Shown: positions 1 to 64,000 of the stretch, piece after piece
Layout of the letters: the number at the start of each line of letters is the position of its first letter
Numbering within the stretch: the first letter of the stretch is position 1
From: Yuukianura sp. NJ FZ-2021
Lineage: Eukaryota
DNA: 64,000 bases
Direction of reading: 5' to 3'
Assembly (NCBI GenBank): GCA_046563655.1
Contig: CM102289.1
Span: 1,488,001 to 1,552,000, forward strand
Position numbers and translations under genes: made by a program
Notes under the pieces: generated by a model
Databases searched by the model: none
What the model was told of the DNA's origin: nothing
What the model saw: the letters and a program-made list of their open reading frames with translations, nothing else

Positions 1-3000
1 GTTTAGCCATTCGATATCCCTCTGTCAACATCTTCCATGAACTGCAATCCCAGTGTGGAAGGCCAGGATATGGCGGTTGACCCAAGCTGTAAATTTCCCA
101 CAATGTTACGCCGTAACTCCACACATCAGATTTCACAGAAAATTCCAAATCTCTCAAAGATTCAATTGCCATCCATTTTAGCGGAAGTGGACACTAAATT
201 TTAAATTTTCATTTTTCAAAATTCAAGCGCCATTTTCCAAATTTTAAGAATAGTTAACCTCAAGCCGTTGGACATAAACCGTGTAGTCGCTCAGTTGTTT
301 TGACAAACCGAAATCTCCTACTTTTGCTGTCAGGGACTCTGTCAACAGAATATTGCGGGCTACAAGCAAGCGTAAGTAAAAAATCAAAATAAATTCAAAA
401 CAGTATCATTTTCATAGTTGATTTTTTTTTCATAAAATAAAGTTATAGTGGGGTTAGTACTACACAAAAAGTAAATTCAAAGTTATGATTCAGAAATTTA
501 CCCGCCAGATCTCCATGCACAATCTGAAAATATGAACAACAAAAAACCGCATTTACATCAGAATTTGAAGTTTTCGTTTTTTTAAACATTTTATTTCAAC
601 GTTTTTTACTGAATGTCATACGTTTTTGTCGCTAAGAAATTCCATTCCGGAAGCAATTTCAGCAGCCCACCTCAGTAAGTCTTTCGAGGAAATTTTCTTT
701 ACCGAAACATTTTGGTAGTCAACGACACTAAATTTGATGTAAAATTTAGTTAACTTATTGTTAACTACAATTAAGTTAATTTAGTTGTCATTCAAAAAGT
801 AAAGTATCAGCATCTTTACCTGTGACGTGACGGTGTGTACCGTCCATGCGCAGCGAGATGATTGACAAACTGGTCTTTGTATTTTCGTAAATATTTTAAA
901 ACGTTTCCATTTGCACAGTACTCATAAATTAAATAAACTTCCCCTACAAATTAAGATGGCACCTAATTTTCAATTTCAATTACAATTCAAATTAGAACTT
1001 CAAAAATCTTACGTTTTTCTATATTTTGAGTACATCCGCCAATTAAGTTGACAATATGTTCATGTTGCCCCACGAAACAACAAATTTTGAGTTCTGACAA
1101 CAACACCTTGAGGTACGAAATGTCAGCAAATTTTTTGACTGTTTTGATTGCAATGTACGACTTGTCCAACTTCCCTCTCGTTACTTTTCCAAATTGCCCA
1201 TCGCCCAACACTTTGGATTCTGTAAAGAAAATTTCGAAAAAAAAGAAAAGAAAAAAAAAGAAGATTTTTATGAAAAGCAGTATTTGGAAATATTTAGTTT
1301 TATATTATACCAAATTTTATTTTTGATTTTGGAATTTCAAACTCTGTGTTGTATGGGTAGAAGAGCGGAGAATTTTCATTTTGCATTTGTTTATCTCCGT
1401 GAGTGAATTCGTGAATTTCCTCTTCCGTTAATTTTTGAATTTCGCGGTATTTGGCGCGTAATTTGAGGTAAACGACAAATCCAATTCCAAGCAAAACGAT
1501 TAGAACTAGAATTGGAAAGCCTATAACTACAGCTATGTGAAACCTCCCGGATGAATCTGTTAATTTCAAAAAAAAAAATTCAAATTTTTTTTTTTTTTTT
1601 TTGATTTCTTTGTAAAATTTTGAAATTTAAGAAAGCATACGTGTTATCGTGTGGTTGAGTTGCTTTTTTTCGTAAAATGAAATATCGGCTTCACATGTAT
1701 ACGTTTCAACCGAACCAGGATTTTTAGTAATTTTTAAAACCGAAGTTATTGCACTGCCGACTATTGTGCTGTTCCAGTGATCAGCATGTACTGCCTACAT
1801 AGACAAAAATGTCAACAACAATAATGTCAACAACAATAATGTCAACAACATAATGATCAACCCTGTGTAAGTATCGAAATTTATGTGTTACAATATCATT
1901 TTTCCTCCATGTAATCACAGGTACCGGTTCACCGGTTGCCGTACAATGCAGTTCAGTCACGCTGTTACCCTCGGTAACCTCTGTTATGTTCAAAATAGAG
2001 GGCGCCACTGATTCTGTATAAAGTTATTTCGAAAAAATATTTCAAAATATTTCCAAACAAATGAAAATTTTTGTTTTCAATTTTCCAAAGTTATTTTTTT
2101 GATCATACGTTTTACTATTACATCGAATGTGACTTTTTCCCAGTCATAAGAGTTCAACACAGGCCCAAAGCACATGACCTTTGATGTTCCAACCATCATA
2201 TCAGGAAACTCAATTTCAATTATGGAAAAATACGTTGTACGATCTTCATCCGTGAATTCGATTCCCACTCCTTGCAATATTAAAAAAAAGTTCTGAAAAA
2301 CTCAACTTCTAAGAAACTTTTCAAAATTTTGAAGCAAATTCCAAAACATTCCAGCATTCAAATGTGATAGGTAAGTGAAGTTTTAACTTTTGTTAAAATG
2401 ATATAATTCGTTAAGCCTAGGTTAATTATTTAATAATATATTGATTAATTATTAATGTATTTTTTACCCAAATACTCTAACTCTCCTGTTCCACTTTCGA
2501 TCCCCCATTGGAGTCCTTTTGAAAAATACCAAAGTGCTGCACTGCATTGGAGCTTCACTTTAGTTCCATTGTAGTATGCATGTTCTGCATTGGATCCTCC
2601 AATTTCGGAAACACGCAGCCGACTGGCAGTGGGAGTTAAGTTAGTGGCGGGAGTTTCTGAAATCCAAAAGACATTTTCAAAATTTCGAAACTTTTTGGAC
2701 TTTTTTGCAATGAGCTTACGGAAAAATGGAGTAAGGTCGAATCCATAGTAGACAATTTGTGCAAGTGAATTTCTTCTGTCGCCAACCAAGAATTTACAAA
2801 CTAAGGCGCCTGATTTGACTTGAAAAAGTGTACAGTTTTTGCTGGTACAAACCGCGTCAAAGTTGACTTGATTGTAGTTGACCAAATTGTCACATTCCTG
2901 AAGTTCAAAAATTTCAAATTTCTCAAAAAAAATTTCCAGATTTTCAAAATTTAGTTTTCTTTCTTTTACATACTAAGCGTAACTTACGCTTTGTCTAACA

Positions 3001-5994
3001 CTGGCGTTGCATTCGTCTGGATTTGCGCACTGGATAAAATCCGGCGTTGTCTTGAATCCTTCCGCATTTTCACAAAAAATCATTTTTTTCGTTACATCCA
3101 AATGCATTATCAAACTGCAATCCTTGTTCCGTCCATAACGTTCTCCCATTTTCCTATCGAGTTCTGTTAAGAGAAACACTTTTTTGAATTTACAGTTTTC
3201 AATTTTGTTTCAATTTTGAAACCATGGAAACACCTATCAAGATATGTTCAGTAGTGTTTGTGAATAGCAACAGAACTTTTTTTCTTGCACTGTTTTGATG
3301 CATCCGTGCGACTTTTGTTGTGCAGGTAAAGAATTTCGATTTGACATTTTCTGCACTTCTTTTCAAAATTCAGTACCCCACATGTGAAATAGAAACAGTT
3401 TTCATACCAATATGCTCAACCATATTTCCGTTTTTTGTTATGCGTACAACTTTTTCATCGTCAGAAAAGTTGTGCAAAAAAAAATCCCGCCAAGAAAGTT
3501 TCTTCTTTTACGTTGTCACGTTTTTGCACATTTTCCGCCTTCCATATTTGTGTGAAAACAACAAATAAAACAACAAAATGTGTTTCAGTATTACTGAAAC
3601 CGTTTTTACAAATCCCTAAGCGGATTCAAATGGAAAGTGTTTTGGTTGATTCTATTTTGTTTCAATAAGATGCACAATTGTCCGGTTTTGGGATTTCATA
3701 GAGTGCAACTGCTCTTTCAATTCCTAGTCAGAATTTTGCAGTCAAAAAATTTTCGGCGTTTTCGAAATTTTAGATCTGCACAATTTTCGTGCAGGTTTTG
3801 TTTCCTATGCACACTTTCGTTACACAACGACGGACTAAATACACGTCGAAGTTTTCAAAAAGGCAATTTATTGTTGAAAAGTTGCACAACGTTCTAGTCA
3901 CGACGGGCAAAAAATCAAAGTTCGGTGGAACTCTAAATGAAAATCGGTTTCAAAAAACCGTATAAAAACAAAGAAATCAGTTTGGTACCTCTTTGCATAA
4001 AAAAATTGGAAAACGGGTTTTCGAAAAACCATTCATTTGAATGTACCATGAAAAATCTTTGGTTTCAAAAAACCGCTTGCTTTTACACATTTGAAAATCA
4101 AAGTGTCTGTGCAGAAAGAGCGAGAAAGTTCACAAAAAAAAGTGTTTCTGCTCGCACTTTCGCTAGCGGTTTGAAAATTCAGTGCGTACAGCGTACGCAC
4201 CACGACGCAAACGTTTTGTTGCATTCACGCGATGCAAGTTTGCTATTCAAGGTCAAAGTTCAATATTCAAAACTATGTGGATTTGCAAATTCCTGCTGCA
4301 CTTTGTATTGTGTAAATATTTTTGTTGGTTTGTTCGAAATTACAGCACACCTAATGTATACTATTATTATTGTTCATGCCACTCAGGTCGAATGTGGTCG
4401 GCTGTAGGTGGTCGTGAAGTTTATCAGTGGTAGGTGGTCGTAAAGTTATCAGTGCTACGTGGCCGTGATGTTATCAGTGGTAGGTGGTCGTGAAGTTATC
4501 AGTGGTAGGTGGTCGTGATAAGTTATCAGTGGTAGGTCTGAAGTTATCAGTGTTAAATGGTGGTGAAGTTATCAGTGGTAGGTGGTCGTGAAGTTATCAG
4601 TGGTAGGTGGTCGTGATGTTATCAGTGGTAGGTGGTCGTGAAGTTATCAGTGGTAGGTGGTCGTGATAAGTTATCAGTGGTAGGTCTGAAGTTATCAGTG
4701 TTAAATGGTGGTGAAGTTATCAGTGGTAGGTGGTCGTGAAGTTATCAGTGGTAGGTGGTCGTGAAGTTATCGATGGTAGGTAGCCGTAGGTATGGGGCTG
4801 AAGTGGTTGGTGGTCGGAGCTTTCAAATCACGGTTTTACACACATTACGGGAGTGCATAATTTCTTTATGCTAATGCAAACGTTTACCTTTGATTTTCAG
4901 CCATATGCACAATTTCCAGCTTTTTTTACGTAAAAGATGTATAGTTTTTGAATTTGCAGTTACTCAAGGTAAAAGTTGTACAGCGTTTCAGCGTCTGCAC
5001 AATTTTCAGAATTTTCCAACATAAAAGTTGTGCAAAATTCGAAATCTTGTACAATTCTCAGTATCCTTGTTGAAACATGCTGTCTACGGTTTGCATTTTG
5101 CACAGTCTTCAGATTTTTGCAGCATCAACAACAAAGGAGTCGTGCAAGCTTTTGTGTAGTTCGCACAATTTTCTAAATTTTAGCATGCTGAAAAGTTGTC
5201 AAGGTTTTAGACCATGCACAATTTTCAGACTTTTTAAAAATTTGAAGTGTCTTTGGTTCTTTCTTTTGCACAACTTTTTATGATGTTGACTGCACAAAAC
5301 TTGCTTGTTTGCTTTCATTTTGTTCGGATTTCCAGAAATATGTTTTTGGTTTTGTTGTTTTTAAAATGTAGAATTTTCAACAATAGTTTGAATTGGCGTC
5401 GTAGCAACACAAAATTTAAGAAATGACTTACTTTCATTAAAATCCAATTGACCATTTAGAATTCCTCCGTCGGTGCTCGTGATGTTTACTTTGCAGTTGA
5501 CCGAATTAAGTTCGAAGTGGTGACATGATGCAATTTGGTGCAGAACTTTACTCGGATTGTTTGTAAATCGAATGACAACTTCTGACCAAAACTCCATCTG
5601 TCCACTGCGCATGTCTGTTACATGTCTTCCTTTGTCTATATGCCACTCCTTGATGTTGGAACCCACCTTGTGCTGAAAGTCAAAATTTCACAAAAGTTGA
5701 CAATCAAATTTTCGAACTTTTTTTTCTAAAATTGAATAGTTTTCTAACAGGAGAAGGAACCATCATCCACTTTGTAGGATAGGAAGCCCAACACGTAAGC
5801 TGAATCGTTTCTACATTTCCGGCAAATTTGAAATTCCCTGAACTGTCCGGAACCACTTCGACGGCTGATTGGCCAATGGACGTTTTCTGCAAAATGTCAA
5901 TTCTGGGGCTCTTCAAGTCAAGTGCCACCGATACTCCAAATAAACTGACCACACAAACAACCGATTTTGAAAAAGTGGAATTTTCTGGTTTCAT
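1..5994 (-). CDS. PDGF/VEGF-receptor-related (Pvr-like) receptor tyrosine kinase, multi-exon, 3' end outside window
   Basis: Spliced minus-strand reading: signal peptide ([14 protein letters not shown]) after ATG ~5994; Ig-like exons ([32 protein letters not shown]); [26 protein letters not shown] (~1465-1535); kinase [31 protein letters not shown] (split over ~502-523 and ~359), [41 protein letters not shown] is characteristic of arthropod Pvr. GT-AG introns. Confidence 0.88.
1810..1852. repeat. 15-bp tandem repeat (TGTCAACAACAATAA x~3) in an RTK intron
   Basis: Directly visible; produces the spurious VVDII repeat in the ORF track. Confidence 0.8.
3280..5310. mobile_element. Probable degenerate repeat/transposon insertion filling the large RTK intron
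   Basis: ~2.2 kb intron versus ~60-120 bp elsewhere in the gene; about nine same-orientation TGCACAAWTTT-like motifs flank the minisatellite; no TIR or TSD resolved. Confidence 0.35.
4404..4790. repeat. 25-bp minisatellite (GTAGGTGGTCGTGAAGTTATCAGTG, ~15 units) with a 148-bp higher-order duplication
   Basis: Unit visible throughout; the variant block GATAAGTTATC...GGTCTGAAG...GTTAAATGG recurs at 4517 and 4665. Confidence 0.92.
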
Positions 5995-7417
5995 TTTCTG
6001 CAGGAGAGTGGAGAATGAAAGTGTAACTTTCAAACTCTTTGGATGAAATGAAATTTAAAAAATGTAAGTTAAAACAGCTTAATTTTGCGAACGTAAGCAT
6101 TTCCGGTTTCCGGGTTTATTTTTTGAGTCATTTGCTGACCACAAATGTAACATCGAAGTCAAGGTTAAAATGGCAAAGTTTTAGTAACTTTTTTTTCCTC
6201 ATGATGCTCTATTTTCCAAAACCGAGGCATGAATCCCAAGTAAGTCAAGGCGACATTGGGATTGGATTTTTTAGGAATCACATCAATGGAATCACATCAA
6301 ATTCAATATGACACTTTTAGTTGTTCCAAGGACGACCTACGCATGCTTCCAAAGTTTGGAATCCAACCATAATGCTCCTTACGCTTGAAATTTTTTTCAA
6401 GTTAAACATCATGTTTGAAAGGCATAAAATTGAAAATTATGTTTCAAAATTTGAAAAATTGCATTCTCAGATATTCATGATGAAAGTTCAAATTGTGCCC
6501 AACACTGAATTGGTGCCAACGCGTGTTGTGTGAGTAGCTTTTTGTCTTGCCAAGGGAATTATCCAGCACAGAAATACCATTGCAAAACATCCAAAATTTC
6601 CAAAAGTTTCAAAATTGACGCCTTGCCATCTCATTTTCTATTTTTTTTTAAATTATTAAACTAATCAACACGTAGTTAGAATATAATTAACTGAAAGTGA
6701 TTCGAAACAGGCTTTGTTTTTGTGATTCAATAAGAATGATGGTGATTACAAAATTGGTATAAAACTGCCTCAGATTTAAAGTATTTTAAAAGTGTTAGTT
6801 TTGCAATTGCAATCGTAGTTTTGCAAAATGTCAAATCTCTTACCCTGCAAAACTAAATTTTGAATTGAGATCTTATCTCCAATTCAGCTGATTTTCGCAA
6901 ATCATAACTTTTCTGCGAAACAAATCAATTCAATTACTGTTTGAGAGGGGGGTGTTTATCCTTGAAGCTGAAACAGAAAACTTGTCGTCCTTCTCACCAT
7001 GTCCATGGCCCTGGCGTACCTAACTGTAGAATATACCCACTAGTGACATTGTGACAAGGTCAACACGTACGTACACGATCATAGACCAACAAACTTTAAG
7101 GAAAAAGGGTGAGAGTTACCTACAACCTCCATTACATTTTTGCCACATTGTCGTATCGTTTTTGTTTTCTTAAGGTATACCGATTGAGAAAGAAAACTGT
7201 TTCCAAGGGGACCGGATTCCATTGACGTCAGTTTAACGAGGAAGTTAGGTGAAACAACAACAAATCCCTGAAGCATTGGATTCTGAAGAGGAAGACGCAG
7301 GACATTCACAGACCGACACTCTGGTTGTGCATAGGAAGACCGAAATTGAACTGCGGATGTCATAACTCATAAGTTCAAAAGGCTTGAAATCTAAAAGTCT
7401 TCCCGAAATTCGTAACA

Positions 7418-10400
7418 ATGGTCCTCCGTAACAAGATCTTCCAGGCCTGCGAATCTCTCCTGCGGGTTCCTCCGTTGCTCGTCATCGATGAGATATTCCG
7501 ACATAACTTTGGACTTGGCGACAAATGGGTTATGAGTGACAGTGACTCTGGGATAATTTGGAGTGAAGATTCGACGGAAGCTGTCATTGAAGAAGTACCA
7601 CTTCCACTATATGTGCCACCATTTGTTTCGTCGTTGATCCAAGGCGTGACTTCCATATCTGGTATCTTCGGGTCTCTGCTCAATTCGGCATCAATTGATG
7701 ATTCCTCTGGTAGTGCCCCGTTAGAAGATCCTGTTCACTACATGCGTCTAGAGATAGAAGGATTCGATGCTGCCCAGACTGTACTCGGCGACATTTTTAA
7801 AGTTCTCAAAGTTCTTTTTCTGCTTCAAGGTAAGTACATTTACGAATTACAATAACAATTAAGTTTGACATTGCAATTAACTAAATACTTTACGTTTTGA
7901 TTTTTGCAGTATGCGTAGCTGCCCTCGTGTGCTTTGTTCTGTCTACAAAGAATCTAGTGAAACTCTATTCGTACCTGCTGGCTTTCTCGTCAGTTTACTT
8001 AAGCTGGTATGTCAAACCTCTGATGGTGACGACACTATGCTGGGCGACGACTCGTCGTTTGTTGCTGAACATTGCCGTTCGAGGCTTCCTTGCAGCGACA
8101 TACTTCGTCAGCAGAATGTGGCCAGGCGGATACCCTTACTGCCCACATTCTGCCATATCCGCTGCAATTTTAAACGTCATGGATGCGTTGATGTTTTCGC
8201 TATTCTTTGTGTCCGGAGTTGTTGCAATTCCGGAATTCATGTTCTTCTCGATCGTCCTTCTCCTTCAGGTAAGCTGGTTTTGACATACAACTTATCGTTA
8301 GTTTTGATTCAAAACTTGACTTACAATAATTTTAAAACTTGTATGTTTCTCAGGGATCACTCTGGGTAGGAGTTCCGAAACTTTATCACTTTCTTTGTGC
8401 TTCCTGGGAAGACACAAAGCGGGTACGAAACGATTATGGAATCAGTCATCTCATTCAGCGTGAAACAGGCAGGCTTCGGATCAACGTCGTTTTTCGTCTC
8501 TTTTGGCTATCACGAGCACTTTTTGACCTGTTTGTCAATCTTCCCAATCATTCTCTTTCAAATACACTTCGATTAGTCACTACAAATGGAACTGAAACAC
8601 TTCTCGGCATCATTGGACTTACCCTGACAGTTTCAGGACTCGCTCACCAGGTCAGCATTCACTAACAAGCTAATTTAGTAGTTAAACTTGCTAACATTAG
8701 CTGCAAACTTTTACATTTGAAAATGACATTTTAACGTTTTGTGTACAGATTGGTGCCTTTCTCATGTGGATATTATACCGAGGGACAAATTCTGAAGCGG
8801 ACGTAAATCGCTTTGGATCAATCACGACCGTACTTTTTTTCATTTTGTGTCTCCAGACTTCCTCACGTCGCTAATGCCAGATAAACGGTTAGACAGACTG
8901 ATGAAAAACATGGTGTTGTTATCAACGGCGTTGCTACACGCCGTGCACCAAATGGTAACTCTCGATCAACGTTTGTGAAACGTAAACTGATTTACCAATT
9001 TGCATTTTTGTTTAAATCTTGTAGGTGGCTCCACTTCTTCATGCCTTTCGATCCTTCCGGGCACTACAAATTCGTGCAGCGGTGCTATCAGTAGTCTTCC
9101 TCGTGGGTTCCTTCTGGTGTTGCCTTGTTCTTCTTTACTCATCCGAAATATCAACATGGTCCATGGCAGTACTAGGTACTTAAAAACTGTCAATGATTTA
9201 AAAACTGGCGGGAAAAGAAAATTTTAACCGTTTTTGTTGTATTTTTACAGCTTTAGCACTGGAATTCAAGATCAAAATTATCGTGTCTCTTCTCGTTTCA
9301 CTCTTTGTGTACTTTGCTCAACGTGTGGACACGCCGACAGTAGTACATCGAATCCGTATGTCGCTTCGTGCCTTAGTGCCAGACGCCCTTGCCCATTTCG
9401 TAACAACTTTTGGCGACCAGTTGGACAACGACGACATCATCTTCTACCTCAAAGCGTTCTCTCAAAGTGCCGAATTTGTCACGGGAATCTTCCTCCTGGG
9501 GAATGCCGTGTGGATATTTCTGTTTGAGTCGGCATCAGCCATTCGCGGTAAAAAAACTTTTCTGGATTCTAAATGTACAAGCGCGAGATTTAAATTTTTC
9601 ATTTTTTTTATGTTCATATTTCAAAGCTCTGGGTATGGCTATTCACGCTTACTTTAACATTTGGCTGGAAGGAAAGAAAGGCTGGAGAGTTTATGTTCAA
9701 CGACGGTCGGCGTCCAGGAAAATTGACTCGCTGAGTGACGCTACTGCTGAGCAATTGGAGCAAAGGCGGGACGACGTCTGTGCAATTTGTTATGTACGAA
9801 TTTATTAATTCATTTATGAAATTAATGAATTAGTCTTAGATTTACATTACTTTTTGTGTGATTTCAATTCAGGAGGAAATGGATTCCGCTAAAGTGACAC
9901 TGTGTGGTCATCTGTTCCATGCCGCTTGTCTCCGGAAGTGGCTTTACATCCAGAATACTTGTCCTCTGTGTCATGAGATTCTGTATGCGGAAGAAGGGGT
10001 GGAGCAGCATGAGGGAGATGACCTTGTCCCCCCAGTGGACAACAATAGAAACAATGAAGGGAACAATAGAAATGAAGGGCGACATCGACCAGCAGCAGTT
10101 GCTAATCGTAACCTTGATGATACCACGGAAGAGTCGGACTCGGATTCGGATTTGGACATACAGCAAAGTAGCCAGCGCTTGGCTTATGCAGATCGTAGCC
10201 ATCTACCGGTCATATACACAAGCGATGACGGATTTGATGACATTGAACAAGAACTTCAATATTATGAAGCTAGAACTGCATCTCCAATTTTCTTGTCAAC
10301 ACAATCGAGGGGTCAAGGTCAGGGGTCAAGTCAAGGTCAGGGGTCGAGTGAAGTTACATTAAGAAACGCTTCTACAATTAATAGAGGACCAATCGGTAGC

Positions 10401-10442
10401 GTAGTAGCAACGCGGCACGCGAGGGACGCCGATTTGAGATAA
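7418..10442 (+). CDS. TRC8: TRC8/RNF139-RNF145 family multi-pass membrane RING-H2 E3 ubiquitin ligase
   Basis: N-terminal LRVPPLLVIDEIF, several hydrophobic exons, GMAIHAYFNIWLEGKKGW, RING-H2 DVCAICY|EEMDSAKVTLCGHLFHAACLRKWLYIQNTCPLCH, acidic tail. One apparent 1-nt deletion at ~8861. Confidence 0.85.
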
Positions 10443-10885
10443 TACCAATCCTCCTTATAACCCGTTTTTAGTTCTTACAATTTCGAAATTAAATGCGCCT
10501 TCCAAATTCTGTTTTTAAAAATCTTTTATTTTTGTGTGTCTTTTACAACGTTTTAGTTTCAAGTTTTTAATTTAATTAATTAGTTAATTTTAAGTAATTT
10601 AATGTATTGGGTTGTGCATTAGAGTTAACTTGCTTTAACTATTTATCGTTTAACATCAACAGTGGCGCTTCTTTAATATTAGTCTGACTGAATAAACTCG
10701 AGTTTGCCAAAGATACTTCGACAAAACCAAGGAGAAAATGCTTTAGGAAAAGTTTGTTAAAAAATTCAAAGTACTTGGAAGTTAACTTAGTTCTGATCGA
10801 AACGATTTACAAACTTTGTACTTATTTCAGCAACAGTAACTCATTTAGCGCTGGAGAAAATTAGGTACATAAATTGGGAAAGGTC

Positions 10886-11042
10886 TAGGGCTGTTCAAGT
10901 TCCGTTTCGTTTCGTTTCGCAGTGGAAACGAAGCTGAAACGGCACACAATGAAACAGAAACGAAACGGGTAAAAATTGAAGAAAATCAGAACCCGAAACG
11001 TACTCCGTTTCGGTTTCTGGAACCGGAACTTGTACAGCCCCA
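10886..11042. mobile_element. Short MITE, hAT-like
   Basis: 19-bp TIRs TAGGGCTGTTCAAGTTCCG / CGGAACTTGTACAGCCCCA (2 mismatches); internal GTTTC/GAAAC repeats; flanks GAAAGGTC and GAAATGCC resemble a decayed 8-bp TSD. Confidence 0.7.
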
Positions 11043-11227
11043 GAAATGCCTTAATGTTTAAAATTACATACCCGAAAGTCTAGATTTATTTGTTATAGTA
11101 AAGAAAGTTCAAGTGTGTAAAGTTGGCAATCGAGTAGAGCAGTACAAAATTGCACACATGAACACTAACGACAAGGCTTAACTGGAAAAGATTCAGCAGT
11201 TTCGAGCGTTTAATCGAAACGTTGCGA

Positions 11228-12278
11228 TCAATTGTCGCTTGAGGATGCATGTTGTTCATCATCTTCCGAATATCCTAACCCGGAGGGTGCGACGTGATTG
11301 ACGCTAATTGGAGCGCTCAATGGAACAGGCATTTCGTCTCCCGCTTCTTCTGCTTCCAAAGTGCCATCAACCCATTGTCCATTGGAAAACTGTAAGGAAA
11401 AATCATTTAGAAGGCGTAACACTTTATAGTTAACTTCGTTATGGTATGTGCAATCTTAAATGTGCGATGTATTGATGCATGGTATGTTGGTGTTTGGTGC
11501 CATTTTGTGTTCTGCTACGAATTTCACAAACCCCTACTAGCTGATGAGTATGCAATCTAAACGCAATAAATTCCTAACGTGAGAAGATGCAAAAGTTTTC
11601 GCATGACGGTTAAAAATGCTTGGAACCCTAATTTAAAAGACTAATTCTACTCGTCCTAATTTCCTAAATTGAATCCTTCAGACTAAGTAATTAGTCAAAT
11701 AGTTTTAAAATTGCCAATTTACAACATGTCTAAAAAAGTAAAGTAGAAGTAACCTGAATAAGTCCCTTCGTGCCAAATCCGTCCAGTTTAATTGCTAAGG
11801 AGTGATAATCTGTACAAAGTAGTGAGTTAGCCATTGTAGGTTTTTAAAATGTAAAACTGGATTCGCTTTAATTTATTACCAGTGTGTGACATAGACAAGA
11901 TCATTTCCAAAATGGTTCCGTCAGGACGAGCAACAGTCAGCTTCAGTTTGTTTCCATTGTCGTCCTGAGCGATTGCGCCGGGCGATCCTTTCCCAAACTC
12001 AACTTGAAATGGATCTGAAATGTAATGTGTTGTGTTAATACATGAAATTTCGTTTGATCAATTCAGAGACTTAATTCTTAATGTTTCATTTAATCCCTGT
12101 TACCTGGTGAGAATGGTGGTGGTGGAAACAAGTCGAAACGAATTCGACCTGTGACAACATTGGCGTGTAGTTCCCAAGCAACATTCTCTAGCTGCAAATG
12201 ATGATAAAAAATCGGTTGATTGGTAGTCAGCGTGAAACCAAAAAGGCCTTCACAATTTAACCGAAAAGATCCTTCCAT
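11228..12278 (-). CDS. Orphan 4-exon gene, ~177 aa, unknown function
   Basis: Exons ~12278-12104, ~12014-11880, ~11809-11754, ~11389-11228 join in frame through GT-AG introns: MEGSFRLNCEG...FPPPPFSP-DPFQVEFGKG...MSHT-DYHSLAIKLDGFGTKGLIQ-FSNGQWVDG...SSDN*. Confidence 0.7.
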
Positions 12279-13059
12279 CACTACTAACTTCGGAGTCCAC
12301 AATTACGTAGAAAAGCAAGTAAAAGTATTGTAGTACAAACTATAATCAACAGTGTAATTTGAGTGCTGCTCCAACCTTGACCAACTTCCAAATCCAATTG
12401 CTGTAACAGGATAGTTGAAAACTTTTTAAAAAATATTGAAATTCAGGAAACTAATGCTTTTTTTAGAACTTTGGAAGGTCAAAAACGTTCAAAAGAAACA
12501 TGTTGAAACAATAGGGATTAACTTTTTGGATTTTAGAAAAGATATTTCCAATCATGTTTGGGTTAAACGCCTAAGTAAACAATTTTTGAATTTTCTTTTG
12601 AGATAATTAAAGACACTTCCAAATAAATTTTCATGTATTCAAAAAGAAAAACAAACAACTTCTTAAATTTTCATACGGAGTTACCATTACTGTTTTTTTC
12701 ATTGTCAAAATCTAAATTTCCAAATCTCAGCCTTGATTTTCAGTTTCCTAGAAGTATATACTTAAGTACTACACATAATTACTACGATAACCTCAATTCC
12801 AGTTTCAGTTTGAAAGAAGATTAAAACACACATAAAAAGTGCAGGACAATATGAACTGGGTTGAAGTTCAATTTATGTTTTTTAACACTAAAATTGTAAA
12901 TTGGTATTCAAGGAGTATTATAATAGCAACGCTAATTTAAACATAATTACCGCTCACGAAATATTAAAAAACGGAGGAATTCGACCTAAAATCCGACAGT
13001 CAGGTTTTAGTTTTTTCGAAAAGGTTGTCTAACGCCAACAATAAAACAGTTTTTTTTAA

Positions 13060-16000
13060 ATGTCTTTGCTTGTAGTACTTGTGGTTTTGGGGCTAACCGC
13101 ACTGATCTGGATTTACATAAATTTTCACATCCAAAAAATTTTCCACGCGGTAATTAATTACTAAATTCTGAGCGAATGTCAAAAGAAAAAATGTTGGCAA
13201 TTGATTCTCTTTTATTTAACAACACTTACACCCACAAAATGTGGGTTGAAAAAGTTATTGAAAATTCTGAGGTTATAGTAGAAACACTTCTGTGAGATGA
13301 TGTCCGGTGGGAAGGGTACCAAGAACGGAGGCTGCATTTCCACGTTGGGTGGCGATGCTGAGGCGTTGGAATATAAAATTGTTGGCAATTGTTTATCATT
13401 ACAGGGCCATTTCCGTTTCCAGTGGTTGGAGTATTACCGCAGTTGGCCTACGGAGGAATTCAAAAAACTTTGCCAAATGGAAAATTCAATTTGGAAGTAT
13501 TTTCAGCGTTAACATGGGTTCTGAGAGGTCCACGATAACTCTATTTGAAAAAATCTAATCAAAATTGTATTTCTAATTCAAAAAAAATTTTGAAAATGTT
13601 TTTAAATAATTGATATTTTAAGAATTGTTCTGAGTGACTACAATTTAATCAAAGAAGCCTACACCATGACTGAATTTTCTGGACGTCCATATACTCCGCA
13701 CTTTAGAGAAACTGCTGGAGAAAGAAGAAGAGGTACACCTTTGAAATTGCATAAATTTTGTACAGCAAATTCGTTGTTTCAAAAATAGTATAAAAAAACG
13801 CATAAAAGCTTATAAAATCATGTTTCTAAAACTGTTTGTCAAATTTTGTCAAATTTCGCGATTACTGTTAGTTTTTAAATGTGCAAAGGTTAAGTATAAA
13901 TTGTGCTTGTTTTGTTTGACTTTTAGGAGTTTTGCGTGCCGAAGGTGCACATTGGGAGGAGCAGCGAGGTTTTGCGTTACGATATTTGCGAACCTATAGT
14001 TTAGGTAAACAGGAGAAAGTCACGGGCGAATACATTGTTGACCTCATCGCCAAATTTAAACAAGCCACGGGTCAGCCAATGTCACTCAAGTCAATATTGA
14101 ACACAGCCATGGCTAATTTGGCCATCCAACTTTTGATGAGTCACAAATTTGGACTGGATGACCAAAAATGCCAACTTATTTCACATCATTTAAATATGTA
14201 TGTATGTTCAAAATTTAAAACTAGGATTGCCGCCGTTACCACGCTTTAGCCACGTAACGCCGGGCTTAGCGTTTTAGTTTTGTTGAATTTTTTGAAACGG
14301 TACCTTTTGTTTCGTTTCCGTTTTCGCCAAAAAACGAAACGAAAACGAAAATTGAAAAAAAAAAACGAAAAAAAAAATGAAAAGGGAAGCCATGGAGAAA
14401 ATGTCCGTTTTAGCACCACCCTGGAAATTATTGTCTATTCTAACAATTTTGACCCCATTTGTAATGACAAGAAGTGGATTTTGAAACGCAAAACATGAAA
14501 CCTAATTTTTCAAATTTTGAAATTAATTTCTTTTTTTAACTAATTTCACGGAAATGTGATAAGAATTTAACGCCGAAATGCCTCCTGACAAAATTGTCCA
14601 TGACATAAGGTCAAGTAATTTTCTGTTGGAGACATTTACTAAATAGCGTACTAAACTAGCGAAAGCTACTTTATGCCTTGGCTTTGTCTGTCTGTCTGGC
14701 CGAGGCTCCGTCCGTCGTCGGCAATTATTTCAAAAACCACTAAACATTTCCTCGAAGTGTTTAAAATCATTTATTTCATTCAGAGCTACTACGGCGATGC
14801 AGGCAGATGTTAAACCAGTTCCAATGACCAACTTTGTATTGAAACTTGCTCCAAAGTGGACACGATGGACAGAGTTCCAAACTTCTGTTGGATTTGTCAG
14901 GGATTTCATTAATGATCAGATCTATTACCACAAACGAACATTCCAGGAAGGAAATTTCCGAAATTTTATAGACGAATTCATTAATGAAATTAATCAAACC
15001 AAGGATCCCAATTCTTCATTTTATAAAAGTGCTGATGGTATTCAAAAAAAATCATTACTTACTTTAAATCTTTTTTTAGCGTCTGCTCCATTTTCTGAAA
15101 ACATAGGTTGATTATTTGCAATCCGCATTCTTTATTTTTTTTTACAGAAGAGAGCTTGCGAGGTGCAATCTCGAGTTTATTATTTTCGAGTACGGGGGTT
15201 TCCAGGTAAAAATTAATTATTGTAAAAAAGAGTAAAATCTGACTATATGTAAGCATAGAGTTGTCGAGGGGATTTTTGGATTTGTTTTCTTTTAACGTTA
15301 AAAGAAAAAAAAACAAAAAATCGCCTTGACAACTCTATGTGTGTGAGAATATGTTTACGATTAAGGATCAAGTACGACTTGTCAAAAATCCAACTTTTAA
15401 ATACTATTTATTTTATTTAGTATTACCTTAGAATGGGCTGTATTTTATTTATCGAGAAATCCAGAAATCCAGGAACAATTTCAATTCGAGATTGACCGCG
15501 TCATTGGTAGAGAAAGACTACCAAGTTTAAAGGACAAAGAGAAGTAAGCTTGATGTTAACTTTTTTAACTAAAATTATGTTTACACAATTAAATAATTAT
15601 ATTATAATTATATTCTAACTTATTTCCAAACATTCTCTTTGTGTAGAATGCCTTATGTTTCGGCCACAATTCTGGAAACTCTACGAATAGCTCCTGTGCT
15701 TCCGGTAGGTGCTGCACATCGTACTCTGTGCGAAACTAAGTTTCACGGTTTTACAATTCCAAAACACACGACCATCTCCGCTAACGTTTACGATGTGCAT
15801 CACGACAAGGAGATTTGGGGCGATCCAGAAGTTTTTAGACCTCAAAGATTTCTGACCAGTGAAGGCACTTTGCGCAACAGTCATTCACCAATAATTCCAT
15901 TTGGTATAGGAAAACGACGATGTATTGCAGAAACGATGGCTAAAAACAACATTTTCCTCTTCCTTGTTAGTCTCTTCCAAAATTTTGACATCAAATCACG

Positions 16001-16094
16001 TCTAACTTACGGAGAAAACGTTGGCAAAGTAGCTGACTATTGGTTCATTCCGCCCGAATTCACGGTCATTTTTAATCAAAGAAACTATAATTGA
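13060..16094 (+). CDS. Cytochrome P450, clan-2-like, multi-exon (two apparent 1-nt frameshifts in exons 1-2)
   Basis: N-terminal anchor MSLLVVLVVLGLTALIW, HPKNFPRGPFPFPVVG hinge, WEEQR (WxxxR), ETLR, FRPQRF, heme motif PFGIGKRRCIAE. Frame slips at ~13120 and ~13468 in A/T runs. Confidence 0.88.
14221..14423. mobile_element. Degenerate GAAAC-rich MITE-like insert in P450 intron
   Basis: GTTTC/GAAAC inverted motifs like the 10886 MITE; only weak TAGG.../...CCTG termini. Confidence 0.35.
15254..15339. repeat. ~86-bp near-perfect palindrome (foldback insert) in P450 intron
   Basis: CATAGAGTTGTCGAGG...TTTTCTTTTAACGTTAAAAGAAAA...CCTTGACAACTCTATG. Confidence 0.8.
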
Positions 16095-16390
16095 TGTATC
16101 AGGGCAAACATATATTTACTTTAAGCTTTAGGTTAGCTTGTAACTCTTAGCCATAAGTTCAAAAATAAAAATAACACTAAAATCTACAAATAGAATAGTA
16201 ATACCTAGGAAGGACATAAAAGACGGCTAATGTCTCAAACTTTGTGAAAAGCGGTTGCGGGCTTTCTTATGGAATAAAAACTGTGGGATTTAGCAGGTAG
16301 TAAAAAATTATGACAGAAAGATGCTTTGCAAAAACATTTTGGGTTACAATTATATCAATTCTTGTTTATATAAACCAACTAAAACCTTTA

Positions 16391-16560
16391 GTTATAAGAA
16401 TTGTAAAAATTATATTTTGAATAGATTCCATTTTGTAAGTGCTTATTAAATAAGAATGAAATTTTACTTTAGAGAAAATTAAATTTGGCAGGTCACGAAA
16501 TTTTGACTCTTAGAAATTTCGCTTATTCCCAATTGCTTTTTTCTGGCTGTTGGAGTTTGG
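16391..16560 (+). promoter_or_regulatory. Conserved IR upstream block type A (also ~25135, ~33361, ~36236, ~43495)
   Basis: TAGATTC.ATTT.GTAAGTGCTTATT...AAAATT.AATTTG..AAGTCACGAAATTTT.ACTC precedes copies 1, 6, 7, 8 and the 25358 fragment. Regulatory role is inferred. Confidence 0.5.
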
Positions 16561-16787
16561 AGGCTTTACTTTCCAAATTTTCACGGTTCCATTGGCTTTG
16601 GAATTTGACTTGAATAGATATTGTGCGCTTTTTATTTATTTATTATTATATTTATTATTATTCAGATTTTTTAAAAATCAAAAGTTATTTTATCCTTTCA
16701 GTGACCATATCGGCATAGCAATCGTCGTTGTTACTACAAAGTGTCGATTTTGAATTGTTTACTACTCGCAAAGTAACAGTGTACATC

Positions 16788-18905
16788 ATGTATTCAGTGT
16801 ATTGTTGGCTAGTGTTGTATACAACTACTGCCACATTCTCCACAGATAGAGCATCACATATTAACTTGAATCCTTGGTTCACTCCGTTTGCTTCAGTGTG
16901 CAATATTTACATAATAAACTTCAACGCCACAAATTTCGAACCACTTGAATTTCCCATCATTACGCAAGATTTGATGTATAAAGAAGGATTCTCTTTTTCA
17001 CGAAACTTAAATCAAACCGGGTTTTATAACACGCTACTTCCGCATGAAAAAATAATAAAACCAGAAATATATTTTAAACTTAAATGTGTCAATTACATTT
17101 TCCTATTTACATCTTTCGGCAAGAAAAAACGAAAAAGACAAACGTACTTTCCCGTACCAACTAACCTACCATTCTGGTCCAGATTTTGGCGTACAGAAAC
17201 CATGGGCATAAGGAAGGACGTTGCATTTACAGAGTTTGTGCGGGACAGATCTGCACTCTTGTCTTTAGTTGCTCCGTACAATCCAAAAATGATAGAACTT
17301 TGGTATAAGTGGACCCGGCCTCACAATGAGGACGAGGTTGGAGTGGCTCACTGGGTAGTCTATGACTTACAAAAGAACAACACAATCGGTAGAACTTGGA
17401 TAATTTGCACTGACTGTACTCCATGTGCACACCCTCTCATACCCTTCAGCTATTCTCAAAACTTATCAGAAATTAAGGCACAGTGGATACCGGTAGATCC
17501 AAAACCAAAATGGCACGTTTACCCCTACATGCCACATAATTTGAACTTCAAGTCTTATAAGTACGAACTTGGCACTTGGGAACACATTGTACTCAAAGCA
17601 ATTACTAACAAGAGCGTTGATTGGAGCAAAGAAGGAGCATGCAATGGAGAGCTATTCCCAACCGTTGAGTTTGGTTCGCAAGACTACTCTGTTTTGGAAA
17701 CTCATCACCTCAAATTTCAATTCTTAACATGTGATGGTCTACTGCAAGAAGTTTCAGATATGAACAGTTTGATTTCTGCATTTGACTTGGAAAGTTGGGT
17801 CATTTTGGTTGCGGCTCTCTTTGCTTTGGGCATAATGGCTAATGTTGTGTTAAAAGTAAAAGGTAAAAAATGCGATGGATTTGTAACAGTGTACTCTGCA
17901 CTACTAGAACATAGTTGGGATTCTGCAACCAATCCTCACGGGTTAAGTGCCATGTACTGGGTATCTAGCAGTATGTTGCTAACTTTAATTGTGGTTACCA
18001 ATGGTTACAAAAGTTTCTTTACCGCCGATATAACTTCACCAAGAAATCCAGAACTTATAACTCACTTTGGTCAAGTGATGGATAAAAACTTGACTATTTA
18101 TGTCCGACCAGGTCATGGTATATATGGATTCAGGAAAAGCGACTGGAATGCAACTGTAAAATGGATGGAAAACGTGCATAAAGTGACTGACAAACAACGA
18201 GAAAAGCAAGGACTACCAAAAAAAGACTGGAGAACACAAGATGAAAGAAGCTACTACTACCCAGACAGCCCTCCCGAATTTGTATTCAAATTTATACACT
18301 CTCTAATAAAAACTTTTGGAATTTCTATGTCAAACTGGAGACAATTTGTAAGAAATAGCAACACCACTATAATACCAGCAACACTAAAACTGGTAATAGA
18401 CAAGTTGTTTGTGCGATGGGATGAATTTGAATCTAAAAACATAAGTGATGGAGATGTATTGACGCCATTGGTCAAAGACTGTAAAACAGCCTACGCTGAT
18501 TGGTCAGATAAAATCGACCACCAGTATAGACTTTGGAAGATCTCAGGAGATAAAGGCAGTGAAAGTCTTGCAAAAGGAACAGATAGTTTGGGTAACATAA
18601 CTTGTGGATGGAAATTTACCTATGTGACGGATTCAAATATACGGCCAAGATTGAAGCACATGGAACAGGCGGGAATAATTGAATTTTGGAAAAGTTTGGA
18701 TGCAAATTTGAAATTTGAGAAAGAGTTAAGACAAATTCAAGTTGTTAAATCTACAGTAAAAGTTCTTGACCTGTACGATAAAATCAGGGTAGCTTTTTAC
18801 GTGTTTTTGAGTATATTGCCACTACCATTGTTAATTTTTGTTGTTGAGTACATTGTTGCAAATTTGAAGCGAATTCGTTGTACCAAGGTGCTATGTGTTT
18901 TTTAA
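16788..18905 (+). CDS. Divergent ionotropic receptor-like protein, copy 1 (intronless, intact)
   Basis: Signal peptide; FQFLTC..AFD..W + M1; pore YSALLEHS; M3 LIVVTNGYKSFFTADITSP; S2 ending LKHMEQAGIIEFW; M4 VAFYVFLSILPLPLLIFVVEY, matching iGluR/IR topology. First ATG at 16788. Confidence 0.8.
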   Translation: MYSVYCWLVLYTTTATFSTDRASHINLNPWFTPFASVCNIYIINFNATNFEPLEFPIITQDLMYKEGFSFSRNLNQTGFYNTLLPHEKIIKPEIYFKLKCVNYIFLFTSFGKKKRKRQTYFPVPTNLPFWSRFWRTETMGIRKDVAFTEFVRDRSALLSLVAPYNPKMIELWYKWTRPHNEDEVGVAHWVVYDLQKNNTIGRTWIICTDCTPCAHPLIPFSYSQNLSEIKAQWIPVDPKPKWHVYPYMPHNLNFKSYKYELGTWEHIVLKAITNKSVDWSKEGACNGELFPTVEFGSQDYSVLETHHLKFQFLTCDGLLQEVSDMNSLISAFDLESWVILVAALFALGIMANVVLKVKGKKCDGFVTVYSALLEHSWDSATNPHGLSAMYWVSSSMLLTLIVVTNGYKSFFTADITSPRNPELITHFGQVMDKNLTIYVRPGHGIYGFRKSDWNATVKWMENVHKVTDKQREKQGLPKKDWRTQDERSYYYPDSPPEFVFKFIHSLIKTFGISMSNWRQFVRNSNTTIIPATLKLVIDKLFVRWDEFESKNISDGDVLTPLVKDCKTAYADWSDKIDHQYRLWKISGDKGSESLAKGTDSLGNITCGWKFTYVTDSNIRPRLKHMEQAGIIEFWKSLDANLKFEKELRQIQVVKSTVKVLDLYDKIRVAFYVFLSILPLPLLIFVVEYIVANLKRIRCTKVLCVF

Positions 18906-19019
18906 ATGGTTGCTAGAGGATACGCTGCTTTTTTATAGACAAAACATACCCTTCGACATTTTCGGACGTCTTGTTGCATTAAGCCTCAGAAGTAAGCAGC
19001 CCTTTTTTCTTAATATTCT

Positions 19020-19260
19020 TAGTCTTATAAAATATGTATTTGTTTGGTATTAAATTTAATTTTTTTCAAGTGCTTTTAGACACGCCCACCATCATTTTAC
19101 GGAAAATTAGACCATGCAGCAGAGTTAGAAAGCTAGAAACGGTCGTCCGAAATTTCTAGACGGTAGTATTCATTGTTTAAAATTTACTCTCGGTTTCTAT
19201 TGTAGTAAAAATTATAAATAGTTTCAAAATGCTAAAAGTGTAACTTATTAAAACGTTAGC
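19020..19260 (+). promoter_or_regulatory. Conserved IR upstream block type B (also ~21930, ~25750, ~30650)
   Basis: AAGTGCTTTT.GACAC(GCCCA)...AAATTAG...(CGTCAAATCACGCA)...GAAAT.TC..GA precedes copies 2-5. Regulatory role is inferred. Confidence 0.5.
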
Positions 19261-19271
19261 GTAACCTTACC

Positions 19272-21419
19272 ATGTATACTATACTAAATTGCTGCTTAGT
19301 TTTGTACATCGCTATTGTTAAGTTACTTACCACTGACGCTTCACATATAGACTTAAATCCTTGGTTCCGTCCATTTTCTACGGAGTGCAACATTTACGTA
19401 ATAAACTTCAACGCAACAAATTTCGAACCATTTGAATTTCCCATCATTACGCAAGATTTGGTGTATAAAGAAGGAGTTTATTTTCTAGACAATTCAAAAA
19501 GAGACGGTTTCTACAATACGCTACTTCCTCATGAAAAAATAATTGTACCAGATATATATTCTAAATTTAAATGTTTCAACTACATTTTCCTATTTACATC
19601 TTTTGGCAGCAAGAAACTAATGGACGAAATGGATTTTCCTATACCGAAGAACCTACCATTATGGTCCAGACTTTGGCGTAAAGAAGTTATTGACATAGGA
19701 AGTGACTTTGCATTTAGAGAATTTGTACGTGACAGATCCTCAGTTTTCTCTTTAGTTGCTCCCTACAATACAGAAATGATAGAGAGTTGGTACATTCGGC
19801 TCATGAGGATGTCTATCGACTACGACTTAACTGGAATCGCGCAATTCGTAGTCTACGATCTCATAAAGGTTATAGGGTCACACACCTACACAATCACAAG
19901 TACTTGGATTATTTTCATCGACAGTGCTAAATGCGCACACCCTTTGATACCACTGCGTTATTACCGGAATCTATCAAAGATTAAGGCGCAGTGGATACCT
20001 GCAGATTCAAAACTCAAATGGCACGTCCAACCCGAAATGCCACAGAATTTGAAGTTTGCGCCTTACAAGTACAAACTTGGCACTTGGGAACACATTGTGC
20101 TCAAATCGATTACTAACAACAGCATTGATTGGACTACAGTACCACTTTGTCCTGGCTATGAACGACGTCCGTCCGTTGTGTTTGGATCAGCACACTACTC
20201 TGTCTTGGTAACTCATCGCCTCAAATTTCAATTTTTAACTTGTGATGGATTTTTGGGAGAAATTTCAGATTGGAACATTTTGATCTCCCCCTTCGACCTT
20301 AAAACTTGGGCCGTTTTGGTTTTGGCGCTCTTTGCTTTGGGCATAGTGGCTAATGTTGTGTCAAAAGTAAAAGGTAAAAAATGCGACGGATTCATTATAG
20401 TGTACTCTGCAATGCTAGAACACAGTCGACGTTCTGCAACTAATCCTTATAGGTTAAGTGCCATGTACTGGGTAACTAGCAGTATGTTGCTAACTTTAAT
20501 TGTGGTTACCAATGGTTACAAAAGTTTCTTTACCGCCGACATCACTTCACCAAGAAATCCGGAACTTATAACTCACTTTGGTCAAGTGATGGACAAAAAC
20601 TTGACTATTTATGTCCGACCAGAGCATGGTACATTTATATTCAGTTCCGAAGTGTGGAAAGGAAATGTAAAAAGGATGGAAGAAATACATAGAGCACAAG
20701 ACGAACAAAGAGAAAAGCAAGGATTGAAGAAAATAGACCGGAAAACAATAGATGAAAGGAGCTGCCGCTACCCGTCCATCGCTCCTGAATATGTCGACAA
20801 ATTTTTAAAGCCTTCACTTAGAGTTTCTCGAGTAGTACTTGTTTCTAAATGGCGAGAATTTGTAAGAAATTCCAACAGCACTTTAATTCCAGCCACACTA
20901 AAACTAGTTCTAGACAAGCTGTTTGTCCCATGGGATGAATTTTATTCCAAAAACACTAATAAGAGAGATCCATTGACGCCATTGGTCAAAGACTGTAAAA
21001 CAGCGTACGCTGATTGGTCAGATATAATCGACACGCAGTATCGAGTTTGGAAGATCTCAGGAGATACAGGTAGCAAAAGTCTTGCAAAAGGAAGTGATAG
21101 TTTGGGTAACATGACTTATGGATGGAAGTTTACTCATGTCACAGATCCAAATATACGGCCAAGATTGAAGTACGTGGAACAGGCGGGAATAATCGAATTT
21201 TGGAAAAATTTAGACGCCTATTTAAAATTTGAGAAAGAGCTACGGCAAATTCAAGTTTTTAAATCTACTGTAAAAGTTCTTGATCTCAATGACAAAATCA
21301 GAGTACCTTTTCTTGTGTTTTTGAGTTTATCGCAACTACCATTATTACTTTTGGTTGCTGAGTACATTGTTGCAAATTTTAAGCGAATTCGGGTTACTAA
21401 GGTGCTCTGTGTTTTTTAG
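19272..21419 (+). CDS. Divergent IR-like protein, copy 2 (intact, 715 aa)
   Basis: Collinear paralog of copy 1 with the same motifs. Confidence 0.82.
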   Translation: MYTILNCCLVLYIAIVKLLTTDASHIDLNPWFRPFSTECNIYVINFNATNFEPFEFPIITQDLVYKEGVYFLDNSKRDGFYNTLLPHEKIIVPDIYSKFKCFNYIFLFTSFGSKKLMDEMDFPIPKNLPLWSRLWRKEVIDIGSDFAFREFVRDRSSVFSLVAPYNTEMIESWYIRLMRMSIDYDLTGIAQFVVYDLIKVIGSHTYTITSTWIIFIDSAKCAHPLIPLRYYRNLSKIKAQWIPADSKLKWHVQPEMPQNLKFAPYKYKLGTWEHIVLKSITNNSIDWTTVPLCPGYERRPSVVFGSAHYSVLVTHRLKFQFLTCDGFLGEISDWNILISPFDLKTWAVLVLALFALGIVANVVSKVKGKKCDGFIIVYSAMLEHSRRSATNPYRLSAMYWVTSSMLLTLIVVTNGYKSFFTADITSPRNPELITHFGQVMDKNLTIYVRPEHGTFIFSSEVWKGNVKRMEEIHRAQDEQREKQGLKKIDRKTIDERSCRYPSIAPEYVDKFLKPSLRVSRVVLVSKWREFVRNSNSTLIPATLKLVLDKLFVPWDEFYSKNTNKRDPLTPLVKDCKTAYADWSDIIDTQYRVWKISGDTGSKSLAKGSDSLGNMTYGWKFTHVTDPNIRPRLKYVEQAGIIEFWKNLDAYLKFEKELRQIQVFKSTVKVLDLNDKIRVPFLVFLSLSQLPLLLLVAEYIVANFKRIRVTKVLCVF

Positions 21420-22201
21420 TTAGTTCCTCTAAATATACGTTCCTTTTTTTAAGTATAAACATTGTTGCTTTCGGACTAGATGTCTTGAGAAAAATGTATT
21501 TTATCAAAAGCGAATAGGGCGTAACTTTCATGTTGAAAAACAAACTTTGTTTAAAAGTTAAATTCAAACCACATGCTATTTGAGTGGAAAATGACATGGC
21601 CCGCTTGCTTGGATATCACATACATAAACTCATGGTTAGGCTTTAATGTAGTTTTTAAAAAACTGAAAATATGGAACGAAATTGTAGTTATAGAAAAAGT
21701 AAATACGTCATGACTTTTCAGGTAATGTTGATCCTAAAGTTACTCTTTTTGCTAGTCATTTTCATCTTGTTCGTTTGCCTCTCATACGTGATAAATTTTT
21801 TCATCGTCTTTTTTTCACTGTGATTTCATTTCAACTAAGTTTTCTGAGCAAAAATTTTTAATTACGTCGAATGATTTGTGTTTCTTTATATATTAAGTCG
21901 CACAAGGTAAGCTCCTTTTTTCGACTATTTTTTAGTTGTATAAAATATTTATTTGTTTGGGCAAAAATTTAATTTTTTCAAGTGCTTTTAGACACGCCCA
22001 ACACCACTTTAAAGAAAATTAGCTCCGTCAAATCACGCAGCCCACCGACAAAACTACGGTGGTTCGAAATCTCCAGAAGGTTGTGTGCATGGTCCAAAAT
22101 TTACTGTGGAGTGTTATTGTGGTAAACTTTGAAAAATATTTGCAAAATACTAAAAGGACAACTTACTAAAAGAACAGTCAAAGCTTTATCAGTTACTTAC
22201 C

Positions 22202-24816
22202 ATGTATGCCATACTATATTTTTGCTTAGTACAATACACCACTATTAAACTACTTACCACAGAAGCGTCACATATTGACTTAAACCCATGGTTCAGTCCA
22301 TTTGCTTCAGAGTGCAACATTTACGTAATCAACTTCAACACAACAAATTTCGAACCACTAAGATTTCCCATCATTACGCAAGATTTGGTGTATAAAGAAG
22401 GATTATATTTTCCAGACATAACAAATAGAAACAACTACCACGGAAATAAAACCGGTTTTTACAATACGCTACTCCCACATGAAAAAATGATAGAACCAGA
22501 AATATATTCTAAACTTAAATGTTTCAATTACATTTTCCTATTTACATCTTATGGCACATCCAAACTACCATACGACGGGCTCTTTCCGTTCCCAGAAAAC
22601 CTACCTTTCTGGTCCAGACTTTGGCGAAATAAGGCAGTAATGCGCAGAAGAAGTCATGACTTTGCATTTAAAGAATTTGTACTGGACAGATCCGCAATCC
22701 TATCTTTAGTTGCCCCCTTCAATCCGAATATGATAGAACATTGGCGTACAAGGACCGGACATGCTCCGGACTATGACTATGTTGGAATAGCTCACTTGGT
22801 TGTCTATCATCTACAAAAGGTCAAGACATCAATGACCTACATAATCACAGCAAGTTGGATAATTTACCCCGACTGTACTGAGTACAAAGTCATTTTTAAA
22901 CCACTTCATTATTCCCGAAACATATCAAAAATTAAGGCACAGTGGAAAACAGTAAATACTAAGATCATGTGGCACGTTGACCCCTACATGCCGCAAAATT
23001 CGAACTTTGCGCCTTACAAGTACCAACTTGGCACTTGGGAGCACATTGTGCTCAAAACAGTTACTAACAACACCGTTGATTGGACTGAAAAAAGATTGTG
23101 TAGTAATCTACAAGGGCAACGTCCATCCATTTCGTTTGGTTCAAAAGACTACTCTGTCTTGCAAAGTCATCGCCTCAAATTTCAATTTTTAACTTGTGAT
23201 GGACTTGTGGATGAAGTTTCGGATTTGAACAGTATGGTTTCTGCCTTTGACTTTAAAGGTTGGGTCATTTTGGTTATGGCGCTTTTTGCTTTGGGCGTAA
23301 CGGCTAATGTTGTGTTAAAAGTAAAAGGTAAGAAATGCGACGGATTCATTACAGTGTACTCTGCATTGCTAGAACACAGTTGGAATTCTGCAACTAATCC
23401 TCATGGGTTAAGTGCCATGTACTGGGTAACTACCAGTATGTTGCTCACTCTAATTGTGGTTACCAATGGTTACAAAAGTTTTTTTACCGCCGACATAATT
23501 TCACCAAGAAATCCGAGCCATGCTAGCGCAGTGGTATGAGTCTCTATTCTGCCATCTGCCTGTCTGTGAGATCGAGTCCTGTCGGTCACTCGCAATAAAA
23601 AAAGTGAATGAAAATTTGCCTACGCGCATAAGGAATTTGCCATTTCCTTATTCCCTTTCCATTTCATTCCGAGATGCTGATGAGTCTGTTCCTTGAGGTT
23701 GGTGAGCTGTAAACTCACCGTAAAATCAAGCAGCCGACCTGCCTTTCTCATCAGCATATGTAACGTAACTGTAAAGTAACGTCCCGAGTTGTCTTGCTTA
23801 TCAACTTTGTATTAGCGTTTTTCCGATGTGGTTTTCCTAATACCTAGAGTTACCTTCTCTAGCCAAATGGAAAGATAGCAAGACAACTCAACAACGCGAA
23901 GTAGTGTAAGGCCCCGTTCTAGGGGTGCTACCTCTCGTACCCGTTCAAAAAAAAAAAAAAAAAAAATCCGGAACTTATAACTAACTTTGGTCAAGTGTTG
24001 GATAAAAACTTGACGATTTATGTCCGACCAGGTTATGGTATATCTGAATTCAGGAAAGAAGAAGCAAAAAGGAAGGAAAAATTGAATAGAATGAAAGACG
24101 AACCAAATGGACTCAAGAAATTTGGTCGGGGAAAAACAATGGATGAACGGAGCAGCCAATACCCTTCGGATGGCCGTCCTGAATTTTTCTACAAATTTGT
24201 AGACCCTCTAATACATGGTTTGGGGATTTCTGTGATATTCTGGAGAACGTTTATCAGAAATAGCAACACCACTGTAATTCCAGCAACACTAAAACTTGTA
24301 ACACCAAACTTGTTTGTGCCATGGGATGAATTTGAATATAAAAATATCAGTGATTATGATCCCTTGACGCCATTGGTCAAAGATTGTAAAACGGCGTATG
24401 CTGATTGGTCAAATGTAATCGACCTTCAATATCGACTTTGGAAGATCTCAGGAGATACAGGTAGCAACAGTCTTGCAAAAGGAACGGATAGTTTGGGCAA
24501 CATAACTTATGGATGGAGGTTTACTTACGTCACAGATCCAAATATACGGCCAAGATTGAAGTACATGGAACACGCTGGAATAATTGAATTTTGGAAAAAC
24601 TTGGATGCAAATTTGAAATTTTTGAAACAGCTACGACAAATTCAAGTTGTTAAATCTACTACTGTAAAAGTGCTCGATCTGTATGATAAAATCAGGGTAG
24701 CATTTTTTGTGTTTTTGAGTTTGTTGCCACTACCGTTATTAATTTTTGTTGTTGAATACATTGTTGCAAATTTTAAGCGAACTCGTGCTACTAAGGTGCC
24801 CTTTGTTTTTAAATAG
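22202..24816 (+). pseudogene. Divergent IR-like copy 3, split by a SINE just after M3
   Basis: ORF reads to ...SPRNP then into the SINE; resumes as PELITNFGQVLDKNL at ~23968. Removing the insert restores an open frame. Confidence 0.88.
23516..23963 (+). mobile_element. tRNA-derived SINE, ~450 bp
   Basis: A box TAGCGCAGTGG (23524-23534), B-box-like GATCGAGTCC (23570-23579), poly(A) 23947-23966, TSD AAATCCG (23509-23515 and 23964-23970); paralogs show the empty site AGAAATCCGGAACTT. Confidence 0.9.
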
Positions 24817-25357
24817 TTGCTAAAAGATATGGTGTAGTTAAGAAAAAAATTACTTTTCTTTGAGCTGGCAAACTATAAATTATCGAAAAAAAAAATAAGG
24901 CATGTCATCATGTTCAAAATACGACTTTGTGTATAGACATCGAATAAGTAATTTTTCTTGTTAAAGTTTAATGGAGTAAAGCCCCGGGAAGACTTGGAAT
25001 TCCGCACGACATTGTAGTTTTAGCAAAATTAAATTTTCAAGTCACGAACTTTTAGATAATGTTTATGTTAAGAAAAATTTGCCAGTCATTTTTTTCTTTT
25101 TGCTCGAATATTAATACTTCTATCTTTATTTATTTTAAATTGATTCAATTTTGTAAGTGCTTATTGAACACGGATGAAATTTTATTTTCAAGAAAACTAT
25201 ATTTGATAAGTCATGAAAGTCTTGACTCACGGACACTTCGCATTGGCATTTGATTATTTCGTTCGCTTCAGTTTGACTACTACTGGAATTTGGATTCCTT
25301 GTTTCAAATTCTAATTTGCTCATAAAAATTTGAATCCAGAATACCAAATTTTCTAAA

Positions 25358-25560
25358 ATGTCAAGATTTGTGAACGTACATAAATTTAAAAAAATTAGGA
25401 ACTGACGCAGTTCGGTTTGACTTGAATCAATGGTTTAGCCCATTTACTTCAGAGTGTAACATTTACGTGATAAATTTCAACGCAACAGATTACAACCATT
25501 AAAATTTCCCATAATTACTCAAGATTTAGTATATAAAACAGGATACAGTACTCTTTTCAA
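25358..25560 (+). pseudogene. 5' fragment of an IR-like gene (copy 6-8 subtype)
   Basis: TTTGACTTGAATCAATGGTTTAGCCCATTTACTTCAGAGTGTAACATTTACG...CAAGATTTAGTATATAAA matches the FDLNPWF..ECNIY..QDLVYK N-terminus; frameshifted and truncated. Confidence 0.8.
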
Positions 25561-26916
25561 TACAACCAATAAAGCTTTCACAAATTTTTTATTTGTATTT
25601 TAAGCAATTTCAGGTAGCCATATTTCAACTTTTCTCAATTTAGAAAAAATTTCATTTGTAATCAATTGTTTTAATGACAAAACTTTTTCCTTCCAATATA
25701 TTAAGTCGCAGATCGATAGCTCCATTTTTTGTTTTATTTTCTCGCTTTGTAAAACATGCTTCGGTTTTGACAACAATTCAATTTTCTCAAGTGCTTTTCG
25801 ACACTTCAGACAATAGAGACAAATTAGATTCGTCAAATCACGCAACAGCAAACCAAAAAAATTAAAAACGATGGTTTGAAATTTCCAGACGGTATTGTTC
25901 ATAGTTCGGAATTCAGTGTGTAGGGTTTTGGAATAGAAAACTTTGAAAATATTTTTACAATATTTTGGTCCAAAAATACAACTTAATAAAACAGCCCCTT
26001 AATTTTTCGTCAGCAACCATGTATATTCAATGTTGTTCCTTAGTTTTGTATACCGCTATTTGTAAGCTACTTACCATTAAAGCATCACATATAGACTTAA
26101 ATCCATGGTTCAGTCCATTTGCTTCAGTGTGCAACATTTACGTAATCAACCTCAACGCAACAAATTTCGAACCACTGGAATTCCCCATTCTTACACAAGA
26201 TTTAGTATATAAAGAAGGACTATATTTTCAATTCAACACAACAAGAGATGGTTTCTACAACACGCTACTTCCGCATGAAAAAATAATAGAACCAGATATA
26301 TACTCAAAACTTAAATGTTTCAATTACATTTTCCTATTTACATCTTTTGGCACAACGAAACTACCAAACGCCATGGACTTCCCCGTACCAAGTAACTTAC
26401 CATTTTGGTCCAGACTTTGGCGAAAAGCTGAAGTTATGCAGAGAAGAGGTTTTGACTTTGCATTTAAAGAATTTGTACTGGACAGATCCGCTTTCCTTTC
26501 TTTAGTTGCTCCCTACAATGCAGAAATTATAGAAAGTTGGTACATTCGTATCATGAGGATGCCTTTGGACTACGACTACGTTGGAATCGCGCAATTCGTA
26601 GTCTATGATCTTGTAAAGGTCAAGAGGTCACCCAGCTACAAAATCACAAAAACTTGGATACTTTGCCTCGACTGTGCTGAATGCGCACATCCTCTGTGAC
26701 GGCGTAGTATTTTCCCCGCCGCCTGAGGATTAGCAGGGCACGCGCCGCGCATCAGAGGAGGAGAAGAGCAGCAGAGCCACGAGGCAGGAGACCACATCGC
26801 ACAGCACACTTTAGTTTTTAGTTTCATTTTAGATCTTTATTCGAGAATAAAGATCAGTCTCTCTTTGATCACACACGGAGCGGTCACTTCCAGGTTCTTT
26901 CTTTGGTTGACGCGGA

Positions 26917-27001
26917 GGTCAACTTCACATTGGCGACCTAGTGACAGGTCAACTTCACATTGGCGACCTAGTGACAGGTCAACTTCACATTGGCGACCGT
27001 G
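26917..27001 (+). repeat. 30-bp tandem repeat made of LTR end plus PBS (GGTCAACTTCACATTGGCGACCTAGTGACA x~2.8)
   Basis: Directly visible; ~1.4 units also end the 3' LTR. Confidence 0.9.
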
Positions 27002-28075
27002 CAGTCTTACCTCCAACCATGCCGTTTCCAATAGGCAGGCACAGGTCAAGGATCAAGACATCGAGGTCAAGATCTGCAGAACATCATTAACAGAAGACAC
27101 TAAACTTAAACCGGATTGGTACGTATAATTAAGTAGTAAGTAAGTAGGACGCAGCGATACTGGCAGCGTCTCAGCGCAGCAATCGTTAAGTTTTGCGCGT
27201 AATGTCAGGTTTAAATTGAGATTCGTGACCTATGACATGCACATGTGAGGCTAAATCATTCTTATCTACCTTTTTCCTGTAAAACAGTAAAATATCAATG
27301 TGAAACAATAAGATTGGCCTATGACATGTTTAGTGCAATGCCATACGTTACTCCCATGATCGTTTTTGCAAAGTAGAGTAACGAAATGACCTAAAGAAGT
27401 AGTTTAACGTAAAGTATAACAAAATGGCGTCGTGAGCATGCAGAGTCAGGTTATCAGCATTAGTTTCAGTCAGTAGTGAATCGAGGTCACAGGAAATAGC
27501 AGATTAGTAAAAGTAATTCAAGCAAAGCAGAATCTATGAAACCAGATTAAAATTCTCTCCGACTTGCATTTCTAAAGTTTGTATAGAACCAGTTTATGAT
27601 AGTTATTGCACAGTAAAGTAAATCATTGACATAAGAGACGCAACGTAAAGTAAGTTGCAGTCTCGCATCTTATCTTGTGGACATGGATAGTAATTCATTA
27701 AAAAAACTAGAGACGCAGCGTAGATTAGGCAGTCGTCTCTACGTTTAGGTTGCAGTAAGGCATAAATCTAAAGTTTGTTCACTGATCGGAAGTTATCACT
27801 TTGTTTTTCAAGTTTTTTCGAATTGAATGGTTACTTAAAGAAAGATTATAAAGTAAATTGAGAGTTAAACAGTAAATCTGTAAAAGACAAGAATCTAAAG
27901 TTATCATGTTTGAGACGCAACGTAGAATAAGTAGACGTCTCTGTGACTTATTCCTTATAGTTCATAGTTTGTGTTAGTTAGTAAGAAAGATGGGACGACG
28001 CGAGTGGCGACGACCCACGAAATTTTGTAAATTTGTAACAGTTAAGTTACTTTATAAGGCATAGAAGTTGCCCAA

Positions 28076-28332
28076 AAGAAATGTTTAAAGAAAAAAAGCT
28101 AGAATTAGAGCTTAAAGAAATGTTTAGAGAAAAAGCTAGAATCAGAGCTTAAAGAAAAGAAAAGATGAGTTTAATAGTTGAATAGTTGAATCCCTTGACA
28201 TTGAGAGTCATTAGGACAGAGTCAGAGACAGAGTCAAAGACATAGTCAGAGACCTAATGTAAAGAGACATTGAGAGTCATTAGGACAGAGTCAAAGGCAG
28301 AGTCATAGACATAGTCAGAGACCTAATGTAAG
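28076..28332. repeat. Two internal tandem duplications (~40 bp and ~70 bp) in the LTR element
   Basis: AAATGTTTA.AGAAAAAGCTAGAAT.AGAGCTTAAAG x2; GACATTGAGAGTCATTAGGACAGAGTCA...GACATAGTCAGAGACCTAATGTAA x2. Confidence 0.8.
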
Positions 28333-30909
28333 GAGGTTAACTAGTTCAAGCCAAGTTATTGATGTTGTAAGTTTAGGTTATGTGTTATTAGTTAGATTGA
28401 TACTAAAATATTGATGAGTTAAGAGTTTAAGTAAGTGTTATATTACTAATTGTTGAAAGAATAAGGAAGTTTATAGATATGATAGCAAAGTAAGGGACGC
28501 AGCGAACAGCAGCGATCCAGAATTTAAGTTTGTACATAAAATTATGTTAGCATTACTACATTTTCACAGCTTCATGCACCAATTGTTAAGAACTTACCGT
28601 TTATGAGAAAAAGTTCGGTATAAGTACAGTTATTCATTAAGACTTAAGTTATCACGTTATATTTCAAAGTCTCAATTGTGAATTGAAGTATAATTAGAAG
28701 TATAGTGCACAAATACTATTTAAGAAAGAGGTCAATGGTCAGTCAGAATGACACAAGGGTCGACGTTACCCCGGTAAAGAGGGCTTTCGTCGTGGTGAAT
28801 GTGACGGCGTAGTATTTTCCCCGCCGCCTGAGGATTAGCAGGGCACGCGCCGCGCATCAGAGGAGGAGAAGAGCAGCAGAGCCACGAGGCAGGAGACCAC
28901 ATCGCACAGCACACTTTAGTTTTTAGTTTCATTTTAGATCTTTATTCGAGAATAAAGATCAGTCTCTCTTTTGATCACACACGGAGCGGTCACTTCCAGG
29001 TTCTTTCTTTGGTTGACGCGGAGGTCAACTTCACATTGGCGACCTAGTGACAGGTCAACTTCACACCTCTCATACCATTCAGCTATTCTCGAAATCTATC
29101 AAACATTAAGGCACAGTGGATACCGGTAGATCCAAAACGGAAGTGGTACGTTGAGCCTGAAATGCCACAGAATTTAAACTTCGCGCCTTACAAGTCCACC
29201 TTGGCACTTGGGAACATATTGTACTCAGGGCAATTACTAACAGTAGTGTTGATTGGACTTCAGAACAATACTGTGCTAAATATGAAGAACGACGTCCGTC
29301 CGTTCAGTTTGCATTCAAATACTACTCTGTTCTGGAAACTCATCACCTCAAATTTCAATTTTTAACATGCGATGGATTTTCGGAAGAAATTTCAGATTTG
29401 AACAGTTTGATCTCTCCATTTGATTTAAAAAGTTGGGCTATTTTGACTGTGGCTCTTTTTGCTTTGGGCATTACGGCTAATGTTGTGTCAAAAGTAAAAG
29501 GTAAAAAATGCGATGGATTTGTAACAGTGTACTCTGCACTGCTAGAGCACAGTTGGGATTCTGCAACTAATCCATACATGGGTTAAGTGCTATGTACTGG
29601 GTAACTAGCAGTATGTTGCTAACTTTAATTGTGGTTACCAATGGTTACAAAAGTTTCTTTACCGCTGACATAACTTCACCAAGAAATCCGGAACTTATAA
29701 CTCACTTTGGTCAAGTGATGGACAAAAACTTGACTATTTATGTCCGACCAGGTCATGGTATATCTGAATTCAGGAAAGAAGAAGCAAAAAGGAAGGAAAA
29801 ATTGAATAGAATGAAAGACGAACCAAAGCTAGGACTGCAGAAGAAGATTTGGTCGGGGAAAAACAATGGATGAACGGAGCAGCCAATACCCTTCGGATGG
29901 CCGTCCTGAATTTTTCTACAAATTTGTAGACCCTCTAATACTAAGGTTTGGGGAGTTTCTGTGTTATTCTGGAGAACATTTATCAGAAATAGCAACACCA
30001 CTGTTATTCCAGCAACACTAAAACTTGTAACACCAAAGTTGTTTGTGCCATGGGATGAATTTGAATCTAAAAACGTAAGTGATTATGATCCATTGACGCC
30101 ATTGGTCAAAGACTGTAAAACGGCGTATGCTGATTGGTCAATTGTAATCGACCTTCAACATCGACTGTGGAAGATCTCAGGAGATAAAGGTAGTGAAAGT
30201 CTTGCAAAAGGAACAGATAGTTTGGGCAACATGACATATGGATGGAGGTTTACCTATGTGACGGATTCAAATATACGGCCAAAATTGAAGTACAAGGAAC
30301 AGGCGGGAGTAATTGAATTCTGGAAAAATTTGGATGCAAATTTGAAATTTGTGAAAGAGCTACGACAAATTCAAGTTGTTAAATCTACTGTAAAAGTGCT
30401 TGATCTGTATGATAAAATCAGGGTAGCATTTTTTGTGTTTTTGAGTATATTGCCACTACCACTGTTAATTTTTGTTGTTGAGTATATTGTTGCAAATTTG
30501 AAGCGAATTCGTTCTACCAAGGTGCTATGTGTTTTTTAAATGGTTGCTAGAGGATACGCAGCTTTTTCATGTACAAACATACTCTCCGACATTTGCGGAC
30601 GTCTTATTACATTAAAGTCGAAGAACGTAAGCTCTTTTTTTGTTAATATTTTTAGTTTTATAAAATATGCAATTGTTTGGACAAAAATTTAATCATTTTG
30701 AAGTGCTTTTTGACACGCCCAATATCACTTTATAGAAAATTAGATCCGTCAAATCACGCACATCATAAAAGCTACGGTTGTTTGAAATTTCCGGACGTCG
30801 TGTTCATTGCTTAAAATTTACTCCCGATTTCTATTGTAATAAACATTGAAAAATAGTTTGTTAAAAGTGAAACTTCCTAAAATATTAGCTTACCTCTTCG
30901 TTTGTTACT

Positions 30910-33060
30910 ATGCATGCTATACTAAATTGCTGCTTAGTCTGGTGCACTGCTCTCATTAACTTATTTACCACCGAAGCTTCACTTATAGACTTAAATCCAT
31001 GGTTCAGTCCATTTGCAACAGAGTGCAACATTTACGTAATCAACCTCAACGCAACAAACTTCGAACCATTGAAATTTCCCATCATCACGCAAGACTTAGT
31101 TTACAAAGAAGGATTATATTTTTTTCGAAACAAAACTGAAACCGGGTTTTACAACACGCTACTACCAAATGAAAAGGAAATAAAACCAGATATATATTCT
31201 AAATTTAAATGTTTCAACTACGTTTTCCTATTTACATCTTTTGGCACAACGAAACTAGAATGCTGCACGCATTTTCCTTTCCCAACTAACCTGCCTTTCT
31301 GGTCCAGACAATGGCGTACAGAGCTCAAGCGTTCTCAAGATCCTCTCCTACACAGAGAAGTTCCGTTTAAAGAATTTGTACTTGACAGATCTGCAATCTT
31401 ATCTTTAGTTGCCCCCTTTAGTAAAGAAATGATAGAACTTTGGTATACTCGGACCAATATTCTCGACCACGACTATATTGGCATCGCGTACTTAGTAGTC
31501 TACAACCTACAAACGGTCACAAGGTCAAGCACCTACACAATCAAAGGAACGTGGCTAATTTGCATCGACTGTCCTGAATGCGCTCACCCTCTCATACCCT
31601 TTAGCTATTCTCAGAACCTATCACAAATTAAGGCACAGTGGATACCGGTAGTTCCACAACGCAACTGGCACGTTGACTCCGAAATGCCACACAATTTGAA
31701 CTTCGCGCCTTACAAGTACCAACTTGGCACTTGGGAACACATTCTGCTCAAGACGATTACTAACAAGAGCGTTGATTGGACTACAGAACCACTTTGTCCC
31801 AACTTTTCAGAACAACGCCCAACAGTTACGTTTAGTACATCAGACTACTCTGTTCTGGAAACACATCAGCTTAAATTTCAATTTTTAACTTGCAATGGAC
31901 TTTTGGAAGAAATTTCAGACTTGAATAGTTTGGTTTCTGCGTTTGACCTTAAAAGTTGGGCCATTTTGGTTGTGGCGCTACTTGGTTTGGGCATAACGAC
32001 TAATGTTGTGTTAAAAGTAAAAGGTAAAAAATGTGATGGATTTGTTACAGTGTACTCTGCATTGCTAGAACACAGTTGGGATTCTGCAACTAATCCTCAT
32101 GGGTTAAGTGCCATGTACTGGGTAACTAGCAGTATGTTGCTAACTTTAATTGTGGTTACCAATGGTTACAAAAGTTTCTTTACCGCTGACATAACTTCAC
32201 CAAGAAATCCGCAACATATAACTCACTTTGGTCAAGTGATGGACAAAAACTTGACTATTTATGTTCGACCAATTTTTGGTATAGATATATTCAGATCATT
32301 TGACTGGAAACTGTATAAAGAGAAGGGAAAAGTTTATAAGGCGGAAGACGAACAAAAAGCAAAGCAAGAACTAAAAATTGACCGGAATGAAGCAGATGAA
32401 AACTTAAGTCCTCCCGAATTTTTCCACCAATTTATACGCATTAAGCTAGAACTTTTTGGAATTTTTGACTTTTCTGCGACAAACTGGAGAAAGTTTATAA
32501 GAGAGAGCAACACCACAATAATTCCAGCAACACTAAAACTAGTAATAGACAACTTGTTTATCCCATGGGCTGAATTTGATTCTAAAAACATTAGTGACGA
32601 CGACGTCTTGACGCCATTGGTCAAAGATTGTAAAACGGCGTACGCTGATTGGTCAGATAAAATCGACCACCAGTATAAACTTTGGAAGATCTCAGGAGAT
32701 GCTGGTAGCAAAAGCCTTGCAAAAGGAACGGATAGTTTATATAACATAACCTTTGGATGGAAATTTATTTTTGTGACAGATCCAAATATACGGCCAAGAT
32801 TGAAGTACATGGAACAGGCGGGAGTAATTGAATTTTGGAAAAATTTAGACGCAAATTTAAAATTTTTGAAAGATCTACGACAAATTCAAGTGGATGTTAA
32901 ATCTACTGTAAAAGTGCTAAATTTGCATGACAAGATTCGAGTACCATTTTTAGTATTTTTGAGTTTAGTGTTACTACCAATATTAATTTTTGTTATTGAG
33001 TACATTGTTGAAAATTTTCAGCGAATTCGGGCCACCAAGGTTCCCTTTGTTTTTAAATAG
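30910..33060 (+). CDS. Divergent IR-like protein, copy 5 (intact, 716 aa)
   Basis: Collinear paralog with all TM motifs. Confidence 0.82.
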   Translation: MHAILNCCLVWCTALINLFTTEASLIDLNPWFSPFATECNIYVINLNATNFEPLKFPIITQDLVYKEGLYFFRNKTETGFYNTLLPNEKEIKPDIYSKFKCFNYVFLFTSFGTTKLECCTHFPFPTNLPFWSRQWRTELKRSQDPLLHREVPFKEFVLDRSAILSLVAPFSKEMIELWYTRTNILDHDYIGIAYLVVYNLQTVTRSSTYTIKGTWLICIDCPECAHPLIPFSYSQNLSQIKAQWIPVVPQRNWHVDSEMPHNLNFAPYKYQLGTWEHILLKTITNKSVDWTTEPLCPNFSEQRPTVTFSTSDYSVLETHQLKFQFLTCNGLLEEISDLNSLVSAFDLKSWAILVVALLGLGITTNVVLKVKGKKCDGFVTVYSALLEHSWDSATNPHGLSAMYWVTSSMLLTLIVVTNGYKSFFTADITSPRNPQHITHFGQVMDKNLTIYVRPIFGIDIFRSFDWKLYKEKGKVYKAEDEQKAKQELKIDRNEADENLSPPEFFHQFIRIKLELFGIFDFSATNWRKFIRESNTTIIPATLKLVIDNLFIPWAEFDSKNISDDDVLTPLVKDCKTAYADWSDKIDHQYKLWKISGDAGSKSLAKGTDSLYNITFGWKFIFVTDPNIRPRLKYMEQAGVIEFWKNLDANLKFLKDLRQIQVDVKSTVKVLNLHDKIRVPFLVFLSLVLLPILIFVIEYIVENFQRIRATKVPFVFK

Positions 33061-33617
33061 TAGCCCGAAATAAGTTGTTTTTTTTTTGCAAAAAAAAAAG
33101 TTTCTTTTTTTTTTAGATATTTTTGAAAGAGCTTACAAAGGTCGTGTTTAAATAATCACTTTCTTGAGAAATTGAATATACAACACACGCTATTCGGGTG
33201 GGACCAAATTCATTTTTTGGCTATGAACGTCAAATACATTAATGTTGGTTTACTTTTAGGAACATTTAATTTGTGGCGTGACGAAATTTTCGCTAGTGTT
33301 GCTCCTAAGATAATTTTTGGCAGTCATTTTGCTTTTTTTATTTTATCATTAAAAATTTTTAGTTATAAGAATTTCAAGAATTAAGTTTTAGTAGATTGAA
33401 TTTTGTAAGTGCTTATTACACAAAGATAAAATTTTACTTTAACGAAAATTAAATTTGGTAAGTCACGAAATTTTGACTCACGAAAAATTCGAAGTTTGCA
33501 GTTGCTTTATTCTCATTCGCTTTTCTCTGGCTGACGGAATTTGGAATATTTTTGTTCAAATTTTCACTGTTTCATAAAAATTTTGATCCGGAGAACATCA
33601 CAACCTCAGTATCTGTC

Positions 33618-35786
33618 ATGTCCACGTTTGCGTTTTGCCTAGTGTTGTACATAAATTTTCAACAATTTGGAACTACAGCAGTTGAATTTGACTTAAACCC
33701 ATGGTTTGCGCCTTTTATTTCAGAGTGTAACATTTATGTGATAAATTACAATGCAACAGATTTCAAACCACCAAAATTTCCCATAATTGCACAAGATTTG
33801 GTGTACAAAGAAAGATTCAATTTCATCCTCAACCTGAACAATGCTGGTTTCTACAGCACTCCGTCTCCACAAGAAAAAATGCTTGAACCAGAAATACATT
33901 TTAGATTCAAATGTTTCAATTATGTTTTTCTTTTTGCATCTTTTGGATCGAAGAAACTAGCAGACAAGTTCCACTTTCCCCTACCAAAAAACTTACCTTT
34001 TTGGTTCAGACTTTGGCGGAAACAATATCAACACAAATATGAGTTTCCGCAGAAGGAATTTGTGTTGGACAGATCTGCAATCCTGTCTCTCATTGCCCCA
34101 GACAATCCAGAAATGATTGAAACTTGGTACGACCGTACGACACACGTACGTCTGGACTATGAGTTTATAGGTGTTGCTCAATTGGTGATCTATACTTTAG
34201 CTGTAGTCAATGAGTCAAACACTTTACAAATTTCCAAAACTTTGACAGTTTGTCTCTACTGCAACGATTGCGCAATGTCTGTTGTTCCGTATAACCATTC
34301 TCAAAGTTTATCGGAGGCTAAGAAGCAGTGGAATGTGGTAAACCAAATTCAAAAAGCAATGTGGTTCTTTCATGTCGGGACGCTAGGCGGTACCTCAGTG
34401 GTACCAAAATACCTGAACCTGTCACCTCATAAATACAAAGTTGGTACTTGGGAATTCATTCTACTCAAAACAGTCATGACCAACAAAAGTGTAATTTGGG
34501 CACAACAAATAAGTTGTCAAGTAAATCATGAAGGACGTCGTCCATCAGTCATGTTTGGTTCGCAACACTACTCTGTTTTGGAAACAAATCATCTCAAATT
34601 TCAATTTTTAACATGCGATGGCATTTTGGAGGAAATTTCGGATTTCGAAAGTTTGAGTTCTGCATTTGACTTTAAAAGTTGGGTAATTTTGGGTGTGGCG
34701 CTAATTGGTTTGGGCATCACGGCTAATGTTGTGTTAAAAGTAAAAGGTAAAAAATGTGATGGATTTATTACAGTGTACTCTGCACTAGTAGAGCAGAGTT
34801 GGCGTTCTGCAACTAACCCCCACAAATTAAATGCAATGTACTTTGTAACATGTACAATGTTGCTAACTTTAATCGTGGTTACCAATGGTTACAAAAGTTT
34901 CTTTACCGCTGATATAACTTCACCGCATAAACTGAAACTGGTAAGTCTCTACGAGCACTTGATACACAAAAACTTGACTATTTATGTCCGACCTAATGAT
35001 GGTATCAACAATTATAAGTCAGAAGAATGGCGAAACGGAAGAGGAGAAGAAACAGGATTAAAAACACCAGACGATACGAGTCCCAAGTATCCCATTAGTG
35101 TTCCAGACTTTGCTTTTAAATTTGTATTTCCCCTGTCAATGAATTTTGGAAACAGAAAATCATGGAGAAATTTTGTTAGAGATGATAATAGCAGTACCGT
35201 TCCAGCAATTCTTAAAAAAGTTGTCGACAAATTGTACATACCATGGGATGAATTTGTTGGCACAAACATTAGTGATGGAGACGTGTTAACACCATTGGTC
35301 AAAGACTGTAAGGCAGCCTACGCCGATTGGTCAGACAAAATTGACTTGGAGTATCAACTATGGAAAGCTAGTGGAGATACTGGGAGCAAAACACTGGCAA
35401 AAGGAACAGATAGTTTGGGTAACCTAACGTACGGATGGGAATTTACATGTATTACAGATCCAAAAATCCGTCCTGGTTTAATGTCGATGAAAGAGGCGGG
35501 AATTGTAACATTTTGGAAAGAGTTGGATGAGCATTTCAAATTTTTGAGTCATCTGAAGTCGACTCCTATGAAACCAAAATCTGTTGTGAAAGTGCTCACT
35601 TTGCAAGACAAAATTAGTGTAGTATTTTTTGTATTCCTGAGCTCATCGCTACCTTTAGTGCTTTGTTTTGTACTTGAGCATGTAGTGAAAAATTGGCACA
35701 AAATACATCTTAAGACGATTTTGAAAAAAGGTATGGCCACAATAGTATCTATTCGTGTTTATATAACACCGCTAAAATGTTTTTAA
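33618..35786 (+). CDS. Divergent IR-like protein, copy 6 (intact)
   Basis: ATG at 33618 (MSTFAFCLVLY); second subtype (FDLNPWF, KLKLV after M3). Confidence 0.82.
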   Translation: MSTFAFCLVLYINFQQFGTTAVEFDLNPWFAPFISECNIYVINYNATDFKPPKFPIIAQDLVYKERFNFILNLNNAGFYSTPSPQEKMLEPEIHFRFKCFNYVFLFASFGSKKLADKFHFPLPKNLPFWFRLWRKQYQHKYEFPQKEFVLDRSAILSLIAPDNPEMIETWYDRTTHVRLDYEFIGVAQLVIYTLAVVNESNTLQISKTLTVCLYCNDCAMSVVPYNHSQSLSEAKKQWNVVNQIQKAMWFFHVGTLGGTSVVPKYLNLSPHKYKVGTWEFILLKTVMTNKSVIWAQQISCQVNHEGRRPSVMFGSQHYSVLETNHLKFQFLTCDGILEEISDFESLSSAFDFKSWVILGVALIGLGITANVVLKVKGKKCDGFITVYSALVEQSWRSATNPHKLNAMYFVTCTMLLTLIVVTNGYKSFFTADITSPHKLKLVSLYEHLIHKNLTIYVRPNDGINNYKSEEWRNGRGEETGLKTPDDTSPKYPISVPDFAFKFVFPLSMNFGNRKSWRNFVRDDNSSTVPAILKKVVDKLYIPWDEFVGTNISDGDVLTPLVKDCKAAYADWSDKIDLEYQLWKASGDTGSKTLAKGTDSLGNLTYGWEFTCITDPKIRPGLMSMKEAGIVTFWKELDEHFKFLSHLKSTPMKPKSVVKVLTLQDKISVVFFVFLSSSLPLVLCFVLEHVVKNWHKIHLKTILKKGMATIVSIRVYITPLKCF

Positions 35787-35974
35787 GGATTGGAAGAAAA
35801 TTGATAGATTTTAAATAGATTAACTTTATAAGTGCAAATAAAATTTTATCTTAAAGAAAGTTAAATTTTAAATTTAAAGTGACGAAATGTGTTAAGTAAA
35901 CCTAAAAGTGTACAGTTACATGTTTCGATGGTTTTGGTTTTGACAGTAGAATTTTCTGAAAAATGATCCTGAAA

Positions 35975-36235
35975 TTATGGAAAAAATTAGATGAGCATTT
36001 CTAATTTTTGAATCAGCTGAGTTCGACTCCTTGGCAGCAAAATTCTGTTGTGAAAGTCTTTACTCTGGATGACAGAAATTAGTGTAACAATTTTTGTGTT
36101 TATCCAACTACCAATATTTATCTTTGGAATTGAGCACTTAGTAAAAATTGGAACAGAAAAGAGGTGTTTTTCAAAAACATTGTCGGTAAAATAATATGTA
36201 TTCGTGTTTACATAAACCTACTAAAAATTTTTAGT
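35975..36235 (+). pseudogene. 3' fragment of an IR-like gene (S2 end plus M4)
   Basis: TGGAAAAAATTAGATGAGCATTTCTAATTTTTGAATCAGCTG...TCTGTTGTGAAAGTC closely matches copy 8 at ~45726-45805; contains stop and indels. Confidence 0.75.
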
Positions 36236-36472
36236 AGTTATAAGAATTGCAAAAATAATGTTAAGTAGATTCAATTTCGTAAGTACTTATTCAACACATA
36301 AAATTTTACTTTTAAGAAAATTAAGTTTGTGAAGTCACGAAATTGTAGCTCACGAAAACTTCGAAGTTTGCAGTTGCTTATTCTCATTTGCTTTTGTCTG
36401 GCTGATGGAATTTTGAATTTTGTTTGTTCAAAGGGTTCATAAAAATTTTAGTCCACATCCTCAGTATCAGTC

Positions 36473-38740
36473 ATGTACACGTTTGGGTTTTGCCTAGTGT
36501 TCTACATAAATTTTGAACAATTTGGAACTGCAGCATTTGAATTTGACTTGAATCCATGGTTTGCGCCTTTTGCTTCAGAGTGTAACATTTACGTGATAAA
36601 TTTCAATGCAACAGATTTCGAACCACCAAAATTTCCGTTAATTACCCAGGATTTGGTGTACAAAGACGGGTTCAGTTTCATTCACAACCGAAGCGATGCT
36701 GGTTTCTACAACACTCTGTCTCCACAAGAAAAAATGCTTGAACCACAAATACACTTGAATTTCAAATGTTTCAATTATGTTTTTCTTTTTGCATCATTTG
36801 GAACAAAAAAACTTGCAACGAAGCACGACTTTCCTTTACCACTTAATCTGCTTCTTTGGTCCAGACTTTGGAGAAAAGAATATTATGGTAGAAACGTCCC
36901 GCTAATGGAGTTTTTGTTGGACAAATCTGCAATCCTGTCTCTAATTGCCCCTAACAATCTACAAATGATTCATGACTTTCACGGCCGTACGATGCATGAC
37001 CGTAGTTACTACGAGTTTATAGGTGTTGCTCAATTTGTAGTCTACACTTTAGCGGAGGTCAGTAGGTCAAATAGTTTAAAAATTTTGAAAACCTCGACAG
37101 TTTGTCTCCAATGCAGCGACTGCGGAATGTCTCTCGTGCCGTTTAATCATTCGCAACGTTTAGTTGAGATTAAGAGGCAGTGGAAAGCAATAAATAAAAA
37201 TCAAAACGGAATGTGGTATGTTGACCGATACGGAGGCCATACCCTGGCGGTATCACCGGTAACCAAGGTACCATTAAAACTCTTGCACCTCTCACCACAT
37301 AAATATAGAGTTGGCACTTGGGAATTCATTCTCCTCAAAACAGTTATGACTAACAAAAGTATTATCTGGGCCAGAGACTGCTTTTGTTCTTTGAACGGAT
37401 TTGCGGAGCGTCCATCAGTCAAGTTTGGGTCAGTACATTACTCTGTTTTGGAGATAAATAATCTAAAATTTCAATTTTTAACATGCAATGGCATTCTGGA
37501 GGAAACATCGGATTTGGAAAGTTTATTGAGTTCTGCATTTGACTTTAAAAGTTGGATAATTTTGGGTGTGGCGCTATTTGCTTTGGGCATAACGACTAAT
37601 GTTGTGTTAAAAGTAAAAGGTAAAAAATGTGATGGATTTATTACAGTGTACTCTGCACTGCTAGAACACAGTTGGGATTCTGCAACTAATCCTCATGGGT
37701 TGAGTGCCATGTACTGGGTAACTAGCAGTATGTTGCTCACTTTAATTGTGGTTACCAATGGCTACAAAAGTTTCTTTACCGCTGACATTACTTCACCACG
37801 TAAACTGAAACTGGTCACTCACTATGACCACTTGATTGAGAAAAACTTGACTATTTATGTCCGACCTACCGACGGTATCGATAGTTACAAGGCGGGAGGA
37901 TGGCGATTACACATGCACGATAGAATGGAAGAATACAAAAAATATGAGGAAGATAGACGAAAACTAGGACTGGAAATTGAGGAATGGAAAACAATAGATG
38001 ACAGGAGTCTCCAATACCCCCCTAGGATTCCAGACTTTGCTATTAAATTTGTACAACCATTGATGAAAATATTTGGATATGACATTTACAGCAGGTCATG
38101 GAGAAATTTTGTTAGAAATGACAATAGCACTATTGTTCCTACAATTCTCAAAAAAGTTGTTCACAAATTGTTTGTACCCTGGGATGAATTTGTTGGCACA
38201 AACATTAGTGATGGAGACGTATTAACGCCATTGGTCAAAAACTGTAAGACAGCCTACGCCGATTGGTCAGACAAAATCGACTTGGAGTATCTACTATGGA
38301 AAGCTACTGAAGATACTGGGAGCAAAACACTGGCAAAAGGAACAGATAGTTTGGGTAGCCTAACGTACGGATGGGAATTTGAATATGTAACGGATCCAAA
38401 CATCCGTCCTGGTTTGATTTCGTTGAAAGAGGCAGGAATTATAACATTTTGGAAAGAATTGGATAACCATTTCAAATTTTTGAGTCAGCTGAAGTCGAGT
38501 TCTAGACAACCAGAATCAGTTGTGAAAGTCCTTAATCTGCAGGACAAAATCAGTATAGAATTTGTTCTGTTCCTGGGCTCATCGCAAATTTTAATGTTCC
38601 CTTTTGTGCTTGAGCTTTTAGTTAAAAATTGGCACAAAATACATTTTAAGATGATTTTGAAAAAAGGTGTGGCCACAATCATTTTTGTTTGCGTACACCC
38701 ACTAAAATTTTGTGCATGCAAGGATTGCAAAAGAAATTGA
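36473..38740 (+). CDS. Divergent IR-like protein, copy 7 (intact, 755 aa)
   Basis: Collinear paralog, second subtype. Confidence 0.82.
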   Translation: MYTFGFCLVFYINFEQFGTAAFEFDLNPWFAPFASECNIYVINFNATDFEPPKFPLITQDLVYKDGFSFIHNRSDAGFYNTLSPQEKMLEPQIHLNFKCFNYVFLFASFGTKKLATKHDFPLPLNLLLWSRLWRKEYYGRNVPLMEFLLDKSAILSLIAPNNLQMIHDFHGRTMHDRSYYEFIGVAQFVVYTLAEVSRSNSLKILKTSTVCLQCSDCGMSLVPFNHSQRLVEIKRQWKAINKNQNGMWYVDRYGGHTLAVSPVTKVPLKLLHLSPHKYRVGTWEFILLKTVMTNKSIIWARDCFCSLNGFAERPSVKFGSVHYSVLEINNLKFQFLTCNGILEETSDLESLLSSAFDFKSWIILGVALFALGITTNVVLKVKGKKCDGFITVYSALLEHSWDSATNPHGLSAMYWVTSSMLLTLIVVTNGYKSFFTADITSPRKLKLVTHYDHLIEKNLTIYVRPTDGIDSYKAGGWRLHMHDRMEEYKKYEEDRRKLGLEIEEWKTIDDRSLQYPPRIPDFAIKFVQPLMKIFGYDIYSRSWRNFVRNDNSTIVPTILKKVVHKLFVPWDEFVGTNISDGDVLTPLVKNCKTAYADWSDKIDLEYLLWKATEDTGSKTLAKGTDSLGSLTYGWEFEYVTDPNIRPGLISLKEAGIITFWKELDNHFKFLSQLKSSSRQPESVVKVLNLQDKISIEFVLFLGSSQILMFPFVLELLVKNWHKIHFKMILKKGVATIIFVCVHPLKFCACKDCKRN

Positions 38741-39351
38741 TAAATTTTAAATATATTAATTTTATAAATACGAATACATTTTACTTTGAAAAAATTAAGT
38801 ATTTCTGTAATTTCGTTTTCGTTAATTTGAAACAGGTTAGATAATTATTCCAGCCAGCCTTTTCCTGGCCAGCTTTATTTACTATAGAAACCAATTTATG
38901 AAATCGGAAATGTTGGGCTACATGAGAGCAAAAAAAAGTATGAAACCGGTTCCAATAATTGGAACTCGGACGCTGCTTTGACTTTAACATGTTTAACACT
39001 TTGAAAATTAACATGTGCGTAAGAGTTATAAAAATTACACGTTCAAACACATAATTAATCTATAGTTTGAAAACCTGAATAAAAGAAAAAATGAAAACCC
39101 TGAAAAACAGGATTTACTTCTTTTATTTTTGTTGTTGATTGAGTAACAGACATTTTTCCACGTTGCTGATCACTGATCACCTTGAACTAACATCTCGGCA
39201 TTCTGTAAAATTTTGATAAAATTTTCATATAACTTGTAAAATTTTGCTTTTGGAAAGCATGGGTGAAAACAAATATCTACTCAAAAAAGGGTATTATTTG
39301 TTACAAATTTTGAACAATTTTAACTTTATACATTCTAAACTTTGTAAAATT

Positions 39352-41186
39352 TCAATTTCTCCGTTTGATTGACAACCATTGACCTGCCGGCGGTTTGAAA
39401 TGCCACGGTTGGTTGTTTTTGCCCGGCAGTTTCGTTTTGGGTGAAGGTTCCAACTGGTAGCGAAGGATGAAATTACTGAGCGCCGTTTTCATTTCAGCCA
39501 AAGCAAATCTCATGGCAATGCAACTGCGTGGACCAATTCCTATTGCAAAATCAATTAATTATAATTAATATATTCATAAATTAAACCAGAATTAATAAAT
39601 TTAATTAATAATTAATTAATAACTACAATTCACCAAAGGGAATGTTTGTGTATGGATTTATCTTCGATTTATTTTCGGCACTGAACCGCTCCGGGTCAAA
39701 CTTGTCTGGATTAGGAAAATACCCTAAAAAATATTTAAAAAGACAAAAATTAGTGTAAATTTTTTGAAATACTGAAAATAAATTTTCGAAAATGAAAACT
39801 TTGAAAAACTTACGATCATCTCGCATCAGTCCAAGCTGAGGCACTACGACCAAAGTGTTTTTCTCAATAACCAAACCAGTGCTCGGAACCTTAAAGGGCT
39901 TGACCGCCATTCTTTCCAGCCTGAACGTGTTGGGCCACTTTCTCAAAGTCTCCAGAATTACGGCATTCAAATAAGGCAAGGTCATCAGCGTATCGTAGTC
40001 GATTTGACCTTGACATTTGACCTCTGCTGCCCTCACTTCTGCATACAGACGCTCTTGAATGTCAGGATGGTGGGCCAATTCGTTAGTTGCCATGACAAGT
40101 TGAGTCACAACGGTCGTCACTCCTGAAAAGAAAAATAGCAAGCACTGGGCCAGAACTAAATCCTCCGTCAGCTGAACTTTGGAATGCGCAGTTTTGATTT
40201 CCTGCCGTTTTTCAAAATCGTTGAGGTCAAGGTCATCGAGGTCATCCGGAGCCGTTGTAGAGGTCACTGGAGTAGTTGACATCGATTCCATAAGGATTTG
40301 TAGCAAATCTTCACGTCTTTGTCCCGTAGTCTCTCGATGCTCAATTGCTTACCTGATGACATGTCGAAAAAATTTTTCAGCTTCTCTGTCTGTCAATGGA
40401 ATGTCCAAGATTTCCAAAATTTTGGGGAACTGGAGACTCAGTTTCATCACAAGCATATTTTTGAAACCGGAAAAGTTTTCATGAAATCGTCTCGTATATT
40501 TTGCAAATTCGGTCTCTTCTTTTGTGAAACTGGAACTCTCTAGTCCAAAAGCAGATGAGGCAATGACGTCCATAGCAAATCGGGTCATAAGGTCATGCAT
40601 TTCTGTCTCCTGTTCATGAGCAAGTTGTTCGTCAATGTATTTTGTCAATTTGTGTGAAGCGTCAGTGAAAATAGAGTGCATGCGTCGGATTCTGCCTGAA
40701 GAAAGGGCAGGGGTCAGAGTTGACCTCAAGTCTTTCCAGAAGTGACCTCTCGTGTTTGCCAGCATAAGGCCAAGCAGAGGATCAGTCTTGGCAGAGTTGA
40801 ATTCACGACGATCGACAAAACAATCGAAATCTTTGACCTTTGACCAAAAATTAAAACATATTCAAAGTTTAGTTTTTCTAATTTCAATTATTTTGATTTA
40901 TTAGTTGACATACCATGATGTGTTTGACGACGTCGGGGTCAGTGACGTAAAGTACAGGTTGTGACCCCTCTAAATGTCCAACGTACTTGTTGTGACCTTC
41001 TTTGTCAATGGCATTGTACAACACCAGTTCGAATTCGTTGCGCATCAGTTTCCACGATGTGAATTTGTCCGGATCAAATACAGCGACTCCGCGCCTAGGC
41101 CAGTAAGTCTTCCATTTGTACCAATTTTTGAATTTGGCGCTGAACACTAAAAGTGCAATTACTAAAATTGCGTATATCCAGAACAT
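39352..41186 (-). pseudogene. Cytochrome P450, clan 3 (CYP6/9-like), with one in-frame TAA at 40349-40351
   Basis: MFWIYAILVIALL anchor, KDFDCFVDRR, WKDLRSTLTPALSSGRI, AQCLLFFFSG, ETLRKWP, FDPERF, PFG|IGPRSCIAMRFA. Frame reads HVIR*AIEHRETTGQRREDLLQILM. Confidence 0.85.
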
Positions 41187-41259
41187 GGTTAAGAACACAC
41201 GTCCGCTTCTACCCAGTTCCAAAGTATGAATGGAGATTATGGAACTGCATGAAATAGTT

Positions 41260-41586
41260 CAGGACTTTCGCGATCCTATCCCAGCGATCCTACGATTCCC
41301 GATTTCCGATCCCGGATCGGAGATCACAGTAAGATCGCGAGGTAAGTCCAATTAATTGGAGATCGGGTGCATAAAACCGCAAGATGTTTGTTAATATTTC
41401 GCGACCCCGATACGAATATTAAGAGCATGGGGATCGGAAGCAGGAATCGCCGCATTTTTCAGATCGCCGGTTCAAGATCGCGGGATAGTCGCAAAGAGTG
41501 GGGATCGCCGCCGATAAAAGCGCGGAGTTGCCTCGAAGGATCGGGGATCGGGTGTTTGGGAGCGCAGCCGAAGTGCGGAACTCTGA
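41260..41586. mobile_element. GATC/CGATCC-rich degenerate MITE-like insert just upstream of the P450 ATG
   Basis: GC-rich island with CGATCC motifs in the left part and GGATCG in the right part; weak CAG.../...CTG termini. Confidence 0.45.
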
Positions 41587-42030
41587 CGCATGATTCTTCA
41601 AAACGAAAACCGGTTTTTAAATTACAGATACATAAAAAGTTGCATTGGTTTTTCAAATATCTGGTCGAAGGAAACGGAAGAGTATACGCAAGTATCGAAA
41701 GAGACGGTTAAACCAATTAGGCAGATCGTGGAGACCGGCGGTAAAGCGACGACTGGAGGTAACTAGGTCACACTATTCAAGAAGGTTCGAAATAAATTCG
41801 TGGTCGGAATCGGAATCGGCCGGAGAAATTTACGACTTCTTCCGATCACTTCAATCTTTCATATTAAAATTCTTTCAAATTTTAAAATTTATTGAAGTTT
41901 GAAAATCTACTAAATACTAAATCGAAGTTTTTTGAAACATTCAAAAAGCGTCGTCGTCAATTTTAAACAATTGAATGTCAAAGATCTCTTACTTCACAAC
42001 GCCCACACTGGTAACATTTTGACTCTATTA

Positions 42031-43068
42031 CTCCTATTTATGTTGGTCTGGATCGAGGTTCAGGGGGGTTGGCCGGCCTCACCAGCGGGGGCACATATGG
42101 GCAAATTCGCATTTCATATGAATTTAATAATAAATTACTAAAGTTGCCAGAAATTTAAGGAAAAAATAAACGTTAATTTATTTAATTTATTGTTAATATT
42201 ATGAGTATTTAAATTACTTAATTATAATTGAAAAAAAGCAGTTGTTTTAAAACAACAACTGCTTCTCAATTAGAAATTAGTTTAAATACTCATAACATCA
42301 TAATGAATTAAGTTTAATTATTGTTTTCGAAATGTTATATTATATATATTATACTAACTCATTAGTATATATTATAATCACTGAAAATTCATCAGTAATA
42401 ACTGAAAAATCATGGGTGATTCCTGAAAATCTTTTGGTCACTGAAAAATCATTAGTGATCAGTGATCACTGAAAATTTGTTTAGTTGGTCACTGAAAATC
42501 ATCAGTGATCACTGAAAACATTTTGGTGGTCACTGAAAAAGTGGTCACTGAAAAGTTTTTGGTGGTCACTGAAAAATCATCAGTGGTCACTGAAATATCA
42601 TCAGTGGTCACTGAAATATCATCAGTGGTCACTGAAAAATCCTCATTGATCACTGAAAAATCCGCATTAATGACTAATCACTTTGATTAAAGTTATTGAA
42701 ATATTTAAATAAATTTAATTTATTTGAATAATAAAATAAATTTATTTAAATAACCAAATAAATTTAATTAAATAAACACATAACCTAAATATAGCTTTAA
42801 ACATTTTCAAATCATCATTGCACCTATCCACGGGCAATAACAGTCTGTAACCACAACCAGGTGATTTTTTGTTAAAAATAAGTAAAATAAAGTCTCATAG
42901 TATTTAAAAAAAATTTTATTCATTAACGTTTATTTTTCCCTTAATTTTCCGGTAATTTTCGTGATTCATTATTAAATTCATATGAAATGCGAATTTGCCC
43001 ATATGTGCCCCCGCTGGTGAGGCCGGCCAACCCCCCTGAACCTCGATCCAGACCAACATAAATAGGAG
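42031..43068. mobile_element. Non-autonomous TIR DNA transposon with TA flanks (Tc1/mariner-type target site)
   Basis: ~150-bp TIRs starting CTCCTATTTATGTTGGTCTGGATCGAGG, outer ~95 bp apparently perfect; TA at 42029-42030 and 43069-43070; no transposase. Confidence 0.9.
42378..42662. repeat. ~21-bp self-complementary minisatellite (TCACTGAAAAATCATCAGTGG) inside the TIR element
   Basis: About 13 variant units, the best-preserved with CACTGA...TCAGTG arms. Confidence 0.88.
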
Positions 43069-43750
43069 TATAGTATTAAAATGTACAATCAGAAAGTTCT
43101 TTTTCAAAAAAGAAATTGGGCATAACTTATATTCATTTGTGTTTGCTTGCATAAATCAACTAAAACTTGTTAATTTAAAAACTGCATAAATCATGCTTTA
43201 AATATATTCAATCTTGTAAACGTTTATTAAATACGGTGCAATTTTACTTTTAAAAAAATTTAAGAGTGTTTCAGACTTTGCCGTTAGATTTGTACTTCTT
43301 CTGGTAATAGTTTCCGGGCACAAGAATTTGAAATTTTGTTGGAAATAATCAACAGGTTTTGGAAATTAAATTTTTAACCAATTTTAGTTTAATGATTTTT
43401 CCGCGATATACGTCAATTATTAAAAATTGCCACAGAAGGAGATGTTTTTCATAAAAAAAAATGTTTGGTAAAATAATATCTTCCGTGTCTAAATAATTAT
43501 AAGAATTTCAAAAGTTATATTTTAAATAGATTCAATTTCGTAAGAGTTTATTAAACACGAACAAAATTTTAGTTTTAAAAGAATTAAATTTGTCAAGTCA
43601 CGAAATTTTAACTCCCGAAAACTTCGCCGTTTACAGTTGCTTATTCTCATTCCTTTTTGTCTGGCTGATGGAGTTTGGGTTTTTTTGTTCAAATTTTCAG
43701 TGTTTCATAAAAATTTTAATCCACAAACTGTCACATTCTAAATACCCGTC

Positions 43751-46103
43751 ATGTCCGCGTTTGTGTTTTGCCTAGTGTTTTGCATAAACTTTGAACAATT
43801 TGGAACTGCAGCATTTGAATTTGACTTGAACCCATGGTTTGCACCTTTCACTTCAGAGTGTAACATTTACATTATAAATTTCAATGCAACAGATTTCAAA
43901 CCACCACAATTCCCAATAATTACTCAAGATTTGGTGCTCAAGGAAGGATTCAGTTTTTATCTGAACCGCCCTCATTTTGGTTTCTATAACACTCTACTTC
44001 CACAAGAAAAAATGCTTGAACCAGCAATACATTTCAAATTCAAATGTTTCAATTATGTTTTTCTTTTTGCCTCTTTTGGAACAAATGAGCTACTCATCTC
44101 AGACCACTTTCCTTTACCCCACAATCTACCTCATTGGTGCAAACTTTGGCGAAGGAAATACTATGGCGTAAGCCAGTTTCCGCTAAGAGAATTTTTGTTT
44201 GACAAATCTGCAATCCTGTCTCTCGTTGCCCCTGACAATCTACAAATCATTCATGACTGGCACGCACGTACGATAGTCAACCCTATTGACTATGAGTCTA
44301 TAGGTGTTGCTCAACTGGTAATCTATACTTTAGAAGAGGTCAAAAGACCAAATACTTTAAAAGTTTTGAAAACGTCAACAGTTTGTCTCCAATGCAAAGA
44401 CTGCGCAATCTCTGTGGTTTCTTATAATCATTCTCAAAATTTAGCTGAGGTTAAGAAGCAGTGGAAGGTTGTAAATGAGATTCAAATGGGAATGTGGTAT
44501 TTCGACCGGATGGGATGGGATACCTTAGCGGTATTGCCAAGAACCGGGGTACCAAAACACTTGTACCTGTCACCTCTTAAATACAGAGTTGGTACATGGG
44601 AATTCATTCTACTCAAAACAGTTATGACTAACAAAAGTATCGTCTGGGCCACAAGAATTTCTTGTTCTTTTAGCAAAATTGAAGATCGTCCATCGGTCAA
44701 GTTTGGGTCAGTACACTACTCTGTTTTGGAGATAAATCATCTGAAATTTCAATTTTTAACATGCAATGGCGTTCTGGGGGAAATTTCGGATTTGCAAAGT
44801 TTGATTTCTGCCTTTGACTTTAAAGGTTGGGCCGTTTTGGTTGTGGCGCTACTTGGTTTGGGCGTAACGGCTAATGTTGTGTTAAAAGTAAAAGGTAAAA
44901 AATGTGATGGATTTGTAACAGTGTACTCTGCACTGCTAGAACACAGTTGGGAATTCTGCAACTAATCCTCATGGGTTAAGTGCCATGTACTGGGTAACTA
45001 GCAGTATGTTGCTCACTTTAATTGTGGTTACCAATGGTTACAAAAGCTTCTTTACTGCTGACATAACTTCACCGCGTAAACTGAAACTGGTCACTCACTA
45101 TGACCACTTGATTGAGAAAAACTTGACTATATATGTCCGACCTACCGACGGTATCGATAGTTACAAGGCGGGAGGATGGCGATTACACATGCACGATAGA
45201 ATGGAAGAATACAAAAAATATGTGGAAGATAGACGAAAACTAGGACTGGAAATTGAGGAATGGAAAACAATAGATGACAGGAGTCTCCAATTCCCCCCTA
45301 GGATTCCAGACTTTGCTATTAAATTTGTACAACCATTGATGAAAATATTTGGATATGACATTTACAGCAGGTCATGGAGAAATTTTGTTAGAAATGACAA
45401 TAGCACTATTGTTCCTACAATTCTCAAAAAAGTTGTTCACAAATTGTTTGTACCCTGGGATGAATTTGTTGGCACAAACGTTAGTGATGGAGACGTATTA
45501 ACGCCATTGGTCAAAAACTGTAAGACAGCCTATGCCGATTGGTCAGATAAAATTGACTTGGAGTATCGACTTTGGAAAGTTACTGAAGACACTGGCAGCA
45601 AAACTCTGGTAAAAGGAACAGATAGTTTGGGTAACCTAACGTACGGATGGGAATTTGACTATGTTACTGATCCAAACATACGTCCAGGTTTAATTTCGTT
45701 GAAAGAGGCAGGAATTATAACATTTTGGAAAAAATTGGATGAGCATTTCATATTTTTGAGTCAGCTAAAATCGACTCCTAAACAAAATTCTGTTGTAAAA
45801 GTCCTTACCCTTGAGGACAAAATTAGGGTTGCATTTTTTGTGTTCCTGAGCTTTTTGCTACTACCAATATTTAGCTTCGGAATTGAGTATGTAGTAAAAA
45901 GTTGGCACAAAATACATTTTAAGATCATGTTGAAAAAACTTGATCTTCAAATAATATCTTCTGTGAAAGTACTTGCCTTGGGAGATAAAATTTGGGCAAC
46001 GTTAATTATGTGGCTACGTTTCGTACTACTGTCAGTCCTAACATTTATTGGCGAATACATTTCAAAAATCAGGCACAAAATATGCTCCTGCCTGCTCTCG
46101 TGA
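43751..46103 (+). CDS. Divergent IR-like copy 8, with a 1-nt frameshift at ~44950 and a duplicated M4 segment
   Basis: Two ORFs (43751-44965, 44985-46103); AGTTGGGAATTCT versus AGTTGGGATTCT in paralogs. Confidence 0.78.
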
Positions 46104-46878
46104 TTTGCAACTATTTTCGACTCGTACTGACGTTGCAAAATATTCCCTCAAAAAAAGTGTTAGTGAAAGCTTTGAAATCTGACATTGCCTTCACCAGATT
46201 TTAGTATTTCTAAGTAAAACTTCAGAAAATTCAGGATTAAATATAATTCAAGTAACTGAAAAGTATGGACGCTGCCCACTTGAACAGTGTTAAAAAAAAA
46301 TGAAAACTTCAAATGAAAATGAAAAACAAAAAAGTGAAAATTCTCAACCCCCACAAAAGTTGAACCTTAAAACCTCAAAAATCCTTTTTTTTTTACAATT
46401 TAGAAAAAAAAACTGTTTTGTGTGAGCCGTCCGTTTGAGCCGCATCTCACTCTGTTATGTTCCAGAATCCATCCCTTGAGGGATGAAGATGAATTTTAAG
46501 ACTTTCTGAAAGTAGGAGTCCAAGAAGACGATCTTTTCAAAATGTGTGGTTCCTTTGCTTCTAAGTGATATGATTTTTCCTTCCTTGCCCTAATCTTAAA
46601 AAACATGTTCAACAACAAGACCATTGGAAAAGAACGGTTTCATTCATTCCCAAAGTGAAAAATTTTCATCTGTTCCATTTTCATCTTCTAAACTTGTGTT
46701 TAACGTTAGGTTAAATTTCTAAACCATAGTCTCTCCTTAGATAGTGATAACAAAGTGTCTGCAAGTGAACGGATGTGCGTCTACTTTAGAGATTTCAGTT
46801 TAATTTTGAATGTTAAAGTGACCAGTTGAGAGCTAAAATTTAAAAACAGTCAAGGTCAAAGGTCAAAAGCCGGTCAAA

Positions 46879-49800
46879 ATGGGCAAACCGTGCCCAGTGT
46901 TACTGTTTCTGTTTATGGTGGGACTGAGAGTGAGTGTTGTGGTGGGTCAAGTGCTGACCCCACCATATTTCAATTTGGCCGCCGGTCGCCTTATTAATGC
47001 CAGTTCAACTTGTGGAGAAGACATCAATGGTGGACCAGAACTTTATTGCAAACTTGTTGGAGCCACCGCCGATGCTGATGCAAACATCAACGTTATTCAA
47101 GGACAGGTGAAAAAATGTTGTACTTTTTGTTTTGAATTTCAAAATTTTGAAAATGAGCTTATTTTGAAATTTTCCAAAAGGTGTGTGACTACTGCACTGA
47201 AGGAAGCCATCCTGCGGCTTTTGCAATTGATGGCAGTGAAAGGTGGTGGCAGAGTCCACCCCTCTCGAGAGGAAATGCTTACAATGAAGTCAATCTCACT
47301 ATTGACCTAGGACAGGTAACTATGACAACAATTCGAAAACATAACAGTTACCGGAAATCTCCAACTATGGACCGGACACTTATGATTTTTCATGCTTAGG
47401 AGTTTCATGTTGCCTATGTCACCATAACAATGGCCAACTCTCCTCGTCCTGGTAAGAACTCAAGTCTCTGGTTAAAATTCAGCTTGAAATTTTTAAAATT
47501 TAATTCCCTAAAGTACAAAATTTTACTTGATTAAAAATTTTGTTCATAGGGGTGTGGGTTTTGGAAAGATCAAGTGACAACGGAGCGACGTACAAGCCAT
47601 GGCAATACTTTGCTGACACACCGGGGTAAAATTTTGACCGAGCTGTGAAAATTTCAAAATTTCTGAAAACGTAAATTTTGAAAATATTTGCAGGGATTGT
47701 GAAAACTATTTTGGAGTGGACAGTTATCAACCTATACGTGCTGATGACTCGGTCATTTGTGACACACAGTACTCTAAAGTAGTTCCACTTGAAGGAGGAG
47801 AGGTACATACAAAGCAATTCTAGAATTTGCACACAAACACAACAAAAAATTATGAAAAACTCGAAAATTTAAAGTTTTTGGTTTTGATTTTCAGATTTTT
47901 ATTCCTCTCGTCAAAAATCGTCCTTCTGCACTTGATTTTTTTGGTTCAGACGTTCTGCAAGAATGGACTCGAGCTACAAACATCCGCCTTCGGCTGCTTA
48001 GAACAAAGACGCTTTTGGGTCATCTCATGTCAGTAGCCAGGCAAGATACAACAGTAACACGCAGAGTAAGAATTCAAAATTTTCGTTTCAGAAATTTTCG
48101 ATTGTCACTTTTTTATTCCTGCATAAACAAATTCTGGTTGGGTTTAGTACTATTACTCCATCAAAGACATTTCCATTGGAGGGCGCTGTCGATGCAACGG
48201 TATTTCATTTAAAAATTGGTAGGCGAGAAGTTAAGCTTATGTAATATGACTTGAAGCTAATATTTTCTGAAACAGGTCATGCCGAAACATGTGACATCAC
48301 TGATCCTAAGGACAAGTACCGACTCCTGTGTAGGTGCCAGCACAATACATGCGGTGATCAATGGTGAATTTTCAGCAATAATTTCTAAAGTTTTTTGAAA
48401 ATTTCAATTTCGTTACGATTGCGTAGCATTTTGATGATTTTTATGCAACTTTTTTCCCCCCAATTTCTTTTGTTGCTCTTTACAGTGAGCAATGCTGTAA
48501 GGGATTTGTGCAAAAGGCCTGGAGAATTTCAACACAACAGGCGCCGTTCGCCTGTGAACGTAAGGAAATCACAGTTATTGCACATGCGCAGTTTTCAATT
48601 TCAGATTTCATCAGTGACAACATAATGTTACGGATGTCATTGTGATTGGTAGCTTGCAACTGCTTTGGACACAGTGAGACATGTTACTATGATGAAGAAG
48701 TTGACCGGACGCGTGGGTCAATTGACATTGCCGGGAATGAAGATGGAGGCGGAGTTTGCACCAACTGCAGAGACAATACAGAAGGAACAAAGTAAGTTAA
48801 TTTAATTTTTAACACTTTTAAAAAAATATTTTTCCAAATTCAAGATTTTGAAGCAAACTCATGTTTCTGCCAATTCACAGTTGTAACCGATGCAAAAGTG
48901 GATTTTTTCGACCCTACGGAAAGTACTGGAACGCAACGGATGTTTGCCAAAGTAAGAAACGTGGGACTTTTTTTTTCCAAAACAAGCTAATCAAGATTTT
49001 TTTAAAATTGAATTTTTATATTTGTAGGTTGCCAGTGTTCAACGTACTACCACACCGGCAACTGTGAAGAAGGAAGTGGAAGATGTGAATGTCGTGAGAA
49101 TTTTCTGAAACCGGACTGTGACGACTGTAACTATGGTTACTATGATTACCCCAGATGTAAACCATGTGACTGTCACATCAACGGAACTCGAGGTGAACTT
49201 TGTCATGCCGATGGAGGTCAATGTCCATGCAAACCAAACTTCCAGTAGGTCAACTCATTAACCTTTCTTAAAAAAACTTTTAATTTTTTCTCAAAATTTC
49301 ACCCACAAATTTCTAAATCTAACAAAATGCTGCATTTGTTATGTAGAGGGCTCAGCTGCAGGGAATGTGCTATTGGCTACTACAATTTTCCAGACTGCCT
49401 ACGTAAGTTTTTCTTGATTCTGCACAAAATTATGTGAAATTCATAATTTTTTAAATTTTTTTCAAAATTTTGATTCGATTTCAATAAACTTTTCCAGCCT
49501 GTGAGTGCAACCCCACTGGAGCAATGTCTCCTGGCTGTGACCCGGTCACAGGTCAATGCGAGTGTATCAACAACTACGGGTCACGACAATGCTCTGCTTG
49601 CGAAGACGGCTATTACAACTTCCCAAATTGTCAATGTAATCTCAGAATTCAAATTACTCAAATTTTAAAAAAAAAATCCTAACTCCAAAATTTTATAAAT
49701 TTTGTTTTAAAGAATTTCTTTTATAGACTAACTAATGCTAAACATTTTGTTCAACAGATTGCAACTGTGACATGCGTGGAACGGAACCTGGGATTTGCAA

Positions 49801-52800
49801 CAAAGACGACGGAATGTGCCTGTGCAAAGAGGGCTACGGCGGACCAAGGTACAAAAAAAAATTCAAAATTTTCAAAAAATGTGAAAAACATTTTTATGCT
49901 AAACTGCGAAGTACTGGAGTTGGGATTTTGCATTTCAGATGCGACCAGTGCATAGCAGGATACTATGGAAGCAGAGCCGTTAGCACTGCAAATAGCAACA
50001 ATCCGGAATGTCGTCCATGCAATTGCAGCACCGTTGGAAGTCAAACGACAGTTTGTGATGCATCCGGCCAATGCGTTTGTCTAGACAACTTTTCTGGACG
50101 AACTTGCAACCAGTGCAGAGCGGGATACTACAAATACCCAGAATGTTTATGTACGAAACCATTCTAAATTAATTTTTATCGAATATTTTTTTTATGAAAA
50201 CAAAAAAAAATTATAAAACTTATTTAAATTATGCATTTTTAGCCTGTAACTGTGCCACCGAAGGAGCCATGGGAGTTGGATGCGACGACTCGGGTAGATG
50301 TCAGTGCAAAAGCAGTTTCGACGAGATCAAATGCACAAAGTAAAGCCTGTTTACTTCCCTTTTTACTCTATTTCGCAAATTCTTTTACTTTTTATAAAAT
50401 TTTAACGCCAAGGCAAATCTTGTTTTTTTGTAGATGCAAAGAGGGCTACTACAATTATCCAATGTGTGAAGGTAAGCTTACTTTTCTAATTTAAAAAAAA
50501 AATTTTCGCTGTTTTTTGTTTGTGTTGAAATTTTGATTTTGATTTTGATTTTGATCAGAGTGTAACTGTGACCCTGCGGGAGTGGTAGAATCGTTCAAAG
50601 GTTGCAAAGACAACACAACCAATGGAGAACTGTGTCAGTGCAAACCAAGAGTTCAAGGCCGAATTTGCAACGGTAAAACATTGTTCATAAAATTAGCAAA
50701 AACGAACTAACTTTAGCTCAATTAACTTGAAATTTTAAACTTTTTAGAATGCAAGCCTCTGTATTGGAACCTTCAGCACTACAGTCCTCAGGGATGCCAA
50801 GGTCACACTAATTTTACACTAAAACCGCTCACATTTATTTTATTAAATACTGATTTAAAAAAAACCTATTATGTTTTTAAATTTATAGACTGTGAGTGTC
50901 ACGTTCCGGGTATTTTGGGCGGAGTCAAAGTTTGTGATGGGAAGACGGGGCAATGCCCTTGCAAAACTTATGTCAAAAGTCAAAAGTATTTTGAATTTTA
51001 ATTTTGGGAATTGTAAATACTCCGTATGTTGATTATGTTGATAATATTTTACTGGTATCTAGGTGTGAGGAATGTGCCGATGGTTTCTTCAACCTTACAA
51101 CTTCAAATTTGCTTGGATGCAAAGGTTTACAAAAAAAATCCAGAGTTTCTTAAAATGCTGAATTGTAACTTTACTTAGTAAATACTTATACTGTTAATTT
51201 TTCAGAGTGTGGATGTGATGTCGGTGGCTCAATGCATGGAATTTGTGAAAAAACTAATGGCAATTGTCAATGTCGTCCACGCGTTACCGGACAAACTTGT
51301 ACTACTCCACTTCAAGCCCACTTTTTTCCCACGTTGTTCCAGCATCAGTTTGAAGCAGAAGACGGAACATCGCGGAACGGTGGACCGGCACGGTTTGACT
51401 ACGATACAAACTTATTTCCGAACTATTCCTGGAGAGGATATGCCGTCTACAACGAACAACAAGTACTTCAGAAATATTTTTATACATTTTATATATCAGA
51501 TACATGCTCTATGTACTATGCAATATATCATGCAGACACTTTATACACTACGTCATATATACTTTATATAATATTTGAAATGCTTTGTGTTATAGCCTGA
51601 AACCAGACATGATGTTCCAATCGACAAGTCGTCTCTGTACCGTATCGTATTTCACTATGTAAATCCAACTGATTCCGCAATTGTTGGAGAAATTGAAGCA
51701 ACTCCGGACAATCCAAATGACGCCAAACAGAGGTCAAATGTCCGATTTGAGCCAAATACAAATTTAGTAACAGTCTCAACTGGCCCCATACCTTCTGCCT
51801 TTTACTTCAATCCCGGACGTTGGCAATTTACCATCAAAATCAGCGACTACTTGCTTGTCGTAAGCTATGTTGATAGTAGCCATCAATTAATTTTGAGCCA
51901 CCGTGTATATTTTGTTATGATTTTGGAATGCTTTGTCACACTATTCTGTTTTTTAAAAATTTAGGATTACTTTGTGCTACTGCCAGCAGCGTACTACGAA
52001 GCTTCTATTTTGCAAAAAGAGGTGACGGAGCCATGCCAACTAGAAGTGACTTACGATGATGAGACTGGAGATGCTAATGTTCAGTTTCTGCCTAATCCGT
52101 GTTTGAAATTGGAGTATCCAAGTCTGGAAGCATTTGAATCCACGCGCCAAGACAAGAGTTTCATTATGCGTAATGGAGAAAAGAGCCGACCACGCAAACT
52201 CTATACAGATTCTAAGGTTATCTTCTGAAAATTTCTTTGGAGTTGTGTACAAAGCCATTCTCTTTTGGAAAAACAACAGTTTTTTAATTTGTTTTTGTTT
52301 CAAAATTTTAGGTTTTGGAGGCTTTGGATTTTGAACCTTCAGGTATCGTCGTTCTATCATCAGATCAACCAGAAATTGGGTTTGATTTTGACGTGGCTAA
52401 AAACGGACGCTACGTTTTGCTTGTCAACTATTTCACGCCTGATGGTGATGATGCAACGGCAATTAAAGTGGAAGCAAATTCTGAAAAAGGTAAAATTTCA
52501 AGTTTCAAAATTTCAAAAGCGTTTTAGAAACACATTTTTAAATGATATTTTCATAACTTTAACTTTTGTAGGTCGTGCCAGCGGTCAAGCAATTCTTCAA
52601 AAATGCCTGCACGCCACACTGTGCCGCGAAGTCGTCACCAACGCAGCGGGAGAAGTAGCAGTGTTTCCACTCAGCCAAAATTCAGCCCAGCTTTCTATAA
52701 CAGTATGTGCTAGTTGACGTCATGTCGTCATGGTTACGAAATTTGACGTCATGACGTTTTTTTCATGTTAGGGTGACATTGACGAAGGAGACTTGACGGC

Positions 52801-55800
52801 CATCCACTCTGTTACGGCCATACCACTGCGACGCTTCGTCATGGACTACATAAGACCACAACGGTATTGCATTTTCAAAGATGGCGCCTGCGTAGCAAGT
52901 TCCTACGACTTACCACCAGATTCACACAAAATTGAAGCCGAAGCTGACAATCCTAGTCGTGCCGTTGAACCGCACGGTGTACGACGTCCCGCGGCGGCAT
53001 CTTCAGGCCGGTCGCTGGTTCGCTTGGATCCGACCAACCGCACGCTAGAAATTGCCGGCAAAGTGCCGTCGCCCGGCTACTACCAAATTCTTGTGCACTA
53101 CTTTCAACCAGAGAGTCCCGGTAAGCTTCAAACTAGCATACTATGTACGGTAGAGGGCTCATACATAGCTTAAGAGACAAAGTACGAGAGTGTAGAAAAA
53201 GATTGGGCCAAGTGCGATTCGAACTCGCATCTCTTCTTTCCGAGAAGCACTCTAACCCTTGAGCTATCAGGCCGTCTACAGAGTCTGGAAGGATGGAGCC
53301 ATTGGAGAGCGGCTCCAGCTCATCTCCAGCTCAACTGTTCCCAAACTAGCTAAAACGATTTGGAAATTTTGCTCAAATTTTGAAAGGAAAAAAAAATTAC
53401 GCTTTTTTTCAGATTTTACTGTTGAAGTTGACTTGTTTGATGGAGAGTTACGACCAGGGCGACTGGGAGTGGTGCACTGCCCGTCAACGGCCGGATGTCG
53501 TTCCATTGTTGCCCAAGACGATAAAAGTACGAGATTTTATATTCAACGTGATTTCACTTTGACACTCAAATCGCCCAAAAATGTCTCCGTTGATTATGTT
53601 CTGCTGCTACCTCCTCTGTACGATGATGAAAAAGAGCTTAGCAAGTATTTGCGTGAAAATCCGGTAGATGAAACCCGGAAATTTATAGCCGAATGTGGCA
53701 AAAACCACATGTACTTACCACCAGACACAACAGGATTCTGCAGAGATTCTGTATTTTCTCTAACAACGGACTACAACAACGGTGCTTTACACTGTGAATG
53801 TGTTCCGGCTGGATCGAGCAGTTTTGAATGTGCAGCATTTGGTGGGCAATGTAGTTGCAAACAGAATATCATTGGACGAAGATGCGAAAGGTAAAATCAG
53901 ACTTTCAAAATTTTCAAATGTCTAAAATTTTGAAAAGAAAATCTTAAATTTAAAAGGGTTACTTGGATGTACGTTATTTTAGATGCAAAACAGGATTTTA
54001 TGGATTTCCAGACTGCAAACCGTGTAACTGTCCCTCAACAGCGTACTGTGAACCTACTTTCGGTAAGAATTAAGTTGAAATTTCAACTAATTCTTTAATT
54101 TAGCCCTTTTTCCGTTTTGAAATTTTGTTTTTGAAATTTTTTTCAAAAGTCTGAATTTTTCGTGCCGTTATACTGTGTGTTTTGTTTATGTTTTCTCTTA
54201 TTAGGAAAATGTATTTGCCCGGAGAGGGTTATTGATGATATAGAGGCAGGAACGAAGTGCTCCAAAGTAAAAATATAAATTATTAATCTTGAATTTGTTA
54301 TATTATTATATTATATTATTATTTTGTTAAAATATGCTGTGTTTTTCTTTAGTGTGCACCACAATCTTTTGGCTACCACGCAATCAACGGTTGTGAGGAC
54401 TGTGCTTGTAATCCCATTGGAACAGAGAAAGGCAATGCGCAGTGTCATCTACTCACGGGAATGTGTTCATGCAAAGAAAATGTCGTTGGTCAAAGGTCAA
54501 CTGAAAAAATTTTTTTTCAAAAACGATTTATTCAAAATCTGAAATTTTTTTTTGAATTTATGGTTTAGGTGTGACAAATGTCGTGATGGATACTGGGCGT
54601 TCCCGTACTGTCAAACCTGCCGTTGCGACATTCGTGGAACGACGGCTGAAGTTTGTAACCAAGTAAGTGATTACTTTTTCAAAATTTAAAAATTAAATTT
54701 CCGATTTCAAATTTCAGTTCCAAAATTTCAAAAATGTTCGTTCTAAAAAAAAACCTGTTTTAGGATACGTCTGCTTGCAGTTGCAAGGAATCCGTGGAAG
54801 GGAGAGGTTGCGAAAGTTGCAAAGCGGGAAGTTTCAATTTACAAGAAACAAATTCACAAGGATGCAGCAACTGCTTTTGTTTTGGCAAAACCCAACGCTG
54901 CTCATCTTCATCGCTCTTCTGGAGCCGAATTCTAATCGAGAAATCTGATTGGTCAGCAGTGTCTATCGATCCATTTCAAACTAAAGAGGAGCAGGTCATA
55001 GGTCACGAAGTGGAGTTTGGATTAGGGGATGCTGAGAGTGCAAATGAAGTTAGACCGAAGGCTCCGTTTGTACCAGTCAAAATCCCGCCGGAAGTTGGCG
55101 CCATTGTGGGAAATCACTCGAATCTGCTGTACTTCCAAGGTCAACTCAGAGGAAACTTCTTGGCATCTTACGGCGGAACCCTCAGATACTCTGTACTATC
55201 AAACCCAGAAGATGAATGTAAGTAAACTTTAAAAAAAAACTTAAAAGTTCGAAATTTTAAATATTTTGGAATGTTTTGAACTTTTTAGTAACTGAACCAG
55301 TGTTTGGACCGGACGTTATGATAGAAGGAGATGATTTGCCTCCGTCAATGAAGAAGATTCGTCTGTACCACTCTGCTGTGCAGCAATTGGACGGCGATAA
55401 TCGTATGATCATGGCGCTTCCACTGACTGAAGCATCGTTTTTAGTAGAAAGTTTAACCACTGGACTCATTCCAGCTACAAGAGAACAGGTCATGATCGTA
55501 CTCAAAAATCTTCAGTACATCTACATACGCGGTGCCTACTGGAAGAAAACTGTGGAACCAAAGTGAGCTTTATATTCAAAATTTTTAGAAATTTCTTGAA
55601 AGTTCCAAATTTTAAAAAATTTTCAGACTGTGATATCAGAAAAAATACACAAATTTTGGTTTTGTTAGGTTGGAAGATTTTAGTTTAGACGTCGGGATTG
55701 AAAGTCGGTTTGGAGATGAGGAGGAGCGTGCGTTGTCGGTGGAGAGATGTCAATGTCCGTCCAACTACAGGTAACGCTTAAGAAAAAATAAATTTTGAAA

Positions 55801-58800
55801 ATTTTACTTTCGTAATTTTAAAAAAAAAAAGAAGCTATTTTGAAATGCTTAATTACTTGGGATTCAGAGGGCTAAGTTGCGAGGAATGTGCGCCGGGGTA
55901 CTACAGAACTACAGCTGCAGGACCCTTCGGTGGATACTGCATCCCATGTGACGTAATAAGTTAAAAATTTCGAAATTTTGAAATTCTGTTTTTGAAAAAA
56001 AAGTTTTTGGCTATAGTGTAACGAGCATTCGGAAACTTGCGATCCATTGACAGGAGTTTGCTCAGACTGCAAACATAATACGATTGGAGATCACTGTGAA
56101 ATGGTAGGTTACAGAAACAAAAAGAATGTGCGTTTTTTTTAAATTTTGTAATTTTTAAACTTTTATAATTTTCCGCTTTCAGTGTGAAGTTGGTTTTCAT
56201 GGGAATGCTTTGCAAGGAACTCCACATGATTGTCTCATTTGCGCCTGCCCAATACCTACTGCTCAAAACAAGTACAAAAAAAATTTTCAAAAATCTTTTT
56301 TTACGAGGAATTTATGCATTTTTGAAATTTTTTGCCAGTTTTGGAATAAGTTGTGAACTATTTGACCGTGGATACCAGATCAGCTGTGTCTGCCGTCCAG
56401 AATACACTGGTCCTCGTTGCGAGTCATGTGCTCCCGGTTACTATGGCAACCCAGAGCAACCTGGTGACTACTGCAAACCTTGCATGTGTTCTGGGAATAT
56501 TGATGTGAACGATCCACAATCATGTGACACAAGAACTGGAGCATGCAACAAGTGCACGAACAACACGGGAGGACCGCTGTAATTAACAATTCCTAATTTA
56601 AGATTTTTAAATTTGATCAACTTTAAATTTGAATTTATGAATTTTGTGAAAATGTTTTTGTACTTATGTTTCCAGGTGTAATCTATGCAAGAAAGGCTAC
56701 TTCGGAGATGCTCTTATCCAGAAGGACTGCAAATCATGCAGGTAAGATTCACATCCTCTTAGAACACAATGAATTACAAATTATACCTTACATGACACGT
56801 TACATCAATTACATGAATGTAAACATAAATCACATGAATGTAAAATATATTAGGCATTTGTTGTACTACATTACCTTCTAACTTGGTTTCAGCTGCGACA
56901 CTTGTGGAACGGAGGAGTGCGATTCTTTCAGTGGAATTTGCAATTGTCTTCCAAATGTTGAAGGTAACTAACATAACATACTTTGTTTTAGAATTTAAAT
57001 ATGATAACATTATAAATTGAATTATAATATTAATATAATATAACATATTAAATGCCTTTAGGTGAGAACTGTGACAGGTGCAAACCAGAACACTTTGGTC
57101 TGAGTAGATGTGACGGTAGAGGATGTCAACCATGCCGCTGTGGCTTGGCTTCCGATTCAACTGAATGTAATGACGCCACTGGACAATGTAACTGTAAACC
57201 TGGTGTAACGGGCAAGCAGTGCGACAGTGTAAGTTTTTCAAAAACCAAATTTTTGGACAATTCAAAATTTTGAAAACTATTGTTCAAGTATTTCAAACGT
57301 AGAACTTTGAAGGAAAATTTTTTAGTAAATTGTAAATTTTTTGGGTACAGTGTGCTCCTGGCTTTTGGAATTATACTTCAGAAGGGTGTCAACGTAAGTA
57401 GGACAAAACTTCCAATTCAATCTACTCAATTCGGAAAATTTTTAGTTTATTTTTCAAAATTTGATTTTTTTTAATTTTTCCGAATTTTTTTTCTAGCTTG
57501 TCTTTGTAACCAGGAGTATGCTATTGGTGTTGGTTGTAACCCACATGATGGACAATGTGTATGTCTCCCTGGAGTGATTGGAGCCAATTGCTCGCATTGT
57601 CCACATCGCTGGGTGTTGATCAAAGATCGTGGCTGTAAACCGTGTGACTCCTGTCAATATCAACTTCTAGACGACACAGATCGACTAGCCTACATATTAG
57701 ATCCTGTCAAGAAGGAATTTGATGTAACAGTTACAAATTTTCAAGAAATTCACATTTCAAAATTTGACAAAATTTTTCTGCAAATCCTAGGAAGCTGCCG
57801 TTAGTTACTTCACAACACAGAGATTGGTGTATTTCAACGAAACCGCGGAAATGCTTGAACCCGCTGTGCTGCTTCTCAATCCTTCAACTGAAAATTTAAC
57901 TCCGTACGAAGACGCTGTCACTGCAATGGAAACTGACTCCAAAACATTACGTCAAAAAGTAGATTCTGAGTATCTAAATTTCTGAATTTTTGAATTTCAA
58001 GGTTTGAAAATTATTTTAGGCTGAAGTGTCGAATGAAAGTTTGAAAGAGAAATCGGCTTCTGCTGCTAAACTGAAGATGAAATCAGCTGAAGTTGAATCC
58101 AAAGTGCAAGAGGCCGTTGCCATGGCGACTACAGCCGTTTTTGAAACTAAAGATCTCGTAGAAGGACTTGGAACCAAAGAAAAGCGTTAGAAAATTTCAC
58201 TATAACTTGCATTTTTTTTCCCGTTTTCAGAATCCTGATTTTGATTTTCAAAAATTCCAGAGTCTAGCCCACAAACCGAAGCTGCTTTAGGGGAAGCTCG
58301 AGCAATTCTAGAAGTAATGAAACGCGCCAAGTTCAATGGAAATGACTCTGCAGCAGAAAATGCAACTGCAACTGCATTGCACAAACAAGTCAAAGAATTC
58401 ATTCAGCCAATTGAAGAACTCACGGGGGAATTGAAGAGAGAAACTGATGCGATTGGGGGAATTCGAGACAAGTTACGGGATGTGCGAAATCAAAGCGACT
58501 ACAGTCTTACGACCAGTGCCAAAGCAAATGAAATTATTAACAAAATCAAGTAAATCAAAATTTCAAAAAAAAAATTCTCAGAGTAACTCTAAACGTAGAT
58601 TTGGACTGAACTGCATAATTTAAATTTCAGAGATGTCAAATTTCCCGCCAAAATTGCAATTCTCAAAGGCCTGAGCGAGGACATGGCAGGAAGAGCCGGA
58701 AACGCTTCAATGTTAAACGAGAAATCGGTCGAGAAAGTGGAGCAGCTCAAGAAATCTTACAACGACTTAGGTATGCATCCTCAATTTTCAAAAAAAATAT

Positions 58801-61800
58801 TTGAAGGAAATTTCAAAATTGAAGATTCAAAATTAAGAAAAACTCAACTAAGTTTTTATTGTAGGTACTTTTCGAAAATTTCATATGGAATGTTACTATT
58901 TTCAGAAAATGTTTCGGCAAAGGTAAAAGCCCAAACAGCTCCGTTGGAACAAACTTCCGAAACACTCCGAAACGAACTCGAGAATAACCGAGACACAATT
59001 CGGAACAGTAACGAACACGTTCGGAACCTCAAATATCAAGCGGATCGCCTGGATGAAGACTTCGACCGCTCGAGATCAGCTTCTGAACATGCCGTAGCTG
59101 CTGCAACAGCTTACCAAAAAATTACTGATGCGCTCAAGGAAGCAAATGAAAAAGCTCTAGAAACAAAAGAAAGCTCGGACAACGCCACCATCATGGTAGT
59201 TTCCAGAAATTTCAAATTCCCCAAAAAAAAAATCAAATTCTTAAAAATAAATTTTTTGCAAAATATTTCCAGACCAATGGAATTGGAGAGTCTTCTGCAA
59301 GGGCAATGGAGCCTTCCAGAAATTTGCTAGTAACGGCAGACCAAGCAGTACGACAAGTCGACAATGATTTGAAAACGCCGCTTGAAGATGCTAAGCGTAG
59401 AATCGAGGAAATCAAGGGAACTGCAGAAAAAACAAAAACAAAAGCAGACGTCATTGCAGAGTAAGCAAAGTTAAAATTAAAATTCAAAATTCTTGAAATT
59501 CTGGAAAAATACTTGATTAGACTTTCATTTCCTGCCAAAAACTCATCTTTTCTGTATTTTTTGTAGCGAACTTGCCAGAATGAAAATTTTTCAAGCTCCA
59601 GCCAAACGACGCAGGCGCAGCGATTACTCCGACCTTGAACAAGCAAACATCGTTTCTCAAAGTGCAACTGACAAATCGCAAGCGGCAGTTGAAAGTATTG
59701 AACCAATTTTAAACAAAATTCCAGAAATGGAAGCCAGAACAAAGTCTCTGCCAATCACCGTTGCAGATTTGAACAAAGGACTTCAAGTCGCAGAAAATCA
59801 GCGTAAGTGTAACACAAACTTCAAAATTTGAACAAAAAAAAATTTGAAATTTTAGAAAATTTTGATGTTTTAAAATTTTGTAGTTAACGAAGCCACAGAA
59901 TCAATTCCTTTGTCTTCTGCCATCACCGAGTCACTAGAACAAAAACGCCCGGATTTTGAAGCAAGAAAAACAAAACTAGGAAGAGACATTGCAGAACTGA
60001 AAGAAAAAATCAAAAGTGCTCGTGAATTGGCAAATCGCGTTCCGGTTGGAATGACTTTCGTGGAAAGTTCGAATCTTTTAGTAGCAAATCCGCAATCTCT
60101 TGAAGCTCAACAAGTTCAAACCAAAATTTCGCTGTTTTTCAAAACAAGAGATCCAGGGGGACTCGTACTTTTTATTGGAAATGAACCTGGGAGGAAACAG
60201 GAGGTAAAATTTTGAAAAAAAATGTTAACAAGACAACCTAAATTCGTAATTTCGAAATTTTGAATTTCAGAATGATTTCATGGCGATTGAAATAGAACAT
60301 GGATATCCTCTATTGACGGTTGACCTGGGGTCAGGGTCACAAGTTTACATGATAAATGAAAAGTATGTTGCAGATGACAAGTGGTACAAAGCCACTGTAG
60401 AACGGAGTGGAAGAAATATTCAGTTTACAGTTACAGAAGAAGTTGAAGGAAAAGAAGTTGCTTATGTTAAGAAAGATTCGTACAGTCGAGGAACAAAATC
60501 TTTGTTCAATTTACATCCAAACGCAACTAAAATATTTGTTGGTGGATTCCCGGCCGGGCAATTTCAAAATCCGGTGAGACAATCCAACTTTCGTGGAGCA
60601 ATTGAAGATTTGACTATCGGAGATGAAAAAGTCGGTCTCTGGAATTTCCGAGATGCACAAAATGTTTCACCAGCTTTGGGAAGGTAAAAAGAAATCAAAA
60701 TTTCTGTCCAAAATTTTGAAGGTTTGTATTTTTAAATGTGAAATTTGAAATTTTAGAGACACCTTTATCGATTTGGGCCCAAAACAAGGTTTGCGGTTTT
60801 TGGGTAACGGCTATGCCATATTAGACCGAACGCGCTTTGCGTTTGTGGCGCAATCATCTCTGCGGTTCAAATTTCAAACTCGCGCCAAAAACGGACTTTT
60901 GTTTCTCGTCGGCAAAGGTCGGAAGTTCATGTCACTGGAAATGGCCAACGGCGCGGTCAGTTTTAAATTTGACCTTGGAAATGGCATTACCGATATCACG
61001 ACTCCTGAACCATACAACGATGGACATTGGCACACAGTTTCAGCCGTGAGTTCAGAAATACCACTTTTTTGAAATTTTTCTGAAAAAGTTACAAAATTTT
61101 GAAACTTATTTTTTTCTTTACTTAGGTCCGTTTCGGTCCTTCCGGAAGACTCGAGATTGATGGTCAAAATCGAGGTCAAGCGACCGGACCGGATGGATCT
61201 CTGACTGTTACAGACTACATGTATTTTGGAGGCTATCCGAACCAACACGATTTTCGTGCCGTTACAAACCGTGACTTTGAAGGTTGTTTAGACGAAGTAC
61301 AAGTTGAGAATGAACTAGTTGACCTGCGCAGTGCCGTTGAACAGCGTGACACGATGGCTGGCTGCCCATCGTCTCCAGTTGATCTTGTAGTGTCATTTTT
61401 CGGCGACGGATTTCTCAAAATTGATAGCGGAGTGACACCTTCAGATTGTTAGTGGTCAATATGTGTATAAATTTTCAAAAAAATGACTGCCAAATGTTTT
61501 TTTTTAAATTTTGACCTAAATTTTTTTAATTCGTGTTTTTGTTTTGAAAATTTCAGCGACCCCGCCCATATCACATACGCGAGACGACGTTTTCGAGCTA
61601 ACTTTCAGATTTCGGACGAATGACTCTCAAGGTCTCATCTTCTACGGCACAGACGCAGCTCAAGAAAATTATTTGTCGGTTTCTATGGCCGAAGGAGCTT
61701 TGCATATCAGGACAATGCCCGGTGAAAGTAAAGTTAACACTGAAAAATTGAATGATGGCGGTTGGCATCTTGTCACAATCACACGTGACCGTAACACTCT

Positions 61801-63941
61801 TTCAGTCAATGTCGACGACGCTTTTGAATACCAGTAAGTCAAAACATCACACTTTCAAAATTTTCAAAAATTTGAAACTCATTTTTCTCAAAAAAAAGAA
61901 AGAAACGAAACCGAAAAAAATCTTCTCCAGAAATTCTTCCTTGCAAACCTTGAGAAATTTTTACTCGTAGATCTCCTTTAAAATTTTTTGTCCTCGGAAA
62001 ATGCCGAAACTTTTTCATCGCAATTTTCTTAGAGCAACGCTTTTTTTGACAACAATGTGCAAAATTTCTTTGAACAATAACTCAAATAAGAATAACTATA
62101 AATCTCAATATTTATATAATGTTATTATTATAATAATTATATGAATTTTTTTTTAGACAAAATGCTCCGTCTGGTCCACTCTCTCTGTCTTCTCCCGGAT
62201 CAATGTTGTTGTTCGGTGGTCGTCCGACGGACTTCCAGATGAAAGTTGATTCCGCAGAATCTGAAGAGTACTACAAAGGCTGCTTAGGCGACATCAGTGT
62301 CAACGGAAAACAAATTGATTTCAGTGCCTCTGAAGGTTCCGGATCCTCCGTTACCCGGAACTGTCAATCCGAAAAAGAAGAAGTTCCGCCCGAAAACTCT
62401 TCTTATGCAATCGGGCGAGACGACGATCTTGAAGAAAAATCCACCAAGAGTCCTGCGCCAGCAGAACACCAAGAAACTACTACGCAAATGCCAGAAACAA
62501 CTACGTATATTCCTCCTCCGCCATTCATACAGAGACCGGCTACAAAAAAACCGAAAGTACCGGAAAATGCCGTTCCGTTCGAAAAGTGTCGACTGCCCTA
62601 CAGACGCCAACTTCCGTTAGACGACGACGCCAGTTTAGATGATGGCGTCCAATTCGGAAATTTTGACAAAACTTCTAGAATTGAATTCACAGAGGCCAAA
62701 GATGATGGCGGGAGATCCGAATATTCAATTGAATTCAAAACGTTGTACCCCGATGGCGTCATTTTGATCAAAACCCGGGTAGATTCGACCGATTTCATTT
62801 CAGTTTACCTCCGAGGGGGGTCAATCCACTTTGCATTTGACCTTGGATCGGGTCAAGGGGTCATCAATAGCACAAAAACTTACAATGATGGAGTTTGGCA
62901 TACTGTCATGGTAGAGCGCATACTTGCAGAAGGAACTTTGACTGTAGATGGAGAATTGATTGGAAAAGGAAGTTCTCCTGGATCAACTACAAACATCAAT
63001 GCTGGCCAAACCCTGTTTATCGGTGGGTTGAGTGGAGCTATGTGGTCTAAAAAGTTCAATACGGCCAGGAAAGTGGGAAGTCCCATGGGCCCTTTTAACG
63101 GGTGCCTTAGGAATTTGAACATCAGAAATGAGCATCCTGGACAACCGACACTTACAAACGCAATTGAACCGTGCATGGAACTCAGCGAACCGGGATTCGC
63201 TTTTTATCCGAACCAAGGCTACATGAAACTGAGTAAGTTCCAAAAAAGGCGGAGTTTTTAGCTAACTTTAAAAAACCGAGATCTGCTACCATAGTTTAAA
63301 AGAGCAAACTCTTTCACATTTTTTTTGTATGTGTAGCTGACAAGTTCAAAGTCGGTCGACGCATCAAAATTGACCTTGCGATCAAACCAAGGTCACCGTC
63401 TGGAATCCTGCTTGCTGTGCACGGCGAAACCGACTACATGGTACTTCAAATGGTCAATGGCACAATTAAATTTACAATTGACAACGGAAAAGCTCCATTG
63501 GCCAGCAGCTTCTCTACGCAACCGTACGATCTATGCGATGGTAGATGGCACACAATTCAAGGTAATAAATTTAAGTTTTTGTGCGGGAAGATGTAAAATT
63601 CGCGGTAATTAATTTCCTTCAGCTTAAATTTTTGAATTTCAAAATTGTGAATTCTAAATTTTTGAATTTCAGCTTCCAAGTCCAAAAATGTAGTGACGCT
63701 GGGAATTGACGACACTTTTGCAAGTCCGGGAATTGGTCCGGGCGGATCCGATGCTACGGACACTGACCATCCTCTGTACTGGGGTGGACATCCGAACCCT
63801 GCTGGCAAACCGGGACTGGAAACAACTGAACAATTTGTAGGGTGCATGCGCAACTTGGTCATTTATGGACGGAATGCTATCAAATATGACTACGAAGCCA
63901 TGCAAGGTACAGTGGGTGTACATACCTGCCAGAGTGATTAG
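46879..63941 (+). CDS. LanA: Laminin subunit alpha (alpha3/5 type), complete multi-exon gene
   Basis: Signal peptide then [13 protein letters not shown] domain ([24 protein letters not shown]); many LE repeats; two L4/LF domains; coiled coil; five LG domains with a Thr/Pro-rich LG3-LG4 linker; stop TAG at 63941. Confidence 0.95.
53138..53341 (-). mobile_element. 204-bp insertion containing a tRNA-like module, antisense in a LanA intron
   Basis: Minus strand 53273-53205: GGCCTGATAGCTCAAGGGTTAGAGTG-CTTCT-CGGAA-AGAAG-AGATGCGAGTTCGAATCGCACTTGGCC (A and B boxes, 5-nt anticodon loop); flanked by the 9-bp direct repeat CAAACTAGC (53129-53137, 53342-53350). Confidence 0.7.
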
Positions 63942-64000
63942 GATTTACAAAAAACTTTGTCAGAAGATTTTGTCTCAAACTCACATTTTTTAGAATAAAT

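Follow-up and report, generated by a model that had tools for sequence, protein, structure and literature searches.

The eight neighbouring receptor-like genes at this locus raise the question of whether a tandem array of ionotropic receptor (IR) genes re-pairs the two halves of its ligand-binding domain (LBD) by recombining around a constant pore, as was proposed in a first-pass annotation of the DNA. The window, by which we mean the whole stretch that was analysed, comprises 64,000 nt from Yuukianura sp. NJ FZ-2021 (assembly GCA_046563655.1, contig CM102289.1, positions 1,488,001-1,552,000, forward strand), and all positions given here are within it. Between 16788 and 46103 lie eight intronless paralogues, c1 to c8, of about 705-780 aa, arranged head-to-tail (Table 1). 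The intact copies are uninterrupted single-exon open reading frames of 705-769 aa. Copies c1-c5 make up subfamily A and c6-c8 subfamily B. The 5' flank of c1 is of the subfamily-B type.

Some of the copies are damaged. In c3 a SINE-like insertion of 455 bp with a poly-A (23516-23970) lies at the 3' end of the M1-M3 block (alignment column 1391/1392), and when it is excised the joined frame has 0 internal stops. In the pseudogene c4 a 5-bp duplication (CCTCT) brackets an insertion of 2375 bp (26696-29070), across which the frame resumes, and there are four frameshifts, near 29196, 29574, 29853 and 29942. The tail of c8 includes a second, old M4-like segment (45990-46103). At least two orphan gene fragments are present as well, which is consistent with unequal exchange.

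Table 1. Positions of the gene copies, fragments, shared tracts and pore cassettes within the window
Feature	Position	Strand	Description
c1	16788..18905	+	Intact single-exon IR-like gene, 705 aa, subfamily A; structure modelled
c2	19272..21419	+	Intact, 715 aa, subfamily A; closest to c4 in columns 420-720 (c2 19671-19950)
c3	22202..24816	+	Subfamily A; frame open once the 455-bp insertion is removed
c4	26019..30539	+	Pseudogene, subfamily A; most mosaic copy
c5	30910..33060	+	Intact, 716 aa, subfamily A; A-type cassette nearest to those of c7 and c8
c6	33618..35786	+	Intact, subfamily B; most divergent cassette
c7	36473..38740	+	Intact, 755 aa, subfamily B
c8	43751..46103	+	Subfamily B; frame broken by one 1-nt insertion near 44952, in the pore block
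Orphan N-terminal fragment of a further copy	25377..25591	+	Matches c7 aa 11-82
Orphan M4/C-terminal remnant, between c6 and c7	35966..36259	+	33% identity to c7 aa 656-755
c1 tail and c1-c2 intergenic	18539..19255	+	Homologue: c4 tail and c4-c5 intergenic, 30173-30889
Recent S2a exchange tract, c7 side	37799..38257	+	Partner c8 45075-45533; 454/459 identical
Older S2a exchange tract, c3 side	24035..24431	+	Partner c4 29755-30160; (c3,c4) support 100/100 in the S2 tree
M1-pore-M3 cassette, c5	31963..32211	+	Subfamily A
M1-pore-M3 cassette, c1	17802..18050	+	Subfamily A
M1-pore-M3 cassette, c2	20313..20561	+	Subfamily A
M1-pore-M3 cassette, c3	23267..23515	+	Subfamily A
M1-pore-M3 cassette, c4	29440..29690	+	Subfamily A
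M1-pore-M3 cassette, c6	34686..34934	+	Subfamily B
M1-pore-M3 cassette, c7	37559..37807	+	Subfamily B
M1-pore-M3 cassette, c8	44834..45083	+	Subfamily B

Profile searches and a predicted structure identify the products of c1-c8 as receptors of the iGluR/IR fold, with S1 predicted before M1 and S2 after M3. When a profile built from 55 sequences (A2) was compared with PDB sequences, GluA2 was matched with E 1.5e-12, and the best 60 of the 233 chains with E<=1 were all glutamate receptors. The model of c1 (mean pLDDT 75) has helices at residues 334-357, 364-372, 387-416 and 665-704, flanked by the LBD parts, so that the domain order S1-M1-pore loop-M3-S2-M4 is present in it; the N-terminal domain (NTD) of c1 occupies aa 1-237 and S1 aa 238-333. 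All of the Foldseek matches listed for the predicted model are iGluRs (best E 3.6e-8). VIA-align paired model residues 238-703 with LBD-TMD chains (Z 10.0-10.9), the counterpart in GluA2 being 391-825. Isolated S1S2 crystal structures (1vso, 5ehs, 4qf9, 6fqh and others) aligned with the model at Z 10.0-10.2 and rmsd 3.3-3.8 A over 202-211 residues, which supports a bilobed, periplasmic-binding-protein-like LBD formed by S1 and S2 in the predicted structure.

The array proteins have the LBD clamshell and the M1-P-M3-M4 fold in common with AMPA/kainate iGluRs (the structures of GluA2, GluK1 and Drosophila KaiR1D), at a sequence identity of 9-13%. Unlike these receptors, they possess a charged hypervariable stretch of about 60 residues after the first S2 strand and lack a full-size amino-terminal domain. 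Their M3 aligns with the SYTANLAAF region of GluA2, the motif being degenerate in the array (NGYKSFFTADIT). None of five window proteins matches Pfam at E<=1, and 8 of 28 distant relatives score 16.6-25.6 bits with PF00060 (Lig_chan), under the cut-off of 30.8. Among language-model clusters that carry a name, those of arthropod IRs are nearest (scores 0.90-0.93). These comparisons suggest that c1-c8 form a clade of arthropod ionotropic receptors that is very divergent and specific to its lineage; its members may serve in chemosensation, and exchange between them might affect ligand specificity.

The mosaic structure among the copies is real and statistically significant. The PHI test gave p=0.001 for c1-c5, the same value for all eight copies, and 0.023 for c1, c2, c3 and c5, with c4 left out. 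Parsimony segmentation yielded a gain of 43 steps, compared with 13 at most when the sites were permuted 200 times, and placed five topological breakpoints (penalty 8) at columns ~161, ~696, ~791, ~1452 and ~1890. Trees built separately for each segment, a check that the first-pass annotation had called for, conflict with one another. The sister of c4 in successive segments is c2 (support 70/81), then c3 (100/100) and then c1 (83/88), and along the gene its nearest relative passes from c2 to c1/c5, to c3 and back to c1. In AU tests of nine alternative clades, picked after the trees had been seen, six were rejected; those not rejected were (c3,c4) in N2 (p=0.117), (c7,c8) in C (p=0.092) and (c6,c7) in S2 (p=0.155).

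Two patch exchanges stand out most clearly, one between c3 and c4 and one between c7 and c8. Each involves the hypervariable opening part of S2 (S2a), about 400-460 nt in length, and is bounded by conserved blocks at both ends. Of 13 pairs, only c3-c4 and c7-c8 were significant array-wide in a strict run test (global p=0.0005 for each), with a longest mismatch-free run of 38 polymorphic sites in c3-c4 and a run of 36 in c7-c8. As had been noticed from the sequence, c3 and c4 share their post-M3 segment, with 89-96% identity in columns 1380-1920; the other subfamily-A pairs are 55-78% identical in columns 1440-1620. Similarly, c7 and c8 do have different N-halves (875 of 1076 aligned columns identical from the ATG to M1, or 81%) and near-identical post-M3 segments (559 of 571 positions, c7 37710-38280 and c8 44986-45556, the start in c8 having first been given one base out, as 44985).

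Copies c1 and c4 do share their C-terminal part, with 91-95% identity in columns 1920-2280, and a 22-nt motif quoted for it has precisely two occurrences, at 18903 and 30537, where the stops of c1 and c4 lie. The KVLCVF ending attributed to this pair is present in both of them but also ends c2. Identity is 77% over 357 columns between the 3' flanks of c1 and c4, and 76% over 346 columns between the 5' flanks of c2 and c5; the block (tract columns 1903-2362) is duplicated out of register with the genes. Older tracts reach significance only with a mismatch-tolerant score, and in such a scan the global p of the c1-c4 tail tract is 0.0125 if subfamily A alone is considered and 0.001 if all eight copies are. 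Finally, the N-terminal stretch IESWYIR.MRM..DYD..GIAQFVVYDL is indeed common to the translations of c2 and c4, which are 81-84% identical at the nucleotide level in columns 420-720 as against 58-75% for most other subfamily-A pairs. It is located in the NTD and not in S1. The similarity has tree support of 70/81 only and fell short of p<0.05 both in the strict run test and in the mismatch-tolerant scan.

In our best reading, which we regard as highly probable, these genes are a tandem array of divergent IRs shaped by non-allelic homologous recombination among its members, through gene conversion as well as unequal crossing-over. The molecular mechanism and the direction of each transfer are what we infer from the observed pattern. 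Unequal crossing-over, or a segmental duplication out of gene register, would explain why the c1 tail, spacer and c2 head resemble the c4 tail, spacer and c5 head. Interlocus gene conversion would have carried the whole of S2a between copies twice, in the pair c3/c4 and, at a later date, in the pair c7/c8, and the patches would stop in conserved sequence, where identity may be enough for strand exchange. Repeated conversion would also hold the 250-nt M1-M3 block near-identical in all of the copies, synonymous sites and both subfamilies included, and new pairings of NTD/S1 with S2a would arise as a by-product. Recombination between copies is an already known route of evolution for such arrays and is expected of tandem duplicates.

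A different explanation, closer to the original proposal, is that the M1-M3 block acts as a recombination pivot for the re-pairing of S1 and S2 lobes, and that it is kept because it yields working receptors with new specificities. Re-pairing is borne out to the extent that c3 and c4, like c7 and c8, have a common S2a beside clearly different NTD and S1 halves. The 5' ends of both strong tracts do lie at or inside the conserved block, just past M3, and both tracts carry the entire S2a. The start of S2a is the loop that a profile alignment places opposite the GluA2 lobe-2 segment YGTLDSGST, a loop which presumably has a role in agonist binding. In addition, dN/dS in subfamily A is highest in S2a (0.60-0.94, compared with 0.15-0.88 in other regions), the frame of c7 is intact and that of c8 is lost through a single base only. 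However, the events are double-ended patches and not single crossovers, and the clustering of breakpoints expected at the pore cassette is not found. Only one of the five lies there, at the 3' edge of the M1-M3 block, while the others fall in the NTD, at the NTD/S1 border and inside S2, which is itself split by one of them. Moreover, neither strong exchange has two undamaged partners: c4 is dead, c3 is interrupted by its insertion and c8 is frameshifted. A gain of working specificities is therefore not supported. Each exchange overwrites one variant, so that there are fewer distinct S2a segments; c7 and c8 now possess the same one. We consider this explanation unlikely.

Nor is the "constant pore cassette" a passive pivot, for it is homogenised at synonymous sites, even across both subfamilies. 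Third codon positions of A and B copies are 81% identical in the cassette and 49-60% identical elsewhere, and for six subfamily-A pairs the cassette dS is 0.12-0.32, compared with 0.38-0.72 in the NTD and S1. The cassettes of c7 and c8 are nearer to that of c5 than to that of c6, a member of their own subfamily: c7 differs from c5 at 13 of 249 positions and from c6 at 33 of 249, the corresponding values in S1 being 94 of 294 and 85 of 321 (Fisher p=0.0046). Could the likeness have come about without homogenisation, because the channel is under very strong purifying selection, with a low local mutation rate or codon constraint perhaps adding to it? In favour of this, dN in the block is low (0.05-0.11), and no other part of the family profile is as conserved as this pore-encoding stretch. 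The cassette tree also retains c6, c7 and c8 on one side of a branch (89/94), and transfer across the subfamilies is consequently argued from distances and not from topology. Selection of this kind does not, however, readily account for the third-position identities, nor for a fall in distance from S1 to the cassette that is out of proportion, from 0.265 to 0.133 for c7-c6 and from 0.342 to 0.088 for A-c7. Neither an RNA-structure signal (z=0.21) nor an Rfam match was found in the cassette. Nucleotide-level constraint could be a partial cause of the low dS, but purifying selection in place of homogenisation seems to us quite improbable. In vertebrate protocadherin clusters concerted evolution is restricted to one region, with a conserved module kept alike by conversion while the sensor parts remain diverse. 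The array differs from these clusters in its protein family and in that its sensor segment also moves as a patch.

It is conceivable, although in our judgement very doubtful, that S2a is an exchangeable specificity cassette. The M1-M3 block on the 5' side and the TPLVKDCKTAYADWS block on the 3' side, both kept by conversion, would then be its homology arms, and every S2a of the array, those of pseudogenes such as c3, c4 and c8 included, could serve as a template for working neighbours. If this were true, the array would be a germline combinatorial source of chemoreceptor specificities, with the same logic as the pseudogene-templated diversification of immune and surface-antigen genes.

The assembly itself might have created the pattern through chimeric joins or collapsed copies where the repeats are near-identical. 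No read or contig among the short contigs of four runs bridges the M1-M3 block; the contigs of all four stop in the cassette, and the 5' junctions are those of the assembly. One contig (X3 record 17) fuses c6 33904 to c8 44038 via 33 common letters, a short-read mis-join, and the c8 frameshift amounts to one base. Yet an artefact is scarcely credible, because segment swaps cannot produce the older tracts (c3-c4, c1-c4 and c2-c4), which are 77-96% and not 100% identical; because there are only three B-type N-halves, all at least 14% apart, so that a common S2a of ~99% identity needs real exchange or hidden copies; because the duplication around the c4 insertion is clean and the frame continues across it; and because contigs agree with 0 differences over 44041-44894, 45017-45479 and 45185-45722, the last a 538-nt contig from an independent-study run (X4) that spans the 3' end of the c8 tract.

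Recombination within the array may be compared with what has been described for related genes. Divergent arthropod IRs have an S1, ion channel and S2 layout, and they are lineage-specific, fast-evolving genes in single-exon tandem arrays whose expansion is attributed to non-allelic homologous recombination (Croset et al. 2010, PMC2924276). The genes of the present array are likewise single-exon and in tandem, but they are much farther from the Pfam channel model and have an N-terminal domain of ~237 aa. In the available part of that paper's text the terms "gene conversion" and "chimeric" do not occur. Conversion tracts were detected among Drosophila IR paralogues by a GENECONV-type test (Almeida et al. 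2014, PMC4122928); in the available part of that work their effect is judged small and is not mapped to receptor domains, whereas the array contains a four-way mosaic pseudogene, one LBD segment that was exchanged twice and a pore block homogenised across subfamilies.

The array offers a clean, domain-resolved example in which one LBD segment appears to have passed twice from one neighbour to another, and in which copying kept the core of the channel uniform. The use of whole genes would give wrong trees, orthology calls and birth-death rates for IR arrays of this type. The array also draws attention to a clade of very divergent IRs that is missed by Pfam. If the exchange of S2a alters ligand tuning, it would link recombination to new chemosensory specificities by a route that can be tested.

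The eight paralogues, c1 to c8, lie head-to-tail and without introns on the + strand between positions 16788 and 46103 of the window, and comprise subfamily A (c1-c5) and subfamily B (c6-c8). Nucleotide identity is 79-84% within A, 79-86% within B and 65-67% between the two. Five of the eight copies (c1, c2, c5, c6 and c7) have intact frames and the remaining three, c3, c4 and c8, are disrupted; in c8 the extra base is the sole frameshift, as assembled. The SINE-like insertion in c3 is placed at column 1391/1392 of the coding-sequence alignment, the exact 3' end of the M1-M3 block, and no tRNA-derived head was detected in it by ARAGORN. The c4 insertion is read as a repeated element because contigs cover it at 2-4 times the depth of the adjacent bins; one ORF in it (26727-27128) encodes a short peptide repeated in tandem. 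The 2-nt insertion of c4 (29574) and the 1-nt insertion of c8 (44952) are at most about 20 columns apart, in the pore-loop region. From translation only, Cytochrome-P450-like ORFs are seen upstream of the array (15597-16094, +) and between c7 and c8 (39623-41258, -), and an ORF directly after the array (46837-47310) has a secreted-protein-like start and laminin-N-terminal-like sequence.

Features of the array, regions of the c1 model and shared tracts; positions refer to the window unless residues or alignment columns are indicated
Feature	Position	Strand	Description
c1	16788-18905	+	intact frame
c2	19272-21419	+	intact frame
c3	22202-24816	+	disrupted by SINE-like insertion
c3 insertion	23516-23970		455 bp, SINE-like, long poly-A tail, short target duplication; c3 frame otherwise open
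Orphan fragment, N-terminal	25377-25591		further copy, upstream of c4
c4	26019-30539	+	disrupted: insertion and frameshifts
c4 insertion	26696-29070		2375 bp, 5-bp target duplication CCTCT; reading frame resumes across insertion
c4 frameshifting indels	near 29196, 29574, 29853, 29942
c5	30910-33060	+	intact frame
c6	33618-35786	+	intact frame
Orphan remnant, M4/C-terminal	35966-36259		further copy, after c6
c7	36473-38740	+	intact frame
c8	43751-46103	+	disrupted: one extra base near 44952 (as assembled)
Second, old M4-like segment	45990-46103		fused to c8 end; remnant of further copy
N-terminal domain (NTD)	c1 residues 1-237		model
S1	c1 residues 238-333		model
M1	c1 residues 334-357		model
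Pore region	c1 residues 358-386		model
M3	c1 residues 387-416		model
S2	c1 residues 417-650		model
Pre-M4 and M4	c1 residues 651-704		model
c2~c4 tract	columns 420-720		identity 81-84%
c1~c4~c5 tract	columns 660-780		identity 83-87%
c3~c4 tract	columns 1380-1920		identity 89-96%
c1~c4 tract	columns 1920-2280		identity 91-95%
c7~c8 tract	columns 1200-1800		identity 95-100%

The first-pass annotation had called these genes IR-like, a label that holds for the fold and the superfamily, on the basis of the profile, the model and the tandem single-exon layout. None of the five intact copies matched Pfam at E≤1, phmmer gave no matches for c1 among PDB sequences, and in a word-indexed search of 5.8 billion proteins none of 5047 candidates reached E≤0.001. 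A profile built from the five copies, when compared with 1.84 billion representatives, found 177 proteins at E≤0.001 (best 5.9e-26). PF00060 was present below threshold in 8 of the 28 profile relatives scanned, with 16.6-25.6 bits against a cut-off of 30.8, and the five relatives whose annotation was inspected were listed as "hypothetical protein" or were without a name. An AlphaFold model of c1 was built from a 55-sequence alignment (mean pLDDT 75, pTM 0.65). Every Foldseek match listed for this model was an ionotropic glutamate receptor (best E 3.6e-8), with low TM-scores (0.19-0.39), as is usual for a chain of several domains. With VIA-align, residues ~238-703 of the model were aligned to GluA LBD-TMD chains with Z of 10.0-10.9, and the comparison with isolated S1S2 ligand-binding cores gave an rmsd of 3.3-3.8 A over 202-211 residues. 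When the 55-sequence alignment itself served as a sequence profile, it matched GluA2 with E 1.5e-12, in a span that includes M1-pore-M3 and M4. As a lead only, the nearest entries in a language-model atlas are unnamed arthropod clusters (0.96-0.98), followed by arthropod IR clusters (0.90-0.93). Croset et al. (2010, PMC2924276) describe "divergent IRs" as single-exon genes in tandem arrays, and c1-c8 resemble them in being both single-exon and tandem.

The mosaic of c1-c8 is real. The eight coding sequences were aligned with MAFFT after the c3 and c4 insertions had been taken out, and sliding-window identity among the eight copies revealed that the nearest relative switches along the gene. The PHI test returned p=0.001 for c1-c5, p=0.001 for all eight copies and 0.023 without c4. 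Separate segment trees, a check suggested in the first-pass annotation, place c4 with a different sister in each segment. In these maximum-likelihood trees c4 pairs with c2 in columns 420-780 (70/81), with c3 in columns 1392-1920 (100/100) and with c1 in columns 1920-2290 (83/88), where c6 and c7 are also paired (91/92). AU tests, for which the clades were chosen after the trees had been inspected, rejected six of nine alternatives: (c2,c4) and (c1,c4) in S2 (p=6e-6 and 1.3e-4), (c3,c4) and (c2,c4) in the C segment (p=0.009 and 0.0045), and (c1,c4) and (c6,c7) in N2 (p=0.0087 and 0.016). The three clades that escaped rejection are (c3,c4) in N2 (p=0.117), (c7,c8) in C (p=0.092) and (c6,c7) in S2 (p=0.155). 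A strict GENECONV-type run test, which tolerates no mismatch, attained array-wide significance in 2 of 13 pairs, c3-c4 (38 sites) and c7-c8 (36 sites), each with p=0.0005. This test missed the older tracts and was replaced by a mismatch-tolerant score, under which the tail shared by c1 and c4 also becomes significant (global p=0.0125 within A and 0.001 among all eight), as does c1-c5 at columns 708-774 (p=0.042). The segment examples from which the mosaic was originally proposed hold, with the c8 interval moved by one base to bring it into register. The post-M3 segments of c7 (37710-38280) and c8 (44986-45556) are identical at 559 of 571 positions and their N-halves are clearly different (875 of 1076 identical), and the 3'-flank motif common to c1 and c4 is present at 18903 and 30537 only.

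To place the breakpoints, each of the 10,395 topologies possible for eight taxa was scored at 717 informative sites, and segmentation with dynamic programming followed. With a penalty of 8, five breakpoints were obtained, at columns ~161, ~696, ~791, ~1452 and ~1890. The gain was 43 steps, to be compared with a maximum of 13 in 200 site permutations; five breakpoints were reached in 3 of the 200 and the observed gain in none. When the penalty was raised to 10, three breakpoints were left (~160, ~1139 and ~1890). Penalties of 4 and 6 were dropped, the former yielding 14 breakpoints with a permuted mean of 12.8, and the latter 6 with a permuted mean of 4.0 and a permuted maximum of 6. Two breakpoints inside the cassette belong to these low-penalty segmentations, which did not outperform permuted data. 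At a penalty of 8, the NTD contains two breakpoints, its border with S1 and the interior of S2 have one each, and the fifth is at or in the M1-M3 block, its place being imprecise because the block has few informative sites. With one of five breakpoints in or at this block and the others spread over the NTD, its border with S1, and S2, the clustering at the pore cassette that had been anticipated from the first reading is absent.

The two strong events, c3~c4 and c7~c8, are patches. In the stretch 37799-38257 of c7 and 45075-45533 of c8 the two copies differ at 5 of 459 sites; they differ at 14 of 249 in the cassette directly upstream, and the differences rise again from column ~1858. Copies c3 and c4 are alike from column ~1456 to ~1890, apart from two local clusters of differences at the c4 indels. 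Both patches span the entire hypervariable stretch in the first part of S2 (S2a, columns ~1440-1700), where the background identity in subfamily A is 0.52-0.74, and both fade in the conserved flanking blocks. On the 5' side the fading zone is the M1-M3 block with its extension (background 0.82-0.98) and on the 3' side it is the block encoding TPLVKDCKTAYADWS (background 0.79-0.94). Patch ends in conserved blocks are predicted by homology-dependent conversion, in which exchange would start and resolve only where the copies are alike, and a divergent piece between conserved blocks would be transferred whole. In the HMM alignment to GluA2, an invariant KNLTIYVRP is followed by a variable loop aligned with GluA2 ...YGTLDSGSTKEFF, a GluA2 loop that we take to contact the agonist. 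In subfamily A, dN/dS is highest in S2a (0.60-0.94), with values of 0.15-0.88, most of them below 0.5, in the other regions. The insertions were considered as tract boundaries and rejected: column 715/716, the site of the c4 insertion, is ~15-20 nt away from where the c2~c4 tract stops, but it is crossed by the c1/c5-like tract. The c3~c4 tract begins 0-65 nt 3' of the c3 SINE-like insertion site.

The pore cassette, a block of ~250 nt (31963-32211 in c5) described at first as constant, is indeed conserved but has itself been homogenised. Between A and B, codon positions 1+2 in columns 1140-1392 are 92% identical and third positions 81%, compared with 49-60% for third positions elsewhere. Within A, dS is 0.12-0.32 in M1-M3 and 0.38-0.72 in the NTD and S1. 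Distances are unevenly reduced in the cassette, where c7 and c5 are separated by 13 of 249 sites but c7 and c6, a member of the same subfamily as c7, by 33 of 249; the equivalent differences in S1 are 94 of 294 and 85 of 321, a contrast with the cassette that is significant (Fisher p=0.0046). In the mismatch-tolerant scan, the tracts linking A with c7/c8 lie within columns ~1100-1382 (global p=0.001). These data are best read as purifying selection combined with repeated conversion of the pore block, in which sequence passed between the subfamilies at least once; as a caveat, the three B copies (c6, c7 and c8) still lie on the same side of one branch in the cassette tree (89/94). An RNA element behind the conservation was rejected, with 0 Rfam matches and a fold z-score of 0.21, indicating no excess structure.

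The flanks of the genes point to unequal exchange. The spacers that follow the tails of c1 and c4 are homologous (77% over 357 columns), as are the heads and 5' flanks of c2 and c5 (76% over 346). This homology of tail, spacer and head between c1-c2 and c4-c5 implies duplication of a block that begins within one gene and ends within the following one. The region upstream of c1 is 68-88% identical to those of c6-c8 and 29-77% to those of c2-c5, and BLAST (16438-16592 versus 33408-33575) places it at 72-75% to the upstream regions of subfamily B. Since the upstream region of c1 is B-type and its gene body A, promoter region and gene body differ in history. The two orphan fragments, one N-terminal and one from M4, and the extra M4-like tail on c8 fit out-of-register recombination as well.

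As a check on the assembly, the array was compared with four DNA runs in which it is partly present, three from one sample and the fourth (X4) from another study and organism label. The contigs of these runs are all short. They match c8 at 44041-44894 and 45017-45479 with 0 differences, and a 538-nt contig from X4 (45185-45722, 0 differences) spans the 3' end of the c7~c8 tract. Among the contigs listed, none crosses the cassette and 44895-45016 of c8 is uncovered; misassembly may have occurred at the 5' junctions. As a general cause of the mosaic it is unlikely, because the older tracts are 77-96% identical and not 100%, because the array is without a third B-type N-half that could be paired with a second near-identical S2a, and because a clean target duplication flanks the insertion in c4. 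An 891-nt contig of run X3 joins c6 (33687-33904) to c8 (44038-44688) via 33 shared letters; we have treated this joint as a graph artefact, the alternative being a structural variant without c7 and the P450 gene. In all four runs contigs join 42025 straight to 43071, and the intervening 1045-bp piece (42026-43070) is absent from these samples. The depth bin for this piece is the highest by far (3476 in run X1), suggesting that the piece is a high-copy repeat whose insertion is polymorphic. Over 380-626 nt, 12-27 letters (~2-5%) separate the P450-like gene at 39471-40505 from the contigs of the runs, whereas several IR segments have 0 differences, and this points to a divergent haplotype or strain at the P450 gene.

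It had been proposed in the first-pass annotation that recombination in the pore cassette re-pairs S1 and S2 lobes and thereby creates new specificities. Such adaptive shuffling around a pore pivot may occur, but it is not supported by the positions of the breakpoints, and the disrupted state of c3, c4 and c8, together with the loss of one S2a variant at each conversion, weakens it further. In the published literature that we searched, no report of domain-level IR chimeras or mosaics, or of a homogenised pore block, was found. GENECONV-type tracts between Drosophila IR paralogues, with a small effect, are described in PMC4122928, and in the review PMC11526382 the term "gene conversion" appears in the reference list only. 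As a whole, the array adds a new and well-documented case, from a highly divergent IR clade, to a process that is already known.
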